63,897 nucleotides of DNA, from the IMG/VR virus record IMGVR_UViG_3300046782_000223, positions 1 to 63,897 of that record; one strand, written 5' to 3'. Position numbers and translations under genes: made by a program. Source of the DNA: a virus. Taxonomy: Duplodnaviria; Caudoviricetes. The first letter of the stretch is position 1. Each line of letters opens with the position of its first letter. Below are positions 1 through 63,897 of this stretch, in pieces. The notes beneath the pieces are model-generated. The model saw nothing but the letters and a program-made list of their open reading frames with translations. It was not told the DNA's origin and searched no databases.

Positions 1-126
1 GAAGAAGGCGCTGGATGATCAGCTGACGGAACAGCAGATCACCAAGTCCGCCCCGCAGATCGGGGCCAAGGTGATCGGGCTGGGCGGCGTCGACAGCTAC
101 TACACGCCGCAGCGAAGCGCCGCGAT
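1..126. repeat. Terminal direct repeat, left copy (circular assembly overlap)
   Basis: 1-126 is identical to 63770-63895 and lies inside a CDS. Confidence 0.95.
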
Positions 127-1930
127 CGACGCGGGCGTGGCACAGGCCGAAGCCCCGCCGCCCGACACCAGCATCATGAGCAGGCTGGCCCCCGTCCTGC
201 GCTCGGGCATGGCCCGGCTCACAGGGGCGTCGACCGGGGTCGGCGTGCCTCCGGCCCCGTTGGGCGTGGACACGACGGCCCTGGCGACAGGTGCGCCTCC
301 GGCCGCCACGCCGACAGCGCCCGGTTCAACCGCCGTCACCCCGGCCACCGTTGCGCCCGCCGCGCCGGCGACAGCTGCCCCGGCCGCGCCCGGCCTGCTG
401 CCGGGACTGCCGGCCAGTGCGACGCCGGCTGAAGCTGCCGACGTGGCCAAGGGTGCGGCGGCGGCGCAGGCCCTGCAGGCGCAGGGCGGCCCGACGCGGG
501 CCGCCGACGAGATCGACCGTCAGCGGTATCTGGCCAAGGCGTTTCAGGACAAGGGCATGCCTCAACAGGCCGACGCCGCCTGGAAGAAGTACCTGTCGCT
601 GACCCTCGACCGGAACATGTCCTCGATGGATTGGGCGAAGCCCGAGGACATGAGCAACATGATCTCGCGCATGTCCGGCCACCCGGTGCTGATCACGCCG
701 AACAAGGACAACCCGGGCAACTTCGACGTGAAGGTCGATGGCCAGGGGGCCTACAGCAACATCCCTCGCCAGGAGCTCAAGGCCAGGGCTTCGGGTCTGG
801 CCGGCGCGTCGATGGAGAGCGTCAACGCCGCGGTCGCCGGCTCCAACAAGGAGCAGATGGACCGCATGGAGGCTGAGACGCGTGCGCTGAGGGCGCACTC
901 GGAGAACACCCTGGCCCTCGCGCAGGCGGGGGAGGCTGGCGCGAATACCGCGGCAAAGGTCCAGGAGACCGCGAAGCTCAAGGAGAACTACGACAACGAC
1001 AAGTTCGTCGCGACCACGCCCAATGCGGTGCTTTATCCCGACGAGTACAACACCCGGCTGAACCAGGGCGCGATGGTCAACGGGAAGTACATGAGCAGCG
1101 AGCAGACCGTCGATCCGCAGGAACTGGTGGCGCTGCACAAGCAGACCAGCATCTACGGGGACCTCGCCACCGCCGCGCGCAAGGAGTGGCAGGGCAGTCA
1201 ATGGAAGCTGAACAACATCATCCAGATCGGCAAGACCGGGAAGACGCGCCCCGACGGCCAGCCGGAGTACGGGTTTGGCGTCCGCGGCCCTGACGGTCAG
1301 ATCGTCGGCTACTCTCAGTCCCTGGCAAGTGCAGAGAATGCCGCCTACCACATCAAGGAATACGGCGGTGATCCCAGGAAGGCCGCCGCCGTCATCAACG
1401 CCTACTTCGCGCAGCACCCCGAGGCGAAGGCTGCGGCGAACACCGTAGGTCCGCCGTCAGCCACCCCGGCCCCGAGCGCCGCGCCCGCCGCTGCACGCGC
1501 GCCCGCGTCCGCCCCGGCCGCCGCGCCGGCCGCTGCGCCTGCCGCCGCTCCTGCCGCCGCTCCTGCGGCCGCCACGCCAGCGTCACCCCCGGCCGCCGCG
1601 AAGGCGGCTGCGGACAAGGCCGTCACAGCTGCACGCGCCGCATCGCCGGCGGCCTCTGCGGGTGTCGGCCTATACGAGAAGGACCCGGCGAAGCGCGCCG
1701 CCATGGCCCGGGCGGCCGAGCAGAGCCATCAGGCCGACGTCTTCACCGAGGCGCACGGCTACATCACCAATCCGCGGAACGCGCAGCAGTATGTCGACGA
1801 CGGCAAGGTTGTCGCCACCTACCGTCAGACCCATCCCGCTGGCCGCCCGCCGCCGGAGATCATCGACAGGATGCACCGGATGGCGCTGTACGATCAGTAT
1901 CGAGCGACTGCGAATTCCGGTGGGCGCTAA
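2..1930 (+). CDS. Putative internal virion/DNA ejection protein, C-terminal part (true start ATG 63654 across the junction, about 681 aa)
   Basis: In frame with ATG 63654 through the terminal overlap; Ala/Pro-rich; lies between the S74-domain protein and the giant virion protein. Confidence 0.6.
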   Translation, partial: KKALDDQLTEQQITKSAPQIGAKVIGLGGVDSYYTPQRSAAIDAGVAQAEAPPPDTSIMSRLAPVLRSGMARLTGASTGVGVPPAPLGVDTTALATGAPPAATPTAPGSTAVTPATVAPAAPATAAPAAPGLLPGLPASATPAEAADVAKGAAAAQALQAQGGPTRAADEIDRQRYLAKAFQDKGMPQQADAAWKKYLSLTLDRNMSSMDWAKPEDMSNMISRMSGHPVLITPNKDNPGNFDVKVDGQGAYSNIPRQELKARASGLAGASMESVNAAVAGSNKEQMDRMEAETRALRAHSENTLALAQAGEAGANTAAKVQETAKLKENYDNDKFVATTPNAVLYPDEYNTRLNQGAMVNGKYMSSEQTVDPQELVALHKQTSIYGDLATAARKEWQGSQWKLNNIIQIGKTGKTRPDGQPEYGFGVRGPDGQIVGYSQSLASAENAAYHIKEYGGDPRKAAAVINAYFAQHPEAKAAANTVGPPSATPAPSAAPAAARAPASAPAAAPAAAPAAAPAAAPAAATPASPPAAAKAAADKAVTAARAASPAASAGVGLYEKDPAKRAAMARAAEQSHQADVFTEAHGYITNPRNAQQYVDDGKVVATYRQTHPAGRPPPEIIDRMHRMALYDQYRATANSGGR

Positions 1931-4900
1931 ATGGCGACCAGCACCTTCAACCCGGCCGACTATGGTCTGACGCCGGTCAAGCCCGGCGAGTTCACACCGG
2001 TCGCCCGGGACTTCCCCGACAAGACGCCGCCGCCCGCGGCTGCGCCGGCTGACGCCGACCGCCATCCCCTCCTGGCCGGACTGAAACATGCTGGAACAGG
2101 GCTCACGGTCGGCCTGCCCTACGAGGCCCGCAAGCTCACTGGCCACCTGACGCCAGAGCAGGAGCAGGAAGCCCTCGCCAAGATCGCGGCGTCGAAGGCC
2201 GAGGAGGACAAGCTTCTCCCCGGTGGCCCGACCAGCCTGGGCGATATCCACGACCTCGGCGACGTCCTCAAGTTCGGCAAGGAGCAGCTGCTCTACGGTG
2301 CCCCACAGATCGCCCCGGCGGTGGTCGGCGGCATCGGCGGCAGCATCCTGGGGGCTGAGGGCGGACCGCTGACGGCGGCGGGCGGCGGTATCGCGGGTGC
2401 AGCCATGGGGCTGGGCCTGGGCCTGCCGGGGGCGACCGGGTCCGCGGTGACCGAAGACACCGAGGGCGGCACGAAGCCCCTGACCGACGTCGAGGCCGAG
2501 CGTGCGCCGGCTGTCGGCTTGGGCACGGCGACTATCAACGTCTTGCCGACCCGGTTCATTCCGGGCCTCAGCCGGGTGCCGACCCTGCTGGCCCCGCTGG
2601 CCAAGGGCATCATCGGCAAGACCGCCCTGCATACCGTCGAGGCTGGCGCGCAGGGCGCGCTGATGGGCGGCGCGCAGTCGGAGTTGACCCGCTACGGCCA
2701 GGACAAGGACCTGCTAAGCCCCGAGGCCGGGCAGGAGGCAGGCTCATCTGCGGCGTCGATGGGCGTGCTGGGCGCGATGGCCGGCGCGGTGACCGGGCCA
2801 TTCGCTAAGGGCAAGGCGAAGGCCAAGCCGGTCACCGAGAAGACCAAGGTCGATCCGATCGCACCGACCGGCCAGTCCGCCGACCTGCTGACCGGGGCGG
2901 CCGCGGACAATGCGCCGGCTGCGGACGACCGGGTCGGCGCGGCCAATCCGCCGGACGTCATCCACGGGCAGGCCCCGCCGAAGACCCTGGCCATCACCGA
3001 CCAGCGGCCCGGCGCGCGGCCGAGCGAGGTCTACGGCCCGGCCATCGCCAGCATCGAGAGCGCCGGCAGCGGCGACTACAAGGCGCTGGGTCCGGTGCTG
3101 AAGACCGGCAGCTACGCGGGCGACCGCGCCCACGGCCGCTACGGGATCATGGGCAACAACATCGCGGCGTGGTCCCGCGAGGCGCTGGGCCGCCCGGTGA
3201 CGCGTGAGGAGTTCGACAACAGTCCCGACATTCAGGACCGCATCTTCGACCACCAGTTCGCCAAGCTGATCCGGCAGTACGGCTCGCCTGAGGAGGCGGC
3301 CCGCCACTGGCTGGGCACCGGCAAGCACGACGCGCTGGGGACCACGCCTGACGCGTATGTTCAGAAGTTCCGCACCGCTCTTGGCGGCGCGACCGGCGAG
3401 CCGGGTGCGCCGGCTGCGGCCGCGCCGGGCGTCGACACCAGCACCTCGGCGGCCATCGCGCGCAACCCGATCCTGGCGCAGTTGATGGCCCACCTGACCG
3501 ACGCCGCCGAAGTGCCGGAGGGCGCGCAGCCGCCGCAGACCGTCGTGAAGCTGGCCGCTTCGATCGCCGCCGGCGGCGACCACGCGGCGGCGGCGCTGGG
3601 CGACGAGCGGCAGTCCATCGTCCGCGATCACGAGAGCCTGCAACGCAACGAGGGCGACCTGACGCGTGCCCAGCAAGAGGAGCAGCTGACCCGGCTGGCC
3701 CAGCGCGAGAAGATTTTGACAGCTGCGCAGGATGCAGCGGAGAAGCTGGCCAGGGACCGCGGACCGACCCTGGTCACCGAGCCGCAGCCCGGCATGGTTC
3801 ATGCCGACACCCTGCCCGGCGGCCCGCAGCCGCAGACCCCCGAAGGGGTTGCGCTGACCGATCGGCTGCGCCTGCAGGAAGCCCACGACGCCGCCAATGA
3901 GCGGTCGGCCAAGGCGATGATGGAGGCCGGCCACGTCGCCACCGGCCAGTCGGCGTTCGAGAAGGCGGCCCGCGGCAAAATCCTGGGTCGGATGATCGGC
4001 GACAAGACCGAGCTCAATCCCCGCGAGGCGTTTCAGCAGCACATCACCAAGGCGGGCTACCACCCGGAGATCAGCGACAGCGAGCATGCCCTGCTGCAGG
4101 ACGAGGAACTGCACCGGCAGCGGGAGGCGACGAACGCCGCACGCGAGCAGGCCAACGCTGAAGCCGAAGCTCTGGCCAAGCAGCAGCCGCAGGGCCAGGA
4201 CAATTTCGGCATCCAGAGCCGCGAGGAGGTCGCCGCCCGGCGAGCGCCCGCGCCGAAGGAAGAAGCGCCGGCCCCGGAGCCCGTGGCCGAAGCGCCCGCA
4301 CCGACGCCCGAGCAGGAGATCACCGAGAACATCAGGACGCGGGGCGAGACCCACATCCAGAACCGCGAGCTTGGCCCGGTGAAGGCCAAGTGGTTCCGCG
4401 AGGGGATGAAGCAGGCGTTCGGCGAGGAGCACACCCCGCCGACCACGGTCAAGACGACCCAGGAGAATTTCAAGGCGGGCCAGGACTTCGTCGCCGAGGA
4501 GCGGGCGCATCAGGCGCGCGAGCACGCCACCGCCGCCGAGCAGGAACGTGCGGCGCGCGAGGCCAGCACCCCGCCCGAACGCCCGGCCCCGCTGCCGAAG
4601 CGCACCCAGGCCCTGCGCAAGGAACGCGTGCGCGAGACAGCGCCGACCGGCGCTGGCCAGCCGCGGCTGGAAGCTCTGCGCAAGGAGGCCGCCCGCGCCC
4701 GGCTAGGCGAAGCGCCGGAGGCGGCCAAGGAGGCGGCGGCCAAGTCGAAGGAGAAGGCCGAGGTCAAGGCCGAACCGAAGAAGGCTCCGCCCCCCGCCGC
4801 CGAGAAGGCCAAGGAGGCGTCGAAGGCCAAGGAGCCGGCGCTCGCCGAGAAGGCCAAGGCTGCGCCCAAGGTCGAGAAGCCGGCGGCCGAGAAGGCCAAG

Positions 4901-7900
4901 GCCGCATCGAAGGAGAAGGCCGCCCCGAAGCCCAAGCCCACCACCGAGGTCGAGACGAAGGCCAAGGCCATCGTCGAGGAGCGGGCCGAGACCGCGACCA
5001 AGGAGCAGGCGGCCGCCGAGGCCGACGCCAAGACGCGTGCCGACTTCACCGACAGCCTGGACGATAAGGTCGGCAAGGACCTGAGCGCCTTCCAGAAGCA
5101 GCGTCTGGACCAGCTGGCCAACACCAAGATCGGCGACCAGCATATCGTTGACGCCGACGTCCTGTCGAAGGCGCTCAAGGTTGAGGAGGAGCGATACGCG
5201 AAGGGCGGCCACGATGCGCAGATCGGCCAGGGCGAGACCTTCAAGGACTTCGTGACCCGAGTGCAACAGGCCCTTCGCGAGGGCGAGAAGTCAGGGCTCA
5301 AGGCACAGGAGATTACCCGTCGTGACGTGATGAAAGGCACCGGGGGCGTGGCCGGTGTGCTGGGTGCATTGAAGGCCATACCAGCTGAGGCGCGCACGAA
5401 GGTCGACGACAACGGCCGGGTGAAGGCGGCGATCAAGAAGGGCAGCTTGCACGAGACCGTGCAGGCTATCGCCGACACCACGAAGAACCCGGCCTACCGC
5501 ACCCTGGCCCGGTCGATGCTGCTGGGCGGCTTCGCCAAGGATGCACGGATTGAGGCGTGGGACCTGGGCGAGGGCAAGCTGAATGTGACAGGCATCACCG
5601 ACCCGTCGAGTGGGAACGTGAAGGTGTTCCACACCAGCGAGGGTGCGACCGGGCTATCCGAGGAAACCATCCTGCACGAGGCCCTGCACTCGTGGCTGGC
5701 CGCTCGTTACAAGGACCTTGAGACCTTCCCTGCCAACCGGGATTTGCTGGGCCTGAAAGGCACCCAGAAAGCGGAGCCGTTCATCAAGGACTTCCTCGCG
5801 CTGCACAAGCAGTTCAAGGCCATGATGGGCAAGAAATTCCCGGAGATGATCGACAGTGACGGCAAGGATGTTCAGTGGTGGGCGCACTTCTCCGCGGCTG
5901 ATCCTGACGAGTTTTTCGTCCGCAGCCTGACTGAACCCGACCTGCAGAAATTCCTGCGTGAGCACAGCATGACCGGCGAGAAGATCGCCCCGAACGCTCC
6001 GACCTCGATGTGGGCGCGGTTCGTCCAGATGGTCCGCAACCTGTTCGGCATCAAGCCGCCGGCGTCGGCGCTCGATGACGTCATGCGCGCGGGGTGGGGC
6101 GTGTTGAAGTCCGGCACCCTCGACGAGATGCGTCCGCTCAACAAGCGGGGCGTGGCTGAATGGGAGAGCGCGGGTCGTTCCGAGGGCGGTCGGAAGATGT
6201 TCGCGACCGGGGCCGATGAAGCTGCATCGGTGCAGGAGACCACCGACCAGCTGAAGAAGTCCGCCGTTGGGCCAGGTCCGAAGATCAAGGCTGAGGCCGA
6301 GCCCAAGACCAAGGAGGAGGTCGAGAAGGCCGTCACCGGCGACCCGCCGCCTCTCCCCAAGAACGGCCAGTTCAGCCTGGACCCCGCGGCCAAGGACGTC
6401 CCGCCGCGGATGAAGACCGAGGACGCCGTCGAGCGCCGCACGGCTGTCGACACCGCCCGCGCAGCGATCAATCAGTCCGGGGCCGACCTGTTGAAGAAGG
6501 GCGGCCTGTTCCTCAGCGAGACTGAGGACATCGTCAACATGGGCAAGAAGTACATGCCCTCGTTGGTCGACCTGAACGAGGCGCACTCGCGCTCGCTGGC
6601 GCTGGGCCGCACCATGAAGCTTCGGCTGGCCACTCTTGATGATCGCATCCGCGCGTTGCCGGCCGAATTCCAGGGCACCAAGCCCGGCTCGCTCGGGGAC
6701 TTCCTCTACGACAGCACGACCCAGAAGAAGTGGGGCTTCGACCCGACCTGGGTGAAGGCCAACGAGATCGACCCGGCGATGGTCAAGCGGTTCGACGCCA
6801 TCGAGGCGAAGTCGCCCGAGGCCGCGCAGATCATCAAGGACATCTTCGAGTTCAACCACGACGCCCGCACCGCGATGGGCGACGCGACCCTGGGGGCGAT
6901 CGACGCCGAGTATGACCCGGCCATCGCTGAGGCCACGACCGACGCCGAGCGCACCGCCTTGGAGGCGCAGAAGGCCGATGCGATCAAGCACCACTCGCGG
7001 GTCTTCGACACCCAGGAGGGCCTGCCCTACACGCCCACCAAGCGACAGGGCGCGTGGGCCGTCGTCGGCCAGAGCAAGGAGATGATGGCCGCGAAGAAGG
7101 CTGGCGACACCAAGGCCATCGCCGAGATGCGCAAGAACGATGATCACTACTACGTGGACATGCGCGACACCGCCGCCGGCGCGGAGGTCCTGGCCGGTCA
7201 CCTGCGGGAGAAGTTCGGCAAGGAGGGGACGTCTCTGTTCGAGCGGGGTCAGGGCGGCAACCAGGGCATCAGCCCCAAGGAGATGCTGCTGGCGTTCAAG
7301 CGGTTCCAGGGCTCGATGGACACCACCGGCATGGGGATGAAGGCGTCGGCCCGCATCTCCCAGATGGCCCGCGATTTCTACCTGCACTCGCTGTCCGAGG
7401 ACAACGCGCGCAAGGGCGAACTGCGGCGCGAGAACGTCCCGGCCAGGGACCCGGTGACCGGCGAAGTGCTGGACATGGTCCAGTCGTTCCTGTCGCGCGG
7501 GCAGGCCACCGCCGACTACATCGCCTCGATCTCCAACAACGGCGCGATCCAGAAGGCGCTGAACGGCATGAACGAGGAGGTCTCGTCGATCACCGGGCCG
7601 GAGCGCACGCCCGCGCAGCGCATCCACAATGAGGTCATGTGGCGCTACGAGGCCAACCTCGGGGCGAAGTCCAACCGGACGGTCGACAACATCCTCAAGG
7701 CCACGTCGATCAACATGCTGCTGACGCAGCCGTTCTACTACATCCAGAACGCCACCCAGGTCGCGGCGATCAGCCACCCGGCGATGGCCAAGCAGTTCGG
7801 CTGGGCGCGGTCCGCCGGCCATCTGGCCAAGGCGTACGGCGACTGGTTCGGCATGACCAAGAACATCGGCCTGCTGGACCGCCTGCACTACGACGACGCG

Positions 7901-9295
7901 CCGGCCGACGTGCGCGACGTGCTGCACCAGCTGGCCGACCGCGGCCGCCTCGATGCCGGGATCACCATCGAGAACCGTCCCTGGTACATGAACGGCGACG
8001 GCTTGCTGCCGAAGACGTGGAACAGGTTCGACCAGTTCCTGCGCATGGCCCCGCAGCGCATCGAGGTGATGAACCGCGTGGTCACCGGCATCGCCACCTA
8101 CCGCGCCGCCCTAGAGAAGGGCCTGTCCGAGGGCGAGGCGTTCAATGCCGCCTCCGAGCTCATCCGCACCACGCATGGCGACTACTCGGGCTGGAATTCG
8201 CCGCGGGTGTTCACGCAGTTCGGGCAGGCCGGGCGGCTGGCTGGCCAGTTCCGCAAGTTCCAAGTGATCATGGCGGCCAACGTCGTGCGCGACTTCAACA
8301 CCATCATGAAGGGCGCGACCTTGGAGGAGAAGGCGGTGGGGATGAAGGGCCTCGCCTTCCTCAGCGCCCACATGGCCGCGGTCGGCGGCATCGTCGGCCT
8401 GCCGGGCACCGCCCTGTTCGGACCGCTCGTCGCTCAGCTGATGAACATCACCAACCCGGGCCAGCACAAGGAGTGGAGCGACTGGCAGAACACCCTGCGC
8501 GAGGGCCTGGGAGCCGGGAAGGGCGGCGACAAGGCCAACCTGCTGGCCGACCTGCTCTACAAGGGTGCGCCCTACGCGCTGATGAAGTTCGACACCTCCG
8601 ACCGCCTGGGCATGGGCAACATGCTGGCGCTCGCGCCCTACAGCGGCCTCGACGAGGCGGGCTTCGACAAGGACAAGTGGTACTCCGTGGTCGGCCAGAT
8701 GATGCTGGGGCCGGCCGGCAAGATGGTGGCCAAGGGACTGAGCGGCCTCGACTACGGCGTCAACCACGACGACTGGACGCGGATGGCCGAGAGCGTCGCG
8801 CCCGGGGTCCTTGGCTCGTCGGCCAAGGCGTACCGCCTGAAGACCCACGGGCTGGTCAACAAGGCCGGGGTGCAGCTGCTCAAGCCGGAGGATATCAGCT
8901 ACTACGACGCCGCCCTGACGGCGATCGGGGTGAACCCGTCGCACCTGACCGACCAAGCCGAGAAGACGTCCGACCTCTACAACGTCGGCCAGTTCTACGA
9001 CGCCAAGACGGCCAAGCTTAAGATCGACTTCATCAAGGCGCGCGAGGCCAACGACGCCGCCAGGACCCAGGATATCCGCGCCAAGTGGCGGGACATGCAG
9101 ATGGCCCAGCGTGGCCAGGGGTTGAAGCCCTCGCCGATGAGCACCCTCTACAAGGCCCCGCGCGAACTGGCGAAGAAGCAGCACGAGGTCATGGGCGGCG
9201 TGGCCTACGACAAGAGCGATCGGCGCTTCGTCATGCAGATGATGCTCGACCGGGCGGACATGGAGGAGCAGGCGCGCAAGGCCGCCGAGAGCTAG
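1931..9295 (+). CDS. Giant multidomain internal virion/ejection protein (2454 aa) with lysozyme/transglycosylase-like and HExxH metallopeptidase-like domains
   Basis: AIASIES..GDY..GRYGIM motif near 3040-3320; ILHEALH at 5669-5689; last gene of the structural arm. Confidence 0.75.
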   Translation: MATSTFNPADYGLTPVKPGEFTPVARDFPDKTPPPAAAPADADRHPLLAGLKHAGTGLTVGLPYEARKLTGHLTPEQEQEALAKIAASKAEEDKLLPGGPTSLGDIHDLGDVLKFGKEQLLYGAPQIAPAVVGGIGGSILGAEGGPLTAAGGGIAGAAMGLGLGLPGATGSAVTEDTEGGTKPLTDVEAERAPAVGLGTATINVLPTRFIPGLSRVPTLLAPLAKGIIGKTALHTVEAGAQGALMGGAQSELTRYGQDKDLLSPEAGQEAGSSAASMGVLGAMAGAVTGPFAKGKAKAKPVTEKTKVDPIAPTGQSADLLTGAAADNAPAADDRVGAANPPDVIHGQAPPKTLAITDQRPGARPSEVYGPAIASIESAGSGDYKALGPVLKTGSYAGDRAHGRYGIMGNNIAAWSREALGRPVTREEFDNSPDIQDRIFDHQFAKLIRQYGSPEEAARHWLGTGKHDALGTTPDAYVQKFRTALGGATGEPGAPAAAAPGVDTSTSAAIARNPILAQLMAHLTDAAEVPEGAQPPQTVVKLAASIAAGGDHAAAALGDERQSIVRDHESLQRNEGDLTRAQQEEQLTRLAQREKILTAAQDAAEKLARDRGPTLVTEPQPGMVHADTLPGGPQPQTPEGVALTDRLRLQEAHDAANERSAKAMMEAGHVATGQSAFEKAARGKILGRMIGDKTELNPREAFQQHITKAGYHPEISDSEHALLQDEELHRQREATNAAREQANAEAEALAKQQPQGQDNFGIQSREEVAARRAPAPKEEAPAPEPVAEAPAPTPEQEITENIRTRGETHIQNRELGPVKAKWFREGMKQAFGEEHTPPTTVKTTQENFKAGQDFVAEERAHQAREHATAAEQERAAREASTPPERPAPLPKRTQALRKERVRETAPTGAGQPRLEALRKEAARARLGEAPEAAKEAAAKSKEKAEVKAEPKKAPPPAAEKAKEASKAKEPALAEKAKAAPKVEKPAAEKAKAASKEKAAPKPKPTTEVETKAKAIVEERAETATKEQAAAEADAKTRADFTDSLDDKVGKDLSAFQKQRLDQLANTKIGDQHIVDADVLSKALKVEEERYAKGGHDAQIGQGETFKDFVTRVQQALREGEKSGLKAQEITRRDVMKGTGGVAGVLGALKAIPAEARTKVDDNGRVKAAIKKGSLHETVQAIADTTKNPAYRTLARSMLLGGFAKDARIEAWDLGEGKLNVTGITDPSSGNVKVFHTSEGATGLSEETILHEALHSWLAARYKDLETFPANRDLLGLKGTQKAEPFIKDFLALHKQFKAMMGKKFPEMIDSDGKDVQWWAHFSAADPDEFFVRSLTEPDLQKFLREHSMTGEKIAPNAPTSMWARFVQMVRNLFGIKPPASALDDVMRAGWGVLKSGTLDEMRPLNKRGVAEWESAGRSEGGRKMFATGADEAASVQETTDQLKKSAVGPGPKIKAEAEPKTKEEVEKAVTGDPPPLPKNGQFSLDPAAKDVPPRMKTEDAVERRTAVDTARAAINQSGADLLKKGGLFLSETEDIVNMGKKYMPSLVDLNEAHSRSLALGRTMKLRLATLDDRIRALPAEFQGTKPGSLGDFLYDSTTQKKWGFDPTWVKANEIDPAMVKRFDAIEAKSPEAAQIIKDIFEFNHDARTAMGDATLGAIDAEYDPAIAEATTDAERTALEAQKADAIKHHSRVFDTQEGLPYTPTKRQGAWAVVGQSKEMMAAKKAGDTKAIAEMRKNDDHYYVDMRDTAAGAEVLAGHLREKFGKEGTSLFERGQGGNQGISPKEMLLAFKRFQGSMDTTGMGMKASARISQMARDFYLHSLSEDNARKGELRRENVPARDPVTGEVLDMVQSFLSRGQATADYIASISNNGAIQKALNGMNEEVSSITGPERTPAQRIHNEVMWRYEANLGAKSNRTVDNILKATSINMLLTQPFYYIQNATQVAAISHPAMAKQFGWARSAGHLAKAYGDWFGMTKNIGLLDRLHYDDAPADVRDVLHQLADRGRLDAGITIENRPWYMNGDGLLPKTWNRFDQFLRMAPQRIEVMNRVVTGIATYRAALEKGLSEGEAFNAASELIRTTHGDYSGWNSPRVFTQFGQAGRLAGQFRKFQVIMAANVVRDFNTIMKGATLEEKAVGMKGLAFLSAHMAAVGGIVGLPGTALFGPLVAQLMNITNPGQHKEWSDWQNTLREGLGAGKGGDKANLLADLLYKGAPYALMKFDTSDRLGMGNMLALAPYSGLDEAGFDKDKWYSVVGQMMLGPAGKMVAKGLSGLDYGVNHDDWTRMAESVAPGVLGSSAKAYRLKTHGLVNKAGVQLLKPEDISYYDAALTAIGVNPSHLTDQAEKTSDLYNVGQFYDAKTAKLKIDFIKAREANDAARTQDIRAKWRDMQMAQRGQGLKPSPMSTLYKAPRELAKKQHEVMGGVAYDKSDRRFVMQMMLDRADMEEQARKAAES

Positions 9296-12177
9296 GGCTT
9301 GCCGCCCTTCATGGCGGTCAGCTGCTGCACGACCTGACCGACCATCCCGTCCATGACTTTCGGGTAGAACTTCCAGCACGGCACCGTCAGCGTGCCGGTG
9401 TTGTACTCGACGGTGCCCTTGCCGAAACTGTAACGGGTGTCTGCTTTGGGATCACACCATCCCAGGTCCACCGCCGCCTTGAACATGTTCCCTGCTGACA
9501 CGCCCTTGCTGGCGGCCCAGGCGCGCACGGCGGCGCGGCTGATGAACAGCTGCGCCGCGTCGCCCGGCAGCAGCGGGTTGATCGACCTGCCGATCAGTTT
9601 GGCGCGGGGATGCTTCTCGACCCTCGCATGGACGCGGCCACGCAGGTCGCCCTCGCCCGTCGTGACCAAGACGCCCTCCCACAGGTCGGCGATCATGTAG
9701 CCGATCTGGTCCTCGTCGGAGGCCACCATCGCCATCTTCTGGTCGCGGTTGCTCCCCAGCTGCTGGGTGATCCATGTATAGACGCCGCCCACCTCGAACT
9801 TGAGCAGGCCCAACTGGCGACAGATGGTCAGGGCCACGAGGACCGCGGCGAACAGCGCCGACCAGTGGCGCTCGACCTGCTTCATGTGCAGGTTCTGGAC
9901 GATCCTCAGCTGCATCCGGCGCAGCGCGTCCTCGACCGACGCGCGGTTGTCGGTGACGTAGCGGGCGAAGGCCCGACCAGCGTGGCCGTAGTTGGTGTCG
10001 AACTGCGGGAACAGGGCGTTGGCCTCAGCCACGCCGAGGTGCGGCGTAGCCACCAGGGTGAACTCGAACAGGCGGCTGATCTCGGCCTCGGCGTTGGAGC
10101 GGTGCAGCGACAGCTTCTCTGACAGCTGGGTGTTGCCGCTGGCCAACATGATCGTCGACCAGTTTGCGTTGTTCGTCCGCATGTCGCCGGAGGCGGTCAT
10201 GCGTTCCTTGGCGCGGCCGCTCGACACCGAGAAGACCAGATCGGAAATCTCGGCGTTCTCGGCGTTAGTGAGTTCGTCGTAGACCACCGGCAGGGAGTTG
10301 TAGACCCCCATCAATCCCAGCAACGCGTTGGCCGTGACCTTGACCATCATCAGCTTGTTCCAATTGCCCCAGGCGCTGAGGCCGACCTTCTGCACCGTGG
10401 TCTTGCCGATGCCGGAACCCGCCGAGTAGGCGTACACCGTGACGCCCTTGACCTGCTGCATCAGGCTGAGCAGCGGGGCGGCGAAAGCGCAGGCGATCTG
10501 GAACTGGAATGCCTCCTGGCCCGGCGCGTTGTAAGCGCGGTCGACCAGCTTCACCCACGTATCGAGGTCGCCGCTGCAGCCGACGTTCGCCTGCATCTGC
10601 TTGGCCGAGTTGACCATCACGGCGCGGCTCTCCTGGCCGCCCGGGGCAAGGACAGCGTCGCCAAGGACGAACTTCTCCCCAGCCCAGCCGAAGCTCTGGT
10701 AGGCCAGGACCTGCTCGGCGGTGTCCTTCATGTGGCTGATCCACCCTTTGAGGTAGCCCTCGACGTGGCGGTCCTTGCCCGGGCGGGCGATGATCTCTTG
10801 GCCGGCCAATTCTCCGATCACTTCGCGGCCTCCTTTGCCGATCGTACTGTTGGACATGGTGAAGTCATGCGGACCCTCACGCTTGTCGGCCACGAATTCG
10901 ATGTGTCCGGCACCGTCGGACCAGAGACGCGTGACGCCCATGAAGAAGGTGTCGCAGATCACCTCCGTCTCCATGCTCACGACGCCTTCCTTCTCGACCT
11001 TCTTGGTGTAGGTCAGACGCCGGCCGTGGGCGTCGGTCTGCACGCCGAAGCCGTAGGGCAGCACCAGCGGCGCGGCCTTGGCGAACCCTGCGGACTTGAT
11101 CTCCGGTGTCACGGACACCGGCGCGATGCGGGGCCGGCCCAGGACGATCGGGCTCTTGATCTGGCCGAAGTGCGGGCACGCCTTGCAGACGTTGGACCAT
11201 TGCTCGCCCAGCTTGTCGCAGGTGGTCGGCGGGTACTGCCCGGCCTGCGCCAGCTTGGTGTCGGTCTCGGCCTTGCTGTAGTTGGGGTGGCCCTTCGACC
11301 ACTCGTGGGCGATCGCCGGAGCCTCGATGGTCTGGGCCAGGACGCCGAGCGCGCCGTACCACGTCGGCTGGTCGATGTTCCCCCGGGTGTCGCGCATCTT
11401 GGCCATGATCGCGCAGTTGTCGGCGATCATCAGGGCCGACGACGGATCGAAGCCGACGCCCGCCGTCAGGTCACTCGAGCCCTTGCCCACGCCCGCCGGC
11501 GCGGGACCCAGCTTGTCGAAGGGATCGGGGCCGGCGGCGGCCGCCCACGGCAGCAGCGGCTGGACGATCAGCGCCAAGTCCACCTGCGCCGCCCAGCGCA
11601 CCACCCGGACCGGCTTCGGCGTGGCCTTGCGGTTGAACGTCCCAGGAGGCCGCAGGACGCTCGCTTCGTCCGCCGTGCGGGTTGGGTCGAACAGGACGCC
11701 CTTGGCCGTCAGCGCCCGCTTGAGGGCCTGCGCAATGGTCTTCCAGACGCGGGGCTCCATGTCGGCTGTCGTCGGCCAGTAGGCGTGGACGCCCCAACCC
11801 GAGTTGACCAGCAGCGGAAGCGGCAGACCGATCTCCGTGCAGAAGGCCAGGATCGCCGCGGCGGCTTCGCGCTGGGTGGCGTACTTGGGGGGCTTGCCCG
11901 GCTTGCTTTCGCCGACGTCGAGGTCGGCCCAGAACGCGCGCACCTTGTCGACGTTCGACTGCTTGCGCCGGTCCGGCATGATGTAGCTGGCGCAGGCGAA
12001 GTAGACGTTGATCTGGGCGGTGGCGTCGAGGTGCTGCGTGGCCTGCGCCAGCCACGCGTTGTTAGGTCCGAAGCGATGGTTGAACTTCTTGTCCGGCCGC
12101 GGCACCGCGAGGCAGCGGAGCCCGGCGTCAGGCAGGATGGTATCGAAAAACAATGCGGCGTCCACGTAGCCCCCCAC
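9292..12177 (-). CDS. DNA primase-helicase (RepB/AEP-like primase + Cys cluster + DUF927-type helicase)
   Basis: WADLD, NSGWGVHAYW and LRPPGTFN primase motifs; TC..C..CPH cluster; Walker A SGIGKT; Walker B VVYDE. Confidence 0.85.
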   Translation of the reverse strand: MGGYVDAALFFDTILPDAGLRCLAVPRPDKKFNHRFGPNNAWLAQATQHLDATAQINVYFACASYIMPDRRKQSNVDKVRAFWADLDVGESKPGKPPKYATQREAAAAILAFCTEIGLPLPLLVNSGWGVHAYWPTTADMEPRVWKTIAQALKRALTAKGVLFDPTRTADEASVLRPPGTFNRKATPKPVRVVRWAAQVDLALIVQPLLPWAAAAGPDPFDKLGPAPAGVGKGSSDLTAGVGFDPSSALMIADNCAIMAKMRDTRGNIDQPTWYGALGVLAQTIEAPAIAHEWSKGHPNYSKAETDTKLAQAGQYPPTTCDKLGEQWSNVCKACPHFGQIKSPIVLGRPRIAPVSVTPEIKSAGFAKAAPLVLPYGFGVQTDAHGRRLTYTKKVEKEGVVSMETEVICDTFFMGVTRLWSDGAGHIEFVADKREGPHDFTMSNSTIGKGGREVIGELAGQEIIARPGKDRHVEGYLKGWISHMKDTAEQVLAYQSFGWAGEKFVLGDAVLAPGGQESRAVMVNSAKQMQANVGCSGDLDTWVKLVDRAYNAPGQEAFQFQIACAFAAPLLSLMQQVKGVTVYAYSAGSGIGKTTVQKVGLSAWGNWNKLMMVKVTANALLGLMGVYNSLPVVYDELTNAENAEISDLVFSVSSGRAKERMTASGDMRTNNANWSTIMLASGNTQLSEKLSLHRSNAEAEISRLFEFTLVATPHLGVAEANALFPQFDTNYGHAGRAFARYVTDNRASVEDALRRMQLRIVQNLHMKQVERHWSALFAAVLVALTICRQLGLLKFEVGGVYTWITQQLGSNRDQKMAMVASDEDQIGYMIADLWEGVLVTTGEGDLRGRVHARVEKHPRAKLIGRSINPLLPGDAAQLFISRAAVRAWAASKGVSAGNMFKAAVDLGWCDPKADTRYSFGKGTVEYNTGTLTVPCWKFYPKVMDGMVGQVVQQLTAMKGGKP

Positions 12178-12188
12178 GGCTGTGCTTG

Positions 12189-12458
12189 TTACTGACCGGC
12201 CACCTTGTCGAGCGCCTGCCGAATGTAGTGCGCGCGTTCGCGGCGCATCGTGCTCATGGGGACCGGCAGTAGCCCACTCTTGGTCGCCCGGGCCACGTCG
12301 TCAACGACGTGCTGGACCTTCGCGTGGTGCAGGTAGTGGGGCTGTTTGTGCCCGTTGAGCCAATAGGAGCATGTCACCCGGCCGACACCCACTAGGTGTG
12401 CCAAATCGGACGGGCCGAGGCCGGCGTTGTGGACGGGGGTGAAGTCGATCACTTCCAT
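12189..12458 (-). CDS. Small HTH (Cro/XRE-like) DNA-binding protein
   Basis: GLGPSDLAHLVGVGRVTCSYWLNG helix-turn-helix pattern. Confidence 0.7.
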   Translation of the reverse strand: MEVIDFTPVHNAGLGPSDLAHLVGVGRVTCSYWLNGHKQPHYLHHAKVQHVVDDVARATKSGLLPVPMSTMRRERAHYIRQALDKVAGQ

Positions 12459-12485
12459 GTGTCAGGGTCTCCGAGTTGAGGGGGT

Positions 12486-12515
12486 GGCCGCAATTGCCCA
12501 CGGGCAATTGCGGCC
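12486..12515. promoter_or_regulatory. AATTGCC-N4-GGCAATT box 1 (extended 13-bp arms)
   Basis: ggccgcAATTGCC cacg GGCAATTgcggcc, upstream of the HTH gene. Confidence 0.8.
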
Positions 12516-12534
12516 CGAGGTCGGCGTGGGAGGA

Positions 12535-13635
12535 TCAGTCCTCGTCGCCCTCGTCCCCTTCGTCGTCGTCGAACCCGGCGAGCACGCCTTCCAGTTCGGC
12601 CAGGGCGGCGTCACCGAGGGTCGCGTCAGCCTGCGGCGCGGCGGCGGCCTGCGTCGGCGCAGCGGCGGGAGCGGCCTTGGACGCCCCGAACCCCTTGCGC
12701 TTGGGCTGCTCGGCGACCGGCTCCGGCTCGGGAGCCGGGGCCTGGGCGGCGGCCGCCGCTGCATCCGCCGCGATCTCGGCCTTGGTCCGGCGCTTGCGCT
12801 TCGGCTCCTCGGCGGCGGGGGCCGCCGCGCCCGGCGCGGTCTGCGCCAGCTTGTCGAACGGGTCCTCAGCCGGGGCGGGCTGCGCGGCCGCGGCCTCGCG
12901 CGCCGCCTGCGAGGGCGGGCGCATGGCCGTGATCGAGAGGACGAGATCGTCCTCCTGCATGCCCATGACCTGGGCCAGTTCGTCCTCCTCAAGCCACCGC
13001 TCCGGCGTGAACGTCAGCGCCGGGTAGGCCAGCGAGGCGTCGAAGCCGATACGCGTGACCAGCGCCTGATACGGCCAGCCGCGCTTTTCCAGCTGCGAGC
13101 CGTAGGCCAGCAGCGTCTTGAGCGAGGCCGCCGGGCAGCGCAGCAGCATGGGGTTTTCGAGGTCGTCGACCGCGGCCACGGCCATGCGCCGGCTGTCGGC
13201 GCACGCCTTCCCGCGCGAGCCGTTGTCGCTGATCTTCGACCCCCACTCGTTGTGCGGGCACGCGCCGCACGCCTTGGACTGCTTCTCCTGGGCGTCGGCG
13301 GCGGGCAGGATGCCGTCGTCGGAGTGGCAGAGCGGGCGCTCGGTCGAGCCTTCCTCGTAGCCGTCGGGGTAGTAGACCTTGTTCAGCGCCGGGTTGGCGC
13401 GGATGATGACGGCTTCCAGGGAGGCCGCCGGGTCGTTGGCGTTGCGGCCCTCGCCCACGGTCACCAGCGTGCGCTCGCCCGCCTCGACGACGTGCCAGAC
13501 CTTCCCCTTGTAGGAGATGATCGGGTAGCCCGCCGAGACGTTGGCCGCGAGGTCCGAGTTGGACGCCTGCGGGAACATGGCGCGGATGTGGGCGGGGACC
13601 TGCGATCCCAGACCGGTGGTCAGTTCAGTCGACAT
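12535..13635 (-). CDS. Putative ssDNA-binding/annealing protein
   Basis: IISYKGKVW; C-x-S-x-DG and CxxCP..GS..G..C Zn motifs; acidic C-terminal tail DDDEGDEGDED; replication module context. Confidence 0.6.
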   Translation of the reverse strand: MSTELTTGLGSQVPAHIRAMFPQASNSDLAANVSAGYPIISYKGKVWHVVEAGERTLVTVGEGRNANDPAASLEAVIIRANPALNKVYYPDGYEEGSTERPLCHSDDGILPAADAQEKQSKACGACPHNEWGSKISDNGSRGKACADSRRMAVAAVDDLENPMLLRCPAASLKTLLAYGSQLEKRGWPYQALVTRIGFDASLAYPALTFTPERWLEEDELAQVMGMQEDDLVLSITAMRPPSQAAREAAAAQPAPAEDPFDKLAQTAPGAAAPAAEEPKRKRRTKAEIAADAAAAAAQAPAPEPEPVAEQPKRKGFGASKAAPAAAPTQAAAAPQADATLGDAALAELEGVLAGFDDDEGDEGDED

Positions 13636-13651
13636 ATGTGTTAGTCCTCTC

Positions 13652-14044
13652 TCAGGATGCGCGGCGCACGTTCAGCGACGCGATGCGGTTGTAGGTGATG
13701 CCGGGCGGCAGGTCGTTGTTCTCCGCCACGTACTCGTCGACCTGGGTCTTGGCCACGCGCTTCTCTAGGAAGTTCCACGCGTCGTTGGTGCGCACGAAGT
13801 CGAGGAACGCGTCCATATCGTTGACGGTCGCGCTCGACTTCACCGCCCGATAGGCGGTGCCGGCGTCGCACTTGGCGCTGTCCATGCCGTGCGCGTTGAA
13901 GAAGTCGAGGATGGCGGCCTCGGTCTTGTCCATCGCCGCGATCAGCGGTTCGAGCTTGGTCTTGTGCGCGGCGTCCAGCTTCGCCTTCATGTCCCGCGCC
14001 GCGATGTACTTGGTGACGAGGTTGGTGATGTTCATCTCTGCCAT
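13652..14044 (-). CDS. Conserved phage replication-module protein
   Basis: Coiled coil plus GTAY...D.DAF...LPPGI pattern typical of genes next to phage SSBs; good SD. Confidence 0.6.
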   Translation of the reverse strand: MAEMNITNLVTKYIAARDMKAKLDAAHKTKLEPLIAAMDKTEAAILDFFNAHGMDSAKCDAGTAYRAVKSSATVNDMDAFLDFVRTNDAWNFLEKRVAKTQVDEYVAENNDLPPGITYNRIASLNVRRAS

Positions 14045-14081
14045 GGGTTCTCCTTCAAGTGGCGATCTCCTACTGTCTATT

Positions 14082-14110
14082 AGTATACACTAGTGTACGG
14101 GGCAAGTCAA
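14082..14110 (-). promoter_or_regulatory. Sigma70-type promoter
   Basis: TTGACT-N17-TATACT on the - strand. Confidence 0.8.
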
Positions 14111-14111
14111 G

Positions 14112-15662
14112 TCACACGCCCGTCTCCGCTTCGACGGTTTCGAGCAGAAGCCCCTGCATTTTCTGCTTCCCGGCCAGCCTGCGGAACGCCCCGCGCTCGA
14201 CCGCCGAGCTCTCGATGTTGACGATGAACTGCTGATGCTTCTGCCCGGGACGCGTGATGCGCGCGTTGGCCTGGGTGTAGGTCTCGTTGCTCAGCGTCGG
14301 GCCGTACCAGATGATCGTGTTCGCCGCCGTCAGCGTCAAGCCGTGGCTCATGGCCGCCGGCTGCGCGCACAGCGCGTCGAGGTCCCCCTTCTGGAACTGG
14401 TGGAAGATCAGGGCGCGCTGCGCCTGGGGCACGTCGCCGCTGACCACGCCCACCTTGAGCCCGGTCTTGGCCATCTCGTCGGCCACGTAGCGCAGGACCG
14501 ACTTGTAGGGCACGAAGACGATCGACTTGGTGTGCGCCTCCTCGATGATGCGCAGCACCTCGGCGATGCGTGGCTGGTTGGGCAGCACGATCTCCTCGCC
14601 GCCGCGGCCATAGACCACGCCGCAGGCGATCTGGATCAGCTTGCTCATCTTCACCGCCTCATTGACGGCGGTCACCTGCCCGGCCCCGTACTCCATCCAC
14701 AGCTTGGTCAGCATGGTCTTGTAGGCGGTGGCCTGCTCGCTGGTCATGGCCACCTCGCGGGTGACGTACATGCACTCGGGCAGGTCCACGCACTGGTCGC
14801 GGGTGAACCTGATCGCCGGCTGCATCGCATCGTGGACGGTGCCGGTGGCGTTGCTGCGCGGGAGCCAGCGGAACGGCCCCTGCGCCTTCATCACCATGTC
14901 GCGGAACTTGCCGAAGAACGTGGGCACGCGTTCGGGGCAGACGATGCGGCACTGAGCCCATGCGTCGGTCGGCGCGTTGGGCGTCGGCGTCCCGGTCATC
15001 CACCAGATACGCTCGATATTGCCCACAACACGTCGCAGGGTTTTCCACAGCTTGGTCGTGGCGTTGCGGAAGATCGCCCCCTCGTCGACCACGATGATAT
15101 CGAACTGCTTGGCGATCAGCGCCGCCTCGACCACGCCCAGGCCGTGGTGGTTGATGACGTAGACGTCGTAGCTGTCGTCGGCCAGGATGCGCAGGCGGCG
15201 GGCCTTGTCGCCGTAGACGATGCCGACCTGCATCTTCGGGAAGTTCTCGAACACCTCGTCGGCCCAGGTCCGCTCCAACGTGGAGAGCGGGGCCACCACC
15301 AGCATCTTCTTCACCTTGCCGATCTTGCGCAGGTAGTCGAATGCCCACAGCGCCGCCAGGGTTTTGCCTGTTCCCATATCGTTCAGGACGAAGGCGCGCA
15401 GGTGCAGCGTCAGGAACTGCGCCGTCATGCGCTGGGCGTGGAACGGGTCGTGGCGGCCGGGCCAGCGGTAGTGGTGAAGGATCGGTGATGGGGCCGGCAG
15501 GCCGAGGTTACGCAGGACGCGCACCTCGTCGAGCCGATGCGGCACGCAGACCAGCGGCTGTCCCCGGAAGTGGAACAGCCGCGCCGACGGAATGACATGC
15601 GTCACCCGCGCCGGGTTCTTGAGGTTCATCACCAGCTTGCGAGAGGCGGTCGAGACGATCAT
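14112..15662 (-). CDS. SNF2-family (SF2) helicase
   Basis: DMGTGKT, VVDEG, MTGTP, SHGLTL and QANARI.RPGQ motifs; start set at MIVSTAS, overlapping the upstream stop. Confidence 0.9.
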   Translation of the reverse strand: MIVSTASRKLVMNLKNPARVTHVIPSARLFHFRGQPLVCVPHRLDEVRVLRNLGLPAPSPILHHYRWPGRHDPFHAQRMTAQFLTLHLRAFVLNDMGTGKTLAALWAFDYLRKIGKVKKMLVVAPLSTLERTWADEVFENFPKMQVGIVYGDKARRLRILADDSYDVYVINHHGLGVVEAALIAKQFDIIVVDEGAIFRNATTKLWKTLRRVVGNIERIWWMTGTPTPNAPTDAWAQCRIVCPERVPTFFGKFRDMVMKAQGPFRWLPRSNATGTVHDAMQPAIRFTRDQCVDLPECMYVTREVAMTSEQATAYKTMLTKLWMEYGAGQVTAVNEAVKMSKLIQIACGVVYGRGGEEIVLPNQPRIAEVLRIIEEAHTKSIVFVPYKSVLRYVADEMAKTGLKVGVVSGDVPQAQRALIFHQFQKGDLDALCAQPAAMSHGLTLTAANTIIWYGPTLSNETYTQANARITRPGQKHQQFIVNIESSAVERGAFRRLAGKQKMQGLLLETVEAETGV

Positions 15663-15979
15663 GCCTTGGCGTGCTCCAACATGCGGTCGATCAGGTGGAT
15701 CAGTTCCTCGACGGCCTGCACGCTGTCGGCGGCGATCGCCCACCCCTGAGCATCGTTGATGGCGGCGATCTGCATGTGCTGCAGGGCCGTCACATTCTTC
15801 AGCTTGCCGGGGGCCTTCACCTCGACGGCGAAGAACACACCCTGGTAGCAGCCGATCACGTCGGGGATGCCGTTGACCCCGTAGCCGTGCGCGGCTGGGA
15901 AGAAGAAGAAGCACTTGGGCAGGCTGCGCAAGTACATCTTGATCGACGCCTTCACCTTCGCCTCAGGAGTGTTAGCCAT
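15659..15979 (-). CDS. VRR-NUC domain nuclease
   Basis: TPE.KV...GIPD....G.F.AVEVK.P....T.LQ. Confidence 0.85.
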   Translation of the reverse strand: MANTPEAKVKASIKMYLRSLPKCFFFFPAAHGYGVNGIPDVIGCYQGVFFAVEVKAPGKLKNVTALQHMQIAAINDAQGWAIAADSVQAVEELIHLIDRMLEHAKA

Positions 15980-16553
15980 GCCGCACCCGGCGCTTCCACG
16001 TCTGCTGGATCACGCGGACCTGCCGCAGGCAGTCGACCAGGGCGTCGTGCTTCTGGCCGGTCTGCTCGTGCAGCGTCTTGGTGCCGCCTTCCCAGCACAG
16101 GTTATCGTCGCCGGCGATCATGCTCATGGTGCGCATGTCGCGGATGGCGCGGTAGGACCACGGGATCGGCAGGTGGGCCTGCTGGTAGGCCAGTTCCAGC
16201 ATCACCACGTCGAAGGTCGGGCCGTTGCTCCACAGCCCCTCCGGCGCTTCGCCGATGCGGGTGAACCACTCGGTCAGGGCGCGCAGCCCGTGGTCGAGCG
16301 GCATGCCCTTGCCCTCAAGGATTTCCACCAGCAGCGCCGGGTCGGTCTTCGCCCACCACGCCACCGTGGACGCGTCGATGCGGCGGTTGAACGGGGGACC
16401 CATGCTGGACGCCGCCTCGATGGTGACGTGGAACATCGGGGTGCGGTCGGCCGGGCCGTCGCCAGTGAGCGCGAAGGCTACGGCTCCGATCTGGATAATC
16501 GGGGCCGTCACCGGGGAGGTCCCCAGCGTTTCGAGGTCGATCATGATATGCAA
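15972..16553 (-). CDS. DEDDh 3'-5' exonuclease
   Basis: MIDLETL..IIQIGAV, WSNG.TFD, RDMRT, HDALVD. Confidence 0.85.
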   Translation of the reverse strand: MHIMIDLETLGTSPVTAPIIQIGAVAFALTGDGPADRTPMFHVTIEAASSMGPPFNRRIDASTVAWWAKTDPALLVEILEGKGMPLDHGLRALTEWFTRIGEAPEGLWSNGPTFDVVMLELAYQQAHLPIPWSYRAIRDMRTMSMIAGDDNLCWEGGTKTLHEQTGQKHDALVDCLRQVRVIQQTWKRRVRHG

Positions 16554-16554
16554 G

Positions 16555-17232
16555 TCAGGCTCCTGAATGTTCGCACTTGGCCCGAGGCACCGGGCAATGG
16601 GCCTTGCAAAGGCCGGACGGTCGTTTCGGCCACGCGTTGTTGGCGTGGGCGTTCTCTAGGCGGGCGACCCGGGGCAGGAATTCCCGCCACAGGTTGGGCG
16701 CGTCGACGCGGTGGAACACCTCGGAGGTGAACCGCTGCGTCGGGTCCGGCTCGTCCAGCCAGATGAAGCTGTTCCTGATCTCGTTGAGCCAGGGCTTCTG
16801 CGCGAACAGCACCACGGCCGAGAGCTTCAACTGCGCGCTGTCGGACTTGCGCTTGCCGGTCTTCCAGTCGCCGACGAATGCCTTGGTCCCCTTGAACACG
16901 GAGACGTCGGTGATCGCCCGCACCCACACGTCCTTCGCGAACCACGTCGTGGTCGTGTAGCTCTGGGTCAGGGCCATCTGGGTCTCGGCCTCGATCTTCC
17001 CGCCCACGGCCAGGGCCTCCATCCTGGCCACGAGTGGCTCGTGCTTGCCCAGGTCACCGGGCAGCACGACGCCGTGCTTGATGCGCTTCTCGAACGACCC
17101 ATGCACCGCGCGCCCCCTGGCCATCGCTTGGCCTGGGGGGTCGACCACTTCCTTGGTGACCTTCGTCAGGTAGTGCCGCCAAGGGCACGTCTCAAAGCTC
17201 TCCAAGACGGAGTGCGACCACGCCTGCGTCAT
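16555..17232 (-). CDS. PD-(D/E)xK (Cas4/RecB-like) nuclease
   Basis: WSHS..F..CP, G..VH, D...DWKTGK, QL, LC..CP..C; start set at MTQAWS. Confidence 0.85.
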   Translation of the reverse strand: MTQAWSHSVLESFETCPWRHYLTKVTKEVVDPPGQAMARGRAVHGSFEKRIKHGVVLPGDLGKHEPLVARMEALAVGGKIEAETQMALTQSYTTTTWFAKDVWVRAITDVSVFKGTKAFVGDWKTGKRKSDSAQLKLSAVVLFAQKPWLNEIRNSFIWLDEPDPTQRFTSEVFHRVDAPNLWREFLPRVARLENAHANNAWPKRPSGLCKAHCPVPRAKCEHSGA

Positions 17233-17747
17233 GCCACGGCCCTCTTGTGCAGGTCCGCGATGTTCGCGTCCAACTGCCGGTCGAGTGTGGCCCAGAACTG
17301 GCGGATCGCCACCAGCCTTTCCTCGCCCGACATGACGTCCTGCTCGGCCAGGAATTGCGCGCGGGCCTGCTCCCACCGACGGCGGATGGCGGCCATCGTG
17401 GAGACGCGTTCAGGCCCCTTGATCGGACCGCTGCGCGCCTCGTGCAGGACCAGGGCTTTGGCCATGCGCTTGCGGCGCTCGCGCATGATGTTGCGCTGGT
17501 AGTCGCGCTTGGCCACCTTGGGGTTCTCGAGCCTCTTGCGTTCGACCAGGGCCAGCACCGCCTCGAACGCGTCGCGGTTCTTCACCCCGACGGCGATCAG
17601 GGCGTTGAGGCTGGCGCGGTCGCCGGCGTAGGCGACCCCGTGGTCCGGCCAGTTCTCGATGGTGCGCGTCATCTCCTGGGTCAGCACGCTGTAGTCGGCG
17701 GCGTCGATCAGGTAGCTGACCGCGGCGACGACACGGTCATTTGCCAT
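17229..17747 (-). CDS. Hypothetical protein
   Basis: SD, ATGA coupling to the next gene, genome-typical codon use. Confidence 0.7.
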   Translation of the reverse strand: MANDRVVAAVSYLIDAADYSVLTQEMTRTIENWPDHGVAYAGDRASLNALIAVGVKNRDAFEAVLALVERKRLENPKVAKRDYQRNIMRERRKRMAKALVLHEARSGPIKGPERVSTMAAIRRRWEQARAQFLAEQDVMSGEERLVAIRQFWATLDRQLDANIADLHKRAVA

Positions 17748-17803
17748 TGGGTGTCTCCGAACTGATAGACGCTTTCGTGCGTCGTTGTGCTGCTGATGTA
17801 GGG

Positions 17804-18283
17804 CTAGTCATGATCGTAGACCAGCACCTCGCCGCCGCCCCCCGCGAGGTCGCGCAGGTCGACGTATTCGACGTCGCCGCCGCAGAAGACGTTCAGTTCG
17901 CAGGCCAGGGCCGCGGCCCCCATTGCGTGGCGACCCATCTTCAACGCCGCCCTGGCGATCTCCCCGCCGCAGCCGGCGGTGAACTCGGTGACCGGGAACA
18001 GGATCGGGGCAGGCCACGTCTGGAAGACCACCACCGGCTTCTCGTACTGGAACACGTACAGGTAGGCGTCCTTGGCCCGGTCCGGCGCATGGGGGAAGGT
18101 GGCCGGGTTCCGGCCCAGCTTGAACCACACGACTAGCGCCTCGCCGTGGTCGGCCGCGCCGGAGGTGGCCAGCACCTTGTCCTCGAACACCTCGATCTTG
18201 CGGGTGCGCAGGTGCAGCCCGCTGTCGTTGACGATGTAGGTGTCGGCGGCAACGTGCTCGCCGTCGTATGCGATGACTGTCAT
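17804..18283 (-). CDS. Putative Ntn-hydrolase (HslV/proteasome-beta-like) peptidase
   Basis: N-terminal M-T-V-I-A-Y-D-G...AAD; GCG...A.AA....A..A; coupled to the polymerase stop. Confidence 0.6.
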   Translation of the reverse strand: MTVIAYDGEHVAADTYIVNDSGLHLRTRKIEVFEDKVLATSGAADHGEALVVWFKLGRNPATFPHAPDRAKDAYLYVFQYEKPVVVFQTWPAPILFPVTEFTAGCGGEIARAALKMGRHAMGAAALACELNVFCGGDVEYVDLRDLAGGGGEVLVYDHD

Positions 18284-20199
18284 TTGATCTCCTTGAGAGC
18301 GCCCCAATGCGGGCCGCGTTTGACGTCTACGGGAAACTCGATGGGCAGGGTTCGACCCCAGGCCCGCTTGTAGGGCAGGTTGCTCAGCAGCTGCTTCAGG
18401 TCCCTCGCCGCACGCTCAGCGTACGGCTTCGGGACCCTGAAGAACATGCCGTCGTGTAGCTCCATCAGGAACCGCCCGCCCACCTTGGGTAGGTAGTCCC
18501 GGGCCACCAGCAGGGCGAGGTACTTCTGATCGGCCCCGACCCCCTGGATGGGGAAGTTGATGCTCGTGCTCTCATGCGCCCAGGTCCAGTCGAAGGGCAC
18601 ACCTTCATCGTCGAAGCCCTTCCACTTGTGAAAATCGCCCAGGTTTACGCGCCGTCCGGCAAGCGTCTCGACGTAGCCCTGCGTCTTGGCGATCTGAATT
18701 TGCTTCGACCAGTAGCGCGGCACGCCGCGGTAGGACTTGCGGTAGGCCCCGACGATCGTGACGCTCTCGACGTCCGTCAGGTAGACGCCGTGCTGCACAG
18801 CCGCCACGCGTCGCAGCGTGGGTGGGCCGGTGCGGTACTGGCACGACAGGTTGCCCACCTTGCCCAGCTTCCTGATCTTCTTGGCGGCCGGGTCCTCCTC
18901 GCGGTTCTCCTTGATCCAGTCGTAGCTAAGCTCTGGCTTGATCTGCGAGGCCATGTAGGAGTGCGCGTCCTGGCCGGGCATGCACAGCCCGAGCATGACG
19001 GCGTCGCCGCTCTCGACCGCCATCCAGCGAAACTCCTGGCCGGCGAAGTCGGCCTCGATCAGTTCGCTGTCGTCGTCCACCTCGATCAGCGCCCGGTACT
19101 CGGGGTCGTTCACCCACTGGTGGATGGCCACGCCGGAGGGGACCTGCGCCTTGCCCTTGCCGATCTTCGACGAGTAGGTGCAGCGCCCGGTGTAGGTGCC
19201 GAAGATGCGGCAGTCCGGCCGGACGTGGCCGTCGCCGTTGTAGTCCAGGCTTTCCAGCGCCCCGTCGGCGAACTTGGTCCGCCGGGTCTGGCACTCCCGG
19301 TAGGTGTGGATCAGGTTGGCGCGCGGGTCCTCTAGGCCGAGGATCGCCAGCGCCTCCTTGTCGGTCGACGGCGCACCCTTGTCGGTGAGGTGTGGCGCGT
19401 TCAGGCCCCAGGTCTCGTAGAGCAGGCTGGCCAGCTGCTTGGGCGAGGCCAGCACCTTCTCCCATTCGAGCATGCCCTCGGTCATGGCCAGCTGCACCAG
19501 GGCGACGTCGCGCTTCTCCGTCAGGCGGGCCGCCAGGACCCGCGCACGGTCGGCGTTGACCATCAGCCCGGCCACCTTGCTGTCGGCCACCAGCGGGATG
19601 CAGCGGGCCTCTAGCAGGGCATTGCGCTGCACCTTCTCGGGCAGCGACTGCAGCAGGTAGGCGACGATGCGCAGGGTGAAGCGACAGTCACGCTGGTTGT
19701 AGAACAGCAGCCGCTCCCACTCGGCCTCGCTCATCGGGTTGAAGGTGACGCCTTCCTCGTAGCCCGCCTCGTCGGGGAAGAACTCGACCACCGCCTCCTT
19801 GAGGCCGAGCGACATGCGTCCTTCCTCGCGGTAGCGCGGCGCGTTGATGGCGTGCCGGTAGAGCAGCATGCCGTCCAGCCAGTTGACGGCGAACACCTTG
19901 GCCCTGATCCCCAGGTCCGGGAACATCTCGTCCAGCACCAGCAGCCACGCCACGTCGAAGGGCGCGTTCCAGCACACCACGTACTGGCCGGCCACGGTGT
20001 CCAGCCAGTTGGCCAGTTCCTCCGCGGTCGGATCACGGATCACGTCGGTCTGCAACACGCCGTGATCGTCGTAGTAGGCCACCGCCACGCTGGTCAGCCA
20101 CGCATCGTGGGTGCGCAGGCGGAACGGCTGCAGCGCGAACGGCTCCTCCCGGCCCCAGGTCTCGGTGTCGTAGGCGGTGATGCTGCGGACGTCGATCAT
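18280..20199 (-). CDS. polA: Family A DNA polymerase with 3'-5' exonuclease
   Basis: Exo motifs DTET, NAPFD, YNQRD; TGR; motif A DFAGQEFR; motif B RKLGKVGNLSCQY; NFPIQG; motif C LHDG. Confidence 0.92.
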   Translation of the reverse strand: MIDVRSITAYDTETWGREEPFALQPFRLRTHDAWLTSVAVAYYDDHGVLQTDVIRDPTAEELANWLDTVAGQYVVCWNAPFDVAWLLVLDEMFPDLGIRAKVFAVNWLDGMLLYRHAINAPRYREEGRMSLGLKEAVVEFFPDEAGYEEGVTFNPMSEAEWERLLFYNQRDCRFTLRIVAYLLQSLPEKVQRNALLEARCIPLVADSKVAGLMVNADRARVLAARLTEKRDVALVQLAMTEGMLEWEKVLASPKQLASLLYETWGLNAPHLTDKGAPSTDKEALAILGLEDPRANLIHTYRECQTRRTKFADGALESLDYNGDGHVRPDCRIFGTYTGRCTYSSKIGKGKAQVPSGVAIHQWVNDPEYRALIEVDDDSELIEADFAGQEFRWMAVESGDAVMLGLCMPGQDAHSYMASQIKPELSYDWIKENREEDPAAKKIRKLGKVGNLSCQYRTGPPTLRRVAAVQHGVYLTDVESVTIVGAYRKSYRGVPRYWSKQIQIAKTQGYVETLAGRRVNLGDFHKWKGFDDEGVPFDWTWAHESTSINFPIQGVGADQKYLALLVARDYLPKVGGRFLMELHDGMFFRVPKPYAERAARDLKQLLSNLPYKRAWGRTLPIEFPVDVKRGPHWGALKEIK

Positions 20200-20429
20200 G
20201 CCACGCCTAGCTTACGGGCCATGTTGTCGGCCACGGCAACCGACGTTTTCAGGTCGGCCTCGCTGGCCCCGCTGATCCTGTGGAAGGTGATCCAGGCGCG
20301 GTAGGCGTGCAGGTCCTCGATCGTGGCCGTGCCGTCGACGTGGTGGCCGAACGCGATCACGGCGTTGTAGCCGAGCGGGTCGAGCGGCTCCTCGTCCCCT
20401 TCAATGATGGCGTCGTAGGCGGTGGTCAT
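20196..20429 (-). CDS. Hypothetical protein
   Basis: SD and ATGA overlap with polA. Confidence 0.65.
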   Translation of the reverse strand: MTTAYDAIIEGDEEPLDPLGYNAVIAFGHHVDGTATIEDLHAYRAWITFHRISGASEADLKTSVAVADNMARKLGVA

Positions 20430-20589
20430 GTGGGCTCCCCCTCGGTTGATGAAAGATGCGCGGCCCCCGGTGAAGGCTCGCCGGTGCCGCGCTGCAGGAG
20501 GATGTGTCGGCTCTCTCCTGCTTACCGCCGGCGGGGTTTCACCGCCGGACCCACGTCATCTCCACCCAGGGGGAGATGACGCGATTATC

Positions 20590-20880
20590 CTATGTGACCT
20601 TGGCCGCAGCAAGTCGCGCCCGGTACGCCACCTCCGCTGCGAGGATGGCCTCGGACACTTCCGCCGGCGTCTCGGTGACGGGCGTCCAGCCGAGGCGATC
20701 GACCAGCACCCAGGTCCCCGTCACGTCGCCCGCCTTGCGGGGCGGGTCGTCGGGGAAGGGGATGTAGTCCTCGTCCTTCTTGCGGAAGCGACGCGTGCTG
20801 ACTTCAAGGATCAGGTCGGCGCGGAGCAGCACCTCGTCGACCTGCCCTCGGTAGGGCTTGTGCAGGGCCACGAACCACAT
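20590..20880 (-). CDS. Hypothetical protein
   Basis: Abuts the upstream gene; typical codon use. Confidence 0.6.
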   Translation of the reverse strand: MWFVALHKPYRGQVDEVLLRADLILEVSTRRFRKKDEDYIPFPDDPPRKAGDVTGTWVLVDRLGWTPVTETPAEVSEAILAAEVAYRARLAAAKVT

Positions 20881-21393
20881 CTAGTTGTCGAACCAGAACA
20901 CGAGCCGGAAGTCGCTCAGCTTGTCCCGGTAGACGACCTCGCCAAGGTCGTAGTGCTCGTCGAGCGTCCAGAAGTGGTCGAAGCATTGCTCGATCGCTGC
21001 CTCGGTGCCGTTCTTCATGGCCTCGACCACAACGTCGCCCGGCTTCCCCAGCTGACCGGTGCTGAGGAAGATGGGCAGCGCCTCGTCCATCAGCATCCAG
21101 CTGTGCGAGTGGCCGTCCTCGCCCCAGCGGTCGATCTCCATGAGGGCCAGATCGGACGCGTCGTCCGGCACGCCCTTGGGCGTCGGCCCCTCGCCACGCA
21201 CGCCGGCCAGCCCGGCGAACAGGTTGTAGTTGCGCCCGGTGGCCATCCAGCTGGACGCCCCCGTCGCCATCGTGCTGGTGTCGCGCTCGTAGACCTGAGC
21301 CGTTAGGTAGGGGAACGCGTTCACCCCGACCCACGCCTCGGCGTCCCGCACCTTGACCCGCTTCTCAAGCACCATGTGAATGTCGCAGCCCAT
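20881..21393 (-). CDS. Conserved phage hypothetical protein (MGCDIH...WFDN type)
   Basis: MGCDIH, RNY.LFA.LAGVR, HSHSW and RLVFWFDN motifs. Confidence 0.8.
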   Translation of the reverse strand: MGCDIHMVLEKRVKVRDAEAWVGVNAFPYLTAQVYERDTSTMATGASSWMATGRNYNLFAGLAGVRGEGPTPKGVPDDASDLALMEIDRWGEDGHSHSWMLMDEALPIFLSTGQLGKPGDVVVEAMKNGTEAAIEQCFDHFWTLDEHYDLGEVVYRDKLSDFRLVFWFDN

Positions 21394-21396
21394 CGT

Positions 21397-21615
21397 CTAG
21401 CTCTCCTTCTGTTTCGTCTTGCGTGACCGCTTGAGGCGGCGGATGGCCTGGGCGATTGATCGACGCATGCTCTCGTCCTCGATAGCACCGTCCCAGGCCA
21501 TGATCTCTGTGGCCGCGGCTTCCAGCCCCAGCTGGAAGTACTCGTCCATGAGGGACGAGGCCCGGCTGCTGACGATGCGCCGGGCCTCCTCCGGTGTGAC
21601 CTCCATCAGAGGCAC
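21397..21615 (-). CDS. Hypothetical protein
   Basis: Fills the operon gap; typical codon use. Confidence 0.55.
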   Translation of the reverse strand: MPLMEVTPEEARRIVSSRASSLMDEYFQLGLEAAATEIMAWDGAIEDESMRRSIAQAIRRLKRSRKTKQKES

Positions 21616-21618
21616 GCC

Positions 21619-22746
21619 CTATGCCCCCAGCTTGGAACGAGCGACCCGAAGATCGGCGGCCAGGGTCTCGGCGGTCGCCGCCATCTCAAGCAGCTTGGTG
21701 GTCGCGGCCTTGGCCAGTTCGATGGCCGCGTCCAGTTCCTTGATCTTGCGATCGGTCTGCTGGTTCCGATCGTGGTCGCCGAAGAACATGGTCCGCAGGT
21801 CGGTGACCCACACCCGGGGCAGGTCCAGACGACCGGCCACGTTGGCGTCGCTGTCCTGGCCCGCGTACCGCTGGCCGACAATGTCGTAGGTCTTGGTTAG
21901 CTCGTCGTGGATCGAGGCCCGTTCGTCGCGGGTGGGCTGGCGGTCGGGGGTGATGGTGCTGGTGGTGGTCATGGGTTCCTTCGTGGGTTCAGGGGTGGGG
22001 TGCAATTGCCCAGAGGCAATTGCGCCGTGCAGTTCCTTGGTCGAGAGCGGCGGGGCCGGACCTAGCTCGCTGCCCGGTTTGCGGGGCATGATGCGTGGTC
22101 CGTACTTGCGGCTCTTGCGCCACTCGGTGCGCTCGGCCTCAGTCGTGTTGACGTGAAGCTTGTACGTCCAGCCGTCGCCGAGCGGGACGGTGAAGAACGC
22201 CATCCCGTCGACGCTGCCGGTCGCCCGCGCACCGGCCATCGTCGCCTGCTTGCGGTTGGTGAAGACCGTCCGACCGGGGGTGGACATGGTCCCGCGCACC
22301 GCCTTGATCGGCGGCTCGACCATGATCACGACCACCTGCTCGTCTCCTGTCAGGATCGGAGGGGCTTCGTCCGTGCGGTCGTGCCGAGGGGTGGGCATGG
22401 CGTGTGGTCCTTCGGGGTGCAGGACGGAGCCGCGTAGCAGCTTGTCCCTGAGGTGGCCGTTCAAAATCTTCTCCTTCAACTTGGCCCCGATCTCCGGCGG
22501 GATTGCCGGGTTGTCGGGCCTGCGCCGAGACGCCTTAGCTTTGGTGAAACACAGCGGGCATCGGTGCTGCGGTGGCTTGTTGCCCACCTTCCACCCATGC
22601 GACCGGAACACCCGGATGGCCACGCCGCTGTCCTTGGCGACGTGCCACTCGACGTGATGGCAGAACCCGCACTCGATCTTGGCGTAGGTGCGGTGGCCGG
22701 TGCCGTAGCGCCGGCCGCTTAGCTCGAACGTGCAATGGGTCGACAT
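21619..22746 (-). CDS. Zn-ribbon protein with C-terminal HTH-like/coiled-coil domain; internal in-frame starts at 22398 and 21972
   Basis: CGFC...GW....CPLC; D..VA..L.LPR.WV...R; internal GAAGGA SD + ATG. Confidence 0.65.
   Translation of the reverse strand: MSTHCTFELSGRRYGTGHRTYAKIECGFCHHVEWHVAKDSGVAIRVFRSHGWKVGNKPPQHRCPLCFTKAKASRRRPDNPAIPPEIGAKLKEKILNGHLRDKLLRGSVLHPEGPHAMPTPRHDRTDEAPPILTGDEQVVVIMVEPPIKAVRGTMSTPGRTVFTNRKQATMAGARATGSVDGMAFFTVPLGDGWTYKLHVNTTEAERTEWRKSRKYGPRIMPRKPGSELGPAPPLSTKELHGAIASGQLHPTPEPTKEPMTTTSTITPDRQPTRDERASIHDELTKTYDIVGQRYAGQDSDANVAGRLDLPRVWVTDLRTMFFGDHDRNQQTDRKIKELDAAIELAKAATTKLLEMAATAETLAADLRVARSKLGA
22004..22021. promoter_or_regulatory. AATTGCC-N4-GGCAATT box 2 (inside a CDS, upstream of internal SD/ATG 21972)
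   Basis: AATTGCC caga GGCAATT. Confidence 0.75.
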
Positions 22747-22758
22747 ATGCCCCCCGGC

Positions 22759-23907
22759 TCAGATGGACTGCTCTCGCAGCATGATGACCTCGCCGAACGG
22801 CGCAGGCCCTTGCGCACCCGTCGACACCCACAGCACCGGGTACTCGGGCGTGGACCCGAAGTCGCCGCAGTAGAGGTCGGTCAGGATCACCGCGGCCGCC
22901 GGCTCAATGTCGTGCTCCCGGCAGTAGCGGAAGATCGGCGAGAACCGCGTGCCGCCGGTGCCGTTCGGACGCAGGTCAAGCTCGTCGTCCTGGCCGAAGC
23001 TCTCGTACTTCGTCACCTCGCTGGCGAAGTAGAGGACGTGTGTCCGGCTCGGGTTGCAGTCCACCTTGATCGCCCGAAGCTCGGTCAGGAACTCCTGCAG
23101 TTCGTCCGGCGACACCGACCCCGACAGGTCCACGGCGACCATGATCTCCTCCATGCCGGTGCCGTCCTTGCCCGGTCGCAGGATGCCCTGCGCTAGGCCG
23201 CGGCGGGACGGGCGAGCCCACGACATTTCGGTGGCCAGCCGCTTGGTGAAGAACGATCGCAGCTGGTCCTGCCACCGGATGCGCGGCGTCAGTTCCTTGC
23301 CGACGAACCGGGCCATGCTCTCGCTCAGGTTCCCCGCCATGCGGGCCACGTCGCGCGCCTGGGCCACGCGGACCTGCATGCGGGCGGCCTGCTCGGACTG
23401 CTCGGCCTCGGACCCATCGAAGATCACCACCCCCTGACGGTTGGCCTCCTCCTCCGGCGTCGGGTCAGGCAGCAGGGCGTAGATGCCCTCGATGGTCTTG
23501 TGGCCCGCCTCGTAGAGGCCCGGGTTGTAGATGGCGTGCGGCGGCCGCTCGCCCACGGTGGACCGCCCGTCGCGCTTCTCGCCTTCCAGCAGCGAGTTGA
23601 TCATCACGTCGCAGGCAATGTCCCACTTCACCGGATCACGCTGGCCGATGCGGCAGCGCAGGTTGCAGTTGAACACGAGACGCATGGTGATGTTGGCCAG
23701 CGCCCAGCGCATCTGCTGCGCCGTCAGGTGTTCGGCGTAGCTCGGGGTGACGGTCAGCATGTGGCCGTCGGTGACCATCGTCGGCGGGTCGGCCTTCTCG
23801 TCCCAGGTGACCTTGAGGCTGCACAGCAGGGAGGCGATGAAGGCGTTGTCGACGACCAGGGCGGTCTTCCCCAGCGACAGCTTCTGTTTCAGGGTTTCGG
23901 TGCTCAT
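22759..23907 (-). CDS. DUF2201-type protein: metallopeptidase-like N-domain (HExxH degenerate) plus VWA domain
   Basis: T.VTDG, RDP.KW.IACD..IN, SW.RPSRR; MIDAS DLSGS, GGT, LTD. Confidence 0.85.
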   Translation of the reverse strand: MSTETLKQKLSLGKTALVVDNAFIASLLCSLKVTWDEKADPPTMVTDGHMLTVTPSYAEHLTAQQMRWALANITMRLVFNCNLRCRIGQRDPVKWDIACDVMINSLLEGEKRDGRSTVGERPPHAIYNPGLYEAGHKTIEGIYALLPDPTPEEEANRQGVVIFDGSEAEQSEQAARMQVRVAQARDVARMAGNLSESMARFVGKELTPRIRWQDQLRSFFTKRLATEMSWARPSRRGLAQGILRPGKDGTGMEEIMVAVDLSGSVSPDELQEFLTELRAIKVDCNPSRTHVLYFASEVTKYESFGQDDELDLRPNGTGGTRFSPIFRYCREHDIEPAAAVILTDLYCGDFGSTPEYPVLWVSTGAQGPAPFGEVIMLREQSI

Positions 23908-23918
23908 GGGGTCTCCTT

Positions 23919-24788
23919 TCAGGCGGCCTTGGGGGTGACGTAGCCGGCCATCTTGCGCATGACCTCGGCCAGTTGGGCAGCGGCGTCCTGGCGCTCCACC
24001 GGGTCGTGGCGCAGGGCGTCCACGTTGCCGGCGAAGTGGGCCAGGGTGCGCTCGATGGTCTGGCGCACGCCCTCCATCTCCGCATCGTTGGCGATGTTGA
24101 GCGACGGCATCAGGCTACACAGTTCGATGGCGTTGTCGATCAGGCTGTCGCGGAAGACGTTCTCCGGGTTGGCCAGCCGCTCGACGGTCTTCTCGACCAC
24201 CTCATGGACGCGGCTCCACGCCTCGGCCATCGCGCTCTGCTCGACCTCCATGAGCCGGGAACGAATGTCCTCTTGGAGCCGGGCCTTGGCCTCGTCGCCC
24301 ACGTCGATGCGCCAGTCGCGCTCGTCGGCGATCGGCATGAAGCGAATGTCGAACCGGAACAGCCGCTCCAAGTCCCGGCCCATCGGGTAGTCGTCGGCCT
24401 TGTAGAGCGAGCCCAGCGAACGCCGTGCCTCGTCCACGAGCGCCGGGTAGGCGGTCAGGAAGTCGTTGCGCGCCTCCTCCCAATCGTCCTGCCAGTGGCG
24501 GGCCTGGACGGAGAAGTCCATGTACGCCTCGCTCTTGAGGATGCGCATGCCGTCGATGCCCCAGGGCAGGGTGTGCCGGTCGAAGTCCTTGCGGATCGCC
24601 CCGGTGGTCTGCTGCAGGCGCTGCAGTTCGTTGGCGAACGGCAGCAGGTTCTTGTTCACGCGGGCCGCCTCGATGCTCAGGCCGTGGCTGCGGTTGAGCG
24701 CCGTGGTCTCGTTGCGGTCCAGCTTGCGGGCCGTCCACTGGCTGACGTTCAGGGTGGTGAGGATGGCGCGCTCGGAGAGTGCGGACAT
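23919..24788 (-). CDS. Conserved phage protein usually found with MoxR/VWA pairs (DUF3150-like)
   Basis: W.ARKLD, TLPW...G.R, LGSLY...DYP motifs and gene context. Confidence 0.7.
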   Translation of the reverse strand: MSALSERAILTTLNVSQWTARKLDRNETTALNRSHGLSIEAARVNKNLLPFANELQRLQQTTGAIRKDFDRHTLPWGIDGMRILKSEAYMDFSVQARHWQDDWEEARNDFLTAYPALVDEARRSLGSLYKADDYPMGRDLERLFRFDIRFMPIADERDWRIDVGDEAKARLQEDIRSRLMEVEQSAMAEAWSRVHEVVEKTVERLANPENVFRDSLIDNAIELCSLMPSLNIANDAEMEGVRQTIERTLAHFAGNVDALRHDPVERQDAAAQLAEVMRKMAGYVTPKAA

Positions 24789-24812
24789 GGTCTAGGTTCC
24801 TTCTGTTAAGCT

Positions 24813-24830
24813 AATTGCCAGCGGGCAATT
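24813..24830. promoter_or_regulatory. AATTGCC-N4-GGCAATT box 3
   Basis: ctAATTGCC agcg GGCAATTag, just upstream of the SD for ATG 24788. Confidence 0.8.
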
Positions 24831-25092
24831 AGGCGGTGACGTTGAGTTGTCGCCCGACGCCCATGCGCCGGGGGAAGTGAGCGATCAGCATTTGGGCGCT
24901 GCGGCTGGTCTGCTTCGCGAGGAAGCGGTCCACCTCCTCGGTGTAGGAGAGCCACGCCCGGCCGGTGTACGCCCACCGCACTTGGTGAGCGTACTGGCCA
25001 GCCGCCTGACACGTCTCCTCGGGCCAGCCGAGGAGACGCATCGTGATGGGCAGGGCGTCGCACCACGCCTGCTTATGGCCGGGGTGCGCCAT
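24829..25092 (-). CDS. Hypothetical protein (87 aa, MAHPGHKQAW...)
   Basis: ATG just after the ATPase stop; fills the gap. Confidence 0.5.
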   Translation of the reverse strand: MAHPGHKQAWCDALPITMRLLGWPEETCQAAGQYAHQVRWAYTGRAWLSYTEEVDRFLAKQTSRSAQMLIAHFPRRMGVGRQLNVTA

Positions 25093-25094
25093 CC

Positions 25095-26123
25095 TCACCG
25101 GGAGAACAGGGCGCGAGCGCCGGCGGTCCCGGCCCACTTGGTGAACGCCTCGGTCTGCGTCAGCTGGCCGTGGGCGGTGATGACGTTGCGCATGGCCATG
25201 ACCATGAACTCGGGCGGCATCCGCTGGACGTAGCTGATGAAGGCCGGGAACGTCTTGTCGGTGACCCGGGCGATCAGCGCGCCGATCAGGGCGTACAGGA
25301 TGTGCGCCTCGTCGGGGACGGGATAGGTCTCCGGCTTGGCGTAGATCAGGTCCGGGTCGGGCAGCTGCAGGAAGGTCTCCAAGAAGGCCATGAACTCCAC
25401 CGCCGGGCCTTCGCCGACGGAGCCCTTGACGATCTCGAACAGCGCCGCCTTGGGCGTGCAGTCCAGCGCCGGGCTGACGCGCTCGGCCCAGCCGCGGGGC
25501 GTGGCGTTCTTCTCGGCGTTGGGATCGAACGCCGGGGCCAGCAGGTCGGAGCGCCATTGCAAAAATGCAATGACTTGAGGCTTCACCTTGCCGATGGTCA
25601 GCGCCCACTCGATCCAGTCGTCGGTCTTCACCTCGAACGGCAGGGTGATGTAGCGGTCGTTCAGCTGCGAGAGGATGCGGTTCGCCCCCGCCCGGTCCTC
25701 CTGGCGGTTGCCGGTGGCCACGAACATCCAGCCGGGCTTGAGCTTGCGGCCGTGAAGCTCGCGCTCCTGCATCATGTTGGCGATCACCTTCTGCTGGTCG
25801 TTGTTCATGCCGGCGATCTCGTCGATCGAGATGAAGCCGAACTCGCCGTAGGTGTCGTCGCCCTGGAACGGGAACTTGTTCAGCGGCAGGACGAACTCCA
25901 AGCACCCGTCCACGGGGACGGGCACGCCGAAGTCCTCGGCGGGCATGGTCGGGCCGTGGATGTGGATGAAGCCGACGCCCGCCGTGGCCGCCGCCTGCCG
26001 CACGCTCTGCGTCTTGCCGACGCCCGGCTGGGCCAGGGCCACGACCGGGGACATGATGACGCCGGTGGCCATCTGATGGTTCATGCGGGCCACGAGGGTC
26101 TCGATGAAAAGCTTAGGGTTCAT
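25095..26123 (-). CDS. MoxR-like AAA+ ATPase
   Basis: Walker A QPGVGKT; Walker B ISIDE; ATGNR..DRAG...L.DR; TPRGW. Confidence 0.88.
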   Translation of the reverse strand: MNPKLFIETLVARMNHQMATGVIMSPVVALAQPGVGKTQSVRQAAATAGVGFIHIHGPTMPAEDFGVPVPVDGCLEFVLPLNKFPFQGDDTYGEFGFISIDEIAGMNNDQQKVIANMMQERELHGRKLKPGWMFVATGNRQEDRAGANRILSQLNDRYITLPFEVKTDDWIEWALTIGKVKPQVIAFLQWRSDLLAPAFDPNAEKNATPRGWAERVSPALDCTPKAALFEIVKGSVGEGPAVEFMAFLETFLQLPDPDLIYAKPETYPVPDEAHILYALIGALIARVTDKTFPAFISYVQRMPPEFMVMAMRNVITAHGQLTQTEAFTKWAGTAGARALFSR

Positions 26124-26138
26124 GTGGGTCCTTCGTCT

Positions 26139-26156
26139 AATTGCCAGCGGGCAATT
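26139..26156. promoter_or_regulatory. AATTGCC-N4-GGCAATT box 4
   Basis: AATTGCC agcg GGCAATT, between the promoter and the SD of the ATPase. Confidence 0.8.
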
Positions 26157-26202
26157 GCCGCTGGCCTGGGTTCCAGTCGAGGGAAATCCCCGACTGTCTT
26201 AT

Positions 26203-26231
26203 AGTATACACAAGTGTTAGGGGCTTGTCAA
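26203..26231 (-). promoter_or_regulatory. Sigma70-type promoter
   Basis: TTGACA-N17-TATACT. Confidence 0.85.
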
Positions 26232-26251
26232 GTGGGTGACAAGTCCTCAGT

Positions 26252-26470
26252 TTAGTCCGCCTTCATGCAGCGGGCCACCGTCTCCGGGTCTCCGTTGTTC
26301 CACGGCGCGTTGCCGGCCGCGGCCTGCGCCCGGGTCCTGACGTGGACCAGGGTGTTGCAGCGGAGGCAGAGGACAGCCCCGACGGCGCTGCTCCCCATGT
26401 GCCGAAACTCGTGGCCTTCCGCCTTCCACTTGGCCAGCAGCATCGCCTCGCGCAGGTCCCACTCAGGCAT
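26252..26470 (-). CDS. Hypothetical protein (possible Zn-binding: H...CxxC...C)
   Basis: Overlap-coupled ORF. Confidence 0.55.
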   Translation of the reverse strand: MPEWDLREAMLLAKWKAEGHEFRHMGSSAVGAVLCLRCNTLVHVRTRAQAAAGNAPWNNGDPETVARCMKAD

Positions 26471-26807
26471 GCAGGCGGCCCTTCATCCGCATCCGCACCA
26501 GTTCGGCCCAGGCGAACTCCTTCACCTCCTCGGGCACGTCGGCCTCCCGCACCGGGGTCTGTGGACCCCAGCCGGGTATGATCTGGCCGCGGCGGGTGGG
26601 CGCTATCTGGACTTGCACCGTCCACACGTCCATCGCCGGCCAGTCCTGGCCGTAGGCTTCGTAGCGGCGGAACGTCCACTTCTTGCGGAGCATCTGATCG
26701 CCGAACGTCACGCCGCCGCAGCGCACCAGCCGCCGCTCGATCGCACCGGGATGACCGATGCGACCCCACAGCGTGCGCTTGGGGTTGGTGAAGCGCCGCC
26801 CTATCAA
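26463..26807 (-). CDS. Hypothetical protein
   Basis: Start overlaps the peptidase stop. Confidence 0.5.
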   Translation of the reverse strand: MIGRRFTNPKRTLWGRIGHPGAIERRLVRCGGVTFGDQMLRKKWTFRRYEAYGQDWPAMDVWTVQVQIAPTRRGQIIPGWGPQTPVREADVPEEVKEFAWAELVRMRMKGRLHA

Positions 26808-27916
26808 CGGTCACTCCCCGGCTCGTACTCGTCGAGGTCGTCGATGGTGTAGCCTCGGGCGACCAAGAACTCGGCCACCACCCAGGGGAAGTTGTTGACG
26901 AAGTCCTCCATCGCATCGACGTCGGCGTAGTCGCCCTGAGCCACGGACTTCTGGACCAGCGGACGCGTGCCGTACTTGTCCTCGAACCACCAGTCCTCCT
27001 CGTCCTCCGCGCCGGCCTTGCGCTCGAACACCAGCTTCGACCAGTCGGCCTTGAGCAGCGCGTCGCGCATCGAGTAGGCGAAGCTCAGGTTGGTATGCTC
27101 CATCGGGCCGTGCTGGCGGAAGTAGCCTACACTCAAGTTTGTGCATTCCCCGATCAGGTTCACGTAGTTGGCCGTGTCGGTGAACACCCCGCGGTCGCAG
27201 GGCTGGAAGTCCCCATCGAGCAGGGCGGCCAAGCTCTTGGCGAACGCGTCCGAGCAGCATCTCCCACCTGCTTGGTAGGTGATGACGTCGCGGTAGTCGG
27301 CCCGGTCCAGCGCGATGGCGCAGTCGAAGCTCTCGATCCACTTGGCCATGTTCTTGGCCAGCCACATGGACCCCCCGCCGCCGCTTTCTTCCTCGCGGTG
27401 GAAGACGTACACGCCCGGCACCTTGGCCTTGATCATCTCGATGGCCAGCCAGTTGCCCACGGTGTCGTCCGACCCCAGGCAGGAGCCGTCGCTGGTCCAG
27501 GCCATGCACCCGGTCACCTCGACCTTCTGGCGGCCGTCATGCCAGTGGACGGTGTCGGTGTGCGTCGACCACAGGATGCGCGGGTGGCCCTCGGGCGTCG
27601 GCACCTCGACGATGCGGTTGCCGTAGCCGTCCTCGGCCGGGTCGAGCGGCTCGATCCAGTCGCGGATATAGTCGTCTTCCTCGCTGCTGCCACCCGGGCG
27701 ACACGTCTCCATCATATCGAGCAGCCGGTGGATCGCCGGGTCGTTGCGCAGCACCTCGATCGAGACCGGGTCGTAGCCGGTGTAGACCGACGACGCGGTC
27801 ATCATGGTCGACGTCATCAGGGTCCGCTGCGGCAGCGTCAGCAGGCGGCTGGGTCCGTTGCCGATCGGCAGGGGCGGCAGGTTCTGTTTCATAAGCTTCA
27901 CGGTGGGTTCCTTCAT
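26804..27916 (-). CDS. M20/M28-like zinc peptidase
   Basis: HTDTV, GSDD, EE.G..G, DR, FTDT, NLSVGY..QH..E. Confidence 0.85.
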   Translation of the reverse strand: MKEPTVKLMKQNLPPLPIGNGPSRLLTLPQRTLMTSTMMTASSVYTGYDPVSIEVLRNDPAIHRLLDMMETCRPGGSSEEDDYIRDWIEPLDPAEDGYGNRIVEVPTPEGHPRILWSTHTDTVHWHDGRQKVEVTGCMAWTSDGSCLGSDDTVGNWLAIEMIKAKVPGVYVFHREEESGGGGSMWLAKNMAKWIESFDCAIALDRADYRDVITYQAGGRCCSDAFAKSLAALLDGDFQPCDRGVFTDTANYVNLIGECTNLSVGYFRQHGPMEHTNLSFAYSMRDALLKADWSKLVFERKAGAEDEEDWWFEDKYGTRPLVQKSVAQGDYADVDAMEDFVNNFPWVVAEFLVARGYTIDDLDEYEPGSDR

Positions 27917-29526
27917 GCTGCTGCGGTGAGGTGCTGGTACAGGGCCTGGATGGCCGGCGGCGTGTAGTCAGGCAGGACGTGGCCACGAGCCCACGCCCAG
28001 ACGTCGTCCGGGTGTACGGGTTGGTCGGGGAGGGTGAACTCCATCTCCAAGGGATGAACGGCCAACACGTCACAGGCGGACGAGTAGGCCGGGCATGCGT
28101 AGCTGCGGAAGTCTTCCGGCCACCACTGTCCATCGAAGAAGCATTGGAACGCCGCCTCGTGAAGGTTGTCCGGGTGGACGAGCGCCCCGTTGGTGAGCGT
28201 GATCGGCGGGTCGTCGTCCTTGAAGAAGTACTCGTTGGACCAGCTGCACTGGTAGCCGCCGTTGGCGTTGAACCAGTTGATCTCGTACTTGCCGCTGCCG
28301 GCCTCGACGCACTCGGTGTCGTCGTTCTTGTAGTGCTCGTCGGAGCCGTCGCAGTAGAAGGCGCTGTAGTCGGCGCAGGACTGGCACCATGTGTGCTCGC
28401 TGTACGGGTGGCCGCGGCCGCCCCGCGCCTCGGGCCGCCACCGGGAGTACACGGTGTAGCTTGACGTGTAGTCGTCATGCCCATCGTGGCACTCCTCGCA
28501 GGTCCAGTCGGGGGTGTCGTCCTCGTCGTCCCCACAGCAGTAGGTGCCGTCGGTGTTGTCCTGATGATGCGTGTCGTGCGTCATCCGCCAGTAGGCTTTC
28601 CCGCCGCCGCCCGGCCAGACCTCCTCGACCCCGTACTCATGGTCAAGGTAGGGCATCATCAGGTTGCCGTCGCTGTTGGTCATCCGCCTCAGGCGAGCGC
28701 CCTCGAACACGTTCTGGCGCTCGTCGATGGACACCCAGCCGAGCGCCTTGAGCCTATCGTGAAGCTCGGCGTACTGCTCGCGCTCCTTGTCGGAGTTGGG
28801 CGTCGGATAGACCCGACCGAACACCTCCTTGTCCGGCCAGCACAAGGCGCGGCCGACCACGTCGCCGTTCTCGTTGTTGAGGTAGGCGAACTGCAGGTCG
28901 CCGGCGGCGTAGACCCTGACCGGGTGGTCCTCGTCCTCCCACTCCTTGTCGCAGCCCCGCATGCAGCTGTACGGCCCCTCCTTGTAGACGCGGACCATCT
29001 CGTCCGCCTCGGTGGCGAAGCACAGCACGTCGTCGTTCGGGGGCCGCTTGCCGTTGGCGTGCCACGCCGAGTAGTAGGCCACCTGCTGCTTGGTGATCTT
29101 CGCACCCTGGCCCTTGAGCGGACCATGCTCGATCACCCCGCCGCGGCCAGCGCCCATGAACTTCTGCAGGTACTTGCCCGGCTTCATCGGCGTCTGCCGA
29201 TCGGCCTTGCCCTTGCGCTTGTCCTCGGTGAAGGCGATGGCCGTCGGGTCGGCCAGCGAGATGTGGACGAAGTGGTCGTGAAGCTCGTGGCCGTAGTTGC
29301 GCCAGAACGGCTCCTCGACCCACACCGGCAGGTCGTAGAGCCCGGCCTGGAACATGGCCTGCTCGCGCTCCTGCCATGTGGCGGGACGCACCTTCATCCG
29401 GCTCGAGTTGTGGCGGCGCATCTGATCGGCGAACGTCGCCGCCTGGAACGGCGAGGCGAACAGGTAGTGGTGGGCGTAGGATGGCCCACCGGCGACAGGG
29501 AACAGCTGGATTACCCAAAACTGCAT
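27913..29526 (-). CDS. Conserved phage protein with SCM/GRAL.W/RVY core and Cys-rich C-terminal repeats
   Basis: MKPGKYL, SCMR, VVGRALCW, RVY, MPYLD, several CxxC-like motifs; ATGA-coupled to the peptidase. Confidence 0.75.
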   Translation of the reverse strand: MQFWVIQLFPVAGGPSYAHHYLFASPFQAATFADQMRRHNSSRMKVRPATWQEREQAMFQAGLYDLPVWVEEPFWRNYGHELHDHFVHISLADPTAIAFTEDKRKGKADRQTPMKPGKYLQKFMGAGRGGVIEHGPLKGQGAKITKQQVAYYSAWHANGKRPPNDDVLCFATEADEMVRVYKEGPYSCMRGCDKEWEDEDHPVRVYAAGDLQFAYLNNENGDVVGRALCWPDKEVFGRVYPTPNSDKEREQYAELHDRLKALGWVSIDERQNVFEGARLRRMTNSDGNLMMPYLDHEYGVEEVWPGGGGKAYWRMTHDTHHQDNTDGTYCCGDDEDDTPDWTCEECHDGHDDYTSSYTVYSRWRPEARGGRGHPYSEHTWCQSCADYSAFYCDGSDEHYKNDDTECVEAGSGKYEINWFNANGGYQCSWSNEYFFKDDDPPITLTNGALVHPDNLHEAAFQCFFDGQWWPEDFRSYACPAYSSACDVLAVHPLEMEFTLPDQPVHPDDVWAWARGHVLPDYTPPAIQALYQHLTAAA

Positions 29527-29545
29527 GACGTGGTCCTTCTGTTGT

Positions 29546-29563
29546 AATTGCCCGCTGGCAATT
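29546..29563. promoter_or_regulatory. AATTGCC-N4-GGCAATT box 5
   Basis: AATTGCC cgct GGCAATT, upstream of the SD for ATG 29526. Confidence 0.8.
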
Positions 29564-29565
29564 GG

Positions 29566-30024
29566 TTAGCGCACCAGCTTCACGTTGATCGAGAAGCCGC
29601 CGTAGTAGCCGTTGTGCTCGTTGTGGGTGCAGAGCGTGAACGACCCCTTGGTGGTGGTCACCTTGACGAACTCCGTCTCGTGGCAGCTGTCGCTGCCCCA
29701 ATCGTCCTCGTCGGGGTCCGGGGTGGTCTCGGCCACGTCCTTCGACGGCGGCGCGGCGGCGTCCAGTTCGATGCACACCAGCGACCCGCCGGCGAGGCCG
29801 GTGTAGTCGTCGTCGCAGGCCATGTAGCGGCTCTCGCAGCACGACTGCCCCTCGTCGGCGATGCGCACGTAGCCGCCGTCGTCCACGAAGTGGATGATGG
29901 CGGCCTCGCTGTCGACGTGGACCTCCTTGATCACCAGCCCGGCCAGTTCGGTGAACTTGGCCCAGGTCTCGGTGAACTCGAACGTCCCTTCGACGCGGTC
30001 CACCCAGGCTATGTTTTGGTTCAT
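29566..30024 (-). CDS. Conserved phage hypothetical protein (QSCCE...HNGYYGG type)
   Basis: QSCCE and NEHNGYYGGF motifs; start set at MNQNIA with a GGAG SD. Confidence 0.75.
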   Translation of the reverse strand: MNQNIAWVDRVEGTFEFTETWAKFTELAGLVIKEVHVDSEAAIIHFVDDGGYVRIADEGQSCCESRYMACDDDYTGLAGGSLVCIELDAAAPPSKDVAETTPDPDEDDWGSDSCHETEFVKVTTTKGSFTLCTHNEHNGYYGGFSINVKLVR

Positions 30025-30170
30025 GACTTCTCCTTCGGTTGGCGCGTGGCCAGTTTCTTTGAGTGGGTCGAGCCGGTCCGGCCGCTCTTGGAGCGGTGGA
30101 CCGACTTGCCCTTTCCTTGCTTCGACGTGCGCCGTTTCCGGCGCGTGTGCAGGGTCTTCATCTTCCCCAT
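30021..30170 (-). CDS. Small highly basic peptide (49 aa, MGKMKTLHTRRKRR...)
   Basis: Manual translation; starts right after the upstream stop and overlaps the downstream start (ATGA). Confidence 0.5.
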   Translation of the reverse strand: MGKMKTLHTRRKRRTSKQGKGKSVHRSKSGRTGSTHSKKLATRQPKEKS

Positions 30171-30497
30171 TCAGGTCCCCCCTTTCTTGGCCATCTTGTC
30201 CTTGGCCGACGCGTCGTACGCCTTGTCGATGAACGACCCCCGCGGCAGCAGGAAGTACGCCGAGATGAACTCGTCGATCTTCCCGCACCACGCCTCAGCC
30301 AGCTTGTAGCAGTAGCTCGGCGGGGCATGCTCCTGGCCACTCGGGTCGCGCCGGCGTTCCTCGGCGAGACGCGTCTGTTCCCCGCCGTAGCCGACCTCAA
30401 GGAAGCCCTTCACCTGCTCGGGCCAGTGCTCCTTGTTGCGGCTGACCGCGCCCTGGTCGACCACCGGCTGGTACATCTTCGGGATCGGCTGGGTCAT
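30171..30497 (-). CDS. Hypothetical protein (MTQPIPKMY...)
   Basis: GGAGG SD and ATGA coupling. Confidence 0.6.
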   Translation of the reverse strand: MTQPIPKMYQPVVDQGAVSRNKEHWPEQVKGFLEVGYGGEQTRLAEERRRDPSGQEHAPPSYCYKLAEAWCGKIDEFISAYFLLPRGSFIDKAYDASAKDKMAKKGGT

Positions 30498-31138
30498 GCG
30501 GCCTCCGCGTAGCGACGGATGGACTGCTCGGCCTTGAGGATTTCGGCCATCAGGCTGGTGCAGGCGTTCTCGCTCCACCCCTGCAGCCGTCCCAGCGAGA
30601 CCTTGGCCCTGAGCGCCACGATCACCTTGTCCACCCGTTCCGGCGGGATCGTACCCGCCTTGGCCACGCGCGCCACCTCCTGCGCGGCCTGGGTGAGCCG
30701 CCAGGGGCCTTGCCACTGGCTCATGGGGCGGGAGCGCCGGAGCATCTTCTCGATGGCGTGCAGCACCATCTCTGCGGCTTGGCGGGGCGTTCCGTTCGGA
30801 CCGATGGACACCACCTCGAACCCGCGGCGCAGCGCGCAGCGGACGACGCGCCGGGCCACCGCCGACACCGCGCCATCCGGGACACAAAGAGAGACCTCGA
30901 TGGTGTCGCCCTCCCCCCGCCGGGCGATGAAGTGGCCGTAGCCGAACAGCCGGTCGTCCCGGCATTCGATCGACTTCACGTCCGGGTCCTGCATGACGCC
31001 GTACCAGGGCAGGTGCTGCTTGGGCCGGCAGGAGCCCGGCTCCGTGGAGCCGGACAGCCACAGGTGGATGACGCCCGGCTGGGTGCGGGGGTCGTAGGGC
31101 TTCTTGGTGTACGGGTTGAGAGACGTGTCGATGCTCAC
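30494..31138 (-). CDS. Hypothetical protein (GTG start)
   Basis: GAAGGA SD before GTG 31138. Confidence 0.6.
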   Translation of the reverse strand: MSIDTSLNPYTKKPYDPRTQPGVIHLWLSGSTEPGSCRPKQHLPWYGVMQDPDVKSIECRDDRLFGYGHFIARRGEGDTIEVSLCVPDGAVSAVARRVVRCALRRGFEVVSIGPNGTPRQAAEMVLHAIEKMLRRSRPMSQWQGPWRLTQAAQEVARVAKAGTIPPERVDKVIVALRAKVSLGRLQGWSENACTSLMAEILKAEQSIRRYAEAA

Positions 31139-31371
31139 GCGGTGGGTTCCTTCGGTTGGGCAATTGCCATCAGGCAATTACGGTCAAGTTTGTTACCGGC
31201 CTTCTCCTGCGCGATCACGGTGACCACGAAGTAGTGGGCCTTGAGGTAGCGCAGGCTGGTCGGCCGGTCGTCCAGGCGCAGGTACATCCACGACATGGTG
31301 TCGAGCGCCTCGGCAGTTTCCCTGAGGACGCGTGCCCGCCACTCGGCGGGGCTTTCGAGGTGAACGAACAT
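31135..31371 (-). CDS. Hypothetical protein
   Basis: Coupled to neighbours on both sides. Confidence 0.5.
   Translation of the reverse strand: MFVHLESPAEWRARVLRETAEALDTMSWMYLRLDDRPTSLRYLKAHYFVVTVIAQEKAGNKLDRNCLMAIAQPKEPTA
31162..31179. promoter_or_regulatory. AATTGCC-N4-GGCAATT box 6
   Basis: AATTGCC atca GGCAATT. Confidence 0.8.
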
Positions 31372-31514
31372 CAGCGGATGACCACGGCGAGGCCGAGGCA
31401 GAGCAGCAGGAAGGCCGCCCCGGAGACGATGAAGCCGGGGCCGTCGTCACGGTTGAGGGCGTCGCCGGCGACGATGCCGCAGGCGACGAGGAGGGCGAAG
31501 ATGACCAGGGGCAT
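31371..31514 (-). CDS. Small two-TM membrane protein (47 aa, MPLVIFALLVACG...)
   Basis: Manual translation; two hydrophobic stretches; TGATG coupling. Confidence 0.55.
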   Translation of the reverse strand: MPLVIFALLVACGIVAGDALNRDDGPGFIVSGAAFLLLCLGLAVVIR

Positions 31515-31660
31515 CAGAACCCCTCCTTCATGCCGCGGTCGCGCAGGACGTTCTTGAGCTTGCGCTGCTCGTAACGGTCACGCTTCCAGTCGTGCTGGCG
31601 GCGCGTGTCGGGGTCACGGGTGGTGTGGGTGGTCTTCGCCTTGCTGTCGTACTTAGCCAT
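31514..31660 (-). CDS. Small basic protein (48 aa, MAKYDSKAK...)
   Basis: Manual translation; GGAG SD; first gene after the promoter at 31746-31774. Confidence 0.6.
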   Translation of the reverse strand: MAKYDSKAKTTHTTRDPDTRRQHDWKRDRYEQRKLKNVLRDRGMKEGF

Positions 31661-31685
31661 GTGGCTAGGCTCCGGTTGTCGGGGT

Positions 31686-31703
31686 AATTGCCTGCTGGCA
31701 ATT
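31686..31703. promoter_or_regulatory. AATTGCC-N4-GGCAATT box 7
   Basis: AATTGCC tgct GGCAATT. Confidence 0.8.
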
Positions 31704-31745
31704 GGCTCCCGGTCTGGATGGAAGCCGATCTCCCATCCATCAACC

Positions 31746-31774
31746 AGTATACACTTCTGTTAGGGTCATGTCAA
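31746..31774 (-). promoter_or_regulatory. Sigma70-type promoter
   Basis: TTGACA-N17-TATACT. Confidence 0.85.
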
Positions 31775-31788
31775 GCTCGCGACCCGTC

Positions 31789-32022
31789 TCAGATTTGGTA
31801 AAAGCGGCACCGTTCCTCGACCCAGGTGCCATGAACGAGGGTCATCTTCACGGCCCACGCCCGCAGGATTTCGCGGTCGCGATCGGTCGGGCACCCGGCC
31901 TCGACATTGCTGAACGCGAACGCCTCGTCGAACATCAGGGGGAGGTCGAACAGGAAGGCCACGGGTTTCGAGGGGTCGTGGGTTTCGTAGTCCACGCCGA
32001 TCATGCGGTAGGTCGCTGCCAT
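31789..32022 (-). CDS. Hypothetical protein (MAATYRMIG...)
   Basis: SD and operon position. Confidence 0.5.
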   Translation of the reverse strand: MAATYRMIGVDYETHDPSKPVAFLFDLPLMFDEAFAFSNVEAGCPTDRDREILRAWAVKMTLVHGTWVEERCRFYQI

Positions 32023-32261
32023 CCGAGCCTCTCCATTGCGTCCATGAGGCGGTTCCCGAAGTCGATGTTGCCCTGGACCAGGGACGTGGTCACCACCCAG
32101 GCCAGCAACCGGTCGCCGTTCTCCTGCCGCCGGTAGACCGTGGCGTACAGGCTCTCGTAGGCGGCCATGATCTCGGTCGGGCACTCGACGTCGAACAGGT
32201 AGTAGCGCCCGTCCTCGATGCGCCGCACGTAGGCCGGGTCCAGATGGAGCGGGCGCTGCAC
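32001..32261 (-). CDS. Hypothetical protein
   Basis: Abuts the phosphatase stop. Confidence 0.55.
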   Translation of the reverse strand: MQRPLHLDPAYVRRIEDGRYYLFDVECPTEIMAAYESLYATVYRRQENGDRLLAWVVTTSLVQGNIDFGNRLMDAMERLGWQRPTA

Positions 32262-32705
32262 CTAGAACCGGCCGGGCGCGACCTGGGCGCAGAGGATGCC
32301 CTTGCTGCGCCACCAGTCCACCACGGACGCGCGGTCCTCGAACACGAGGTCAGGCGGCGCGGCCTCGGAGGCCAGCCACTCCTCCTTGAGGACGGTGTCG
32401 GGGCGGTGGTCGCCCTCGCGACGCATGACCATCTCACCGACCCCGCCGGCGACCATGCCGACGCCGTTCAGCACCAGCCAGTCGACGGTCTGCTGCACCA
32501 TGACCCCCGATCGTCCGGTCCAGATGGCGCAGCGGTGACCGGCCAGGGAGAGCGCGTTGTAGGTCTCGATCAGCGGCAGGTTGGGGGTGTCGTTGATGCA
32601 CTCGGCGAAGAACGCGTCCCAATCCTTGGGCGTCTTGCGCAGGTGGTGCTCACGGTGCTCGGTGAACGCGAGCGTCCCGTCGAGGTCGAAGATCACGAAC
32701 ATCAT
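32262..32705 (-). CDS. HAD-family phosphatase (PNKP 3'-phosphatase-like)
   Basis: IFDLDGT, TGR, D.RPD..LK, FEDR..VV..WR..G..C.QV. Confidence 0.88.
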   Translation of the reverse strand: MMFVIFDLDGTLAFTEHREHHLRKTPKDWDAFFAECINDTPNLPLIETYNALSLAGHRCAIWTGRSGVMVQQTVDWLVLNGVGMVAGGVGEMVMRREGDHRPDTVLKEEWLASEAAPPDLVFEDRASVVDWWRSKGILCAQVAPGRF

Positions 32706-32938
32706 AGCGGCCACTTCTCCACAGGAAACTCACGGTCCATGAACTCGGCCCATTTGAAGGCTCCGGCGAGCCCCTTCAACTGGCCTTCCACGATCGCCGC
32801 GCGCATGGCGCGCACGTCCTCGATCGTCGCCGCGGCGGTGTCGCGCAGGCTACGCGGCTCGTAGCGCCGGCCAAGCGCCAGCCGTTTGCCAACCTCGTTG
32901 GGGAAGATGCGGGACCAGAGCACGGCAGGGTTCGTCAC
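32702..32938 (-). CDS. Hypothetical protein (GTG start)
   Basis: GTGA/ATGA coupling on both sides. Confidence 0.5.
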   Translation of the reverse strand: MTNPAVLWSRIFPNEVGKRLALGRRYEPRSLRDTAAATIEDVRAMRAAIVEGQLKGLAGAFKWAEFMDREFPVEKWPL

Positions 32939-33135
32939 GGCGCGACGGGGGCGTTGAGGAGGGCTGTGTTGTGCTCGCCGCGGTCCTGGGCGTACTGGCG
33001 ATTGGAGCGCCACCGTCCTATCAGAACCTCGCGCCCGTCGGGAGACCAAATGTGGTAGCGGTAGATGGTCCGGCCGAGCCCTCGGCGGTCCACTTTGCGG
33101 CTGGTCTCGATGGTGAAACGGTAGAGCTTGCCCAC
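32935..33135 (-). CDS. Hypothetical protein
   Basis: Operon position. Confidence 0.5.
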   Translation of the reverse strand: MGKLYRFTIETSRKVDRRGLGRTIYRYHIWSPDGREVLIGRWRSNRQYAQDRGEHNTALLNAPVAP

Positions 33136-33145
33136 CCTTCATATC

Positions 33146-33550
33146 CTAGCGCCCCGGTAGGAGAAGCTGGTCGGGCATCTGGCCGCTGTCGTAGGCCAGC
33201 TTGAGCGGCTCACGCGTCCACTCGTAGACCGTCTTGCCATCCGGCGTGAGCATGTCGGCCAGGAACTCGCGCTCGAACGTCGTCGCGCCCTCGCGCACGG
33301 CTTCCAGCTTGGCCTTGACCAGCAGCAGGAGCAGCCGCCACGCGCGGCGTTCTTCCTGGGCGGCGTTGCCCACCTTGCGGCGGATGGGCACCTCCATGCG
33401 GTAGTAGCGGCCGGCCATGCGGAAGGCGACCGCGGAGCGGGACGCGTCCTCGTAGATCGCCACGCTGTCGCTGCCGGCCTTCTTGAGCATGGCCTTCACC
33501 TCGCCCTGCGACTGGCCGACCGGGACCTGGGTGCGCGACGCGTAGGGCAT
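33146..33550 (-). CDS. Conserved phage hypothetical protein
   Basis: YA..T.V....S..E; WR.L.L.VKAKLEAV..G..TFE.EFL motif. Confidence 0.75.
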   Translation of the reverse strand: MPYASRTQVPVGQSQGEVKAMLKKAGSDSVAIYEDASRSAVAFRMAGRYYRMEVPIRRKVGNAAQEERRAWRLLLLLVKAKLEAVREGATTFEREFLADMLTPDGKTVYEWTREPLKLAYDSGQMPDQLLLPGR

Positions 33551-33789
33551 CAGGCGGCGGGCTCCACGGGATCGTCCGTGTAGGGCTCGTCGACGGGCGG
33601 GCGCGGAAGCTCGCCGCCGCCCAGCGTGATGGCCAGTTCCAGCTGCGCCAGATCATCGCTCAGCAGGTGCAGCCGGGCCTCCTCGTCGGTGGCCTTCTTG
33701 TGGTGATAGGCCACCAGCTTGGCCGCGCCGCGCACCTGAATGTAGGTCCGGGTGTACTGCGCCCGCAGGGTCTCGACGACGATGCTCAC
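33550..33789 (-). CDS. Hypothetical protein
   Basis: Coupled ORF. Confidence 0.55.
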   Translation of the reverse strand: MSIVVETLRAQYTRTYIQVRGAAKLVAYHHKKATDEEARLHLLSDDLAQLELAITLGGGELPRPPVDEPYTDDPVEPAA

Positions 33790-34055
33790 CGCTCGTTCTC
33801 CTCAACCTTGAGGATGGCCACGATCAGGTCCTTGAGTTTAGGCCCGTAGTCGCGAAGCTCCTGGGCCACGACGTAGCACTCACGCTCGGCGTCTTCGGGG
33901 CCGGGGCGCAGAATGTCGGCGCAGATGCGGTCGGTGACGACCATGACGATCTTGTCGGCCACCTCCATGCGCTTGGCGTTCGCACGACGCGTCACCCAGC
34001 CCATCTCAGCGGCCTCGGAGCGCATGGCCTCGTAGCGGGGGTACTGCGAGCCCAT
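33786..34055 (-). CDS. Hypothetical protein (MGSQYPRY...)
   Basis: TGATG coupling. Confidence 0.55.
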   Translation of the reverse strand: MGSQYPRYEAMRSEAAEMGWVTRRANAKRMEVADKIVMVVTDRICADILRPGPEDAERECYVVAQELRDYGPKLKDLIVAILKVEENER

Positions 34056-34255
34056 CAGAGAGGGCTTTCCTTGGGGCAGTCGGGGTCGAGGTCCTGCAGC
34101 TTGGCCCACACCTCCTTGAACTTGGCGAGGTCGCGCCCGACGCTGGGGCGGATGTAGCAGAGCAGCGAGAGGCCGCAGTCGACGCTGTCCAGCTGCTTGT
34201 GGACGTCCATGTAGAGGGCGCGGGCTTCGGCCTTGAGGCGCTTGATCTCGTTCAT
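34055..34255 (-). CDS. Hypothetical protein
   Basis: Coupled ORF. Confidence 0.6.
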   Translation of the reverse strand: MNEIKRLKAEARALYMDVHKQLDSVDCGLSLLCYIRPSVGRDLAKFKEVWAKLQDLDPDCPKESPL

Positions 34256-34452
34256 CGCTGGGATGCGTCCTTGATTTGGAGGGGCTGCTGCCCGGCCAGC
34301 CGCTGCGGGCCGTCCTCGGCCCAGGCCGCGGCCTTGTCGCGGTCGTAGAACGCCACGATCTGGCCGTCCTGGCAGTAGACCGGCCAGACCACCCGAGGCA
34401 GACCGAGGTCGCCGATGCGCTGTTTGAGGCGGGTGAGGGTGGCGGGCGGCAT
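34252..34452 (-). CDS. Hypothetical protein (MPPATLTRLK...)
   Basis: AGGAG SD before ATG 34452. Confidence 0.55.
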   Translation of the reverse strand: MPPATLTRLKQRIGDLGLPRVVWPVYCQDGQIVAFYDRDKAAAWAEDGPQRLAGQQPLQIKDASQR

Positions 34453-34460
34453 GCAGGCTC

Positions 34461-34544
34461 CTAGTGGGCGGTGATCGCGACGATAAGCAGGACCGTCAGC
34501 AGCACGATGCCGCATACGGTCAAGGTAAGGCATCCTTTGTTCAT
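34461..34544 (-). CDS. Single-TM peptide (27 aa, MNKGCLTLTVCGIVLLTVLLIVAITAH)
   Basis: Manual translation; GGGAG SD. Confidence 0.45.
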   Translation of the reverse strand: MNKGCLTLTVCGIVLLTVLLIVAITAH

Positions 34545-34699
34545 GGTCTAGCTCCCGAAAAGGCCCCTGGCCGGACCGGAGAGTACACGGCCAGGGGTGG
34601 CCTAGTCGGGGTCTCGCGCTCGCCTTCGGCTCGGGGACCGTGGCGGCGTCTGTGGTTCGGAGGGGCTTACTCTCCCCAGCAGCACTCCTCCGCGATCTT

Positions 34700-34717
34700 A
34701 ATTGCCCGGTGGCAATT
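34700..34717. promoter_or_regulatory. AATTGCC-N4-GGCAATT box 8
   Basis: AATTGCC cggt GGCAATT, in a hairpin-rich intergenic region. Confidence 0.8.
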
Positions 34718-34816
34718 GCGGAACACCCGGCCAGCAGCGGGTAGGGGCCTCTGCTGGCCGGGGCCGCCTGGGCCGCCCCCTGGCAGGTGGGGGGTGTTTG
34801 GGGACGGCATGCGGGA

Positions 34817-34972
34817 TCAGCTGAACCGCTCCGAGATCACCTCGCCGAGGATGTGGACGATGCTGACCACAGCCGCGATCACGATGACCCAGAGCACGAT
34901 CGCGAGGGCGGCCGCGAGCAGCCACCCCCACGCTCGGGGCCAGCGTTTAGTCGTGGGCCGCCGGGCAGGCAT
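34817..34972 (-). CDS. Small membrane protein (51 aa, MPARRPTTKRW...)
   Basis: Manual translation; basic N-terminus and long hydrophobic segment. Confidence 0.5.
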   Translation of the reverse strand: MPARRPTTKRWPRAWGWLLAAALAIVLWVIVIAAVVSIVHILGEVISERFS

Positions 34973-35876
34973 AGTGCGGGTCCAGCTTGCAGGCCGGGAT
35001 GTTCTTCGGCGGCCCGGCGTGGTGACGACGCGGCGCAGCGTAGGACTGCGCCTCCGGCGGGTTGGGGATGGGAGCCATGACCGGCGGCGGCGCGGGCGGG
35101 ATGTTGTTGTTGATCACCACCGGCGAGATGGGGGCCGGCGGCGGCACAACCACGGCCACCTCGTACTTCTGGCGGCAGTCCTGGCCGACGGCGGCGTAGG
35201 CGGCCGCGACGTCCTTGTCCTGGCACATCAGGGCGCGGGCCGCGGCCCGATCGCCGAGCGTCTGGGCCATCTCTCGAGCGTTCAGGCGGCGCACGCACTG
35301 GCTGTCGTTCCACGTCGTGCCCAGCGTGCCGCCGAAGCCCATGACGCTGACCCCACCCGAGGTGGAGCCCATGCAGGTCTCGGTCAGCGTGGTCGACAGC
35401 GCCGGGGCGTAGACCTGGGGAGTTGTCTCCAGCTTGGTCTTGTTGGGGGCGACGTTGTTGAAGGTGATGTTCTGGGCGTTGCCCTGGTTCGACGCGTTCG
35501 GGTTGGCCGTGGCCGAGGACGTGGACGCCCCGGTGGTGGCCGTGCCGCCCGTCGCGTTGGAGTTGGCCGTCGAGCTACCGCCCGCGCCGCCCTCGCTGTG
35601 CGAGATCGAGCCCGAGAGCGAGTTGGCGCTGCTGTCGGAGGTGGACGTGGTCGGGCCGACGCGGACGCTGCTGTCGATGGGTCCGACGGAGCTACCCCCG
35701 TTGACCAGGGACTGCTGCTGCTGGGCGTTGGACGCCGAGTTGGAGTTGGAGCCGACGCTGGCCGGCGCGGTGCCGGCGTTCTGTTCGGCCGGCGCTTGCT
35801 GCGCGAAGGCCGGGGTGATGGTCGTGAAGGCCAGCGCCAGAGCGCAGGCAGCCGTGGTGAAGTAGCGGTTGTTCAT
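34947..35876 (-). CDS. Secreted Ser/Thr/Asn-rich protein with Cys-containing C-domain and Pro-rich tail
   Basis: Sec signal ending PAFA-Q; low-complexity S/T/N/G region; TCMGS...C.R.....LMC. Confidence 0.8.
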   Translation of the reverse strand: MNNRYFTTAACALALAFTTITPAFAQQAPAEQNAGTAPASVGSNSNSASNAQQQQSLVNGGSSVGPIDSSVRVGPTTSTSDSSANSLSGSISHSEGGAGGSSTANSNATGGTATTGASTSSATANPNASNQGNAQNITFNNVAPNKTKLETTPQVYAPALSTTLTETCMGSTSGGVSVMGFGGTLGTTWNDSQCVRRLNAREMAQTLGDRAAARALMCQDKDVAAAYAAVGQDCRQKYEVAVVVPPPAPISPVVINNNIPPAPPPVMAPIPNPPEAQSYAAPRRHHAGPPKNIPACKLDPHYACPAAHD

Positions 35877-35908
35877 GTAGGTGCCCCACCTGTTGGGATT
35901 GAGAGGAA

Positions 35909-35932
35909 CGGGGGGAGCCGAAGCTCCCCCCG
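35909..35932 (-). terminator. cUUCGg hairpin (weak terminator or mRNA stabiliser)
   Basis: cggggggagc TTCG gctccccccg followed by ttcctctc on the - strand. Confidence 0.6.
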
Positions 35933-35980
35933 CCTAGTGCAGCCTAAGAAGGAGAACCGCCGCAGCGGCGGTCCTCGTTC

Positions 35981-36331
35981 TTAGAAAGGCCAGGAAGCGT
36001 GGCTCGCCGCGGCCGCCGAACCCGCCTGATTGGCGCCCGAGGTGCTGAGCGACAGGCCCGTCTGGGTGTGGACGGACACGGTCGAACCCGTGGAGGTGCT
36101 GCCCGAGGTGGCGGCGACCGGGCTGAAGAAGCCACGGCTGGCGGCCGCAGCCGCACCGGAGGTGTTGGTGGCGGCGTTCACGCCAACCGACGTGGACGGG
36201 CCGATCGACACGGTCGTCGAGCCGGAGTTGACGGCGGAGTTCGCCGAGGTCGAGGCGGCGATGTCGGCCGAGGCCGCGCCGGCCATCGCCAGCAGAGCCA
36301 GGGCGGCAACGCCCGCGAGCAGGTTCTTCAT
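35981..36331 (-). CDS. Small secreted Ser/Thr/Ala/Gly-rich protein (116 aa)
   Basis: Sec signal MKNLLAGVAALALLAMAGAASA; nearly uncharged mature part. Confidence 0.75.
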   Translation of the reverse strand: MKNLLAGVAALALLAMAGAASADIAASTSANSAVNSGSTTVSIGPSTSVGVNAATNTSGAAAAASRGFFSPVAATSGSTSTGSTVSVHTQTGLSLSTSGANQAGSAAAASHASWPF

Positions 36332-36509
36332 GGAATGCATTCCTGAACTTGAATGAGCGCGAATTGAGCGGGTCGCACCCGTTTCCCCCACCAAGGAAGC
36401 CTTGGCCGCAGCAGGCGTAGCATGGTGTTGTTACGCTTGCCAATAGGTCTTGTGGCGCTTTCGTGACCGACGGCGTTATGATGGGCTGGGGACGCACGGA
36501 GGACACGTC

Positions 36510-36665
36510 ATGGTCGCCACACTCGCCACCGTCCTGCTGGTCGCGGCGATGCTGCTGATCGCCTTCTACACGCCGTACCCGAATGCCTGGATGAAGTGGG
36601 CGGTGCCCATCGCCATCGTCATTGCGGTGCTGCTGCTCGCCGCGCCGCAGTTCATGCACGCCTAG
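36510..36665 (+). CDS. Small two-TM membrane protein (holin-like topology)
   Basis: GGAGG SD; two hydrophobic helices. Confidence 0.6.
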   Translation: MVATLATVLLVAAMLLIAFYTPYPNAWMKWAVPIAIVIAVLLLAAPQFMHA

Positions 36666-36693
36666 ACGCGTGCGTCGTTCACAGGAGGGCCGG

Positions 36694-36843
36694 ATGGCCA
36701 AACCTCCCCCGATGAAGCCGTTCCCGCCCAAGGGCGATGGTGGCGGACAGGCGCTCAAGGGCGCGAAGGGTGGCAAGCCCGGTGCGCCGGCCACGCCCAC
36801 CGGCCGCGGCAAGCCGACCAAGCCCTACCCGCCGGGGTTCTGA
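36694..36843 (+). CDS. Small Pro/Gly/Lys-rich protein (49 aa)
   Basis: AGGAGG SD. Confidence 0.6.
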   Translation: MAKPPPMKPFPPKGDGGGQALKGAKGGKPGAPATPTGRGKPTKPYPPGF

Positions 36844-36844
36844 G

Positions 36845-37111
36845 GTGATCGCCCTGGTGCTGGTCCTGATGCTCGGGACCCCGGACCCGCCTGTGCGCGC
36901 GGGTGATCCCATCCCCGGCGTGCCGAACACGGCCACCGAGGCGGCCAAGCCCAAGCACGACACGGTCAAGAACGCGGTCGGCAACGTGAAGGCGGTGGTC
37001 GCCGAGCCGCCCCCCTGCACGCCCAGCCCGTGCAAGGCGGCGTCAGCGTCCGACCCGATCCCCGGCGTCGACGACGCCCGGCCCACGCCTCAGAAACCGA
37101 AGTTCCCCTAA
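36845..37111 (+). CDS. Pro-rich protein with hydrophobic N-terminus
   Basis: GTG right after the upstream stop; DPIPGV occurs twice. Confidence 0.45.
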   Translation: MIALVLVLMLGTPDPPVRAGDPIPGVPNTATEAAKPKHDTVKNAVGNVKAVVAEPPPCTPSPCKAASASDPIPGVDDARPTPQKPKFP

Positions 37112-37128
37112 CAGGCGAGTGCGAAGCC

Positions 37129-37269
37129 ATGCCCCTGAACAAGTCAGGATCAAAGAAGGCCGTCAGCGAGAACATCAAGACCGAGATCGCCGCCGGTCGC
37201 CCGCAGAAGCAGGCCGTGGCCATCGCGCTGGACACCCAGCGCCGGGCCGGCAAGGGCGGCAAGAAGTAG
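37129..37269 (+). CDS. Small basic conserved phage protein (MPL.K..S...S.NI..E...G.PQKQAVAIA type)
   Basis: Recognisable motif common in phage genomes. Confidence 0.75.
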   Translation: MPLNKSGSKKAVSENIKTEIAAGRPQKQAVAIALDTQRRAGKGGKK

Positions 37270-37280
37270 GGCCGGGACGG

Positions 37281-37319
37281 GACCCCCGCTGCGCATCCGT
37301 CCTTCGCGCGGCGGGGGTC
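37281..37319. terminator. Hairpin between convergent genes
   Basis: gacccccgctgcgc ... gcgcggcgggggtc. Confidence 0.55.
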
Positions 37320-37327
37320 TTGACGCC

Positions 37328-37888
37328 CTAGGACTTGGGAGCCGGGGTGTCAGGCAGTTCGTTGCCCGGGGTGGTCGGCCCACCGCCCGGCAGGGTGTTG
37401 TCGATGCCCGGCTGGTCGCCCGGCAGAGCGTTGTCGGGCCGGTCGCCGCTGACCCCGAAGCCCGGGTCGACCGGGCGCTGGCCGTGCGGCAGGCTGTTGT
37501 CGATCTGGCCGGGGGGTCCGCCCGGCAGTTCGTTGCCCGCGCTCGGGCCGCCGGGGCCGGTGACGACCACCGGGCTGATCTCGCCGCCGATGGCCACGCC
37601 CTTGGCGATCACGGTGATGGAGAGGGTGGCCTCGACCTCGGTCGTGCCCTCGCCCAGGTCGCTGTCGGCGACGGCGGTGATCACGGCTTCACCGGCGCTC
37701 GGGCCGGCGGTGATGGTGGCGATCATGCCGGAGGCGGTCTCGGTGCCGCTGCCCATCTTGGCTTCGACAGAGGCCACGGCGGGGTTGGACGACATCCAGT
37801 CGACGGCTCCGTCGACCTCAGCCGGGTTGCCGCTGGCGTTGACGAATTGGACCGACACGTCGACGGCGTGGTTGGCGAGCAGTTTCAT
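37328..37888 (-). CDS. Ig-like domain protein with C-terminal (D/G)N-x-LP repeats
   Basis: V.W.SSNP.VASV Ig/Big-like motif; GNELP, DNSLP, DNALP, DNTLP, GNELP. Confidence 0.7.
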   Translation of the reverse strand: MKLLANHAVDVSVQFVNASGNPAEVDGAVDWMSSNPAVASVEAKMGSGTETASGMIATITAGPSAGEAVITAVADSDLGEGTTEVEATLSITVIAKGVAIGGEISPVVVTGPGGPSAGNELPGGPPGQIDNSLPHGQRPVDPGFGVSGDRPDNALPGDQPGIDNTLPGGGPTTPGNELPDTPAPKS

Positions 37889-37915
37889 GGGCGCGGCTCC
37901 TGGGCTTGAGTGAAG

Positions 37916-38614
37916 TCACGCTTGTGGCTCAGGATCGTGACGCCTGCAAGTGTGCTGGTTTGTCGTTCTCGGAGGGTCCAGCAGCAGGTCGTAGCCGCTC
38001 AGTCCGCCGTAGTAGCGGCGGCGCAGCGTGGTTTGGTTTATCCCAGACCACGCTGACCAGTCGGTGGCGCACATGGTCAGGCCCAGGAAGGTGATGTTGA
38101 CGTTGATGCGGGTGTTGCGGCGCTGCACGTCGCCCGTCGCCCAGATGCAGTTACCCGGCTCGTAGTCGCCGTTGTTGTCGCGGCGCTCGATCGAGTGCTC
38201 CGGCGTGGGCGGATCACCCATGTCGGCCAGGAAGTTCTCGAACGTACGCCAGCGTTCACAGACGGCGATGCCGCGGGCTCCGTAGAGGTGGTAGTGGTTG
38301 TCGCTCGGGTAGTCGCAGCGTTTCCGCAGGTTCTTCCAGCACTGGTAGACCTTGCTCGATGCGTAGCCCTGCGTGTGACCGTGCCGCAGGCGCAGGTTGG
38401 TGATGCGGTCCAAGGCCAAGCATCCGCAGGAGCGCGTCTGCCCACTCGTCAGTTTCTCGGTCTGGGCCTCGGTCTCCATGCCGCAGGCACACCGGCACAG
38501 CCAGAGGCGGCTACGCCTGCGGCGCGGTGTGTCGCCGTGGCCGGACCCGAGGCACTCGACCGCCGTCAGACGTCCAAACGTCTGGCCGGTGAGGTCCAGG
38601 GGACGTCCAGTCAC
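37916..38614 (-). CDS. HNH homing endonuclease-like protein
   Basis: DLTGQ.FGRL..WLC.C.CG..SCGC; YG.RGI.VC.RW..F..F..DMG; SIER.DN.G.Y.P.NC.WAT. Confidence 0.88.
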   Translation of the reverse strand: MTGRPLDLTGQTFGRLTAVECLGSGHGDTPRRRRSRLWLCRCACGMETEAQTEKLTSGQTRSCGCLALDRITNLRLRHGHTQGYASSKVYQCWKNLRKRCDYPSDNHYHLYGARGIAVCERWRTFENFLADMGDPPTPEHSIERRDNNGDYEPGNCIWATGDVQRRNTRINVNITFLGLTMCATDWSAWSGINQTTLRRRYYGGLSGYDLLLDPPRTTNQHTCRRHDPEPQA

Positions 38615-38910
38615 CGGCGCTTTCCTGCGATGGCCTCTGACACGCGTGCGCTGTTCACCTTGAACTTGGCGGCGATCTCATGGAAGGCCCGGGTCGGATG
38701 GTCGTAGTGGTAGTTGCGGATGCGCGCGGCCAGCACCGGGTTCATCGGCGGGCTGCGGGTGGCCGCCTTGGTCACCGCCGGGCGGCGGTGCATCTCGCTC
38801 TCGATCCACCGCAGCTTCTCGGCCAGGGCCTCGCGTTCGGCGCGCGCCGCGAATGGGAGCCGGTCGGCGATGGCGAGCAGGTCGCGTCTCAGTTCGGGAA
38901 TACGGGCCAT
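38611..38910 (-). CDS. HTH-containing protein
   Basis: C-terminal EIAAKFKVNSARVSEAI. Confidence 0.65.
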   Translation of the reverse strand: MARIPELRRDLLAIADRLPFAARAEREALAEKLRWIESEMHRRPAVTKAATRSPPMNPVLAARIRNYHYDHPTRAFHEIAAKFKVNSARVSEAIAGKRR

Positions 38911-38922
38911 GACACACCCCGG

Positions 38923-39162
38923 TCAGGTCGGATCGCTGGACGGGATGGTGGCCGGCTGGGCCTTGCGACTGCGCTTGCGGCCGCCGCCGCGCGACGCCTG
39001 CCCGCCCTTGGACCCGGCTGAGGTGGCCAGGGCGCGGTCCTTGGCGAACGATCGTTTCTCGCTGGGGACGGATGCGCCGCCCTTGCGGGCGATCTCGCGA
39101 CGTCGCTCGGGGCTCATGGCGGCGAACCCGCGGCGGGCGCGGGGCTTGGGGGCGTCGGTCAT
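38923..39162 (-). CDS. KGG-repeat general stress protein
   Basis: RGFAAMSPERRREIARKGG...LA..AG.KGG. Confidence 0.9.
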   Translation of the reverse strand: MTDAPKPRARRGFAAMSPERRREIARKGGASVPSEKRSFAKDRALATSAGSKGGQASRGGGRKRSRKAQPATIPSSDPT

Positions 39163-39194
39163 GGTTTACTCCTTCACTGTAGGTGTAGCTGTGC

Positions 39195-39212
39195 AATTGC
39201 CCGATGGCAATT
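39195..39212. promoter_or_regulatory. AATTGCC-N4-GGCAATT box 9
   Basis: AATTGCC cgat GGCAATT, upstream of the KGG gene SD. Confidence 0.8.
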
Positions 39213-39219
39213 AGCTCGG

Positions 39220-39528
39220 CTATTCGTTTCGTTGGGTGGTGTCGATCACCTGCTGCATGGCTGCGCAGCGTTCGAGGGCTTCGCAGGCGAGCGGCTCCTC
39301 TAGGAACCCCACGAGGCGCGCATGGACGATGTAGGCGCGGTACTCGTCCAACTCGTCCTGCGAGCAGCGCATGGCCCCCAGCACGTACTGTGCGCGGCCG
39401 TAGTCGGTCAGGATGGCCGCGGTGGCCACGCGCGAGGCCAGCCAGCCGATGCGGTCCTGAAACGCCCCATCGTCGGCGAACCAGCGGTGTTCCAGGGCTT
39501 CCAGGGCGCTCAAGGCCACGTCAGTCAC
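39220..39528 (-). CDS. Hypothetical protein
   Basis: Overlap-coupled ORF. Confidence 0.55.
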   Translation of the reverse strand: MTDVALSALEALEHRWFADDGAFQDRIGWLASRVATAAILTDYGRAQYVLGAMRCSQDELDEYRAYIVHARLVGFLEEPLACEALERCAAMQQVIDTTQRNE

Positions 39529-39766
39529 GCCCGTCGTAGAAGCGCGAGCGCCGCCACTTGGTCAGGGCCTTGCGGTAGCCTTCGGCCCCCGCCTCCTGAT
39601 CGGCGGCCTCCAAGGTCGCAATGGCCAGGATGGCCATGAACCTATCCCACTGGCGACGCGTACATCTGCCCACGTCCAGGGCCATGAGCAGCCCCTCGAA
39701 CTCGACCACGATCTCCGGGGGGAGCGGGTCGTTGGGGCGCATCCATTTTACGTCGATGGCTGGCAT
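39521..39766 (-). CDS. Hypothetical protein
   Basis: Overlap-coupled ORF. Confidence 0.55.
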   Translation of the reverse strand: MPAIDVKWMRPNDPLPPEIVVEFEGLLMALDVGRCTRRQWDRFMAILAIATLEAADQEAGAEGYRKALTKWRRSRFYDGRD

Positions 39767-40077
39767 GGCGGGGACGCGTCCCTGAGTATGGCCTCGACCA
39801 GCTTGGTCAGGTCATTGCCGGTGTCGAGGCTGATCTCCCCGGTCAGGACCAGCGCGGTCACCGCGGCCCTGTATTGCGCGACCGGCATGTGAATGTCGGG
39901 CAGGTCGATGGTGGCGTCCTGCTCGGCCACCGCACGCAGCATGCGGCTCAGGCCCACGGTGTCCACGTCGTGGATCAGGGCGCGCACCGCAGGGTCGCGA
40001 AGGCGGTCGGGGTTGTCGTTCAGACTGGCCACGCGATGATCCCGGAATTTTAGAGCCACAGGTAGCGCAGCGGGCAT
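39748..40077 (-). CDS. Hypothetical protein (MPAALPVALK...)
   Basis: Protein-like C-terminal part of the long ORF; start uncertain. Confidence 0.5.
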   Translation of the reverse strand: MPAALPVALKFRDHRVASLNDNPDRLRDPAVRALIHDVDTVGLSRMLRAVAEQDATIDLPDIHMPVAQYRAAVTALVLTGEISLDTGNDLTKLVEAILRDASPPCQPST

Positions 40078-40499
40078 CTCCACCACTGGTGCTCGATGGC
40101 GTCCAGCACATGGGCGGTGACGTCCGGCTGGCCAGTGGCCAACGCGTTCTCGATGAGGATGGCGCGCAGGAGCTTGTAGCGCCGGCGGCTGATGCGCCGC
40201 TGGGCCAGGGCGTTCACGAGCGGGGACGCGCGCTGATAGATTTCGTCGGGGACCATCAACTCCCATGCGGAGGCGAAGTGGAGATGCAGCGTGGGCTGGG
40301 TGGGCGGCAGGCGAAGGCCAAGCCACCCCATCCAGCCTGGACGCAGGTGCTTGTGACCCATGCGCACCGTCACGCCCACGGCGATGCGCGCTCCATCCTC
40401 GCCCATTGGGAAGACGGGTCCACCTGCGTTCGATCGGGGTTGTTGGCTCGGAAGCGTCATCAGAGGTTGGTCTCCCAGGTTCGGGGCGTATTGATCCAC
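40050..40499 (-). CDS. Hypothetical protein
   Basis: Operon position; start uncertain. Confidence 0.5.
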   Translation of the reverse strand: MDQYAPNLGDQPLMTLPSQQPRSNAGGPVFPMGEDGARIAVGVTVRMGHKHLRPGWMGWLGLRLPPTQPTLHLHFASAWELMVPDEIYQRASPLVNALAQRRISRRRYKLLRAILIENALATGQPDVTAHVLDAIEHQWWRCPLRYLWL

Positions 40500-40771
40500 A
40501 CATGCTGAAGGTATGCCAAGAACTCTTTGGTGAGGTCCACCTGCCCGGTGACGATTGCGTTATGCGCCAGCCAACTCCGCAGGCGATGATAGTCGCGCCG
40601 GTTCAGGGTTTCGGTTTTAGCGAGAAGCAGGATCGCGAGATAGGCGTTTACGTGGTGCGTCATCTCATATGTGGCCAAGGGATCGGCCGTAAGTAGCGAG
40701 TACGCGCGGTTTTGTAGGTGACGTGGGCCACTCATCGCGGTGTCGGAACGCTTAAATTTAGGTGTCGGCAT
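40460..40771 (-). CDS. Hypothetical protein
   Basis: First ORF after the AT-rich region; candidate TTGACT-N18-TACCTT promoter upstream. Confidence 0.5.
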   Translation of the reverse strand: MPTPKFKRSDTAMSGPRHLQNRAYSLLTADPLATYEMTHHVNAYLAILLLAKTETLNRRDYHRLRSWLAHNAIVTGQVDLTKEFLAYLQHVWINTPRTWETNL

Positions 40772-40789
40772 GGCTTAAAGGTACGATTA

Positions 40790-41165
40790 GAGCGTGGCCG
40801 TAGTCAAGCAGGCCACTGATTTTGCTGGGAGAGTTGGCAATTTTCCGCAATTTACACGGGGAGGGCTGAAGTTTTCACGCGGATGCTCAATGAAATCAAT
40901 TACTTGACATAATTTTCATTTTTACACGGCAAAACAGGGGAGCGTGATTTGGTTTTGGGTGGATTTTAGGCCGCCGAGATAATTTTATCTCACGCCCGCG
41001 CGCATACGAGCTTATACTTTTTTGAATGTAAATTATGTAAAGATGTAAAGAACCTAAAAACCCCTGATAAATCAGTGCGTTACTATTTACATTCTAATTT
41101 ACACGGCCTGTTAGCTCGTAGAAGTGTAAGGAAATCAAAGCGGTGGCCGATCCGCAGGATTTTGA
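40790..41165. other. AT-rich non-coding region, putative replication origin
   Basis: Sharp GC drop; TTTACACGG three times (40851, 40921, 41098) and clustered TGTAAA. Confidence 0.55.
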
Positions 41166-41238
41166 TTTCCCCTCGTGGCCGACCGCGGGATTTTGATATG
41201 CAGTCGTGGCCTAACACGCCGGCCACGCGTCCGCCGCT

Positions 41239-41256
41239 AATTGCCAGCTGGCAATT
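41239..41256. promoter_or_regulatory. AATTGCC-N4-GGCAATT box 10 (perfect palindrome)
   Basis: AATTGCC agct GGCAATT, just past the terminator. Confidence 0.8.
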
Positions 41257-41263
41257 GGGCAAT

Positions 41264-41295
41264 AAAAAACCCCCACGCGTTTCCGCGTGGGGGTT
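41264..41295 (-). terminator. Rho-independent terminator
   Basis: cccccacgcg GAAA cgcgtggggg followed by TTTTTT on the - strand. Confidence 0.9.
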
Positions 41296-41308
41296 CTGTT
41301 AGTGGCCG

Positions 41309-42127
41309 TTAGGCGTTGGCCGCCGCGCCGTTGGCTTTAGCAGGCGCTTTCGCGCTTGCCAAAACCGCCTTGGCGTTCGCGCGAGCGTCCGCCTTCGCGC
41401 CGTCGGCGACAATGCCAAGGGACCATTTGTCATATTCGGAACGATACTCAGTGAGGATCGTAACGAGACGCTTGGCCGCCTGATCGTTGCCGCGCATCAG
41501 GATCAGCGCGGCGGCGAGCGCGGGCTTAACGTCAAGCCCGCCTTCCGCGTCCGCGACCGTTCCCGCGCTCGCCGCTTGCGCGGCGACCGTGACGGGCTTC
41601 GCGTTGCTCGCCTTAGCGCCAGCCTTGCGACCGCGCTTGCTAGTCGCCTTTCCAGTGACGGAAGGCGCGACCATAGGCGTTCCGTCCGCCAGCTTGAAAG
41701 TCTCAAGCAACGGGCGAACGCGACGCAAGTAAGCGTCGCGGCTTTCCCCGGCGGACGGCGCAAGCGACGCGTCGCCGGTAAGCAACGCGAGCGCGATTAC
41801 CTTAAAGCGGCTCATGTACTCAGTGACGCGTGCGTCATTGAGACCGGAACCCTTAAAGGTTTCCGCCAGCGTCGGGCGCATTTGCTTATCCCATTGGCCA
41901 TAGGTCAACGGGACGCCAATGGCCGCCGCAATGAGACGCGTCCGCGCCACAAAGGTCGCGGACGCGCCTTCCGTTTCGACCGCCAGCTTGACGAAAGCCG
42001 TAGAGACCGCGAGCGCGGTATCAGCGGAAAGCGTCAAGGCGAGCGGAGCCGAGGCTTGCGCGACGTCCAAAGCCGGAGCCGAAACGGTGGAAACCGGAGC
42101 GGCGACCGTGGTTTGCTTCTTAGCCAT
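41309..42127 (-). CDS. Ala-rich hypothetical protein, probable first early gene (MAKKQTT...)
   Basis: Own promoter and terminator; AAGGGA SD; atypical codon use. Confidence 0.7.
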   Translation of the reverse strand: MAKKQTTVAAPVSTVSAPALDVAQASAPLALTLSADTALAVSTAFVKLAVETEGASATFVARTRLIAAAIGVPLTYGQWDKQMRPTLAETFKGSGLNDARVTEYMSRFKVIALALLTGDASLAPSAGESRDAYLRRVRPLLETFKLADGTPMVAPSVTGKATSKRGRKAGAKASNAKPVTVAAQAASAGTVADAEGGLDVKPALAAALILMRGNDQAAKRLVTILTEYRSEYDKWSLGIVADGAKADARANAKAVLASAKAPAKANGAAANA

Positions 42128-42170
42128 AGTGTGTATCCCTTTGAAAAGATTGAACAAAAGAGAGGCTCGC

Positions 42171-42188
42171 AATTGCCATAGGGCAATT
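42171..42188. promoter_or_regulatory. AATTGCC-N4-GGCAATT box 11
   Basis: gcAATTGCC atag GGCAATTgc. Confidence 0.8.
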
Positions 42189-42309
42189 GCGTTCCCGTCA
42201 CCTAAGCGGCGACGCACATAGGCCAGCCGCTCCCCCCGTTCCGGGGGAGGGTGTGAGCCTAATTCACCTTGTCAAAGAGCGCGCCGGACACACTTCGCCC
42301 GACCCCTTA

Positions 42310-42338
42310 AGTGTCGCCTAGTAGACGGGGCACGTCAA
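42310..42338 (-). promoter_or_regulatory. Sigma70-type promoter (leftward, early)
   Basis: TTGACG-N17-GACACT; spacer tgccccgtctactaggc resembles that of the 14.1 kb promoter. Confidence 0.6.
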
Positions 42339-42486
42339 GCGGGGCACGCGTGGCGGGGTAGGGGGGCATGGGGCCAGGGGTGCCGGGTGGGGGTGGGTCG
42401 CTTAAGCACCGCTCTCAGCACGAGACCCCAAAAACCCCCAAGCGTCTAATGAGCAGACGTTAACGTAGCGTCACGCAAAAATACGC

Positions 42487-42515
42487 TTGACCCCCAAATC
42501 CCTCCCGGCTATCCA
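42487..42515 (+). promoter_or_regulatory. Candidate rightward promoter for the structural arm
   Basis: TTGACC-N17-TATCCA. Confidence 0.35.
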
Positions 42516-42670
42516 GATCAAACGCCCTGCGCATCCCACCCCCGCCGCCACCGGAAACGGTGGCCTAAGAGGAGGGAGCCGAAGGTTCCGCAAGGAACTC
42601 CAAGCCGCGCAGGGCGTACCCGCCTTGCCCTCCCCCACAAATCGTCCGAAGCTCCTCGTCCATGCACAGC

Positions 42671-43192
42671 ATGGCCGACGTCCTCCAACCGCTGCTTCCG
42701 TGGACCCCCGCGCTCATGGCCCCACCGACCTCGTCCCCGACCCCTCCGATCGACGGCGACAGCCTCAGGGTCACCGAGGAGTACTCGGCCAGGAACGCGG
42801 CGCATCCGAAGGGCCGTGTCTCGCTTGAGGACATCGAGGCCGAGATCACCTGCGTCCACTACGTGAATGCCGGCGACGCGGTCGAGGACAGCGGCATGGA
42901 CCCGACGTCCTCCGAGCGCCGGCTCACCCTGGCCTTCCTCTCGCTGGCCAATGGCTTCTGCGTGGTCGGGAAGTCCGCCCCGATGGACCCGGCCAACTTC
43001 GACACCGCCAAGGGCCAGAGGTTCGCCTACGAGGACGGCGTCCGCCAAATCTGGCCGCTGATGGCCTACTCGCGCCTCGACCACGCCCCGCGCGATGCGC
43101 GCGACGACGACCCCGTCCATGTCGCCCTGGACGACGAGGACGACGAGGACGACGAGGACGAAGACCTGCGCGAGCCCGAGACAGGCGACTGA
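42671..43192 (+). CDS. Phage Gp49/66-family protein with acidic tail
   Basis: RV....IEA.I...LT...L.L.NGF.V.G.SA..DP.NFD..KG...A......IWPL.AY. Confidence 0.8.
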   Translation: MADVLQPLLPWTPALMAPPTSSPTPPIDGDSLRVTEEYSARNAAHPKGRVSLEDIEAEITCVHYVNAGDAVEDSGMDPTSSERRLTLAFLSLANGFCVVGKSAPMDPANFDTAKGQRFAYEDGVRQIWPLMAYSRLDHAPRDARDDDPVHVALDDEDDEDDEDEDLREPETGD

Positions 43193-43334
43193 GACCCCTT
43201 GAGACGCTAACGCCCATGGCTTAGATTAGCCCTGCGCGGTGAACGAGCGGAACGGCACAGCCCCCCCCGGCGCTTCGACCGAACGTACACCCGGACCCTG
43301 GCCGCCCCGGCGACCAGGGTCTATCTCTGCGGGC

Positions 43335-44018
43335 ATGAGCCAGCCCGCCATGGCCTTCAGCCCGATCCTCTACTTCGACCCGCAGATGGTCGCCGAGATC
43401 GCGCTTGGGGCCGAGCATCCCCACGACATCGCCGAGCGGTACGGCTACGACGCGGTCGCCTACGAGACGCTGGCCGCCCTGCACTGGTTCGGGGAGCTCG
43501 TGGCCAGGAAGCGCCAGGAGCTTGCCGACGACGGCGTCCTGTTCACCGCCAAGGCCGGCATGATGGCCGAGGCCCTCCTGACGCGGCTGTTCCAGCAGAG
43601 CATGGCCGGCTCGCTCGCCGCGCCGCTGATGGTGGAGACGGCGAAGCAACTCTCCGACATCGGCCGGCTCAAGCCGGCCAGCGCCGCGGCCGCGGCGTCC
43701 GCCGGCCCGCCCTTCCAGATCAACATTCAGGTCAACGGGACGGACGTCGTCCGGTCCCACGCCCCGCAGGAACTCGTCCCCGAGGTGGTGGCCGAGACCG
43801 TGATGACCCTGGACTTCGCCCCCCAGCTTCCGCCGCCGCCGGCCGCCCTGAAGGTGCCCGACTTCGACCTGCGGCCGTCGGCCCTGGTCGGCACCCCTGC
43901 GGCGGTCATGGCCGCCACAGCCTCGCCTCCGGCTGGACCATCACGGTCCCTCGACACGCAGCCGGGGGCGAGTGTTGGCACGCCGATCGGCCTTCCCACG
44001 ACGCGTCCCCAGGTCTAG
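43335..44018 (+). CDS. terS: Putative terminase small subunit
   Basis: N-terminal HTH-like segment, helical core and F.INI C-strand; upstream of terL. Confidence 0.6.
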   Translation: MSQPAMAFSPILYFDPQMVAEIALGAEHPHDIAERYGYDAVAYETLAALHWFGELVARKRQELADDGVLFTAKAGMMAEALLTRLFQQSMAGSLAAPLMVETAKQLSDIGRLKPASAAAAASAGPPFQINIQVNGTDVVRSHAPQELVPEVVAETVMTLDFAPQLPPPPAALKVPDFDLRPSALVGTPAAVMAATASPPAGPSRSLDTQPGASVGTPIGLPTTRPQV

Positions 44019-44091
44019 GGTCCCCGCCTCGGAAAGCCTTCCCCGACCCAGCGACTGCCCCAGGTGGCCTCTGGAAACCTAGGAGAACCGC

Positions 44092-44436
44092 ATGCCCGGC
44101 CTCAGCACCCAACTCCCCCCGCCCGGTCCCAAGCAGGTCATCGCCGCCGCCAAGGTCGGCGGGGGTGCGGCGACCGTCGCCACCGATCCCACCCTGATCA
44201 CCGCGCCGTTCGTGAAGGTCGCGGCCGTGGCCACAGCGGCCGACAGCGTCACCTTGCCGATCACCTTCGGCGGCGACACCATCCTCATCCAGAACCAGGG
44301 CGCGGCCTCGATGACCGTCTGGGGCTGGGGCGGCGCGACCATCAACGGCGCGGCCTCGCTGGCGCAAGCCAATGGCCTCGGCGCGCTCTACGTGGCGTCC
44401 ATGGAAGGGACGTGGACGCGCTTCCTCCAAGGCTGA
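44092..44436 (+). CDS. Hypothetical (possibly virion) beta-rich protein
   Basis: AGGAG SD; VATAADSV.LP...I.N.GA....V.....TING. Confidence 0.65.
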   Translation: MPGLSTQLPPPGPKQVIAAAKVGGGAATVATDPTLITAPFVKVAAVATAADSVTLPITFGGDTILIQNQGAASMTVWGWGGATINGAASLAQANGLGALYVASMEGTWTRFLQG

Positions 44437-44524
44437 CACGTCAGCCTTGACCTCTCGCTAAGAGGTGCGCCCAGCCGCGCAGCGGCTGGGCTTTGTTTCA
44501 GTCTTGTGGATAAGTCCGGTCGGC

Positions 44525-45943
44525 ATGACCGAGACCCTCGTCTATTCGCCGCCGCCCAGCGTGGCCGGGTTCTTCCTCGACGACAGGTTCATCGACCTGA
44601 TCGTCGGGCCGATCGGCAGCACCAAGACCACCGCGGCGATCATGAAGATCGCCTACCACGCCTCGCAGATGGCCCGCTGCCGCGACGGCGTCCGCCGCTC
44701 AAAGGCGGTGTGGGTCCGCAATACGCGTGAGCAGCTGAAAGATACGTCGATCCCAGACTTCCTGCGGTGGTTCCCGGATGGGCTGGCGGGGCAGTTTATT
44801 CGGACAGACCTGAAATTCATGCTGCGCTTCGGCAACGTGGAGTGCGAGGTTCTGTTTCGGGGACTTGATGACCAGAACGACGTTCGCCGCCTGCTCTCCC
44901 TGCAGACGTCGTTTGGCATCCTCGATGAATTCCGGGAGATCAATCAGGCGGTCTATGACGCCCTGCAGGGCCGGGTCGGCCGCTACCCATCGAAGCTCGA
45001 CAACGGCGTCGGGTGTGTCACCGATGACGGCCGCGAGAACAAACACATCTGGGGGTGCTCCAACCCGCCGGACATGGACAGCCATTGGGAGAAGCTCCTC
45101 TCCGATCCGCCGTCCAACGTCAGCGCCCACTTCCAGCCGAGCGGCCTCAGCGCCGAGGCCGACTGGCTAGAGTACCTGCCGCAGGACTACTACACCAACC
45201 TCGCCGAGGGGAAATCGCAGGACTGGATCGACGTCTACATCCACGCCAAGTTCGGGCGCACCCTGGCCGGCCTGCCCGTCTACCGCACCTTCAAGCCCGA
45301 CTTCCACATCGCCAAGGCCCCGCTCAATCCGATCAGGATCATCGACCGGCCGCTGATCATCGGCATGGACTTCGGCCTCAACCCAAGCTGCACCATCAAC
45401 CAGATCGACCTGCGCGGGCGGTTCCTGACCTACGACGCGATGACCAGCGACAACATGGGCATCGAGCGGTTCATCGAGCAGCAGCTGAAGCCCAAGCTGG
45501 CGTCGAAGTATCCGGGGTTCTCGATCGTCATCGTCGGCGACCCGGCCGGCCAGCAGCGCGCCCAGACCAACGAGCGGACCTGCTTCGACATGCTGCGCCA
45601 AGCCCGGCTGCACGCCATCCCGGCGCGCACCAACAACATCGCAGCGCGCATCGCCGCGGTCGAGAAGCAGCTGAACCGGCAGATCGACGGCGGCCCCGCC
45701 CGGCTCCTCTGCCCCGAGGGGGCCAAGCCGCTGATCGCCGCCTACCGGGGCGGCTACCGCTACAAGCTGAAGAAGTCCGGCGACGCCGAGGACATCCCCG
45801 ACAAGGGCTCGCCCTACAGCCACATCGCCGACGCCGACCAGTACGCCGCCCTGCACGCCGACGCCGAGCAGGGGGGTAATCCCTGGACAGCGCGCCAGCA
45901 GGCGCGTCCGGTGCAGAAGGTCAACGCGCTCGGCTGGACGTGA
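44525..45943 (+). CDS. terL: Terminase large subunit
   Basis: Walker A GPIGSTKT; VRNT; Walker B ILDE; SNPP; nuclease GMDFG, GDPAG, SH.ADA. Confidence 0.93.
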   Translation: MTETLVYSPPPSVAGFFLDDRFIDLIVGPIGSTKTTAAIMKIAYHASQMARCRDGVRRSKAVWVRNTREQLKDTSIPDFLRWFPDGLAGQFIRTDLKFMLRFGNVECEVLFRGLDDQNDVRRLLSLQTSFGILDEFREINQAVYDALQGRVGRYPSKLDNGVGCVTDDGRENKHIWGCSNPPDMDSHWEKLLSDPPSNVSAHFQPSGLSAEADWLEYLPQDYYTNLAEGKSQDWIDVYIHAKFGRTLAGLPVYRTFKPDFHIAKAPLNPIRIIDRPLIIGMDFGLNPSCTINQIDLRGRFLTYDAMTSDNMGIERFIEQQLKPKLASKYPGFSIVIVGDPAGQQRAQTNERTCFDMLRQARLHAIPARTNNIAARIAAVEKQLNRQIDGGPARLLCPEGAKPLIAAYRGGYRYKLKKSGDAEDIPDKGSPYSHIADADQYAALHADAEQGGNPWTARQQARPVQKVNALGWT

Positions 45944-45955
45944 TAGGAGACCCGC

Positions 45956-48196
45956 ATGGCCGTCAGCCCGTCCCCCTATGGTCAGCCCGCCACCGTCGGT
46001 CCCCAGGTCGGCCTGCCGGCCACGGCGACCACCGCGCCGGCCCCCTCCAACGTCGTGGTCCTGCAGCACCCGGCCATGCGCGCCATGAGCCTGGGAGCCC
46101 TGCAACAGCGCGACGCCGATGCGCGGTCGGCCGCCGAGGACCGGCAGGCCCAGCCGCTGATCACCGGGCTGGCCGGCCACATCCACCACAAGTTCGTGCT
46201 GGCGCGCGATGCGCGGCGGTTCGCCGACGTCGAGCAGCGGATGATCGACAACATGCGGGCGCGCAGGTCGATCTACACGCCGCAGAAGCTGGCGGCCATC
46301 CGCACCGAGGGCGGGAGCGAGGTTTACGCGGGCGTCACCGGCCAGAAGTGCCGGGCGGCCTCGGCGTGGATCAGGGACGTGATGATGTCGACGGGCGAGG
46401 ATCGGCCGTGGTCGATCAAGCCGACCAAGGTCCCCGAGCTTCCGCCGGCGATCAACGACCTGATCGTCAAGCAGGCGATGATCCCGCTGAAGGACCAGCT
46501 GATGGCCGCGGCCGCCGGCCAGGGCGAGCCGCCGGACCCGATGTCGACGGTCCACATGATGTCGATGATGAAGGACCAAGCCCTGGAAGCCATCCGCCAG
46601 GAGGCCGACAAACGCTGCGGGCGCATGGCCGACAAGATGGAGGACCAGCTGACCGAGGGCGGGTTCCTCGACGCGATGGACGCCTTCATCAACGACCTGA
46701 CCACCTTCCCGACGGCCATCCTCAAGGGGCCGGTGATCCGCATGAAGCCGGTGCTGACCTGGGGGCCGGACAGCCAGCCGGTGGTGCAAATCAAGCTCGT
46801 GAAGGAGTGGGATCGGGTCGATCCGTTCAAATTCTACCCTTCCCCTGCGGCAACCTGCATCGACGACGGGGACACGATCGAGAAGCACCGGCTCTCACGA
46901 AAAGACCTGCAGGACCTCAAGGGCGTGCCCGGCTACGACGACGGGGCCATCGACATGGTCCTCGACAACTACGGGCGCAGCGGCCTGCTGAACTACATCT
47001 ACGACGACATGGACCACGACGACGCCGCCGGCCGGCCGCCGACCACGCTGGCCGCCAACCCCGACGGGCTGATCGACGCGCTGCAGTATTGGGGGTTCGT
47101 GCAGGGCCAGCTGCTGCTCGATTGGGGGATGACCCGGGCGCAAATTCCCCAGCCGATGAAGGAGTACATGATCGAGGGGTGGCTGGTCGGACCCTACGTC
47201 ATCAAGGCCATGCTCAACCCCGACCCGCTGGACCGGAAGCCCTACTATGCGACGTCGTTCGAGAAGGTGCCGGGGAGCTTCTGGGGCCACAGCGTCTGCG
47301 ACCTCGTGCGCGATCCGCAGGACATCTGCAACGCCGCGGCCCGGTCGATGATCAACAACGCGGCCCTGGCCTCAGGGCCGCAGGTTGGTATCCTAACGGA
47401 CCGCATCGCGCCCGGGGAGCAGATCACCCAGCTGAAGCCGTGGCGCATCTGGCAGCTGAACAGCGACCCGATGGGTGGGGCGTCGGCGGACCCGCCGATC
47501 CGGTTCTTCCAGCCGCAGTCGATCCTCGGCGACCTGATGCAGCTGTTCGACAAGTTCACCACCATGGCCGACGAGTACTCGGGCATCCCGCGCTACATGA
47601 CCGGCAACGCGGCGGCCGGGGGTGCTGGCCGCACCGCGAGCGGCATGTCGATGATGATCGGCAACGCCGGCAAGATCATCACCGCGGTGATCCAGAACAT
47701 CGACCTCAACATCATGGAGCCCCTCTTGGAGCGGCTCTACTATTTCAACATGCGCTACGAGACCGACCCGGAGCTCAAGGGCGACGTCTGCATCTCGGCC
47801 AAGGGTGCGAGCAACATCACCGCCAAGGAGAGCGCCCAGGTCCGCCGCAACGAGTTCCTGGCGACCACCGCCAACCCGATCGACATGCAGATCATGGGCA
47901 TCGAGGGCCGCGCCGCGGTGCTGCGCGAGACGGCCAAGACCCTGCAGATGGACACCGACAAGGTGGTGCCGGACACCGACGAACTTCGGCAGCGCATGCA
48001 GGCCAAGGCGGCGTTGGCCGCTCCCGACCCGAATGCCCCGCCAGGAGCCCCAGGCGGCCCGCCACCGGCCGGTGGCGGGCCGGCGGCAGGTGCGCCCGCC
48101 GGCGGCACACCGCCCGGTCCTGGGGCCACCCAGGGCAATGCGCAGCAGCTGATGGACGGGGCTCCGGTGACCGACACCTTCGGCCCCGGGCATTGA
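45956..48196 (+). CDS. Portal protein
   Basis: 746 aa directly after terL; RVDPF.FYP, FWG, RTASGMSM motifs of podovirus-type portals. Confidence 0.88.
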   Translation: MAVSPSPYGQPATVGPQVGLPATATTAPAPSNVVVLQHPAMRAMSLGALQQRDADARSAAEDRQAQPLITGLAGHIHHKFVLARDARRFADVEQRMIDNMRARRSIYTPQKLAAIRTEGGSEVYAGVTGQKCRAASAWIRDVMMSTGEDRPWSIKPTKVPELPPAINDLIVKQAMIPLKDQLMAAAAGQGEPPDPMSTVHMMSMMKDQALEAIRQEADKRCGRMADKMEDQLTEGGFLDAMDAFINDLTTFPTAILKGPVIRMKPVLTWGPDSQPVVQIKLVKEWDRVDPFKFYPSPAATCIDDGDTIEKHRLSRKDLQDLKGVPGYDDGAIDMVLDNYGRSGLLNYIYDDMDHDDAAGRPPTTLAANPDGLIDALQYWGFVQGQLLLDWGMTRAQIPQPMKEYMIEGWLVGPYVIKAMLNPDPLDRKPYYATSFEKVPGSFWGHSVCDLVRDPQDICNAAARSMINNAALASGPQVGILTDRIAPGEQITQLKPWRIWQLNSDPMGGASADPPIRFFQPQSILGDLMQLFDKFTTMADEYSGIPRYMTGNAAAGGAGRTASGMSMMIGNAGKIITAVIQNIDLNIMEPLLERLYYFNMRYETDPELKGDVCISAKGASNITAKESAQVRRNEFLATTANPIDMQIMGIEGRAAVLRETAKTLQMDTDKVVPDTDELRQRMQAKAALAAPDPNAPPGAPGGPPPAGGGPAAGAPAGGTPPGPGATQGNAQQLMDGAPVTDTFGPGH

Positions 48197-48229
48197 CAAA
48201 TTGGGGACGCGCCACCAGCGTGCCGCCGG

Positions 48230-48481
48230 ATGCTGACGAAGCCCACCCCGGAAGCCCTCACCGCGCTCGCGCAGCTTGAGGAGACCCCGAGGTGGCGCGA
48301 CATCAACGCCATGCTTGAGGTCGAGATCGAGGCGGCGACGAAGCGACTGCTGGGCGCGCGTGACAACGCAGACGTCCACGAGCTTCGGGGCCGGGTGTCG
48401 ACCCTACGAGAATTCCGGCAGACCGTGCTCGATGCACGGGCTATGCTGGCCACAGTGGGACGAACAATCCCACTCGCATAG
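48230..48481 (+). CDS. Small conserved head-module protein
   Basis: Helical 83-aa ORF between portal and scaffold; L.GR motif. Confidence 0.65.
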   Translation: MLTKPTPEALTALAQLEETPRWRDINAMLEVEIEAATKRLLGARDNADVHELRGRVSTLREFRQTVLDARAMLATVGRTIPLA

Positions 48482-48534
48482 CTGACCAGAAGGACACCGG
48501 CTGAGGCCGACCCTAGATGCAGCTGGAGATGCGG

Positions 48535-49494
48535 ATGAGAGATCGAGTGCCCGAGGCCGTGAAGCGGCAAGCGGAAGCCATGGACGCCCTGGACGCGCAA
48601 CTCGCGCCACCCCAGGAGACCCCAGAGGACCCGCCCGCCCGCGAGCCGCCGGCAGAGCCACCGACGCCGCCACCGGCCGCGGAGGACTGGCAGCACAAGT
48701 TCCAGACCCTGCAGGGGAAGTACAACGCCGAGGTGCCGCAACTGCGGAACCAAGTCGACACACTCACCCGGCAGATCGAGGAGCTTCGCGCCGCCAAGCC
48801 CGCTGCGACACCGGAGACGCCGCCGACGCCGGACCTGCCTGCGGTGACCAAGCTGGTCACGGACGAGGACACCGAGACCTACGGAGACGACCTGATTGAC
48901 CTGATCCGCCGGGTGGCCGTGGAAACGGACGCGCGGGAGAAGGCCAAGCTGCAGGGCGAGCTCGCCGATATGCGCAAGCAGATGGCGGCCCAGGCGACAC
49001 AGGTTGAGACCGTCAGGGGAAACGTCGCGGACGAGCGGCGGGCAGCCTACTTCACCGCCTTGGCGAAGCTCTGCCCGACCTATGAGGAGACCGACGCGCG
49101 CCAGGACTTCAAGGACTGGCTGCTGCAGCTGGACGACTTCAGCGGGCTCGTACGCAACGACATCCTGCAAACCGCCTTCCACGCCTACGACGTGGACCGG
49201 ACGGCCAAGGTCTTCAACCAGTTCCTCGGGGCCACAGCACCTGCGCCCGCACCGCCGACGCCCACCCCCGCGCCCGTCGATCCGCAGGCCGAACTGTCCG
49301 AACTGGTGTCGCCGGGCCAAGCCCGCGCCGGCACGGTGTTCACGCCTGACGACGGCCAGAAGATTTGGGCCATTTCCGAGATGGACCAGTTCTACAAGGA
49401 CTTCGCCAGGGGGGAGTACCGCGGCCGGCTGGACGACGCGAAGCGCATCGAGGCGGACATCGACAAGGCTCTCGCTGAAGGACGCGTCCGCTAG
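48535..49494 (+). CDS. Capsid scaffolding protein
   Basis: W.HKF.TLQGKYNAEVP.L coiled coil; ends I.KA..EGRVR; precedes the capsid gene. Confidence 0.8.
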   Translation: MRDRVPEAVKRQAEAMDALDAQLAPPQETPEDPPAREPPAEPPTPPPAAEDWQHKFQTLQGKYNAEVPQLRNQVDTLTRQIEELRAAKPAATPETPPTPDLPAVTKLVTDEDTETYGDDLIDLIRRVAVETDAREKAKLQGELADMRKQMAAQATQVETVRGNVADERRAAYFTALAKLCPTYEETDARQDFKDWLLQLDDFSGLVRNDILQTAFHAYDVDRTAKVFNQFLGATAPAPAPPTPTPAPVDPQAELSELVSPGQARAGTVFTPDDGQKIWAISEMDQFYKDFARGEYRGRLDDAKRIEADIDKALAEGRVR

Positions 49495-49543
49495 GGCTGC
49501 GTCCGGGTGAGGGCTCGACCCTCACCCCCAGCGGGAGACGCAC

Positions 49544-50515
49544 ATGGCCCAGCAAGGCCCCGCAGTCCAACCTCCGTTCGCCACGACCCCGCCCTACTCG
49601 GGGACGTTCATTCCGCAGCTGTGGTCAGGCAAGCTGAACGTCAAGTTCTATGCCACCACGGTGTTCGGTGAGATCGCCAATACGTCCTACGAGGGCGAGA
49701 TCAAGGGGATGGGTGACACCATCACCATCAACAACATCCCGACGATCGCGATCTCCGACTACACCATCGGCCAGAACCTCAACTACCAAGTGCCGACCCC
49801 GAACAAGGTCGACCTGAACATCGACCAAGCGAAGTACTTCGGGGTCAACGTCTCCGACGTGCTGGAATATCAGGCCAAGCCGGCGCTGATGAGCATGTTC
49901 ACGGACGACGCGACGAAGCAGATGGCGATCACCATCGACCGCGCCATCCTGCTGGCCGAGTACAACAACGGCGCGGCCGCCAACAAGGGCATGACCGCCG
50001 GCGTCATCTCGCAGGCGATCCCGCTCGGGGCCGACGCGACCCCGATCGACCTCAGCACCACCCCCGACCAAATCCTCAAGACCATCCTGGGGATGGCCAC
50101 CTGCCTCGACGAGCAGAACGTGCCCGACACCGAGCGGTGGCTGGTGATCGACCCCGCCACCCGGCTGCGCCTGATGCAGTCGCCCCTGCAACAGGCTTAC
50201 CTGACCGGGGACGACAAGAGCATCCTGCGCAACGGCAAGCTCGGGGTCATCGACCGGTTCACCATCTACCTGTCGAACCAGCTGCCGAAGGCCGCGGCCG
50301 GCTTCAACCCGGACGGTTCGGCGAACGCCGGCGCGCTGCAGCGCCGCGTCCTCCTGGCCGGCCACTCCTCGGCGCTCACCTTCGCCGCCCAGATCACCAA
50401 GACCGAGAGCCTGCAGAACCCGAACGACTTCGGGCAGCTGGTCCGCGGCCTGAACGTCTACGGCAAGAAGATGATCAAGCCCGAGGCGTGGGTCACGGCG
50501 CTGGTCCAGAAGTAG
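49544..50515 (+). CDS. Major capsid protein
   Basis: FIP.LWSGKL...Y..T....I.NT.YEGEI...GDT..I; L.IDQAKYF; FG..VRGL.VYG.K. Confidence 0.92.
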   Translation: MAQQGPAVQPPFATTPPYSGTFIPQLWSGKLNVKFYATTVFGEIANTSYEGEIKGMGDTITINNIPTIAISDYTIGQNLNYQVPTPNKVDLNIDQAKYFGVNVSDVLEYQAKPALMSMFTDDATKQMAITIDRAILLAEYNNGAAANKGMTAGVISQAIPLGADATPIDLSTTPDQILKTILGMATCLDEQNVPDTERWLVIDPATRLRLMQSPLQQAYLTGDDKSILRNGKLGVIDRFTIYLSNQLPKAAAGFNPDGSANAGALQRRVLLAGHSSALTFAAQITKTESLQNPNDFGQLVRGLNVYGKKMIKPEAWVTALVQK

Positions 50516-50540
50516 GGTCGGTCCTCTGCTGGACAGGGAC

Positions 50541-50577
50541 GCCGGGCAGGCCGACAACGGCCCGGCGCTCTGTCTTG
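50541..50577 (+). terminator. Hairpin after the capsid gene
   Basis: gccgggc...gcccggc followed by a T-rich tail. Confidence 0.45.
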
Positions 50578-50587
50578 TGAGACCCCC

Positions 50588-51274
50588 ATGGCCGTCACCG
50601 CACAGACCATCCTTACCCGGGTCCGCACGCAGCTGATCGACGAACTGCCGACCCAGCGGTGGAGCGACGATGAGCTTCTCCGCTGGCTGTCTGACGGTCA
50701 GCGGACCCTGGTGGCGATGGACCCCTCGCTCGGCAACGTGACCGACGCCCAGCCGCTTGTGGCGGGCACCCAGCAGCATCTCCCGGACGGGGCGTTCTTC
50801 CTGCTCGACATCCAGCGGAACCTGGGGATGGACGGCCTGACCCCGGGACGCGTGATCACCGTGGTCTCCCGCGAGAACCTCGACCGGGTCGACCCCAACT
50901 GGCACGCGTCGCTCAGGTCGCAGGTGACGCTGCACTTCATCTACGACCCGAAGCAGCCGCTGATCTACTACGTCTACCCGCCCTCGATCGGGGGCAACTT
51001 CGTTGACCTCAGCCGCGCGATCAGCCCGCCCGACTTCACCGCGATGACGGACGTCATGTTCGTCGAGGACCTCTACCAGACGGCGCTGTTCGACTACGTG
51101 ATGTTCCGCGCTCACCAGAAGGACACCGACTACAGCGCCGGCAACGATAAGGCGCAGGCGTACCTCGGCCTGTTCCAAATCTTCGGCCAGACCCACGAGG
51201 CCGCGAAGCTGGACGTCAGCCCGAACAAGGAGCTTGGGCCGGCGACGCTCACCGACAAGGGAGCCGCCGCGTGA
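50588..51274 (+). CDS. Head-tail adaptor (DUF6682-like)
   Basis: I..RV..QL.D....RWS..ELL.WL.DGQ; YVYPP; DY..FRA..KD. Confidence 0.8.
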   Translation: MAVTAQTILTRVRTQLIDELPTQRWSDDELLRWLSDGQRTLVAMDPSLGNVTDAQPLVAGTQQHLPDGAFFLLDIQRNLGMDGLTPGRVITVVSRENLDRVDPNWHASLRSQVTLHFIYDPKQPLIYYVYPPSIGGNFVDLSRAISPPDFTAMTDVMFVEDLYQTALFDYVMFRAHQKDTDYSAGNDKAQAYLGLFQIFGQTHEAAKLDVSPNKELGPATLTDKGAAA

Positions 51275-51924
51275 CCGCGATCTTCGACCTCACTCCGCTG
51301 ATCATGCCCTTCGTGCGCGACTGCGCCACGCCGGCGGCGATCGTGGCCGCGCGCTTCGCCTGCATCGAGTTCTACAAGAACACGCTGTGGCAACAGGAGG
51401 AGCTTGAGCCGATCGACCTCGTGGCCGGGCAGGCCACCTATCCGGTCGACACCATGCCCAACACCGTGCCGTCGGCGGTGATGAGGGTGAAGATCGACGG
51501 GATCGCCAAGCCCTTGGAATTCGTCACCAAGGACAAGCTCGACCAGCTGTACCGCTATACGGACTGGACCACCCTGGTGGGCAACCCGCGCTACGTCACC
51601 CAGATCGTCACCGACCAGATCATCCTCGTGCCCGCGCCGGACGACGTCATCGCCCAGCCCAAGGCCATGAAGCTGCTGGTCGCCACCCAGCCGACGCCGG
51701 ACGCCGACGAGATCGACGACGAGGTGTTCAACTACTACGCCGAGCCCCTGGCCTATGGGGCTCGAGCCCGGCTCTACGAGACCGCCGGCCAGCCCTACTA
51801 CGACCCGGCCAGCGCGCCGTTCTGTTGGACCAAGTTCTACGCCGGGGTCAGCGAGGCCAAGGCGCGGCGGATGCGCGAGCACACGCGGGCTGTGCAGACC
51901 GTTCAGATGAGGCCGTGGGTATGA
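51271..51924 (+). CDS. Putative tail tubular/adaptor protein
   Basis: A.IEF...T..W; I.L.P.PD; GA.ARL...GQPY; position. Confidence 0.7.
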   Translation: MTAIFDLTPLIMPFVRDCATPAAIVAARFACIEFYKNTLWQQEELEPIDLVAGQATYPVDTMPNTVPSAVMRVKIDGIAKPLEFVTKDKLDQLYRYTDWTTLVGNPRYVTQIVTDQIILVPAPDDVIAQPKAMKLLVATQPTPDADEIDDEVFNYYAEPLAYGARARLYETAGQPYYDPASAPFCWTKFYAGVSEAKARRMREHTRAVQTVQMRPWV

Positions 51925-52313
51925 GCACGGCGCGCATCAAGCTGGTGGTCGGTGACACCCGCCCGCAGATTTATGTCCAGCTAAAACAGCCGGGCAATCC
52001 GCTCGACATCCCGCTCGACGTCTCGACCGCGCAGACCGTGCGCCTGAAGTTCAAGGTGTGGGGCGGGGACACGGTGCTGTTCACCTTGGAAGGTGAGCCG
52101 CAACCGGGGACCTTGGAGGCCGACCTGCAGACGCCGGACCTGACGCAGTACCCGGTCAAGGGCAGCGGCGGCCGCGTGATGTTTCCCTTCCTGCAGGGGC
52201 AGCTGGACATCGCGCCCGGCCGCTACCGCGGCGAGATCGAAGCCACCTTCGGACCCAACAACATTTTCACCGCCTTCGCGCCTTTGGAGTTTGAACTGCG
52301 TGAGGACTTCTGA
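51921..52313 (+). CDS. Virion protein, BppU-N-like fibre attachment domain
   Basis: IKLV.GDT.P...L; G.Y.GEIE.TF; F.LREDF. Confidence 0.65.
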   Translation: MSTARIKLVVGDTRPQIYVQLKQPGNPLDIPLDVSTAQTVRLKFKVWGGDTVLFTLEGEPQPGTLEADLQTPDLTQYPVKGSGGRVMFPFLQGQLDIAPGRYRGEIEATFGPNNIFTAFAPLEFELREDF

Positions 52314-52819
52314 TGTCGGACCGTGGGAGCGTCATCACCGCGGTCCGTGACGTCGCGCTGAAGTGGGACGCCTGGATCGACTACAAGGCACCCCCTCGGC
52401 ATGCTGACCAGCTTGTGGTCTTCGACGACTTCGTGCCGCAGGTGATCTACGACCGAACTGCCGATGATGCGGTGACGGTGACCGACACCATCAGCACGAT
52501 GCTGGTGTTCAACGCCGTCCTCGCCGACAGCGTGACCGTGGTTGACGCGCTCAGCAGGACAGCGATCTTCGGTCAGAGCTTCGCCGACAACGTCGCGATG
52601 GACGACAATCTGACGGCGGGGCTGGACCGCCTGCTGGCCTTGACCTTGTCGGACGCCATCGTGATGGCGGATGCACTTTCCGCTGCCGGCGGCCCCGTGC
52701 TTACGCTTGGTGATGTGGTGAGCATGAGTGACGCCGGGGTGGTCAACCACTATGACTACGCCGGGTTGGACTACTTCCTGACCCCGTTCGATTACGTCGG
52801 CGAGACGAGGGTCTTCTGA
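52313..52819 (+). CDS. Putative tail/virion protein with acidic D-x-V-x-x-x-D repeats
   Basis: Coupled in the tail operon. Confidence 0.65.
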   Translation: MSDRGSVITAVRDVALKWDAWIDYKAPPRHADQLVVFDDFVPQVIYDRTADDAVTVTDTISTMLVFNAVLADSVTVVDALSRTAIFGQSFADNVAMDDNLTAGLDRLLALTLSDAIVMADALSAAGGPVLTLGDVVSMSDAGVVNHYDYAGLDYFLTPFDYVGETRVF

Positions 52820-54585
52820 TGGCTGTGATCGTTACCCGCGCCGGGAAGGGCAGCCCGCTCACCAACGCCGAGGTGGACCAGAACTTCCTGAACCTCAATG
52901 CGGCGGTGGTTGCGGCCCCCGGCGACGTGGTCGGTCCGGCCGGTGCGACCGATAACTTCCTTGTCCGCTTCGACGGCGTGACCGGGAAGCTGTTGCAGAG
53001 TTCGTCGTGGCAGATCAGCGACCCTGGCCATCTGCTCCCAGGTGCGGCGGGCACGCTTGACATCGGGAGTACGGCCGTCCGGGTTCACACCCTTTTCGGC
53101 ACGACCGGTGACTTCAGCAGTCAGGTCAATTCGGGTCGGCTGAACTTGAACCTGACCGGCCAAGCGCCACGCACGCCTATCGACGGCGCGACCATGATGC
53201 AAATCGATAGCGGTGCTGGCACGCGGCTCGAATTCAACGTCTTCGGGGGCGGGGTCTCCTATATCTCGACCCGCCACTCGCGCGGTCCGCCCGGTGCGCC
53301 GACCGCGTCGGTGAGCGGCGACTGGATGGCGTCATGGGGCGCTCGTGGATATGGCGCGACCGGCTACGCCGTTGGCGAGGCCGCAACCATCGTCGCCCGG
53401 GCAAGCGAGACTTGGACCGACACCGCGCAAGGGACCGACATCGTCGTCGGCGTGACGCCGATCGGCCAGACCACGATCAGTTGGAATTGGGTGTTCCAGG
53501 GCGCAGGTCAGCTAGAGCCCTTCTACGACAACCTCGTCGATATCGGGTCAGCCGGGCGGCGGGTCCGCAACGTGGTGGCGTTCCAGGGGGTGTTCAGCGG
53601 GCCGGTGACTGCCGGGCTCAACAGCAAAATTATGCTGACCGGCAGCGCGTTGAACTCGATCCTCTATTTCGACACCACACCGGCGGTGAACGCGGCGCTG
53701 CTCTACGACAAGGGCCTCAATCAGTTCCAGTTCTTCGGCCCTACCGCGACGCTCAAGATCGACGGGGCCACCGGCACACTCAGGACGCCTGGATCAGTCG
53801 CGGCGAATGCCCTCGCTGCCGGGCCGAGCGGCATGATGCAGATCGCCGGGACGGCAGGCGTCAACTCGGTCATCTACTTCGACGCTGTTACAGCCGGGAA
53901 GCCTGCGTACTTCACCTACAATTTCCCCGGCAATACGCTCGACCTCGTCCTGGCCAGTATCCACGTCGCCGCGTTCAACCCGGCGGACCAGTCCCTTACC
54001 GTCGACGGCACCATTCGGGCTCTCAACGTAACCGCAACGGCTGCGGGAAGTGGCTCGGCAGTCCTCAATCCGGGCGGCACTCTCAACAGCGGGTATCTGG
54101 CGTTTTTTGATCCTACGAATACTCGCGTCGGCTACATCGGCTTCGGAGATACTGCCACCAAGACCCTCAACTTCGCCGCCGAGGCAGGCTACGCCTACAG
54201 GTTCGGCTCAGGCTTCTCGACCGCTGGCGAGATCACCTTCGGCGCGTCGTTCGACTTGGTCGAGCCTCGCGGTCGCTATTGGAACCGACCCGCGCCCTCC
54301 ACTAGCTTCACCTTGGACCTGAACTATGCAGGTGCGCTGGGCGTGTGTGTGAGCGCGACCCCGACGACCATCACCATCCCGCCGCAATCGGCGGTCCCCT
54401 GGAAATCCTGGACCCGCATGGACTTCGTCCAGTACGGGGCCGGGCAGGTCACATTCGCGCCCGGTGCCGGGGTGACGCTCAACGCCACTGGCGGCAAGCG
54501 GAAGACGACCGGGCCGCTTTCGGCGGTGTCGCTGATCCAGATCAACCCCGACGAATGGCTGCTGATCGGGGACCTCGCCCTGTGA
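52819..54585 (+). CDS. Tail fibre protein 1
   Basis: TRAGKGSPLTNAEVD.NF N-terminus; C-terminal Q.GAGQVT..G.GVT...W.L.GDL domain. Confidence 0.85.
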   Translation: MAVIVTRAGKGSPLTNAEVDQNFLNLNAAVVAAPGDVVGPAGATDNFLVRFDGVTGKLLQSSSWQISDPGHLLPGAAGTLDIGSTAVRVHTLFGTTGDFSSQVNSGRLNLNLTGQAPRTPIDGATMMQIDSGAGTRLEFNVFGGGVSYISTRHSRGPPGAPTASVSGDWMASWGARGYGATGYAVGEAATIVARASETWTDTAQGTDIVVGVTPIGQTTISWNWVFQGAGQLEPFYDNLVDIGSAGRRVRNVVAFQGVFSGPVTAGLNSKIMLTGSALNSILYFDTTPAVNAALLYDKGLNQFQFFGPTATLKIDGATGTLRTPGSVAANALAAGPSGMMQIAGTAGVNSVIYFDAVTAGKPAYFTYNFPGNTLDLVLASIHVAAFNPADQSLTVDGTIRALNVTATAAGSGSAVLNPGGTLNSGYLAFFDPTNTRVGYIGFGDTATKTLNFAAEAGYAYRFGSGFSTAGEITFGASFDLVEPRGRYWNRPAPSTSFTLDLNYAGALGVCVSATPTTITIPPQSAVPWKSWTRMDFVQYGAGQVTFAPGAGVTLNATGGKRKTTGPLSAVSLIQINPDEWLLIGDLAL

Positions 54586-55469
54586 AGCCGCTCGGAATAA
54601 TCACCGCCACTGCGGTCGTGTTCGCCTTCTCCATCACCCCGGCGGTCGCGGGCAAGACGACGTGGAACCTCGTCACCGACGGCCCGCTGAACCTGACTGC
54701 GGCGGGCCAGTGGACCATCGTTCCGGTCTCGACCATCGTCGTCCACGCGAAAGCCTGGGGTGCGTCCGGTGCGGCCGGTCCGCTTGGCGGGTGCTGGACG
54801 TATGGCGCAGGCGCAATCACGGGCGATGTGACGCTGCAGGCAGGTCAGTCCTACGTGCTGACAGTCGGCAGCGGCGGCAAGTACAACAGCAACGTCGCCG
54901 GGATTGGTGGGACCAGCAGTCCTGCGATCGGCGCTACCGGTACCGGTGGGGGCGGCGGCGGCTTCACCGGGATCACGCTTGGCGCGTCGGACATCTTCAT
55001 CGCGGGGGCCAGCGGTGGCGCGGGCTACGGCGGCAAGGGGGGTGCGGGGGGCGGCACGACCGGCGGCGTTGGTGAGGATTACGCCTCGAACGGCTCGAAC
55101 GGTTCTGGCGGTACGCCGACAGCTGGTGGGGCTCCCGGCTCCAACAACACCGGTGCGGGCAATCAGCCCGGTGCGGCGCGTCAGGGCGGCAACGCGGGTG
55201 GCGCGTACTCGGGCGGCGGTGGCGGCTCAGGGCATTTCGGCGGTGGCGGTGGCGGCTATGCGAGTGGAGCCCCGGGTGCCGGCGGCGGCGGCGGCGGGTC
55301 ATCCTACGCCAACCCGACGGCCTGTCCGTCTCCCAGCCATTTCGCCGGATCGACTGCGGTCCCGTACTATCCCGGCAATTCCGGCGACCCCAACTGGAAC
55401 GCCGTGGCGGGTAAGGGCGCGCAGGCGGTCAACGGCAACGGCGCAGACGGCCAGCTGCGGCTCGCCTAG
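54582..55469 (+). CDS. Glycine-rich fibre-tip adhesin-like protein
   Basis: GTGA overlap with fibre 1; many GGGGG motifs. Confidence 0.7.
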   Translation: MKPLGIITATAVVFAFSITPAVAGKTTWNLVTDGPLNLTAAGQWTIVPVSTIVVHAKAWGASGAAGPLGGCWTYGAGAITGDVTLQAGQSYVLTVGSGGKYNSNVAGIGGTSSPAIGATGTGGGGGGFTGITLGASDIFIAGASGGAGYGGKGGAGGGTTGGVGEDYASNGSNGSGGTPTAGGAPGSNNTGAGNQPGAARQGGNAGGAYSGGGGGSGHFGGGGGGYASGAPGAGGGGGGSSYANPTACPSPSHFAGSTAVPYYPGNSGDPNWNAVAGKGAQAVNGNGADGQLRLA

Positions 55470-55535
55470 ACCTGCTTATGTTGCACCTCACCCCCCCAAC
55501 AGGTAGCGTCCGACCGCGACGCGGGAGATCAGCCC

Positions 55536-55985
55536 ATGTTCGATGAAGCCCTCGCGATTACCGGCCGCGTGACGCTGGAACTGCTCGACGAGCACGGTCG
55601 TCTCAAGGACTTCCGGGAGATCGAGAACCTCGTCACCAACACCGGCAAGGCGGCCATCGCCGGGCGCATGGTGAACCCGGCTGTCGCCACGCACATGACC
55701 CACATGGCGGTCGGGTCCGGCTCGACAGCCCCAGCGGCGAGCGACGTCGCGCTGGCTGCGGAAATCGTGCGCGTCGCGCTGGCCACGGCCGGTGGGACGC
55801 TGGCGGGGGCTGTGGTCACCTACGCGGCGACGTTCGCCCCGGGCATCGGCACCGGCGCGCTGCAGGAGGCGGGCATCTTCAACGCCCCGTCAGGGGTGTC
55901 GATGCAGAACCGCACCACCTTCGCCGTCATCAACAAGGCGGCCGGTGACACGCTCAATGTGACGTGGACCGTCACGGTCGGGTAG
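55536..55985 (+). CDS. Tail/fibre attachment protein
   Basis: NLV.N.G; MAVG.G; EAGIFNA; NK...DTL..TW. Confidence 0.75.
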   Translation: MFDEALAITGRVTLELLDEHGRLKDFREIENLVTNTGKAAIAGRMVNPAVATHMTHMAVGSGSTAPAASDVALAAEIVRVALATAGGTLAGAVVTYAATFAPGIGTGALQEAGIFNAPSGVSMQNRTTFAVINKAAGDTLNVTWTVTVG

Positions 55986-55988
55986 GCC

Positions 55989-56948
55989 ATGCCGGGACCC
56001 CTGTTCTCCAACAATGCGTCCGGCGCGCTGGCGGGCAACTACACCGCTGCGGCGACCGTGATCAGCTTGAATACCGGACAGGGCGCACCCTTCCCCCAGC
56101 CGACCGGCGGCGACTGGTTCATGGCGACCATCACCAACGCCGCGAACGCGATCGAGATCGTCAAGGTGACCCAGCGGTCCATCGACACGTTCACCGTGGT
56201 GCGGGGGCAGGAGGGCACCGCGGCGCGGGCGCTGGCGCTTGGCGACAAGATCGAGAACCGCCTGACCGCCGGCGACCTGATGGCGCTGCGGAATACCCCG
56301 ATCGACCCCTCGACCCTGCCGGTCAACTCCATCGACGCCAAGGTGCTGATCCCGCTGTCGATCACCCAGGGCAAGATTTTCGACGGCGCGATCGTAACGT
56401 CGAAGCTGATCGACGGCGCGGTTACGCCGGGCAAGATGGCGGCGGGCGCGGCGCTCACGAACCTAGGCTACACGCCGGTCCGCCAAGGCGGCGGCGTGGG
56501 GCAGCTGACGGATACCGTCTTCCTGGGCTGGACCAACGCAGGGAAGCTGGCGCTCACGGTCGACGCTACCGACCTCGGCTACATCCTGACCGAACGCCAG
56601 GACGGCAGCGCAGGCTCCGGCGGCTACCGCGGCATGCCGCCGAACTATCAGGACAACAACTACATCATCGGGATTTCCGACGTCGGTCGGACGGTGGTCC
56701 ACTCCTCAGGGCTGCACACGTACACGATGCCCGGCGACACCACGACGATCGACCCAGGCGGCCTCGTTCAAATCCTCAACAGGGTTGGCGCAGGCGCGCT
56801 CACCATCGCCCCCGGGGGAGGTGGGTCGCAGTTGATCTGGCTCCCGACCGGCGCGACCGGCGCACGCACCCTGAACGCGCCCGGCGTCGCCACGCTGCAA
56901 AAGGCTGACGCGGGCATCTGGTACGTCTACGGCGCGGGGCTGTCGTGA
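55989..56948 (+). CDS. Tail fibre protein 2
   Basis: FSNNA..LA; EIVKVT; TVVRGQEGT.A; R.TAG; C-terminal GAG.LTI...W...G.GLS. Confidence 0.8.
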   Translation: MPGPLFSNNASGALAGNYTAAATVISLNTGQGAPFPQPTGGDWFMATITNAANAIEIVKVTQRSIDTFTVVRGQEGTAARALALGDKIENRLTAGDLMALRNTPIDPSTLPVNSIDAKVLIPLSITQGKIFDGAIVTSKLIDGAVTPGKMAAGAALTNLGYTPVRQGGGVGQLTDTVFLGWTNAGKLALTVDATDLGYILTERQDGSAGSGGYRGMPPNYQDNNYIIGISDVGRTVVHSSGLHTYTMPGDTTTIDPGGLVQILNRVGAGALTIAPGGGGSQLIWLPTGATGARTLNAPGVATLQKADAGIWYVYGAGLS

Positions 56949-57967
56949 CCGGCGCGGCGATGGCCGCAGCGGGCGCGTCTTCGGTCACCTCGCAGTCGGT
57001 GGCCGCGATGAGTGTCGTCATCGCGCCGAACCCCTGCACCGGCACCTACAACTCGAGCGTTGGCGACTACGTGGTCACCAGCCAAGCCGTCGCCAACGTG
57101 ACCGGCGGCACCCCGCCCTACCGCTACCAGTGGGCGTACGTCTCGGGGTTCAGCGGCTATGGCGTGACCGACCTCACCCAGCGGCAGGTCAGCTGGTCGC
57201 AGAATGGACCGAACGACCACCTCACCACCTTCATGGTCACGGTCACCGACGCGCAGAACAAAGTCGCCACCGCTCAGGTCACCGTCCACTTCAACCCGGG
57301 CGGGGGTGACCTCGCGGGTGGGGGCGGCAGCGGTGGCGGTGGCGCAGCGCCGAGCGTCACCATCGCGCCCAACCCCTGCGTGGGCTACTACGACAGCCGC
57401 GTCGGCGACTACGTCATCACGCAGCATGCGGTCGCCACCCCCAGCGGCGGGACACCGCCCTACCGCTACCAGTGGGACTACGTCTCGGGCTTCACCCTCT
57501 ACGGCGTGACCGACCGCACCCAGCCCGAAATTTGGTGGTCGCAGAACGGGCCGAACGACCACGTCACCACCTTCATGGTCACGGTCACCGACGCCAACAA
57601 CAAGACCGGGACGGCCCAGGTCACCGTCCACTTCAACCCGGGCGGCCTCGACGCCGCCAGCGGCGGGGGCAGCGGGGGCACCCCAGGTCCTGCCCCGACC
57701 GTCACGGTCACCCCGCCGACCATCACCTCCCACAAGCCGGGCGGCGGCACGTCGACGTTCACCTTCTCCTCGACCGTCAGCGGCGGCACCGGGCCGTATC
57801 AGTACTTGTGGGATGAGGGCGATGGGTCCCGCACCGGGCCGACGGTCACCTTCTCCAAGCACGCCCCGGCTGACGACGAGATCGACGGCGTGGTCACCCT
57901 GACTGTCAGGGACGCCACAGGCGCGGTAGGAACAGCAACCGGGCAATGGTTCGCCCTAGGCTTCTAA
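56945..57967 (+). CDS. Ig-like (PKD/SprB-type) repeat adhesin
   Basis: GGT.PY.Y.W three times; TVTDA strands; GTGA overlap with fibre 2. Confidence 0.75.
   Translation: MTGAAMAAAGASSVTSQSVAAMSVVIAPNPCTGTYNSSVGDYVVTSQAVANVTGGTPPYRYQWAYVSGFSGYGVTDLTQRQVSWSQNGPNDHLTTFMVTVTDAQNKVATAQVTVHFNPGGGDLAGGGGSGGGGAAPSVTIAPNPCVGYYDSRVGDYVITQHAVATPSGGTPPYRYQWDYVSGFTLYGVTDRTQPEIWWSQNGPNDHVTTFMVTVTDANNKTGTAQVTVHFNPGGLDAASGGGSGGTPGPAPTVTVTPPTITSHKPGGGTSTFTFSSTVSGGTGPYQYLWDEGDGSRTGPTVTFSKHAPADDEIDGVVTLTVRDATGAVGTATGQWFALGF
57011..57646 (+). repeat. Intragenic duplication of 294 bp (57011-57304 and 57353-57646)
   Basis: Gap-free codon alignment of two 98-aa units. Confidence 0.9.
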
Positions 57968-57981
57968 CGGAGGAGACCCCC

Positions 57982-58245
57982 ATGGATTTCGCAGAAGCCC
58001 TTGAGAAGATCGAAGGCGCATCCTCGGTCGGCGGCCAGCTGATCGTGGTCCGCGGCGGCCAGCATGTCCTTGTGGGCAAGCAGGTCCAAGGCGTGCTGAT
58101 CGTCGAGGACAACGACGATGCCCGCGCTGTCGCGGCCGAGGCCGGCATCGTGGTCGAGAAGGAGGGTGACGAGGCCGAGCCGAAAACCCATCAGGTCCAC
58201 CTCGACGACAAGGTCGAGATCAAGGACAAGGTCGGCCGGAAGTAG
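57982..58245 (+). CDS. Hypothetical protein
   Basis: GGAGGAG SD. Confidence 0.65.
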   Translation: MDFAEALEKIEGASSVGGQLIVVRGGQHVLVGKQVQGVLIVEDNDDARAVAAEAGIVVEKEGDEAEPKTHQVHLDDKVEIKDKVGRK

Positions 58246-58248
58246 ACC

Positions 58249-60063
58249 ATGGCCGCCATCCGCCTCCTGGCCTTCGACGGCCTGATGCCGCGGATGTCAC
58301 CTACGCTGCTCGACCAGACGATGGCGCAGGTGGCGTCCAACGTGAAGCTCTACAGTAAGGAGCTTCGCTTTTGGCGCGGGCCGGTGCTGACCCACTCGCC
58401 GCCGCAGGCCAACTACCAGACGCTCTACCGGCTATTCGACAGCCTCGGCGGCAGCGTCTTCCTGCTGTGGCTGAACGAGGTGGATGTGGCTCCCAGCCCG
58501 GTGGCCGACACCGGCGAGAGCCGCATCTACTACACCGGCGACGGGCCGCCGAAGAAGACCAACTTCGCCATGGCGACCAGTGGGGCGGAGCCCTACCCGA
58601 GCGCGTCGATGCCGATGGGCGTGGCCGCCCCGACCGTGGCTCCGGTCCTGGCGGTGAACGTCCACGGCACTGGCACGATAGAGACGCGTGCCTACGTCTA
58701 CACCTGGGTGTCGACCTTCGGGACGATCAAGGCCGAGAGCGCGCCGTCACCCGCGTCGTCGATCGACGTCGAGCCGGACGGGTCCACCGTCACGGTGACG
58801 ATCCCTGCCACGGCCCCGGACCCGGCCTACAACATCACCTCATGGCGCGTCTATCGCACGGTCGTCGGCGCGACCACGGTCGGCTACGAGTTCGTCGACG
58901 AGGTGGTGATCGCGCAGAAGGTCTACGCCGACACCAAGACTGTCGCCCAGCTGGGCGAGGTGATCGGCACGATCGGCTGGGTCCCGCCGCCCGACACCTT
59001 GCTCGGGTTGGTTGGCCTGCCGGGCGGGGCGCTGGCCGGGTTCGTCGGCAACACGGTCTACTTCTCCGAGCCCTACCATCCGCACGCATGGCCGCTGATC
59101 TACGCCATCACCATCCCCTCGCTGCGCGTGGTCGGCCTCGCCACCTCAGGGTCGGACGTGGTGGTGATGACCGACACCCAGCCGTACATCATCCACGGCG
59201 GCGACCCCGGCAACATGTACGTCGAGAAGGTCCCGCTGATGGAGCCGTGCGTGGCCAAACGCACGATCGCCTCCGACGAGGACGGCGTGGTCTACGCTAG
59301 CCCCAACGGGCTGATCTCGATCTCCCCGGCCGGGCGCGGCGTGGTTACCACCAACCTGTTCACCGCCGACGAGTGGCGGCCGCTGGTCCCGCAGACCATG
59401 AAGGCCGCGGTCATGCAGGGGCGCTACTTCGGGGTGTTCCCCAACGAGGACCCGACGCGCGCCCTGTTGCTGAGCCGCACCGATCCGCCGGCGCTCAGCT
59501 ACATGAACCTGCCCGCCACCGCGCTGCACGTCGACGCCCGCAACGGGGTCATGTTCTACGTCCACGACAGTTCCATCGCGGCGAACTTCGGCAAGATTTT
59601 CCAGCTGGACGCCGACGAGGTGACCCCGCTGAACTACACATGGCGGTCCAAGCGGTTCTTCGTCGAGAAGGCGGTGACGTTCAGCCTCATGCGCCTCGAC
59701 GCTGACTACGGTCAGGTGGTGGACGAGGCGGCGAACTTGGCTCAGGCCAAGATCGTCAACGACCACAACACCGCAGCCTATCCGAACCCGCTGCAGGGCG
59801 CGTTCAACGAGGTGCCGCTCAACACCTGGGAGATCAACGGCAGCACGCTGTGGAACCCGCCGCACGCCGGGAGCGCACGCAGCGTGCAGGTGGTGGTTCA
59901 CGGCGATGGCGAGGAGGCCGTGGTCAACCTGCAGCCGACAAGCCTGAACCCTATCCGCGTGCCGCCTTTCAAGTGCCGCGAGCTTGAGTTCACGATCATG
60001 GGCAATATCAATGTCCGCTCCCTCCACTTCGCGACGACGATGGAGGAGCTTCTCGCCTCATGA
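58249..60063 (+). CDS. Tail nozzle/DNA stabilisation protein
   Basis: F.G..PR; R.YVYT.V; ESAPS; FSEPY.PHAWP; YASPNGL; WRSK.F. Confidence 0.8.
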   Translation: MAAIRLLAFDGLMPRMSPTLLDQTMAQVASNVKLYSKELRFWRGPVLTHSPPQANYQTLYRLFDSLGGSVFLLWLNEVDVAPSPVADTGESRIYYTGDGPPKKTNFAMATSGAEPYPSASMPMGVAAPTVAPVLAVNVHGTGTIETRAYVYTWVSTFGTIKAESAPSPASSIDVEPDGSTVTVTIPATAPDPAYNITSWRVYRTVVGATTVGYEFVDEVVIAQKVYADTKTVAQLGEVIGTIGWVPPPDTLLGLVGLPGGALAGFVGNTVYFSEPYHPHAWPLIYAITIPSLRVVGLATSGSDVVVMTDTQPYIIHGGDPGNMYVEKVPLMEPCVAKRTIASDEDGVVYASPNGLISISPAGRGVVTTNLFTADEWRPLVPQTMKAAVMQGRYFGVFPNEDPTRALLLSRTDPPALSYMNLPATALHVDARNGVMFYVHDSSIAANFGKIFQLDADEVTPLNYTWRSKRFFVEKAVTFSLMRLDADYGQVVDEAANLAQAKIVNDHNTAAYPNPLQGAFNEVPLNTWEINGSTLWNPPHAGSARSVQVVVHGDGEEAVVNLQPTSLNPIRVPPFKCRELEFTIMGNINVRSLHFATTMEELLAS

Positions 60064-62051
60064 TCGTGGCGCTTCCCGACGTCCCGACCCTGCAGAACCC
60101 GGGCCTCTACGAGCTTCTGCTGGCCATGCGGAAGCAGATGGTGGACATCGGCACGCAGATTGACGCCGGGGCGGCTGGCGGGACGGGGACCGGCGGCAGC
60201 AATGTGCCTGGACCACGCGGCCCCGCAGGGCCTGCAGGACCGACCGGAGCGACCGGCCCTGCCGGACCTACCGGCGCGACCGGCGCGCTGGGTCCACAAG
60301 GCCCTCCGGGGCCGCAAGGCCCACCTGGGACCGGAGGGACGGGTGGCGGGGCGCGCGACCCCAAGAGCTTCGTGCTTGACTACAGCGGTGTGGGTGACGG
60401 CGGGACGCCCAACGACGCCGCATTCACCGCCTACCTGAACGACGTCGCGACCAAGAACGTCTACATCGCGCCCGGCGACTACGTCACCTCGTTCGACAAG
60501 TCCGCGCTGACCAAGCACCTAGAGGGGCGCGGCGTCATCCTCGCCTCGACCACGGCGGCGGTGCCGGCGAAGTTCGGCTACATGGCCGCCAAGCCCTCGA
60601 CCTGGGCGGTGCAGGGCGATCTCGGCTGGTTCCGCGGCGACCAGTGGTTCACCGATGGCGGCGAGTGGAAGGTGATCGGTGCGGGCGTCCGCACCTACGA
60701 CCTGACCCAGCGGTATTTCGAGAGCAACGTCATCCCGCATCACCACTGGCTGGACGTGGAGAGCGGCAACTCGGGCATCGCCGGGTACTGCACCGGCGGG
60801 GCCGCGGCGAACTACGTCTTCATGGACGCCGTCGGCTCCCAGGAGTGGGTCGGCAAACAGTGTTATATCCGCCAGGGGTTCGGTGGCGCGGTGCTGGCTG
60901 GGCCGCTGACCGTGCAGTCGGTCGGCGGGAGCCAAGTCTTCTTCACCGCCAATCACGGCCTGAACGTCTCGTGGAACCCGCCGGCCTCCGCGCCCAGCCT
61001 GCAGTTCGCGCCCCGATCCTGGGCGGGCGTGCGCTATGTCCGGGTTCGCGCCCGGGCCGGCGGCGACATCTACGGCGACCTCGTCCGCGTGCAGATCGAG
61101 TACAACCCGAAGCCCACCGAGCTCAGCCACGTCTTCAACACCATGACGGGTGCGCAGTACGGGGGTTCGGTCGATTTCAAGGCGGGCACCAGCGGCACCT
61201 ACTGCACAGGATGGGAGAGCCAGTACAATGCGCTCGCGGCGGACGGCTCTCCTGACGTCTGCGTCCGCGTCCGCGTCGACAGCTTGGTGCGCGACAACGA
61301 CCGCTCCGACCGCGGCGGCCGCTCGTGGACCGGCAACTACATGGCCTCGACCGGCCTACGGCCTTCTGACAGCGCCAATGTCGTGGTTGGGTTCTGGCGT
61401 CGCGCTTTCGACACCGTCGGTGCGACCCTCATGGAGGGTTCGTACCTGACGGCGGCGGCCAACGCCGGGGCCACGAGCATTCAGGTGAAGTGGCCGGCCG
61501 GCGCGCGTGTCGGCCACCCGCTCACGGTCAAGGGCGGCTACAACGGCACCATCCAGGCGGTCAGCGGCAACACCATCTCCATCAGCCCGGGCCTCGACAA
61601 GGCATACCCCGTCGACACCATCGTCGACTTCCCGGACGGCGGCGTGGCCCTGCACATGGCCGTCAACCAGTGGATCAACTTCGACGGCAAGCAGACTGTC
61701 GCCGGCCGCAGCGGCGACCCCTACGGCATGTTCCCCACTGGCTGGGGCAACGAGACCGGGGTTATCTGGGTGGGCGCGGAGGCCGACGGAGCGACCAACG
61801 CACTGGCCTTCTACAACGGCACGACGCGGTTTCGAGTGCGCGCGTTGGGCGTGAACTGCAATGTGGATTTCCTGGGCGCAGGGACTATCCAGGCAGGCAA
61901 GGACTTGCTGACCGGGTCGTCCACGACTAACCCAAACTTCGCCGGCTCCGTTGTCTTCGGCTTGGGTCTCGGCAATTACATCGCCTTCAACAACGCCACA
62001 GGGAAGTACGAGTTCTATGTCGGAAATGCCAAGGTCTTCTCCATCCCCTGA
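60060..62051 (+). CDS. Tail fibre/spike 3 with collagen-like segment
   Basis: About 14 G-X-Y triplets at 60210-60335; GDG.T....AF tailspike-like motif. Confidence 0.75.
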   Translation: MIVALPDVPTLQNPGLYELLLAMRKQMVDIGTQIDAGAAGGTGTGGSNVPGPRGPAGPAGPTGATGPAGPTGATGALGPQGPPGPQGPPGTGGTGGGARDPKSFVLDYSGVGDGGTPNDAAFTAYLNDVATKNVYIAPGDYVTSFDKSALTKHLEGRGVILASTTAAVPAKFGYMAAKPSTWAVQGDLGWFRGDQWFTDGGEWKVIGAGVRTYDLTQRYFESNVIPHHHWLDVESGNSGIAGYCTGGAAANYVFMDAVGSQEWVGKQCYIRQGFGGAVLAGPLTVQSVGGSQVFFTANHGLNVSWNPPASAPSLQFAPRSWAGVRYVRVRARAGGDIYGDLVRVQIEYNPKPTELSHVFNTMTGAQYGGSVDFKAGTSGTYCTGWESQYNALAADGSPDVCVRVRVDSLVRDNDRSDRGGRSWTGNYMASTGLRPSDSANVVVGFWRRAFDTVGATLMEGSYLTAAANAGATSIQVKWPAGARVGHPLTVKGGYNGTIQAVSGNTISISPGLDKAYPVDTIVDFPDGGVALHMAVNQWINFDGKQTVAGRSGDPYGMFPTGWGNETGVIWVGAEADGATNALAFYNGTTRFRVRALGVNCNVDFLGAGTIQAGKDLLTGSSTTNPNFAGSVVFGLGLGNYIAFNNATGKYEFYVGNAKVFSIP

Positions 62052-62061
62052 CCAAGGGGCG

Positions 62062-62229
62062 ATGATGCGGGAGGCGGTCGAACGCCAGATCGGAATGCTC
62101 ACATGTCAGGTGATCGACCTGAACGTCCGGCTGATGGTGGCGCAGCAGGAGATGGGTCTGCAGTCGCAAGCCATCGTCGAAAGAGACGCCGAAATCGCGC
62201 TGCTCAAGGCCAACGCCAAGGAGGCGTGA
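62062..62229 (+). CDS. Small coiled-coil protein (possible fibre chaperone)
   Basis: AAGGGG SD; heptad pattern; follows the fibre gene. Confidence 0.5.
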   Translation: MMREAVERQIGMLTCQVIDLNVRLMVAQQEMGLQSQAIVERDAEIALLKANAKEA

Positions 62230-62636
62230 CCTGGGAAGTCGTGGCCGATGCGGATGCCGGCTACGCCTTCATCACCCAGCACTACGACATCGGCCGCACG
62301 CAGCAGTTCCGCGCCATCTGCCAGAAGAAGAACGGGGTGATCGTGGCTGCCGTGGGCTACGACGAGTGCAACGGCTCGAACATCTTCTGCCACATCGCCT
62401 CGGACGGGTCGAAGCGGTGGATGACGCGCTGGTATCTGCACGAGATTTTCAAGTTCCCCTTCCGCACGATCGGCTGCGAACGCATCACCTTGTGGGTCGA
62501 CGCGACCAACTACGCCAGCCTTGGGTTCGTGACGAACCTTGGGTTCAAGCGCGAGGCGGTGTTAGAGAGGGCGGGTCGTGAAGGCCACGACGTGATCATC
62601 TTGCGGATGTTCAGGCGGGAGTGCCGCTATGCGTGA
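62226..62636 (+). CDS. GNAT-family acetyltransferase-like virion-module protein
   Basis: HIA....W; F.FPF...C.RIT..V...N..S......LGF..E. Confidence 0.8.
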   Translation: MTWEVVADADAGYAFITQHYDIGRTQQFRAICQKKNGVIVAAVGYDECNGSNIFCHIASDGSKRWMTRWYLHEIFKFPFRTIGCERITLWVDATNYASLGFVTNLGFKREAVLERAGREGHDVIILRMFRRECRYA

Positions 62637-63654
62637 CCGCTACTACTCCAAGAAGGACGCCAAGGGCGCATTCGATCCGCAGGTCGGCGCGGCGGCCCAG
62701 GCGCAGACCGCCCTAGCCCAGCACACCCAGGACTGGAACGAGAAGTTCTACAACGAACAGGTCGCGCCGGTCCTGCAGCAGATGACCAAGGAGAGCGAGG
62801 TCAACCTCGGTCGCCAAGGCGAACTGTTCGACCTGAACATGGCCCAGGCCAAGCAGGCCGCGGACCGCTACAACACCCTCGGCATCCCTGCCGAGGATGC
62901 CTACTACAAGATGGTCAAGGACTACTCCGCGCCTGATGAGCAGGAGCGGCAGGCGCGGGCGGCGCTGGGTGACGTGCGCACGGCGGCGGCCAGTCAGCAG
63001 CAGCAGATGCAGCGCCGGTTCTCCGGTCTCGGCATTGACCCCACCAGCCCGGCCGCGCTGTCGGCGCAGAGCGACATCGCCGTTCAGCAGGCCGCGACTG
63101 AAGCCGGCGCGGCGACGCGCGCCCGCGAGGCGGCCAAGACCTTGGGCATGCAGCTGACCGGCGACGCCGCCAACTTCGGGCGCGGCGGCCAGTCCGGCAT
63201 CCTGGGGTTCGGCAACGCCGCCGGCGGGGCGGCGAGCGCGGCAGCGAGCGGGGCGGCGACGGCGGCGGGCGTCGCGCCCGGCGGCGCGGCCAATGTGAAC
63301 GCGGGTCTCGGGCTGGCGCAGAAGGCGTACGGCTCCAACCTCGACGCCTACACCACGCTCAACAAGTCCTCGATGGATCAGACCAGCGCCGCCTACCAGG
63401 GTCTGGGTCAGGCGGTCGGCGGGGCGGCGTCGGCGATCAAGTGGTCGGATCGGGAGCTCAAGACGCACACCAAGAAGATCGCCACCCTGGCGCATGGCAT
63501 CGGGCTGTGGCTGTTCAACTACATCTGGGATGCGCACGACGCGCCGCTGCGCTGCGGATACATGGCTGACGAGGTTGAGCCGATCTTCCCGGGAGCGGTC
63601 TTCACCGGGCCGGGCGGATACAAGCAGCTTGACTATAGCAAGGTGCTGGTCTGA
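62629..63654 (+). CDS. Internal virion/ejection protein with C-terminal peptidase S74 (intramolecular chaperone)-like domain
   Basis: Ala/Gln-rich helical body; SD.ELK...F.Y.....G.MA.EV....P.AV....GY...DY. Confidence 0.75.
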   Translation: MRDRYYSKKDAKGAFDPQVGAAAQAQTALAQHTQDWNEKFYNEQVAPVLQQMTKESEVNLGRQGELFDLNMAQAKQAADRYNTLGIPAEDAYYKMVKDYSAPDEQERQARAALGDVRTAAASQQQQMQRRFSGLGIDPTSPAALSAQSDIAVQQAATEAGAATRAREAAKTLGMQLTGDAANFGRGGQSGILGFGNAAGGAASAAASGAATAAGVAPGGAANVNAGLGLAQKAYGSNLDAYTTLNKSSMDQTSAAYQGLGQAVGGAASAIKWSDRELKTHTKKIATLAHGIGLWLFNYIWDAHDAPLRCGYMADEVEPIFPGAVFTGPGGYKQLDYSKVLV

Positions 63655-63895
63655 TGGGCATTGGACTTGGGCTGTTCGCCGGCGGCGTGGCCAAGGGCTA
63701 TCAGGAGTTCGAGGAGCTCAAGAACAAGCGCGCCGCGGCCGACGCCCAACGTGTCGAGGCGCAGATCAAGAAGAAGGCGCTGGATGATCAGCTGACGGAA
63801 CAGCAGATCACCAAGTCCGCCCCGCAGATCGGGGCCAAGGTGATCGGGCTGGGCGGCGTCGACAGCTACTACACGCCGCAGCGAAGCGCCGCGAT
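63654..63895 (+). CDS. N-terminal part of the CDS that continues at 2..1930 (MGIGLGLFAGG...)
   Basis: TGATG coupling; in frame with GTG 63840, which equals position 71. Confidence 0.8.
   Translation, partial: MGIGLGLFAGGVAKGYQEFEELKNKRAAADAQRVEAQIKKKALDDQLTEQQITKSAPQIGAKVIGLGGVDSYYTPQRSAA
63770..63895. repeat. Terminal direct repeat, right copy
   Basis: Identical to 1-126; the last two bases of the window (ag) do not match. Confidence 0.95.
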
Positions 63896-63897
63896 AG

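Follow-up and report, generated by a model that had tools for sequence, protein, structure and literature searches.

Different palindromes at the same places in sister soil phages point to a phage-specific gene-control factor

Dispersed regulatory sites that are private to one genome are known mainly from temperate actinobacteriophages, where they include the CIRs, the stoperators and the ESAS. In the Streptomyces phage phiC31, the CIRs are highly conserved palindromes that recur between genes of the early arm and serve as operators of the c repressor. Cluster A mycobacteriophages such as L5 and Bxb1 carry 20-30 near-identical stoperators, which are scattered over the transcribed genome and lie mostly off promoters (PMC6550527, PMC9283540). 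Stoperators are asymmetric, 13-14 bp long, oriented with transcription and bound by the monomeric immunity repressor of temperate phages, with a consensus that differs between related phages at syntenic sites in step with the repressor (PMC6550527). The ESAS of Cluster K mycobacteriophages are imperfect 17-bp inverted repeats with spacers of 4-13 bp in one and the same genome; they are coupled to a 13-bp asymmetric SAS and have no known function (PMC3203893). The PeSL cassettes of T4-type phages are composites of a terminator and an early promoter that are conserved between gene-exchanging phages (PMC4122927, PMC2839356). The same logic is seen here in an uncultured phage group of soil and rhizosphere, with perfect dyads; the hosts of this group are probably Proteobacteria.

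An 18-bp palindrome dispersed through the early arm

The window analyzed here is an entire virus record, 63.9 kb long and complete, of an uncultured soil phage. A pattern search with AATTGCCNNNNGGCAATT across the whole window returned 11 exact copies of the palindrome AATTGCC-N4-GGCAATT, starting at 12492, 22004, 24813, 26139, 29546, 31162, 31686, 34700, 39195, 41239 and 42171, which are the starts given by a first-pass annotation of this DNA. The palindrome had 0 matches in 100 dinucleotide-preserving shuffles, the composition-matched control named in that annotation, and a search tolerating up to two mismatches added nothing to the 11 copies (0.04 expected), so degenerate copies do not occur. 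The arms are invariant in 11/11 copies and the spacer has a constant length of 4 nt with variable sequence, such that 10 different tetranucleotides are found across the set; as had been noticed earlier, related spacers occur in both orientations, since AGCG is the spacer of the copies at 24813 and 26139 while the copy at 29546 has the reverse complement, CGCT. The conserved unit is the 18-bp dyad alone, and flanking sequence is not conserved.

Inspection of the distribution places 11/11 copies in the minus-strand early/replication arm, which makes up 51.5% of the genome (P = 6.7e-4), and bears out the earlier observation that the structural arm lacks a full copy. Within this arm the copies spread over 30 kb and 10/11 fall in transcribed sequence. 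Non-coding DNA accounts for just 12.75% of the arm by our own GC3-based gene calls, yet it holds 9/11 copies (P = 3.8e-7). In nine cases a minus-strand start codon follows the palindrome at a distance of 15-43 nt and a GAAGGA or GGAG Shine-Dalgarno (SD) element separates the two, much as the first-pass annotation had it; the exceptions are the copy at 34700 and that at 41239, downstream of which ~470 nt are non-coding. A phage-wide cis system, as proposed at that stage, is strongly supported, as is its sequence-specific recognition, and the system now extends to relatives, in which other palindromes occupy the same orthologous positions.

Occupancy of each position was compared between this phage (G000) and four sister phages (G001, G002, G003 and G006), whose PolA proteins are 70-78% identical and about equally distant. 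Following the direction of transcription, the copy at 42171-42188 precedes gene 1, with which the arm opens, by 43 nt and has a counterpart in 3/4 assessable genomes. Position H (41239-41256) lies 7 nt past the T-run of the gene 1 intrinsic terminator (41264-41293, minus strand; a 14-pair stem followed by U6, -27.7 kcal/mol, z -7.6), and the same arrangement, with the site 7-45 nt downstream of a canonical terminator, is found in 5/5 genomes, which places this position past the 3' end of the terminated RNA. The consensus scan missed the gene 1 terminator. The copy at 39195-39212 precedes a KGG-repeat gene by 32 nt, with a gene for a 99-aa HTH protein directly next, and that at 34700-34717 occupies a non-coding gap 166 nt upstream of an ATG at 34533; in G006 a site lies 36 nt upstream of the orthologue of this downstream gene. 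Position E (31686-31703; 5/5 genomes) is in the leader that follows the second of two consensus promoters, and a 48-aa gene has its ATG 25 nt further on. The copy at 31162-31179, abutted by a third half-site, is 23 nt upstream of a 214-aa gene found in this phage only.

Position B (29546-29563; 5/5 genomes) begins 2 nt past the stop codon of the upstream gene and 19 nt upstream of a 537-aa gene, and position A (26139-26156; 5/5 genomes) is in the leader of a gene for an AAA (MoxR-like) ATPase, 15 nt before its ATG, where a third half-site (GGCAATTGCC) again abuts the palindrome. Position D (24813-24830; 4/5 genomes) overlaps the stop codon of the accessory gene upstream and is 24 nt upstream of a 289-aa gene. 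Two copies had been assigned to coding sequence: the one at 22004-22021 is in frame within the ORF 21619-22746, where its translation is AIASGQL and where GAAGGA and an in-frame ATG come next, an arrangement that recurs in frame within coding sequence at 23005 of G001, and the one at 31162 sits in a short ORF that is unique to this phage and of uncertain coding status. Position C (12492-12509; 5/5 genomes) separates a 366-aa gene from a gene for an 89-aa HTH protein and is nested in the longest palindrome (12486-12515, with 13-nt arms), which, as already described, stands just ahead of the HTH gene 12189-12458, at a distance of 33 nt. The extended hairpin at this position has a predicted energy of -26.4 kcal/mol.

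Two sigma-70-type promoters of the form TTGACA-17-TATACT, P_A (26203-26231, minus strand) and P_E (31746-31774, minus strand), were located by consensus scan; each matches 11/12 consensus positions and is conserved in the five genomes. The palindromes start 46 nt after the -10 element of P_A and 42 nt after that of P_E and lie in the leader, with no overlap of -35 or -10. Three such promoters upstream of a box had been proposed, of which those at 26.2 and 31.7 kb stand; at 42.3 kb the consensus promoter scan was empty, and the region holds a weaker conserved element, TTGACG-17-GACACT, at 42338-42310.

Private palindromes at shared positions

Each sister genome was found to carry its own palindrome. 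Taken in the order given above, from this phage to G006, these are AATTGCC-N4 (11 copies), AATTGCC-N3 (8 copies), GATTGCAC-N-GTGCAATC (11 copies), AATTGCT-N4 (6 copies) and GTTTACCCCGGGGTAAAC (10-12 copies), where the first two share identical arms and differ in spacing. The sites are thus conserved in position, invariant within a genome, replaced in concert between genomes and symmetric in their half-sites. Symmetry reaches beyond the arms: the base flanking the half-site is a pyrimidine in 70/72 half-sites of G000-G003 (P = 6e-19), and on the sense strand of G000 the flank pairs are C.G (three), U.A (one), U.G (two) and C.A (five), with no preference for pairing. That is to say, the flank pattern is one of symmetric recognition rather than base pairing. 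In G002 the symmetry continues into the center as C-N-G in 9/11 copies, where the bases are unable to pair because the loop is just 1 nt. Five similarly divergent genomes, each with its own palindrome at the same positions (at least five), constitute a natural experiment, and the partner protein should therefore be findable by pull-down or by co-variation with more genomes.

Wider relatives extend the range of arrangements. At least six versions of the arms and four of the spacing occur among the close relatives, and a distant, cultured relative, Rhizobium phage RHph_TM3_14A, has 24 copies of TTACC-N6-GGTAA, where the palindrome begins 3 nt downstream of the -10 element of a TTGACA-17-TATATG promoter. 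In the relative L197, a terminator and a promoter enclose the palindrome, which precedes the -35 element by 6-11 nt. In these two phages the palindrome takes classical operator positions, with some copies upstream of the predicted transcription start or spanning it. In a further relative, L171, 7/7 copies share one central base and an asymmetric 3' flank, a pattern that hints at orientation dependence. Position C always has its palindrome capping a long, GC-rich, covarying hairpin, and in three relatives (L023, L029 and L030) a plain hairpin with a UUCG or UCCG loop takes its place; stem-loop formation therefore matters at least at this position.

Duplex-DNA sites weighed against other readings

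We give a probability of about one half to the reading that a regulator of two-fold symmetry, encoded by the phage, uses the palindromes as duplex-DNA sites, be they operators or roadblocks. In its favor are the varying spacer, the conserved pyrimidine flanks that do not complement each other, the site past a strong intrinsic terminator in 5/5 genomes, and the operator positions taken in other lineages. The first-pass annotation had listed operators or roadblocks for a dimeric phage protein among four options, and this is the best supported of them, its corollary on the HTH gene 12189-12458 excepted. Such a regulator would most likely be dimeric and place one monomer on each half-site Y-AATTGCC, leaving the 4-nt spacer uncontacted. 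Because most sites lie within transcription units, at ~+40 in the case of the two consensus promoters or in the gap from a stop codon to the SD that follows it, we propose that occupied sites would act mainly as roadblocks or operators, and that early/replication genes could thereby be silenced or timed one transcription unit after another, in the mode of the Cluster A stoperators. Joint drift of the regulator and its approximately ten sites would account for a private palindrome at the same positions in each sister phage. That a protein binds, that the phage encodes it and that binding represses are points we infer. The occurrence of N4 and N3 spacing with identical arms is awkward for a rigid dimer and trivial for a hairpin loop.

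A more specific proposal, which we advance tentatively, is that a regulator of an undescribed family operates in this lytic-looking soil lineage with Rhizobium relatives, and that its specificity and approximately ten operators have been re-coded in concert in each sister phage, in arm letters, in half-site spacing and even in central bases. If so, this re-coding would give each early/replication arm a private regulatory code, which would insulate it against cross-regulation by co-infecting relatives in a manner akin to heteroimmunity, and would do so in a phage without a recognizable lysogeny module.

The chief rival to duplex-DNA sites holds that the palindromes are RNA stem-loops of 7 bp and a tetraloop, recognized in leaders by a factor for processing, stabilization, nut-like antitermination or translational control. 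We regard this as unlikely but as a live rival, and it corresponds to another of the early options. Consistent with RNA, all but one copy are transcribed, nine are followed by a start codon with a strong SD (one an internal in-frame start), and the two copies at ~+40 of promoters are placed much like lambda nutL relative to pL. Every arm change between phages keeps pairing, a shift from N4 to N3 would be a mere change of loop length, and the motif at position C tops a long covarying stem and gives way to plain hairpins in L023, L029 and L030. The loop, however, is variable here, and RNA-protein hairpins such as boxB and MS2 depend on loop bases; the conserved flanks (Y at 5', R at 3') do not pair, 5/11 being C.A; and position H lies past a strong terminator in 5/5 genomes. 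A further comparison is provided by 'hairpin 1', a leader stem-loop between promoter and palindrome at both P_A (26174-26196, minus strand; -15.5 kcal/mol, z -3.6) and P_E (31715-31739, minus strand; -15.1 kcal/mol, z -4.3). Hairpin 1 freely uses G.U pairs and has compensatory changes that differ site by site, and judged by its sequence it behaves like RNA, whereas the adjacent palindrome has zero one-sided changes over 7 pairs in 10 sequences and 0 G.U among the 77 arm pairs of G000. The core hairpin is also weak as RNA (-6.4 to -7.7 kcal/mol) and is out-competed by an alternative fold at 26139, some copies in L197 and the Rhizobium phage precede or straddle the predicted start of transcription, and no Rfam family matches the palindrome.

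The search for a binder weighs against the regulator proposed for duplex-DNA sites. The arm has just two HTH proteins, and phages whose palindromes are unrelated have nearly the same recognition helix in each. The 89-aa protein (12189-12458, minus strand), directly downstream of position C, had been suggested to be an autoregulated binder; this could not be upheld, and it was rejected as the specificity determinant, since G003 and G006 have the same recognition helix in this protein despite their unrelated palindromes. The 99-aa protein with a C-terminal HTH (38611-38910, minus strand; ...NSARVSEAIAGKR) is a candidate trans factor whose third helix is nearly invariant across the family, and the Rhizobium phage has no detectable homologue in its first 50 kb. 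By inference only, the 272-aa Ala/Lys-rich early protein of gene 1 (41309-42127, minus strand), the most diverged gene common to the sister phages, is another candidate. Comparison of 49 ORF products with Pfam and 50 with PHROGs returned no convincing palindrome binder and no repressor, integrase or partition family, ParB/SopB-like proteins included, so that the early suggestion of dispersed partition or loading sites gains no support. Many small ORFs match no family, the small early ORFs are uncharacterized, and no family match to an arginine-rich N-like protein was obtained.

Use by the phage of sites for a host-encoded regulator, with palindromes differing as the hosts of the sister phages differ, would fit the outcome of these family scans, and TTG-N8-CAA-type dyads presumably resemble sites of CRP/FNR-type host regulators. 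This reading is nonetheless improbable. The invariant 18-mer of G006 is multi-copy in none of 185,579 species genomes and has seven single matches in unrelated genomes, approximately as expected by chance, which argues for a phage-borne rather than host-borne partner; moreover, the arm sequences and spacings of the close relatives would need equally many host regulators, and perfect invariance in 11/11 copies is unusual in a regulon of host sites. We consider it very improbable that the palindromes are primarily recombination joints at which co-infecting relatives swap accessory cassettes, a possibility also raised at first pass and one with a precedent in the PeSL of T4-type phages (PMC4122927, PMC2839356). 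Gene-content breakpoints occur at 7/8 site-bearing boundaries versus 20/42 site-free boundaries, with the variable gene mostly just upstream of the site; this is a trend that does not reach significance (Fisher P = 0.055), and intergenic gaps of any sort suit both cassette insertion and sites. The palindrome is not common to the sister phages, which makes the sites useless for exchange between them, 18 bp with a variable center is very short for homologous exchange, and the five sites kept in 5/5 genomes flank conserved core genes. Hardly to be expected are hairpin promoters extruded by supercoiling for a phage RNA polymerase like the N4 vRNAP, perhaps residing in a 2454-aa virion protein. The structural arm does encode this giant protein, an N4 gp49-family protein is also present, the sites closely precede genes, and the stem-loop is similar in size to the N4 early promoters (PMC4496689). 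Against these points, the giant protein gave no RNA-polymerase signal (0 Pfam families, 0 PDB sequence matches at E <= 1, PHROG matches DarB-like or of unknown function), N4 recognition needs conserved loop bases where the loop varies here, N4 has three promoters at one genome end as opposed to 11 copies over 30 kb, and consensus host-type promoters already drive the units.

Comparison with known systems

These phages offer a compact setting in which to study a joint change of specificity in one regulator and many operators, and the sites, if binders are found, would provide mutually orthogonal operator sets that are ready-made for synthetic biology. Inspection of the described systems reveals partial likeness in each case. 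Hairpins of the N4 promoter and lambda nut-boxB types need conserved loop bases and are present in 2-3 copies, in contrast to the free loop and 11 copies seen here. Two copies lie at ~+40 of promoters, and position H lies beyond a terminator in 5/5 genomes. Lambda nut-boxB resembles the present sites as a small stem-loop near early promoters that co-varies with a phage-specific protein. The same likeness holds for N4 (PMC4496689).

Like the palindromes, PeSL are short repeated intergenic elements with a stem-loop; PeSL border variable genes, for which the palindromes show the trend at gene-content breakpoints given above. In contrast to PeSL, the repeat described here is shorter, contains no promoter and differs between sister phages, and the two promoters lie outside and upstream of the palindrome. 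The likeness to ESAS is in spaced inverted repeats that closely precede translation starts in part of the non-structural genes, persist at orthologous genes in different genomes and have lineage-specific bases at fixed positions. Here, however, the arms are 7-8 bp and perfect, spacing is constant in each genome, and what comes next is a normal SD, GAAGGA or GGAG. The phiC31 CIRs are likewise conserved palindromes repeated in an early arm, from which the present sites differ in that phiC31 is temperate with a known repressor and is unrelated in sequence, host and lineage.

Stoperators are matched by 11 perfect dispersed copies, two downstream of promoters and the others at gene boundaries, by site sequences that differ between related phages at syntenic positions, and by a proposed action that would consist of a block to elongation. 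In contrast to stoperators, the sites here are perfect dyads with spacers in both orientations, confined to one arm, and repressor and lysogeny genes were not found among the 49 products compared with Pfam and the 50 compared with PHROGs. The site consensus changes in concert in the five genomes, and a joint change of the same sort is described for the Cluster A stoperators and their repressors (PMC6550527).

Distribution of the dyads along the early arm

A pattern search of the window recovered 11 copies of the palindrome AATTGCC-N4-GGCAATT, matching exactly all 11 coordinates assigned to it by the first-pass annotation, whose proposal of a phage-wide system also stood up to comparison with 100 dinucleotide-preserving shuffles, every one of which lacked the motif. 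Allowing up to two mismatches in the window gained no degenerate copies, which leaves a family made up solely of perfect ones. The window itself is a complete 63,897-bp virus record of 67% G+C. Structural genes, including terminase, portal, capsid and a 2454-aa protein, lie at 42.6-63.9 kb and 0.07-9.3 kb on the plus strand; on the minus strand, 42.1 down to 9.3 kb is an early/replication arm that codes for PolA, an SNF2 helicase, a DUF927 primase, a PD-(D/E)XK nuclease, an AAA ATPase and a DUF2201 protein. As had been remarked from the sequence, none of the dyads falls in the structural arm and all 11 occupy the minus arm (P = 6.7e-4). Non-coding DNA, as defined by our own GC3-based gene calls, makes up 12.75% of this arm yet houses 9/11 dyads (P = 3.8e-7), and in nine cases a start codon follows 15-43 nt downstream, with GAAGGA or GGAG between dyad and start. 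The dyads are a real, non-random, phage-wide cis system.

Inspection of the window with a promoter scan reveals two TTGACA-17-TATACT promoters on the minus strand, at 26203-26231 and 31746-31774. Both leaders share one order, in which a 5' stem-loop (hairpin 1, about -15 kcal/mol) is followed by a C-rich linker, the palindrome (~+40 to +57), a Shine-Dalgarno (SD) sequence and ATG. Hairpin 1 (26174-26196 and 31715-31739, minus) begins a few nucleotides past the predicted transcription start in each case and is present at the equivalent place in the sister phage genomes G001, G002, G003 and G006; part of its sequence is conserved (ACAGTTGGrGAT...CCAGCTG), and as a 5' hairpin it probably stabilises the mRNA. 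A third promoter, which the first-pass annotation had placed at 42.3 kb, was missed by the scan and survives as a weaker, conserved TTGACG-17-GACACT at 42338-42310 in a four-genome alignment. Scans of the window with tRNA and Rfam models returned no tRNA and no matching family, and none of the 22 sequencing runs found for this phage is listed as an RNA run; about 20 runs containing the phage come from soil and rhizosphere. When contigs of four DNA runs were compared with 22001-42000, the differences listed (40 of ~695) included none inside a palindrome, a count that is no measure of conservation.

Several further features of the window were recorded alongside the dyads. At 26153-26159 and 31159-31165 a third half-site abuts the dyad, creating a 10-bp palindrome, GGCAATTGCC, and the four other orphan half-sites (10362, 40836, 55374 and 61971) are about what chance would give. 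A lone variant dyad, ATTGCAAAAATGCAAT, lies within the AAA ATPase gene at 25556-25571, where the core ATTGC-N6-GCAAT is kept and the inner letters are changed; it may be due to chance. The 375-aa ORF at 21619-22746 (minus) resembles two genes joined in frame, with the palindrome translated as a linker, AIASGQL, ahead of GAAGGA and an in-frame ATG, at which the C-terminal domain, the one with a PHROG match, begins. This internal site is the same in G001 and absent from G002, G003 and G006. Directly past the site at 41239, some 470 bp of non-coding DNA (40775-41238, minus), within a 2-kb bin whose G+C is just 59%, contain CCGTGTAAA three times and TTTACA several times, plus a pair of ~25-nt direct repeats, AAATCAAAATCC.GCGG.TCGGCCAC. 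The equivalent place in relatives holds GTTAGG repeats, and the region could be a replication origin or regulatory hub. A 103-aa ORF (40460-40771, minus) lacks an SD, and its ATG lies only 6 nt past a promoter-like TTGACT-18-TACCTT; its transcript may be leaderless.

Among the gene products, the 2454-aa protein (1931-9295, plus), probably an ejected virion protein, has no sequence match in Pfam or the PDB; PHROGs of giant proteins with a DarB-like antirestriction annotation match its C-terminal third, and its counterpart in the cultured Rhizobium phage RHph_TM3_14A has 2307 aa. A KGG-repeat 'stress-induced' protein (38923-39162, minus; PF10685, E = 9e-12) is encoded behind a palindrome in the early arm and is 67-79% conserved in 4/4 sister phages. 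Two accessory genes (34947-35876 and 35981-36394, minus), whose presence differs among sister phages, encode Ser/Thr/Asn-rich proteins with Gram-negative-looking signal peptides (e.g. MKNLLAGVAALALLAMAGAASA). These signal peptides, along with relatives that include Rhizobium and Xanthomonas phages, suggest a proteobacterial host.

Palindrome families in related phages

A megablast search with 20 kb of the window found no match among cultured phages. The nearest PolA is that of Xanthomonas phage Xp15 (31% identity) and the nearest capsid that of RHph_TM3_14A (45%). IMG/VR searches with PolA and an 89-aa protein yielded the four complete sister genomes, in which PolA is 78% (G001), 70% (G002), 72% (G003) and 71% (G006) identical to that of the window. 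A census of all perfect dyads in each of these five genomes revealed one dominant family apiece. The 11 copies of the window (G000) correspond to eight of AATTGCC-N3-GGCAATT in G001, 11 of GATTGCAC-N-GTGCAATC in G002, six of AATTGCT-N4-AGCAATT in G003 and 10-12 of GTTTACCCCGGGGTAAAC in G006. Five orthologous positions are occupied in 5/5 genomes: A (26139 in the window), upstream of the AAA ATPase gene with the start 15-18 nt on; B, upstream of a 537-aa gene; C (12492), between the 366-aa and 89-aa genes; E, in the leader of the second promoter; and H (41239), past the terminator of gene 1 (41309-42127, minus), the first gene of the early arm. Position D, before a 289-aa gene, is occupied in 4/5 genomes, and the site before gene 1 in three of the four assessable. 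That is to say, the letters are uniform inside each genome and differ between genomes at the same orthologous places, a pattern that demands a sequence-reading partner acting in trans.

More distant phages carry palindromes of their own. RHph_TM3_14A, whose gene architecture is that of the window, contains TTACC-N6-GGTAA 24 times within the first 50 kb, spread over both arms. Three further relatives have TTACCG-N4 (L166), TCACGCCC-C-GGGCGTGA seven times (L171) and GTTACC-N5 (L234), and two loci of less clear relationship, L168 and L197, each also have their own dyad. No such dyad family occurs in any of 37 viral control loci (6 kb or longer), and among the matches listed, the window's motif is single-copy and chance-like in other viral contigs. 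L163, a 44%-identical relative picked up through the ATPase, has two TTTACATGTAAA dyads only, in an AT-rich gap, and the 8.7 kb examined lack a dispersed set. In L197, an 82-kb IMG/VR contig that has only the 99-aa helix-turn-helix (HTH) family in common with the window, TGCAAC-NN-GTTGCA occurs eight times at 2734-19746, three of them flanked by an intrinsic terminator and a TTGACA promoter.

Possible roles as DNA sites, RNA hairpins or cassette joints

We infer an operator mechanism and give even odds, a probability of roughly 0.5, to the dyads being operators for a predicted symmetric regulator, encoded by the phage, that binds DNA and has evolved together with these sites. The alternative that they act as RNA hairpins is unlikely, and five observations favour duplex DNA over it. 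The base outside the arm is a pyrimidine at 22/22, 14/16, 22/22 and 12/12 half-sites in G000, G001, G002 and G003, or 70/72 overall (P = 6e-19), and the two flanks of one site show no pairing preference (on the G000 sense strand, C.G three times, U.A once, U.G twice and C.A five times). Symmetry in G002 extends to C-N-G about a single central base in 9/11 copies, a geometry in which hairpin pairing is impossible and which counts for duplex DNA and a symmetric protein. Position H lies 7-45 nt downstream of a canonical terminator in 5/5 genomes (in the window, a -27.7 kcal/mol stem and then U6), which puts it past the point where terminated RNA stops, the wrong side for an element of the nut type. 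When ten leaders are aligned, G.U pairs and compensatory changes that vary by site are seen in hairpin 1, as in a plain RNA helix; in the palindrome, none of the seven pairs shows a one-sided change. Classical operator positions are seen elsewhere and also favour duplex DNA: the dyad begins 3 nt past the -10 of a TTGACA-17-TATATG promoter in RHph_TM3_14A, and in L197 it has a terminator on one side and a promoter's -35 on the other.

The core RNA stem of the dyad amounts to only -6.4 to -7.7 kcal/mol, and at 26139 an alternative fold beats it. A role in RNA does draw support from the identical arms of G000 and G001 at unlike spacing (N4 vs N3), from the central base of L171, identical in 7/7 copies, and from the copy within the ORF at 21619-22746, which is followed in G000 and G001 alike by an SD and an in-frame ATG. 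It also draws support from position C, where the dyad without exception tops a long stem rich in GC (-26.4 kcal/mol for the window) and three relatives have in its stead a simple hairpin whose loop is UUCG or UCCG. For the earlier proposal that the dyads are joints for shuffling gene cassettes there is a trend short of significance: gene-content breakpoints are more frequent at site-bearing gene boundaries (7/8) than at others (20/42), at P = 0.055, and the variable gene is mostly directly upstream of the dyad. This coincidence may only reflect that breakpoints and dyads both need an intergenic gap.

Candidate partners and known systems

Searches with 49 ORF products in Pfam and 50 in PHROGs found no family of repressors, integrases or partition proteins. 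The first-pass annotation had suggested the 89-aa HTH protein (12189-12458), encoded directly downstream of site C, as an autoregulator. We rejected it as the binder: its orthologues are 70-86% identical, and its recognition helix, GRV(T/S)CSYWLNG, does not differ between G003 and G006 despite their unrelated dyads (AATTGCT-N4 vs GTTTACC-CCGG), so it cannot set specificity.

The 99-aa HTH protein (38611-38910; PHROG 23243), present in 5/5 genomes and encoded in the operon behind site 39195, is not supported as the binder, its third helix, GRVSE.LAGKR, being nearly invariant in 28 aligned members. A palindrome is repeated at least three times in 13/80 viral loci of this family, or 11 after removal of L192 (an AT repeat) and L207 (GACGTC arms), vs 0/37 control loci of at least 6 kb. 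Common descent may be all that underlies this association, since the 11 include the four sister phages already known as well as L166, L171 and L234, which are related at the genome level. No homologue was detectable in the first 50 kb of RHph_TM3_14A, and the best match in a PDB profile search, CENP-B, was not significant (E = 0.41).

We infer a candidate binder in the gene 1 product, an Ala/Lys-rich protein of 272 aa with a KRGRK stretch in several homologues. Its gene is the most diverged of those common to the sister phages (39, 32 and 27% identity), has a dyad upstream in 3/4 genomes, and has homologues within this phage group only, all annotated as hypothetical. A host-encoded partner is unlikely, since the invariant 18-mer of G006 occurs only seven times, always singly, across 185,579 species genomes.

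Among known systems, the CIR operators of phage phiC31 are a parallel, and lambda boxB requires conserved loop bases that the dyads lack. Conserved loop bases are likewise required, and absent here, in the N4 hairpin promoters as described in PMC4496689, and PeSLs, in the account of PMC4122927, have a promoter inside and are common to gene-exchanging phages. The behaviour of the dyads is nearest to that of Cluster A stoperators and Cluster K ESAS. Stoperators, which block elongation, resemble them in being many, dispersed and of phage-specific consensus at syntenic sites, as presented in PMC6550527 and PMC9283540, but are asymmetric, oriented and tied to the immunity repressor. ESAS, whose function PMC3203893 gives as not known, are described there as inverted repeats ahead of orthologous gene starts with lineage-specific letters, like the dyads; unlike them, ESAS are imperfect, variably spaced and coupled to SAS. 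The dyads belong to neither system.
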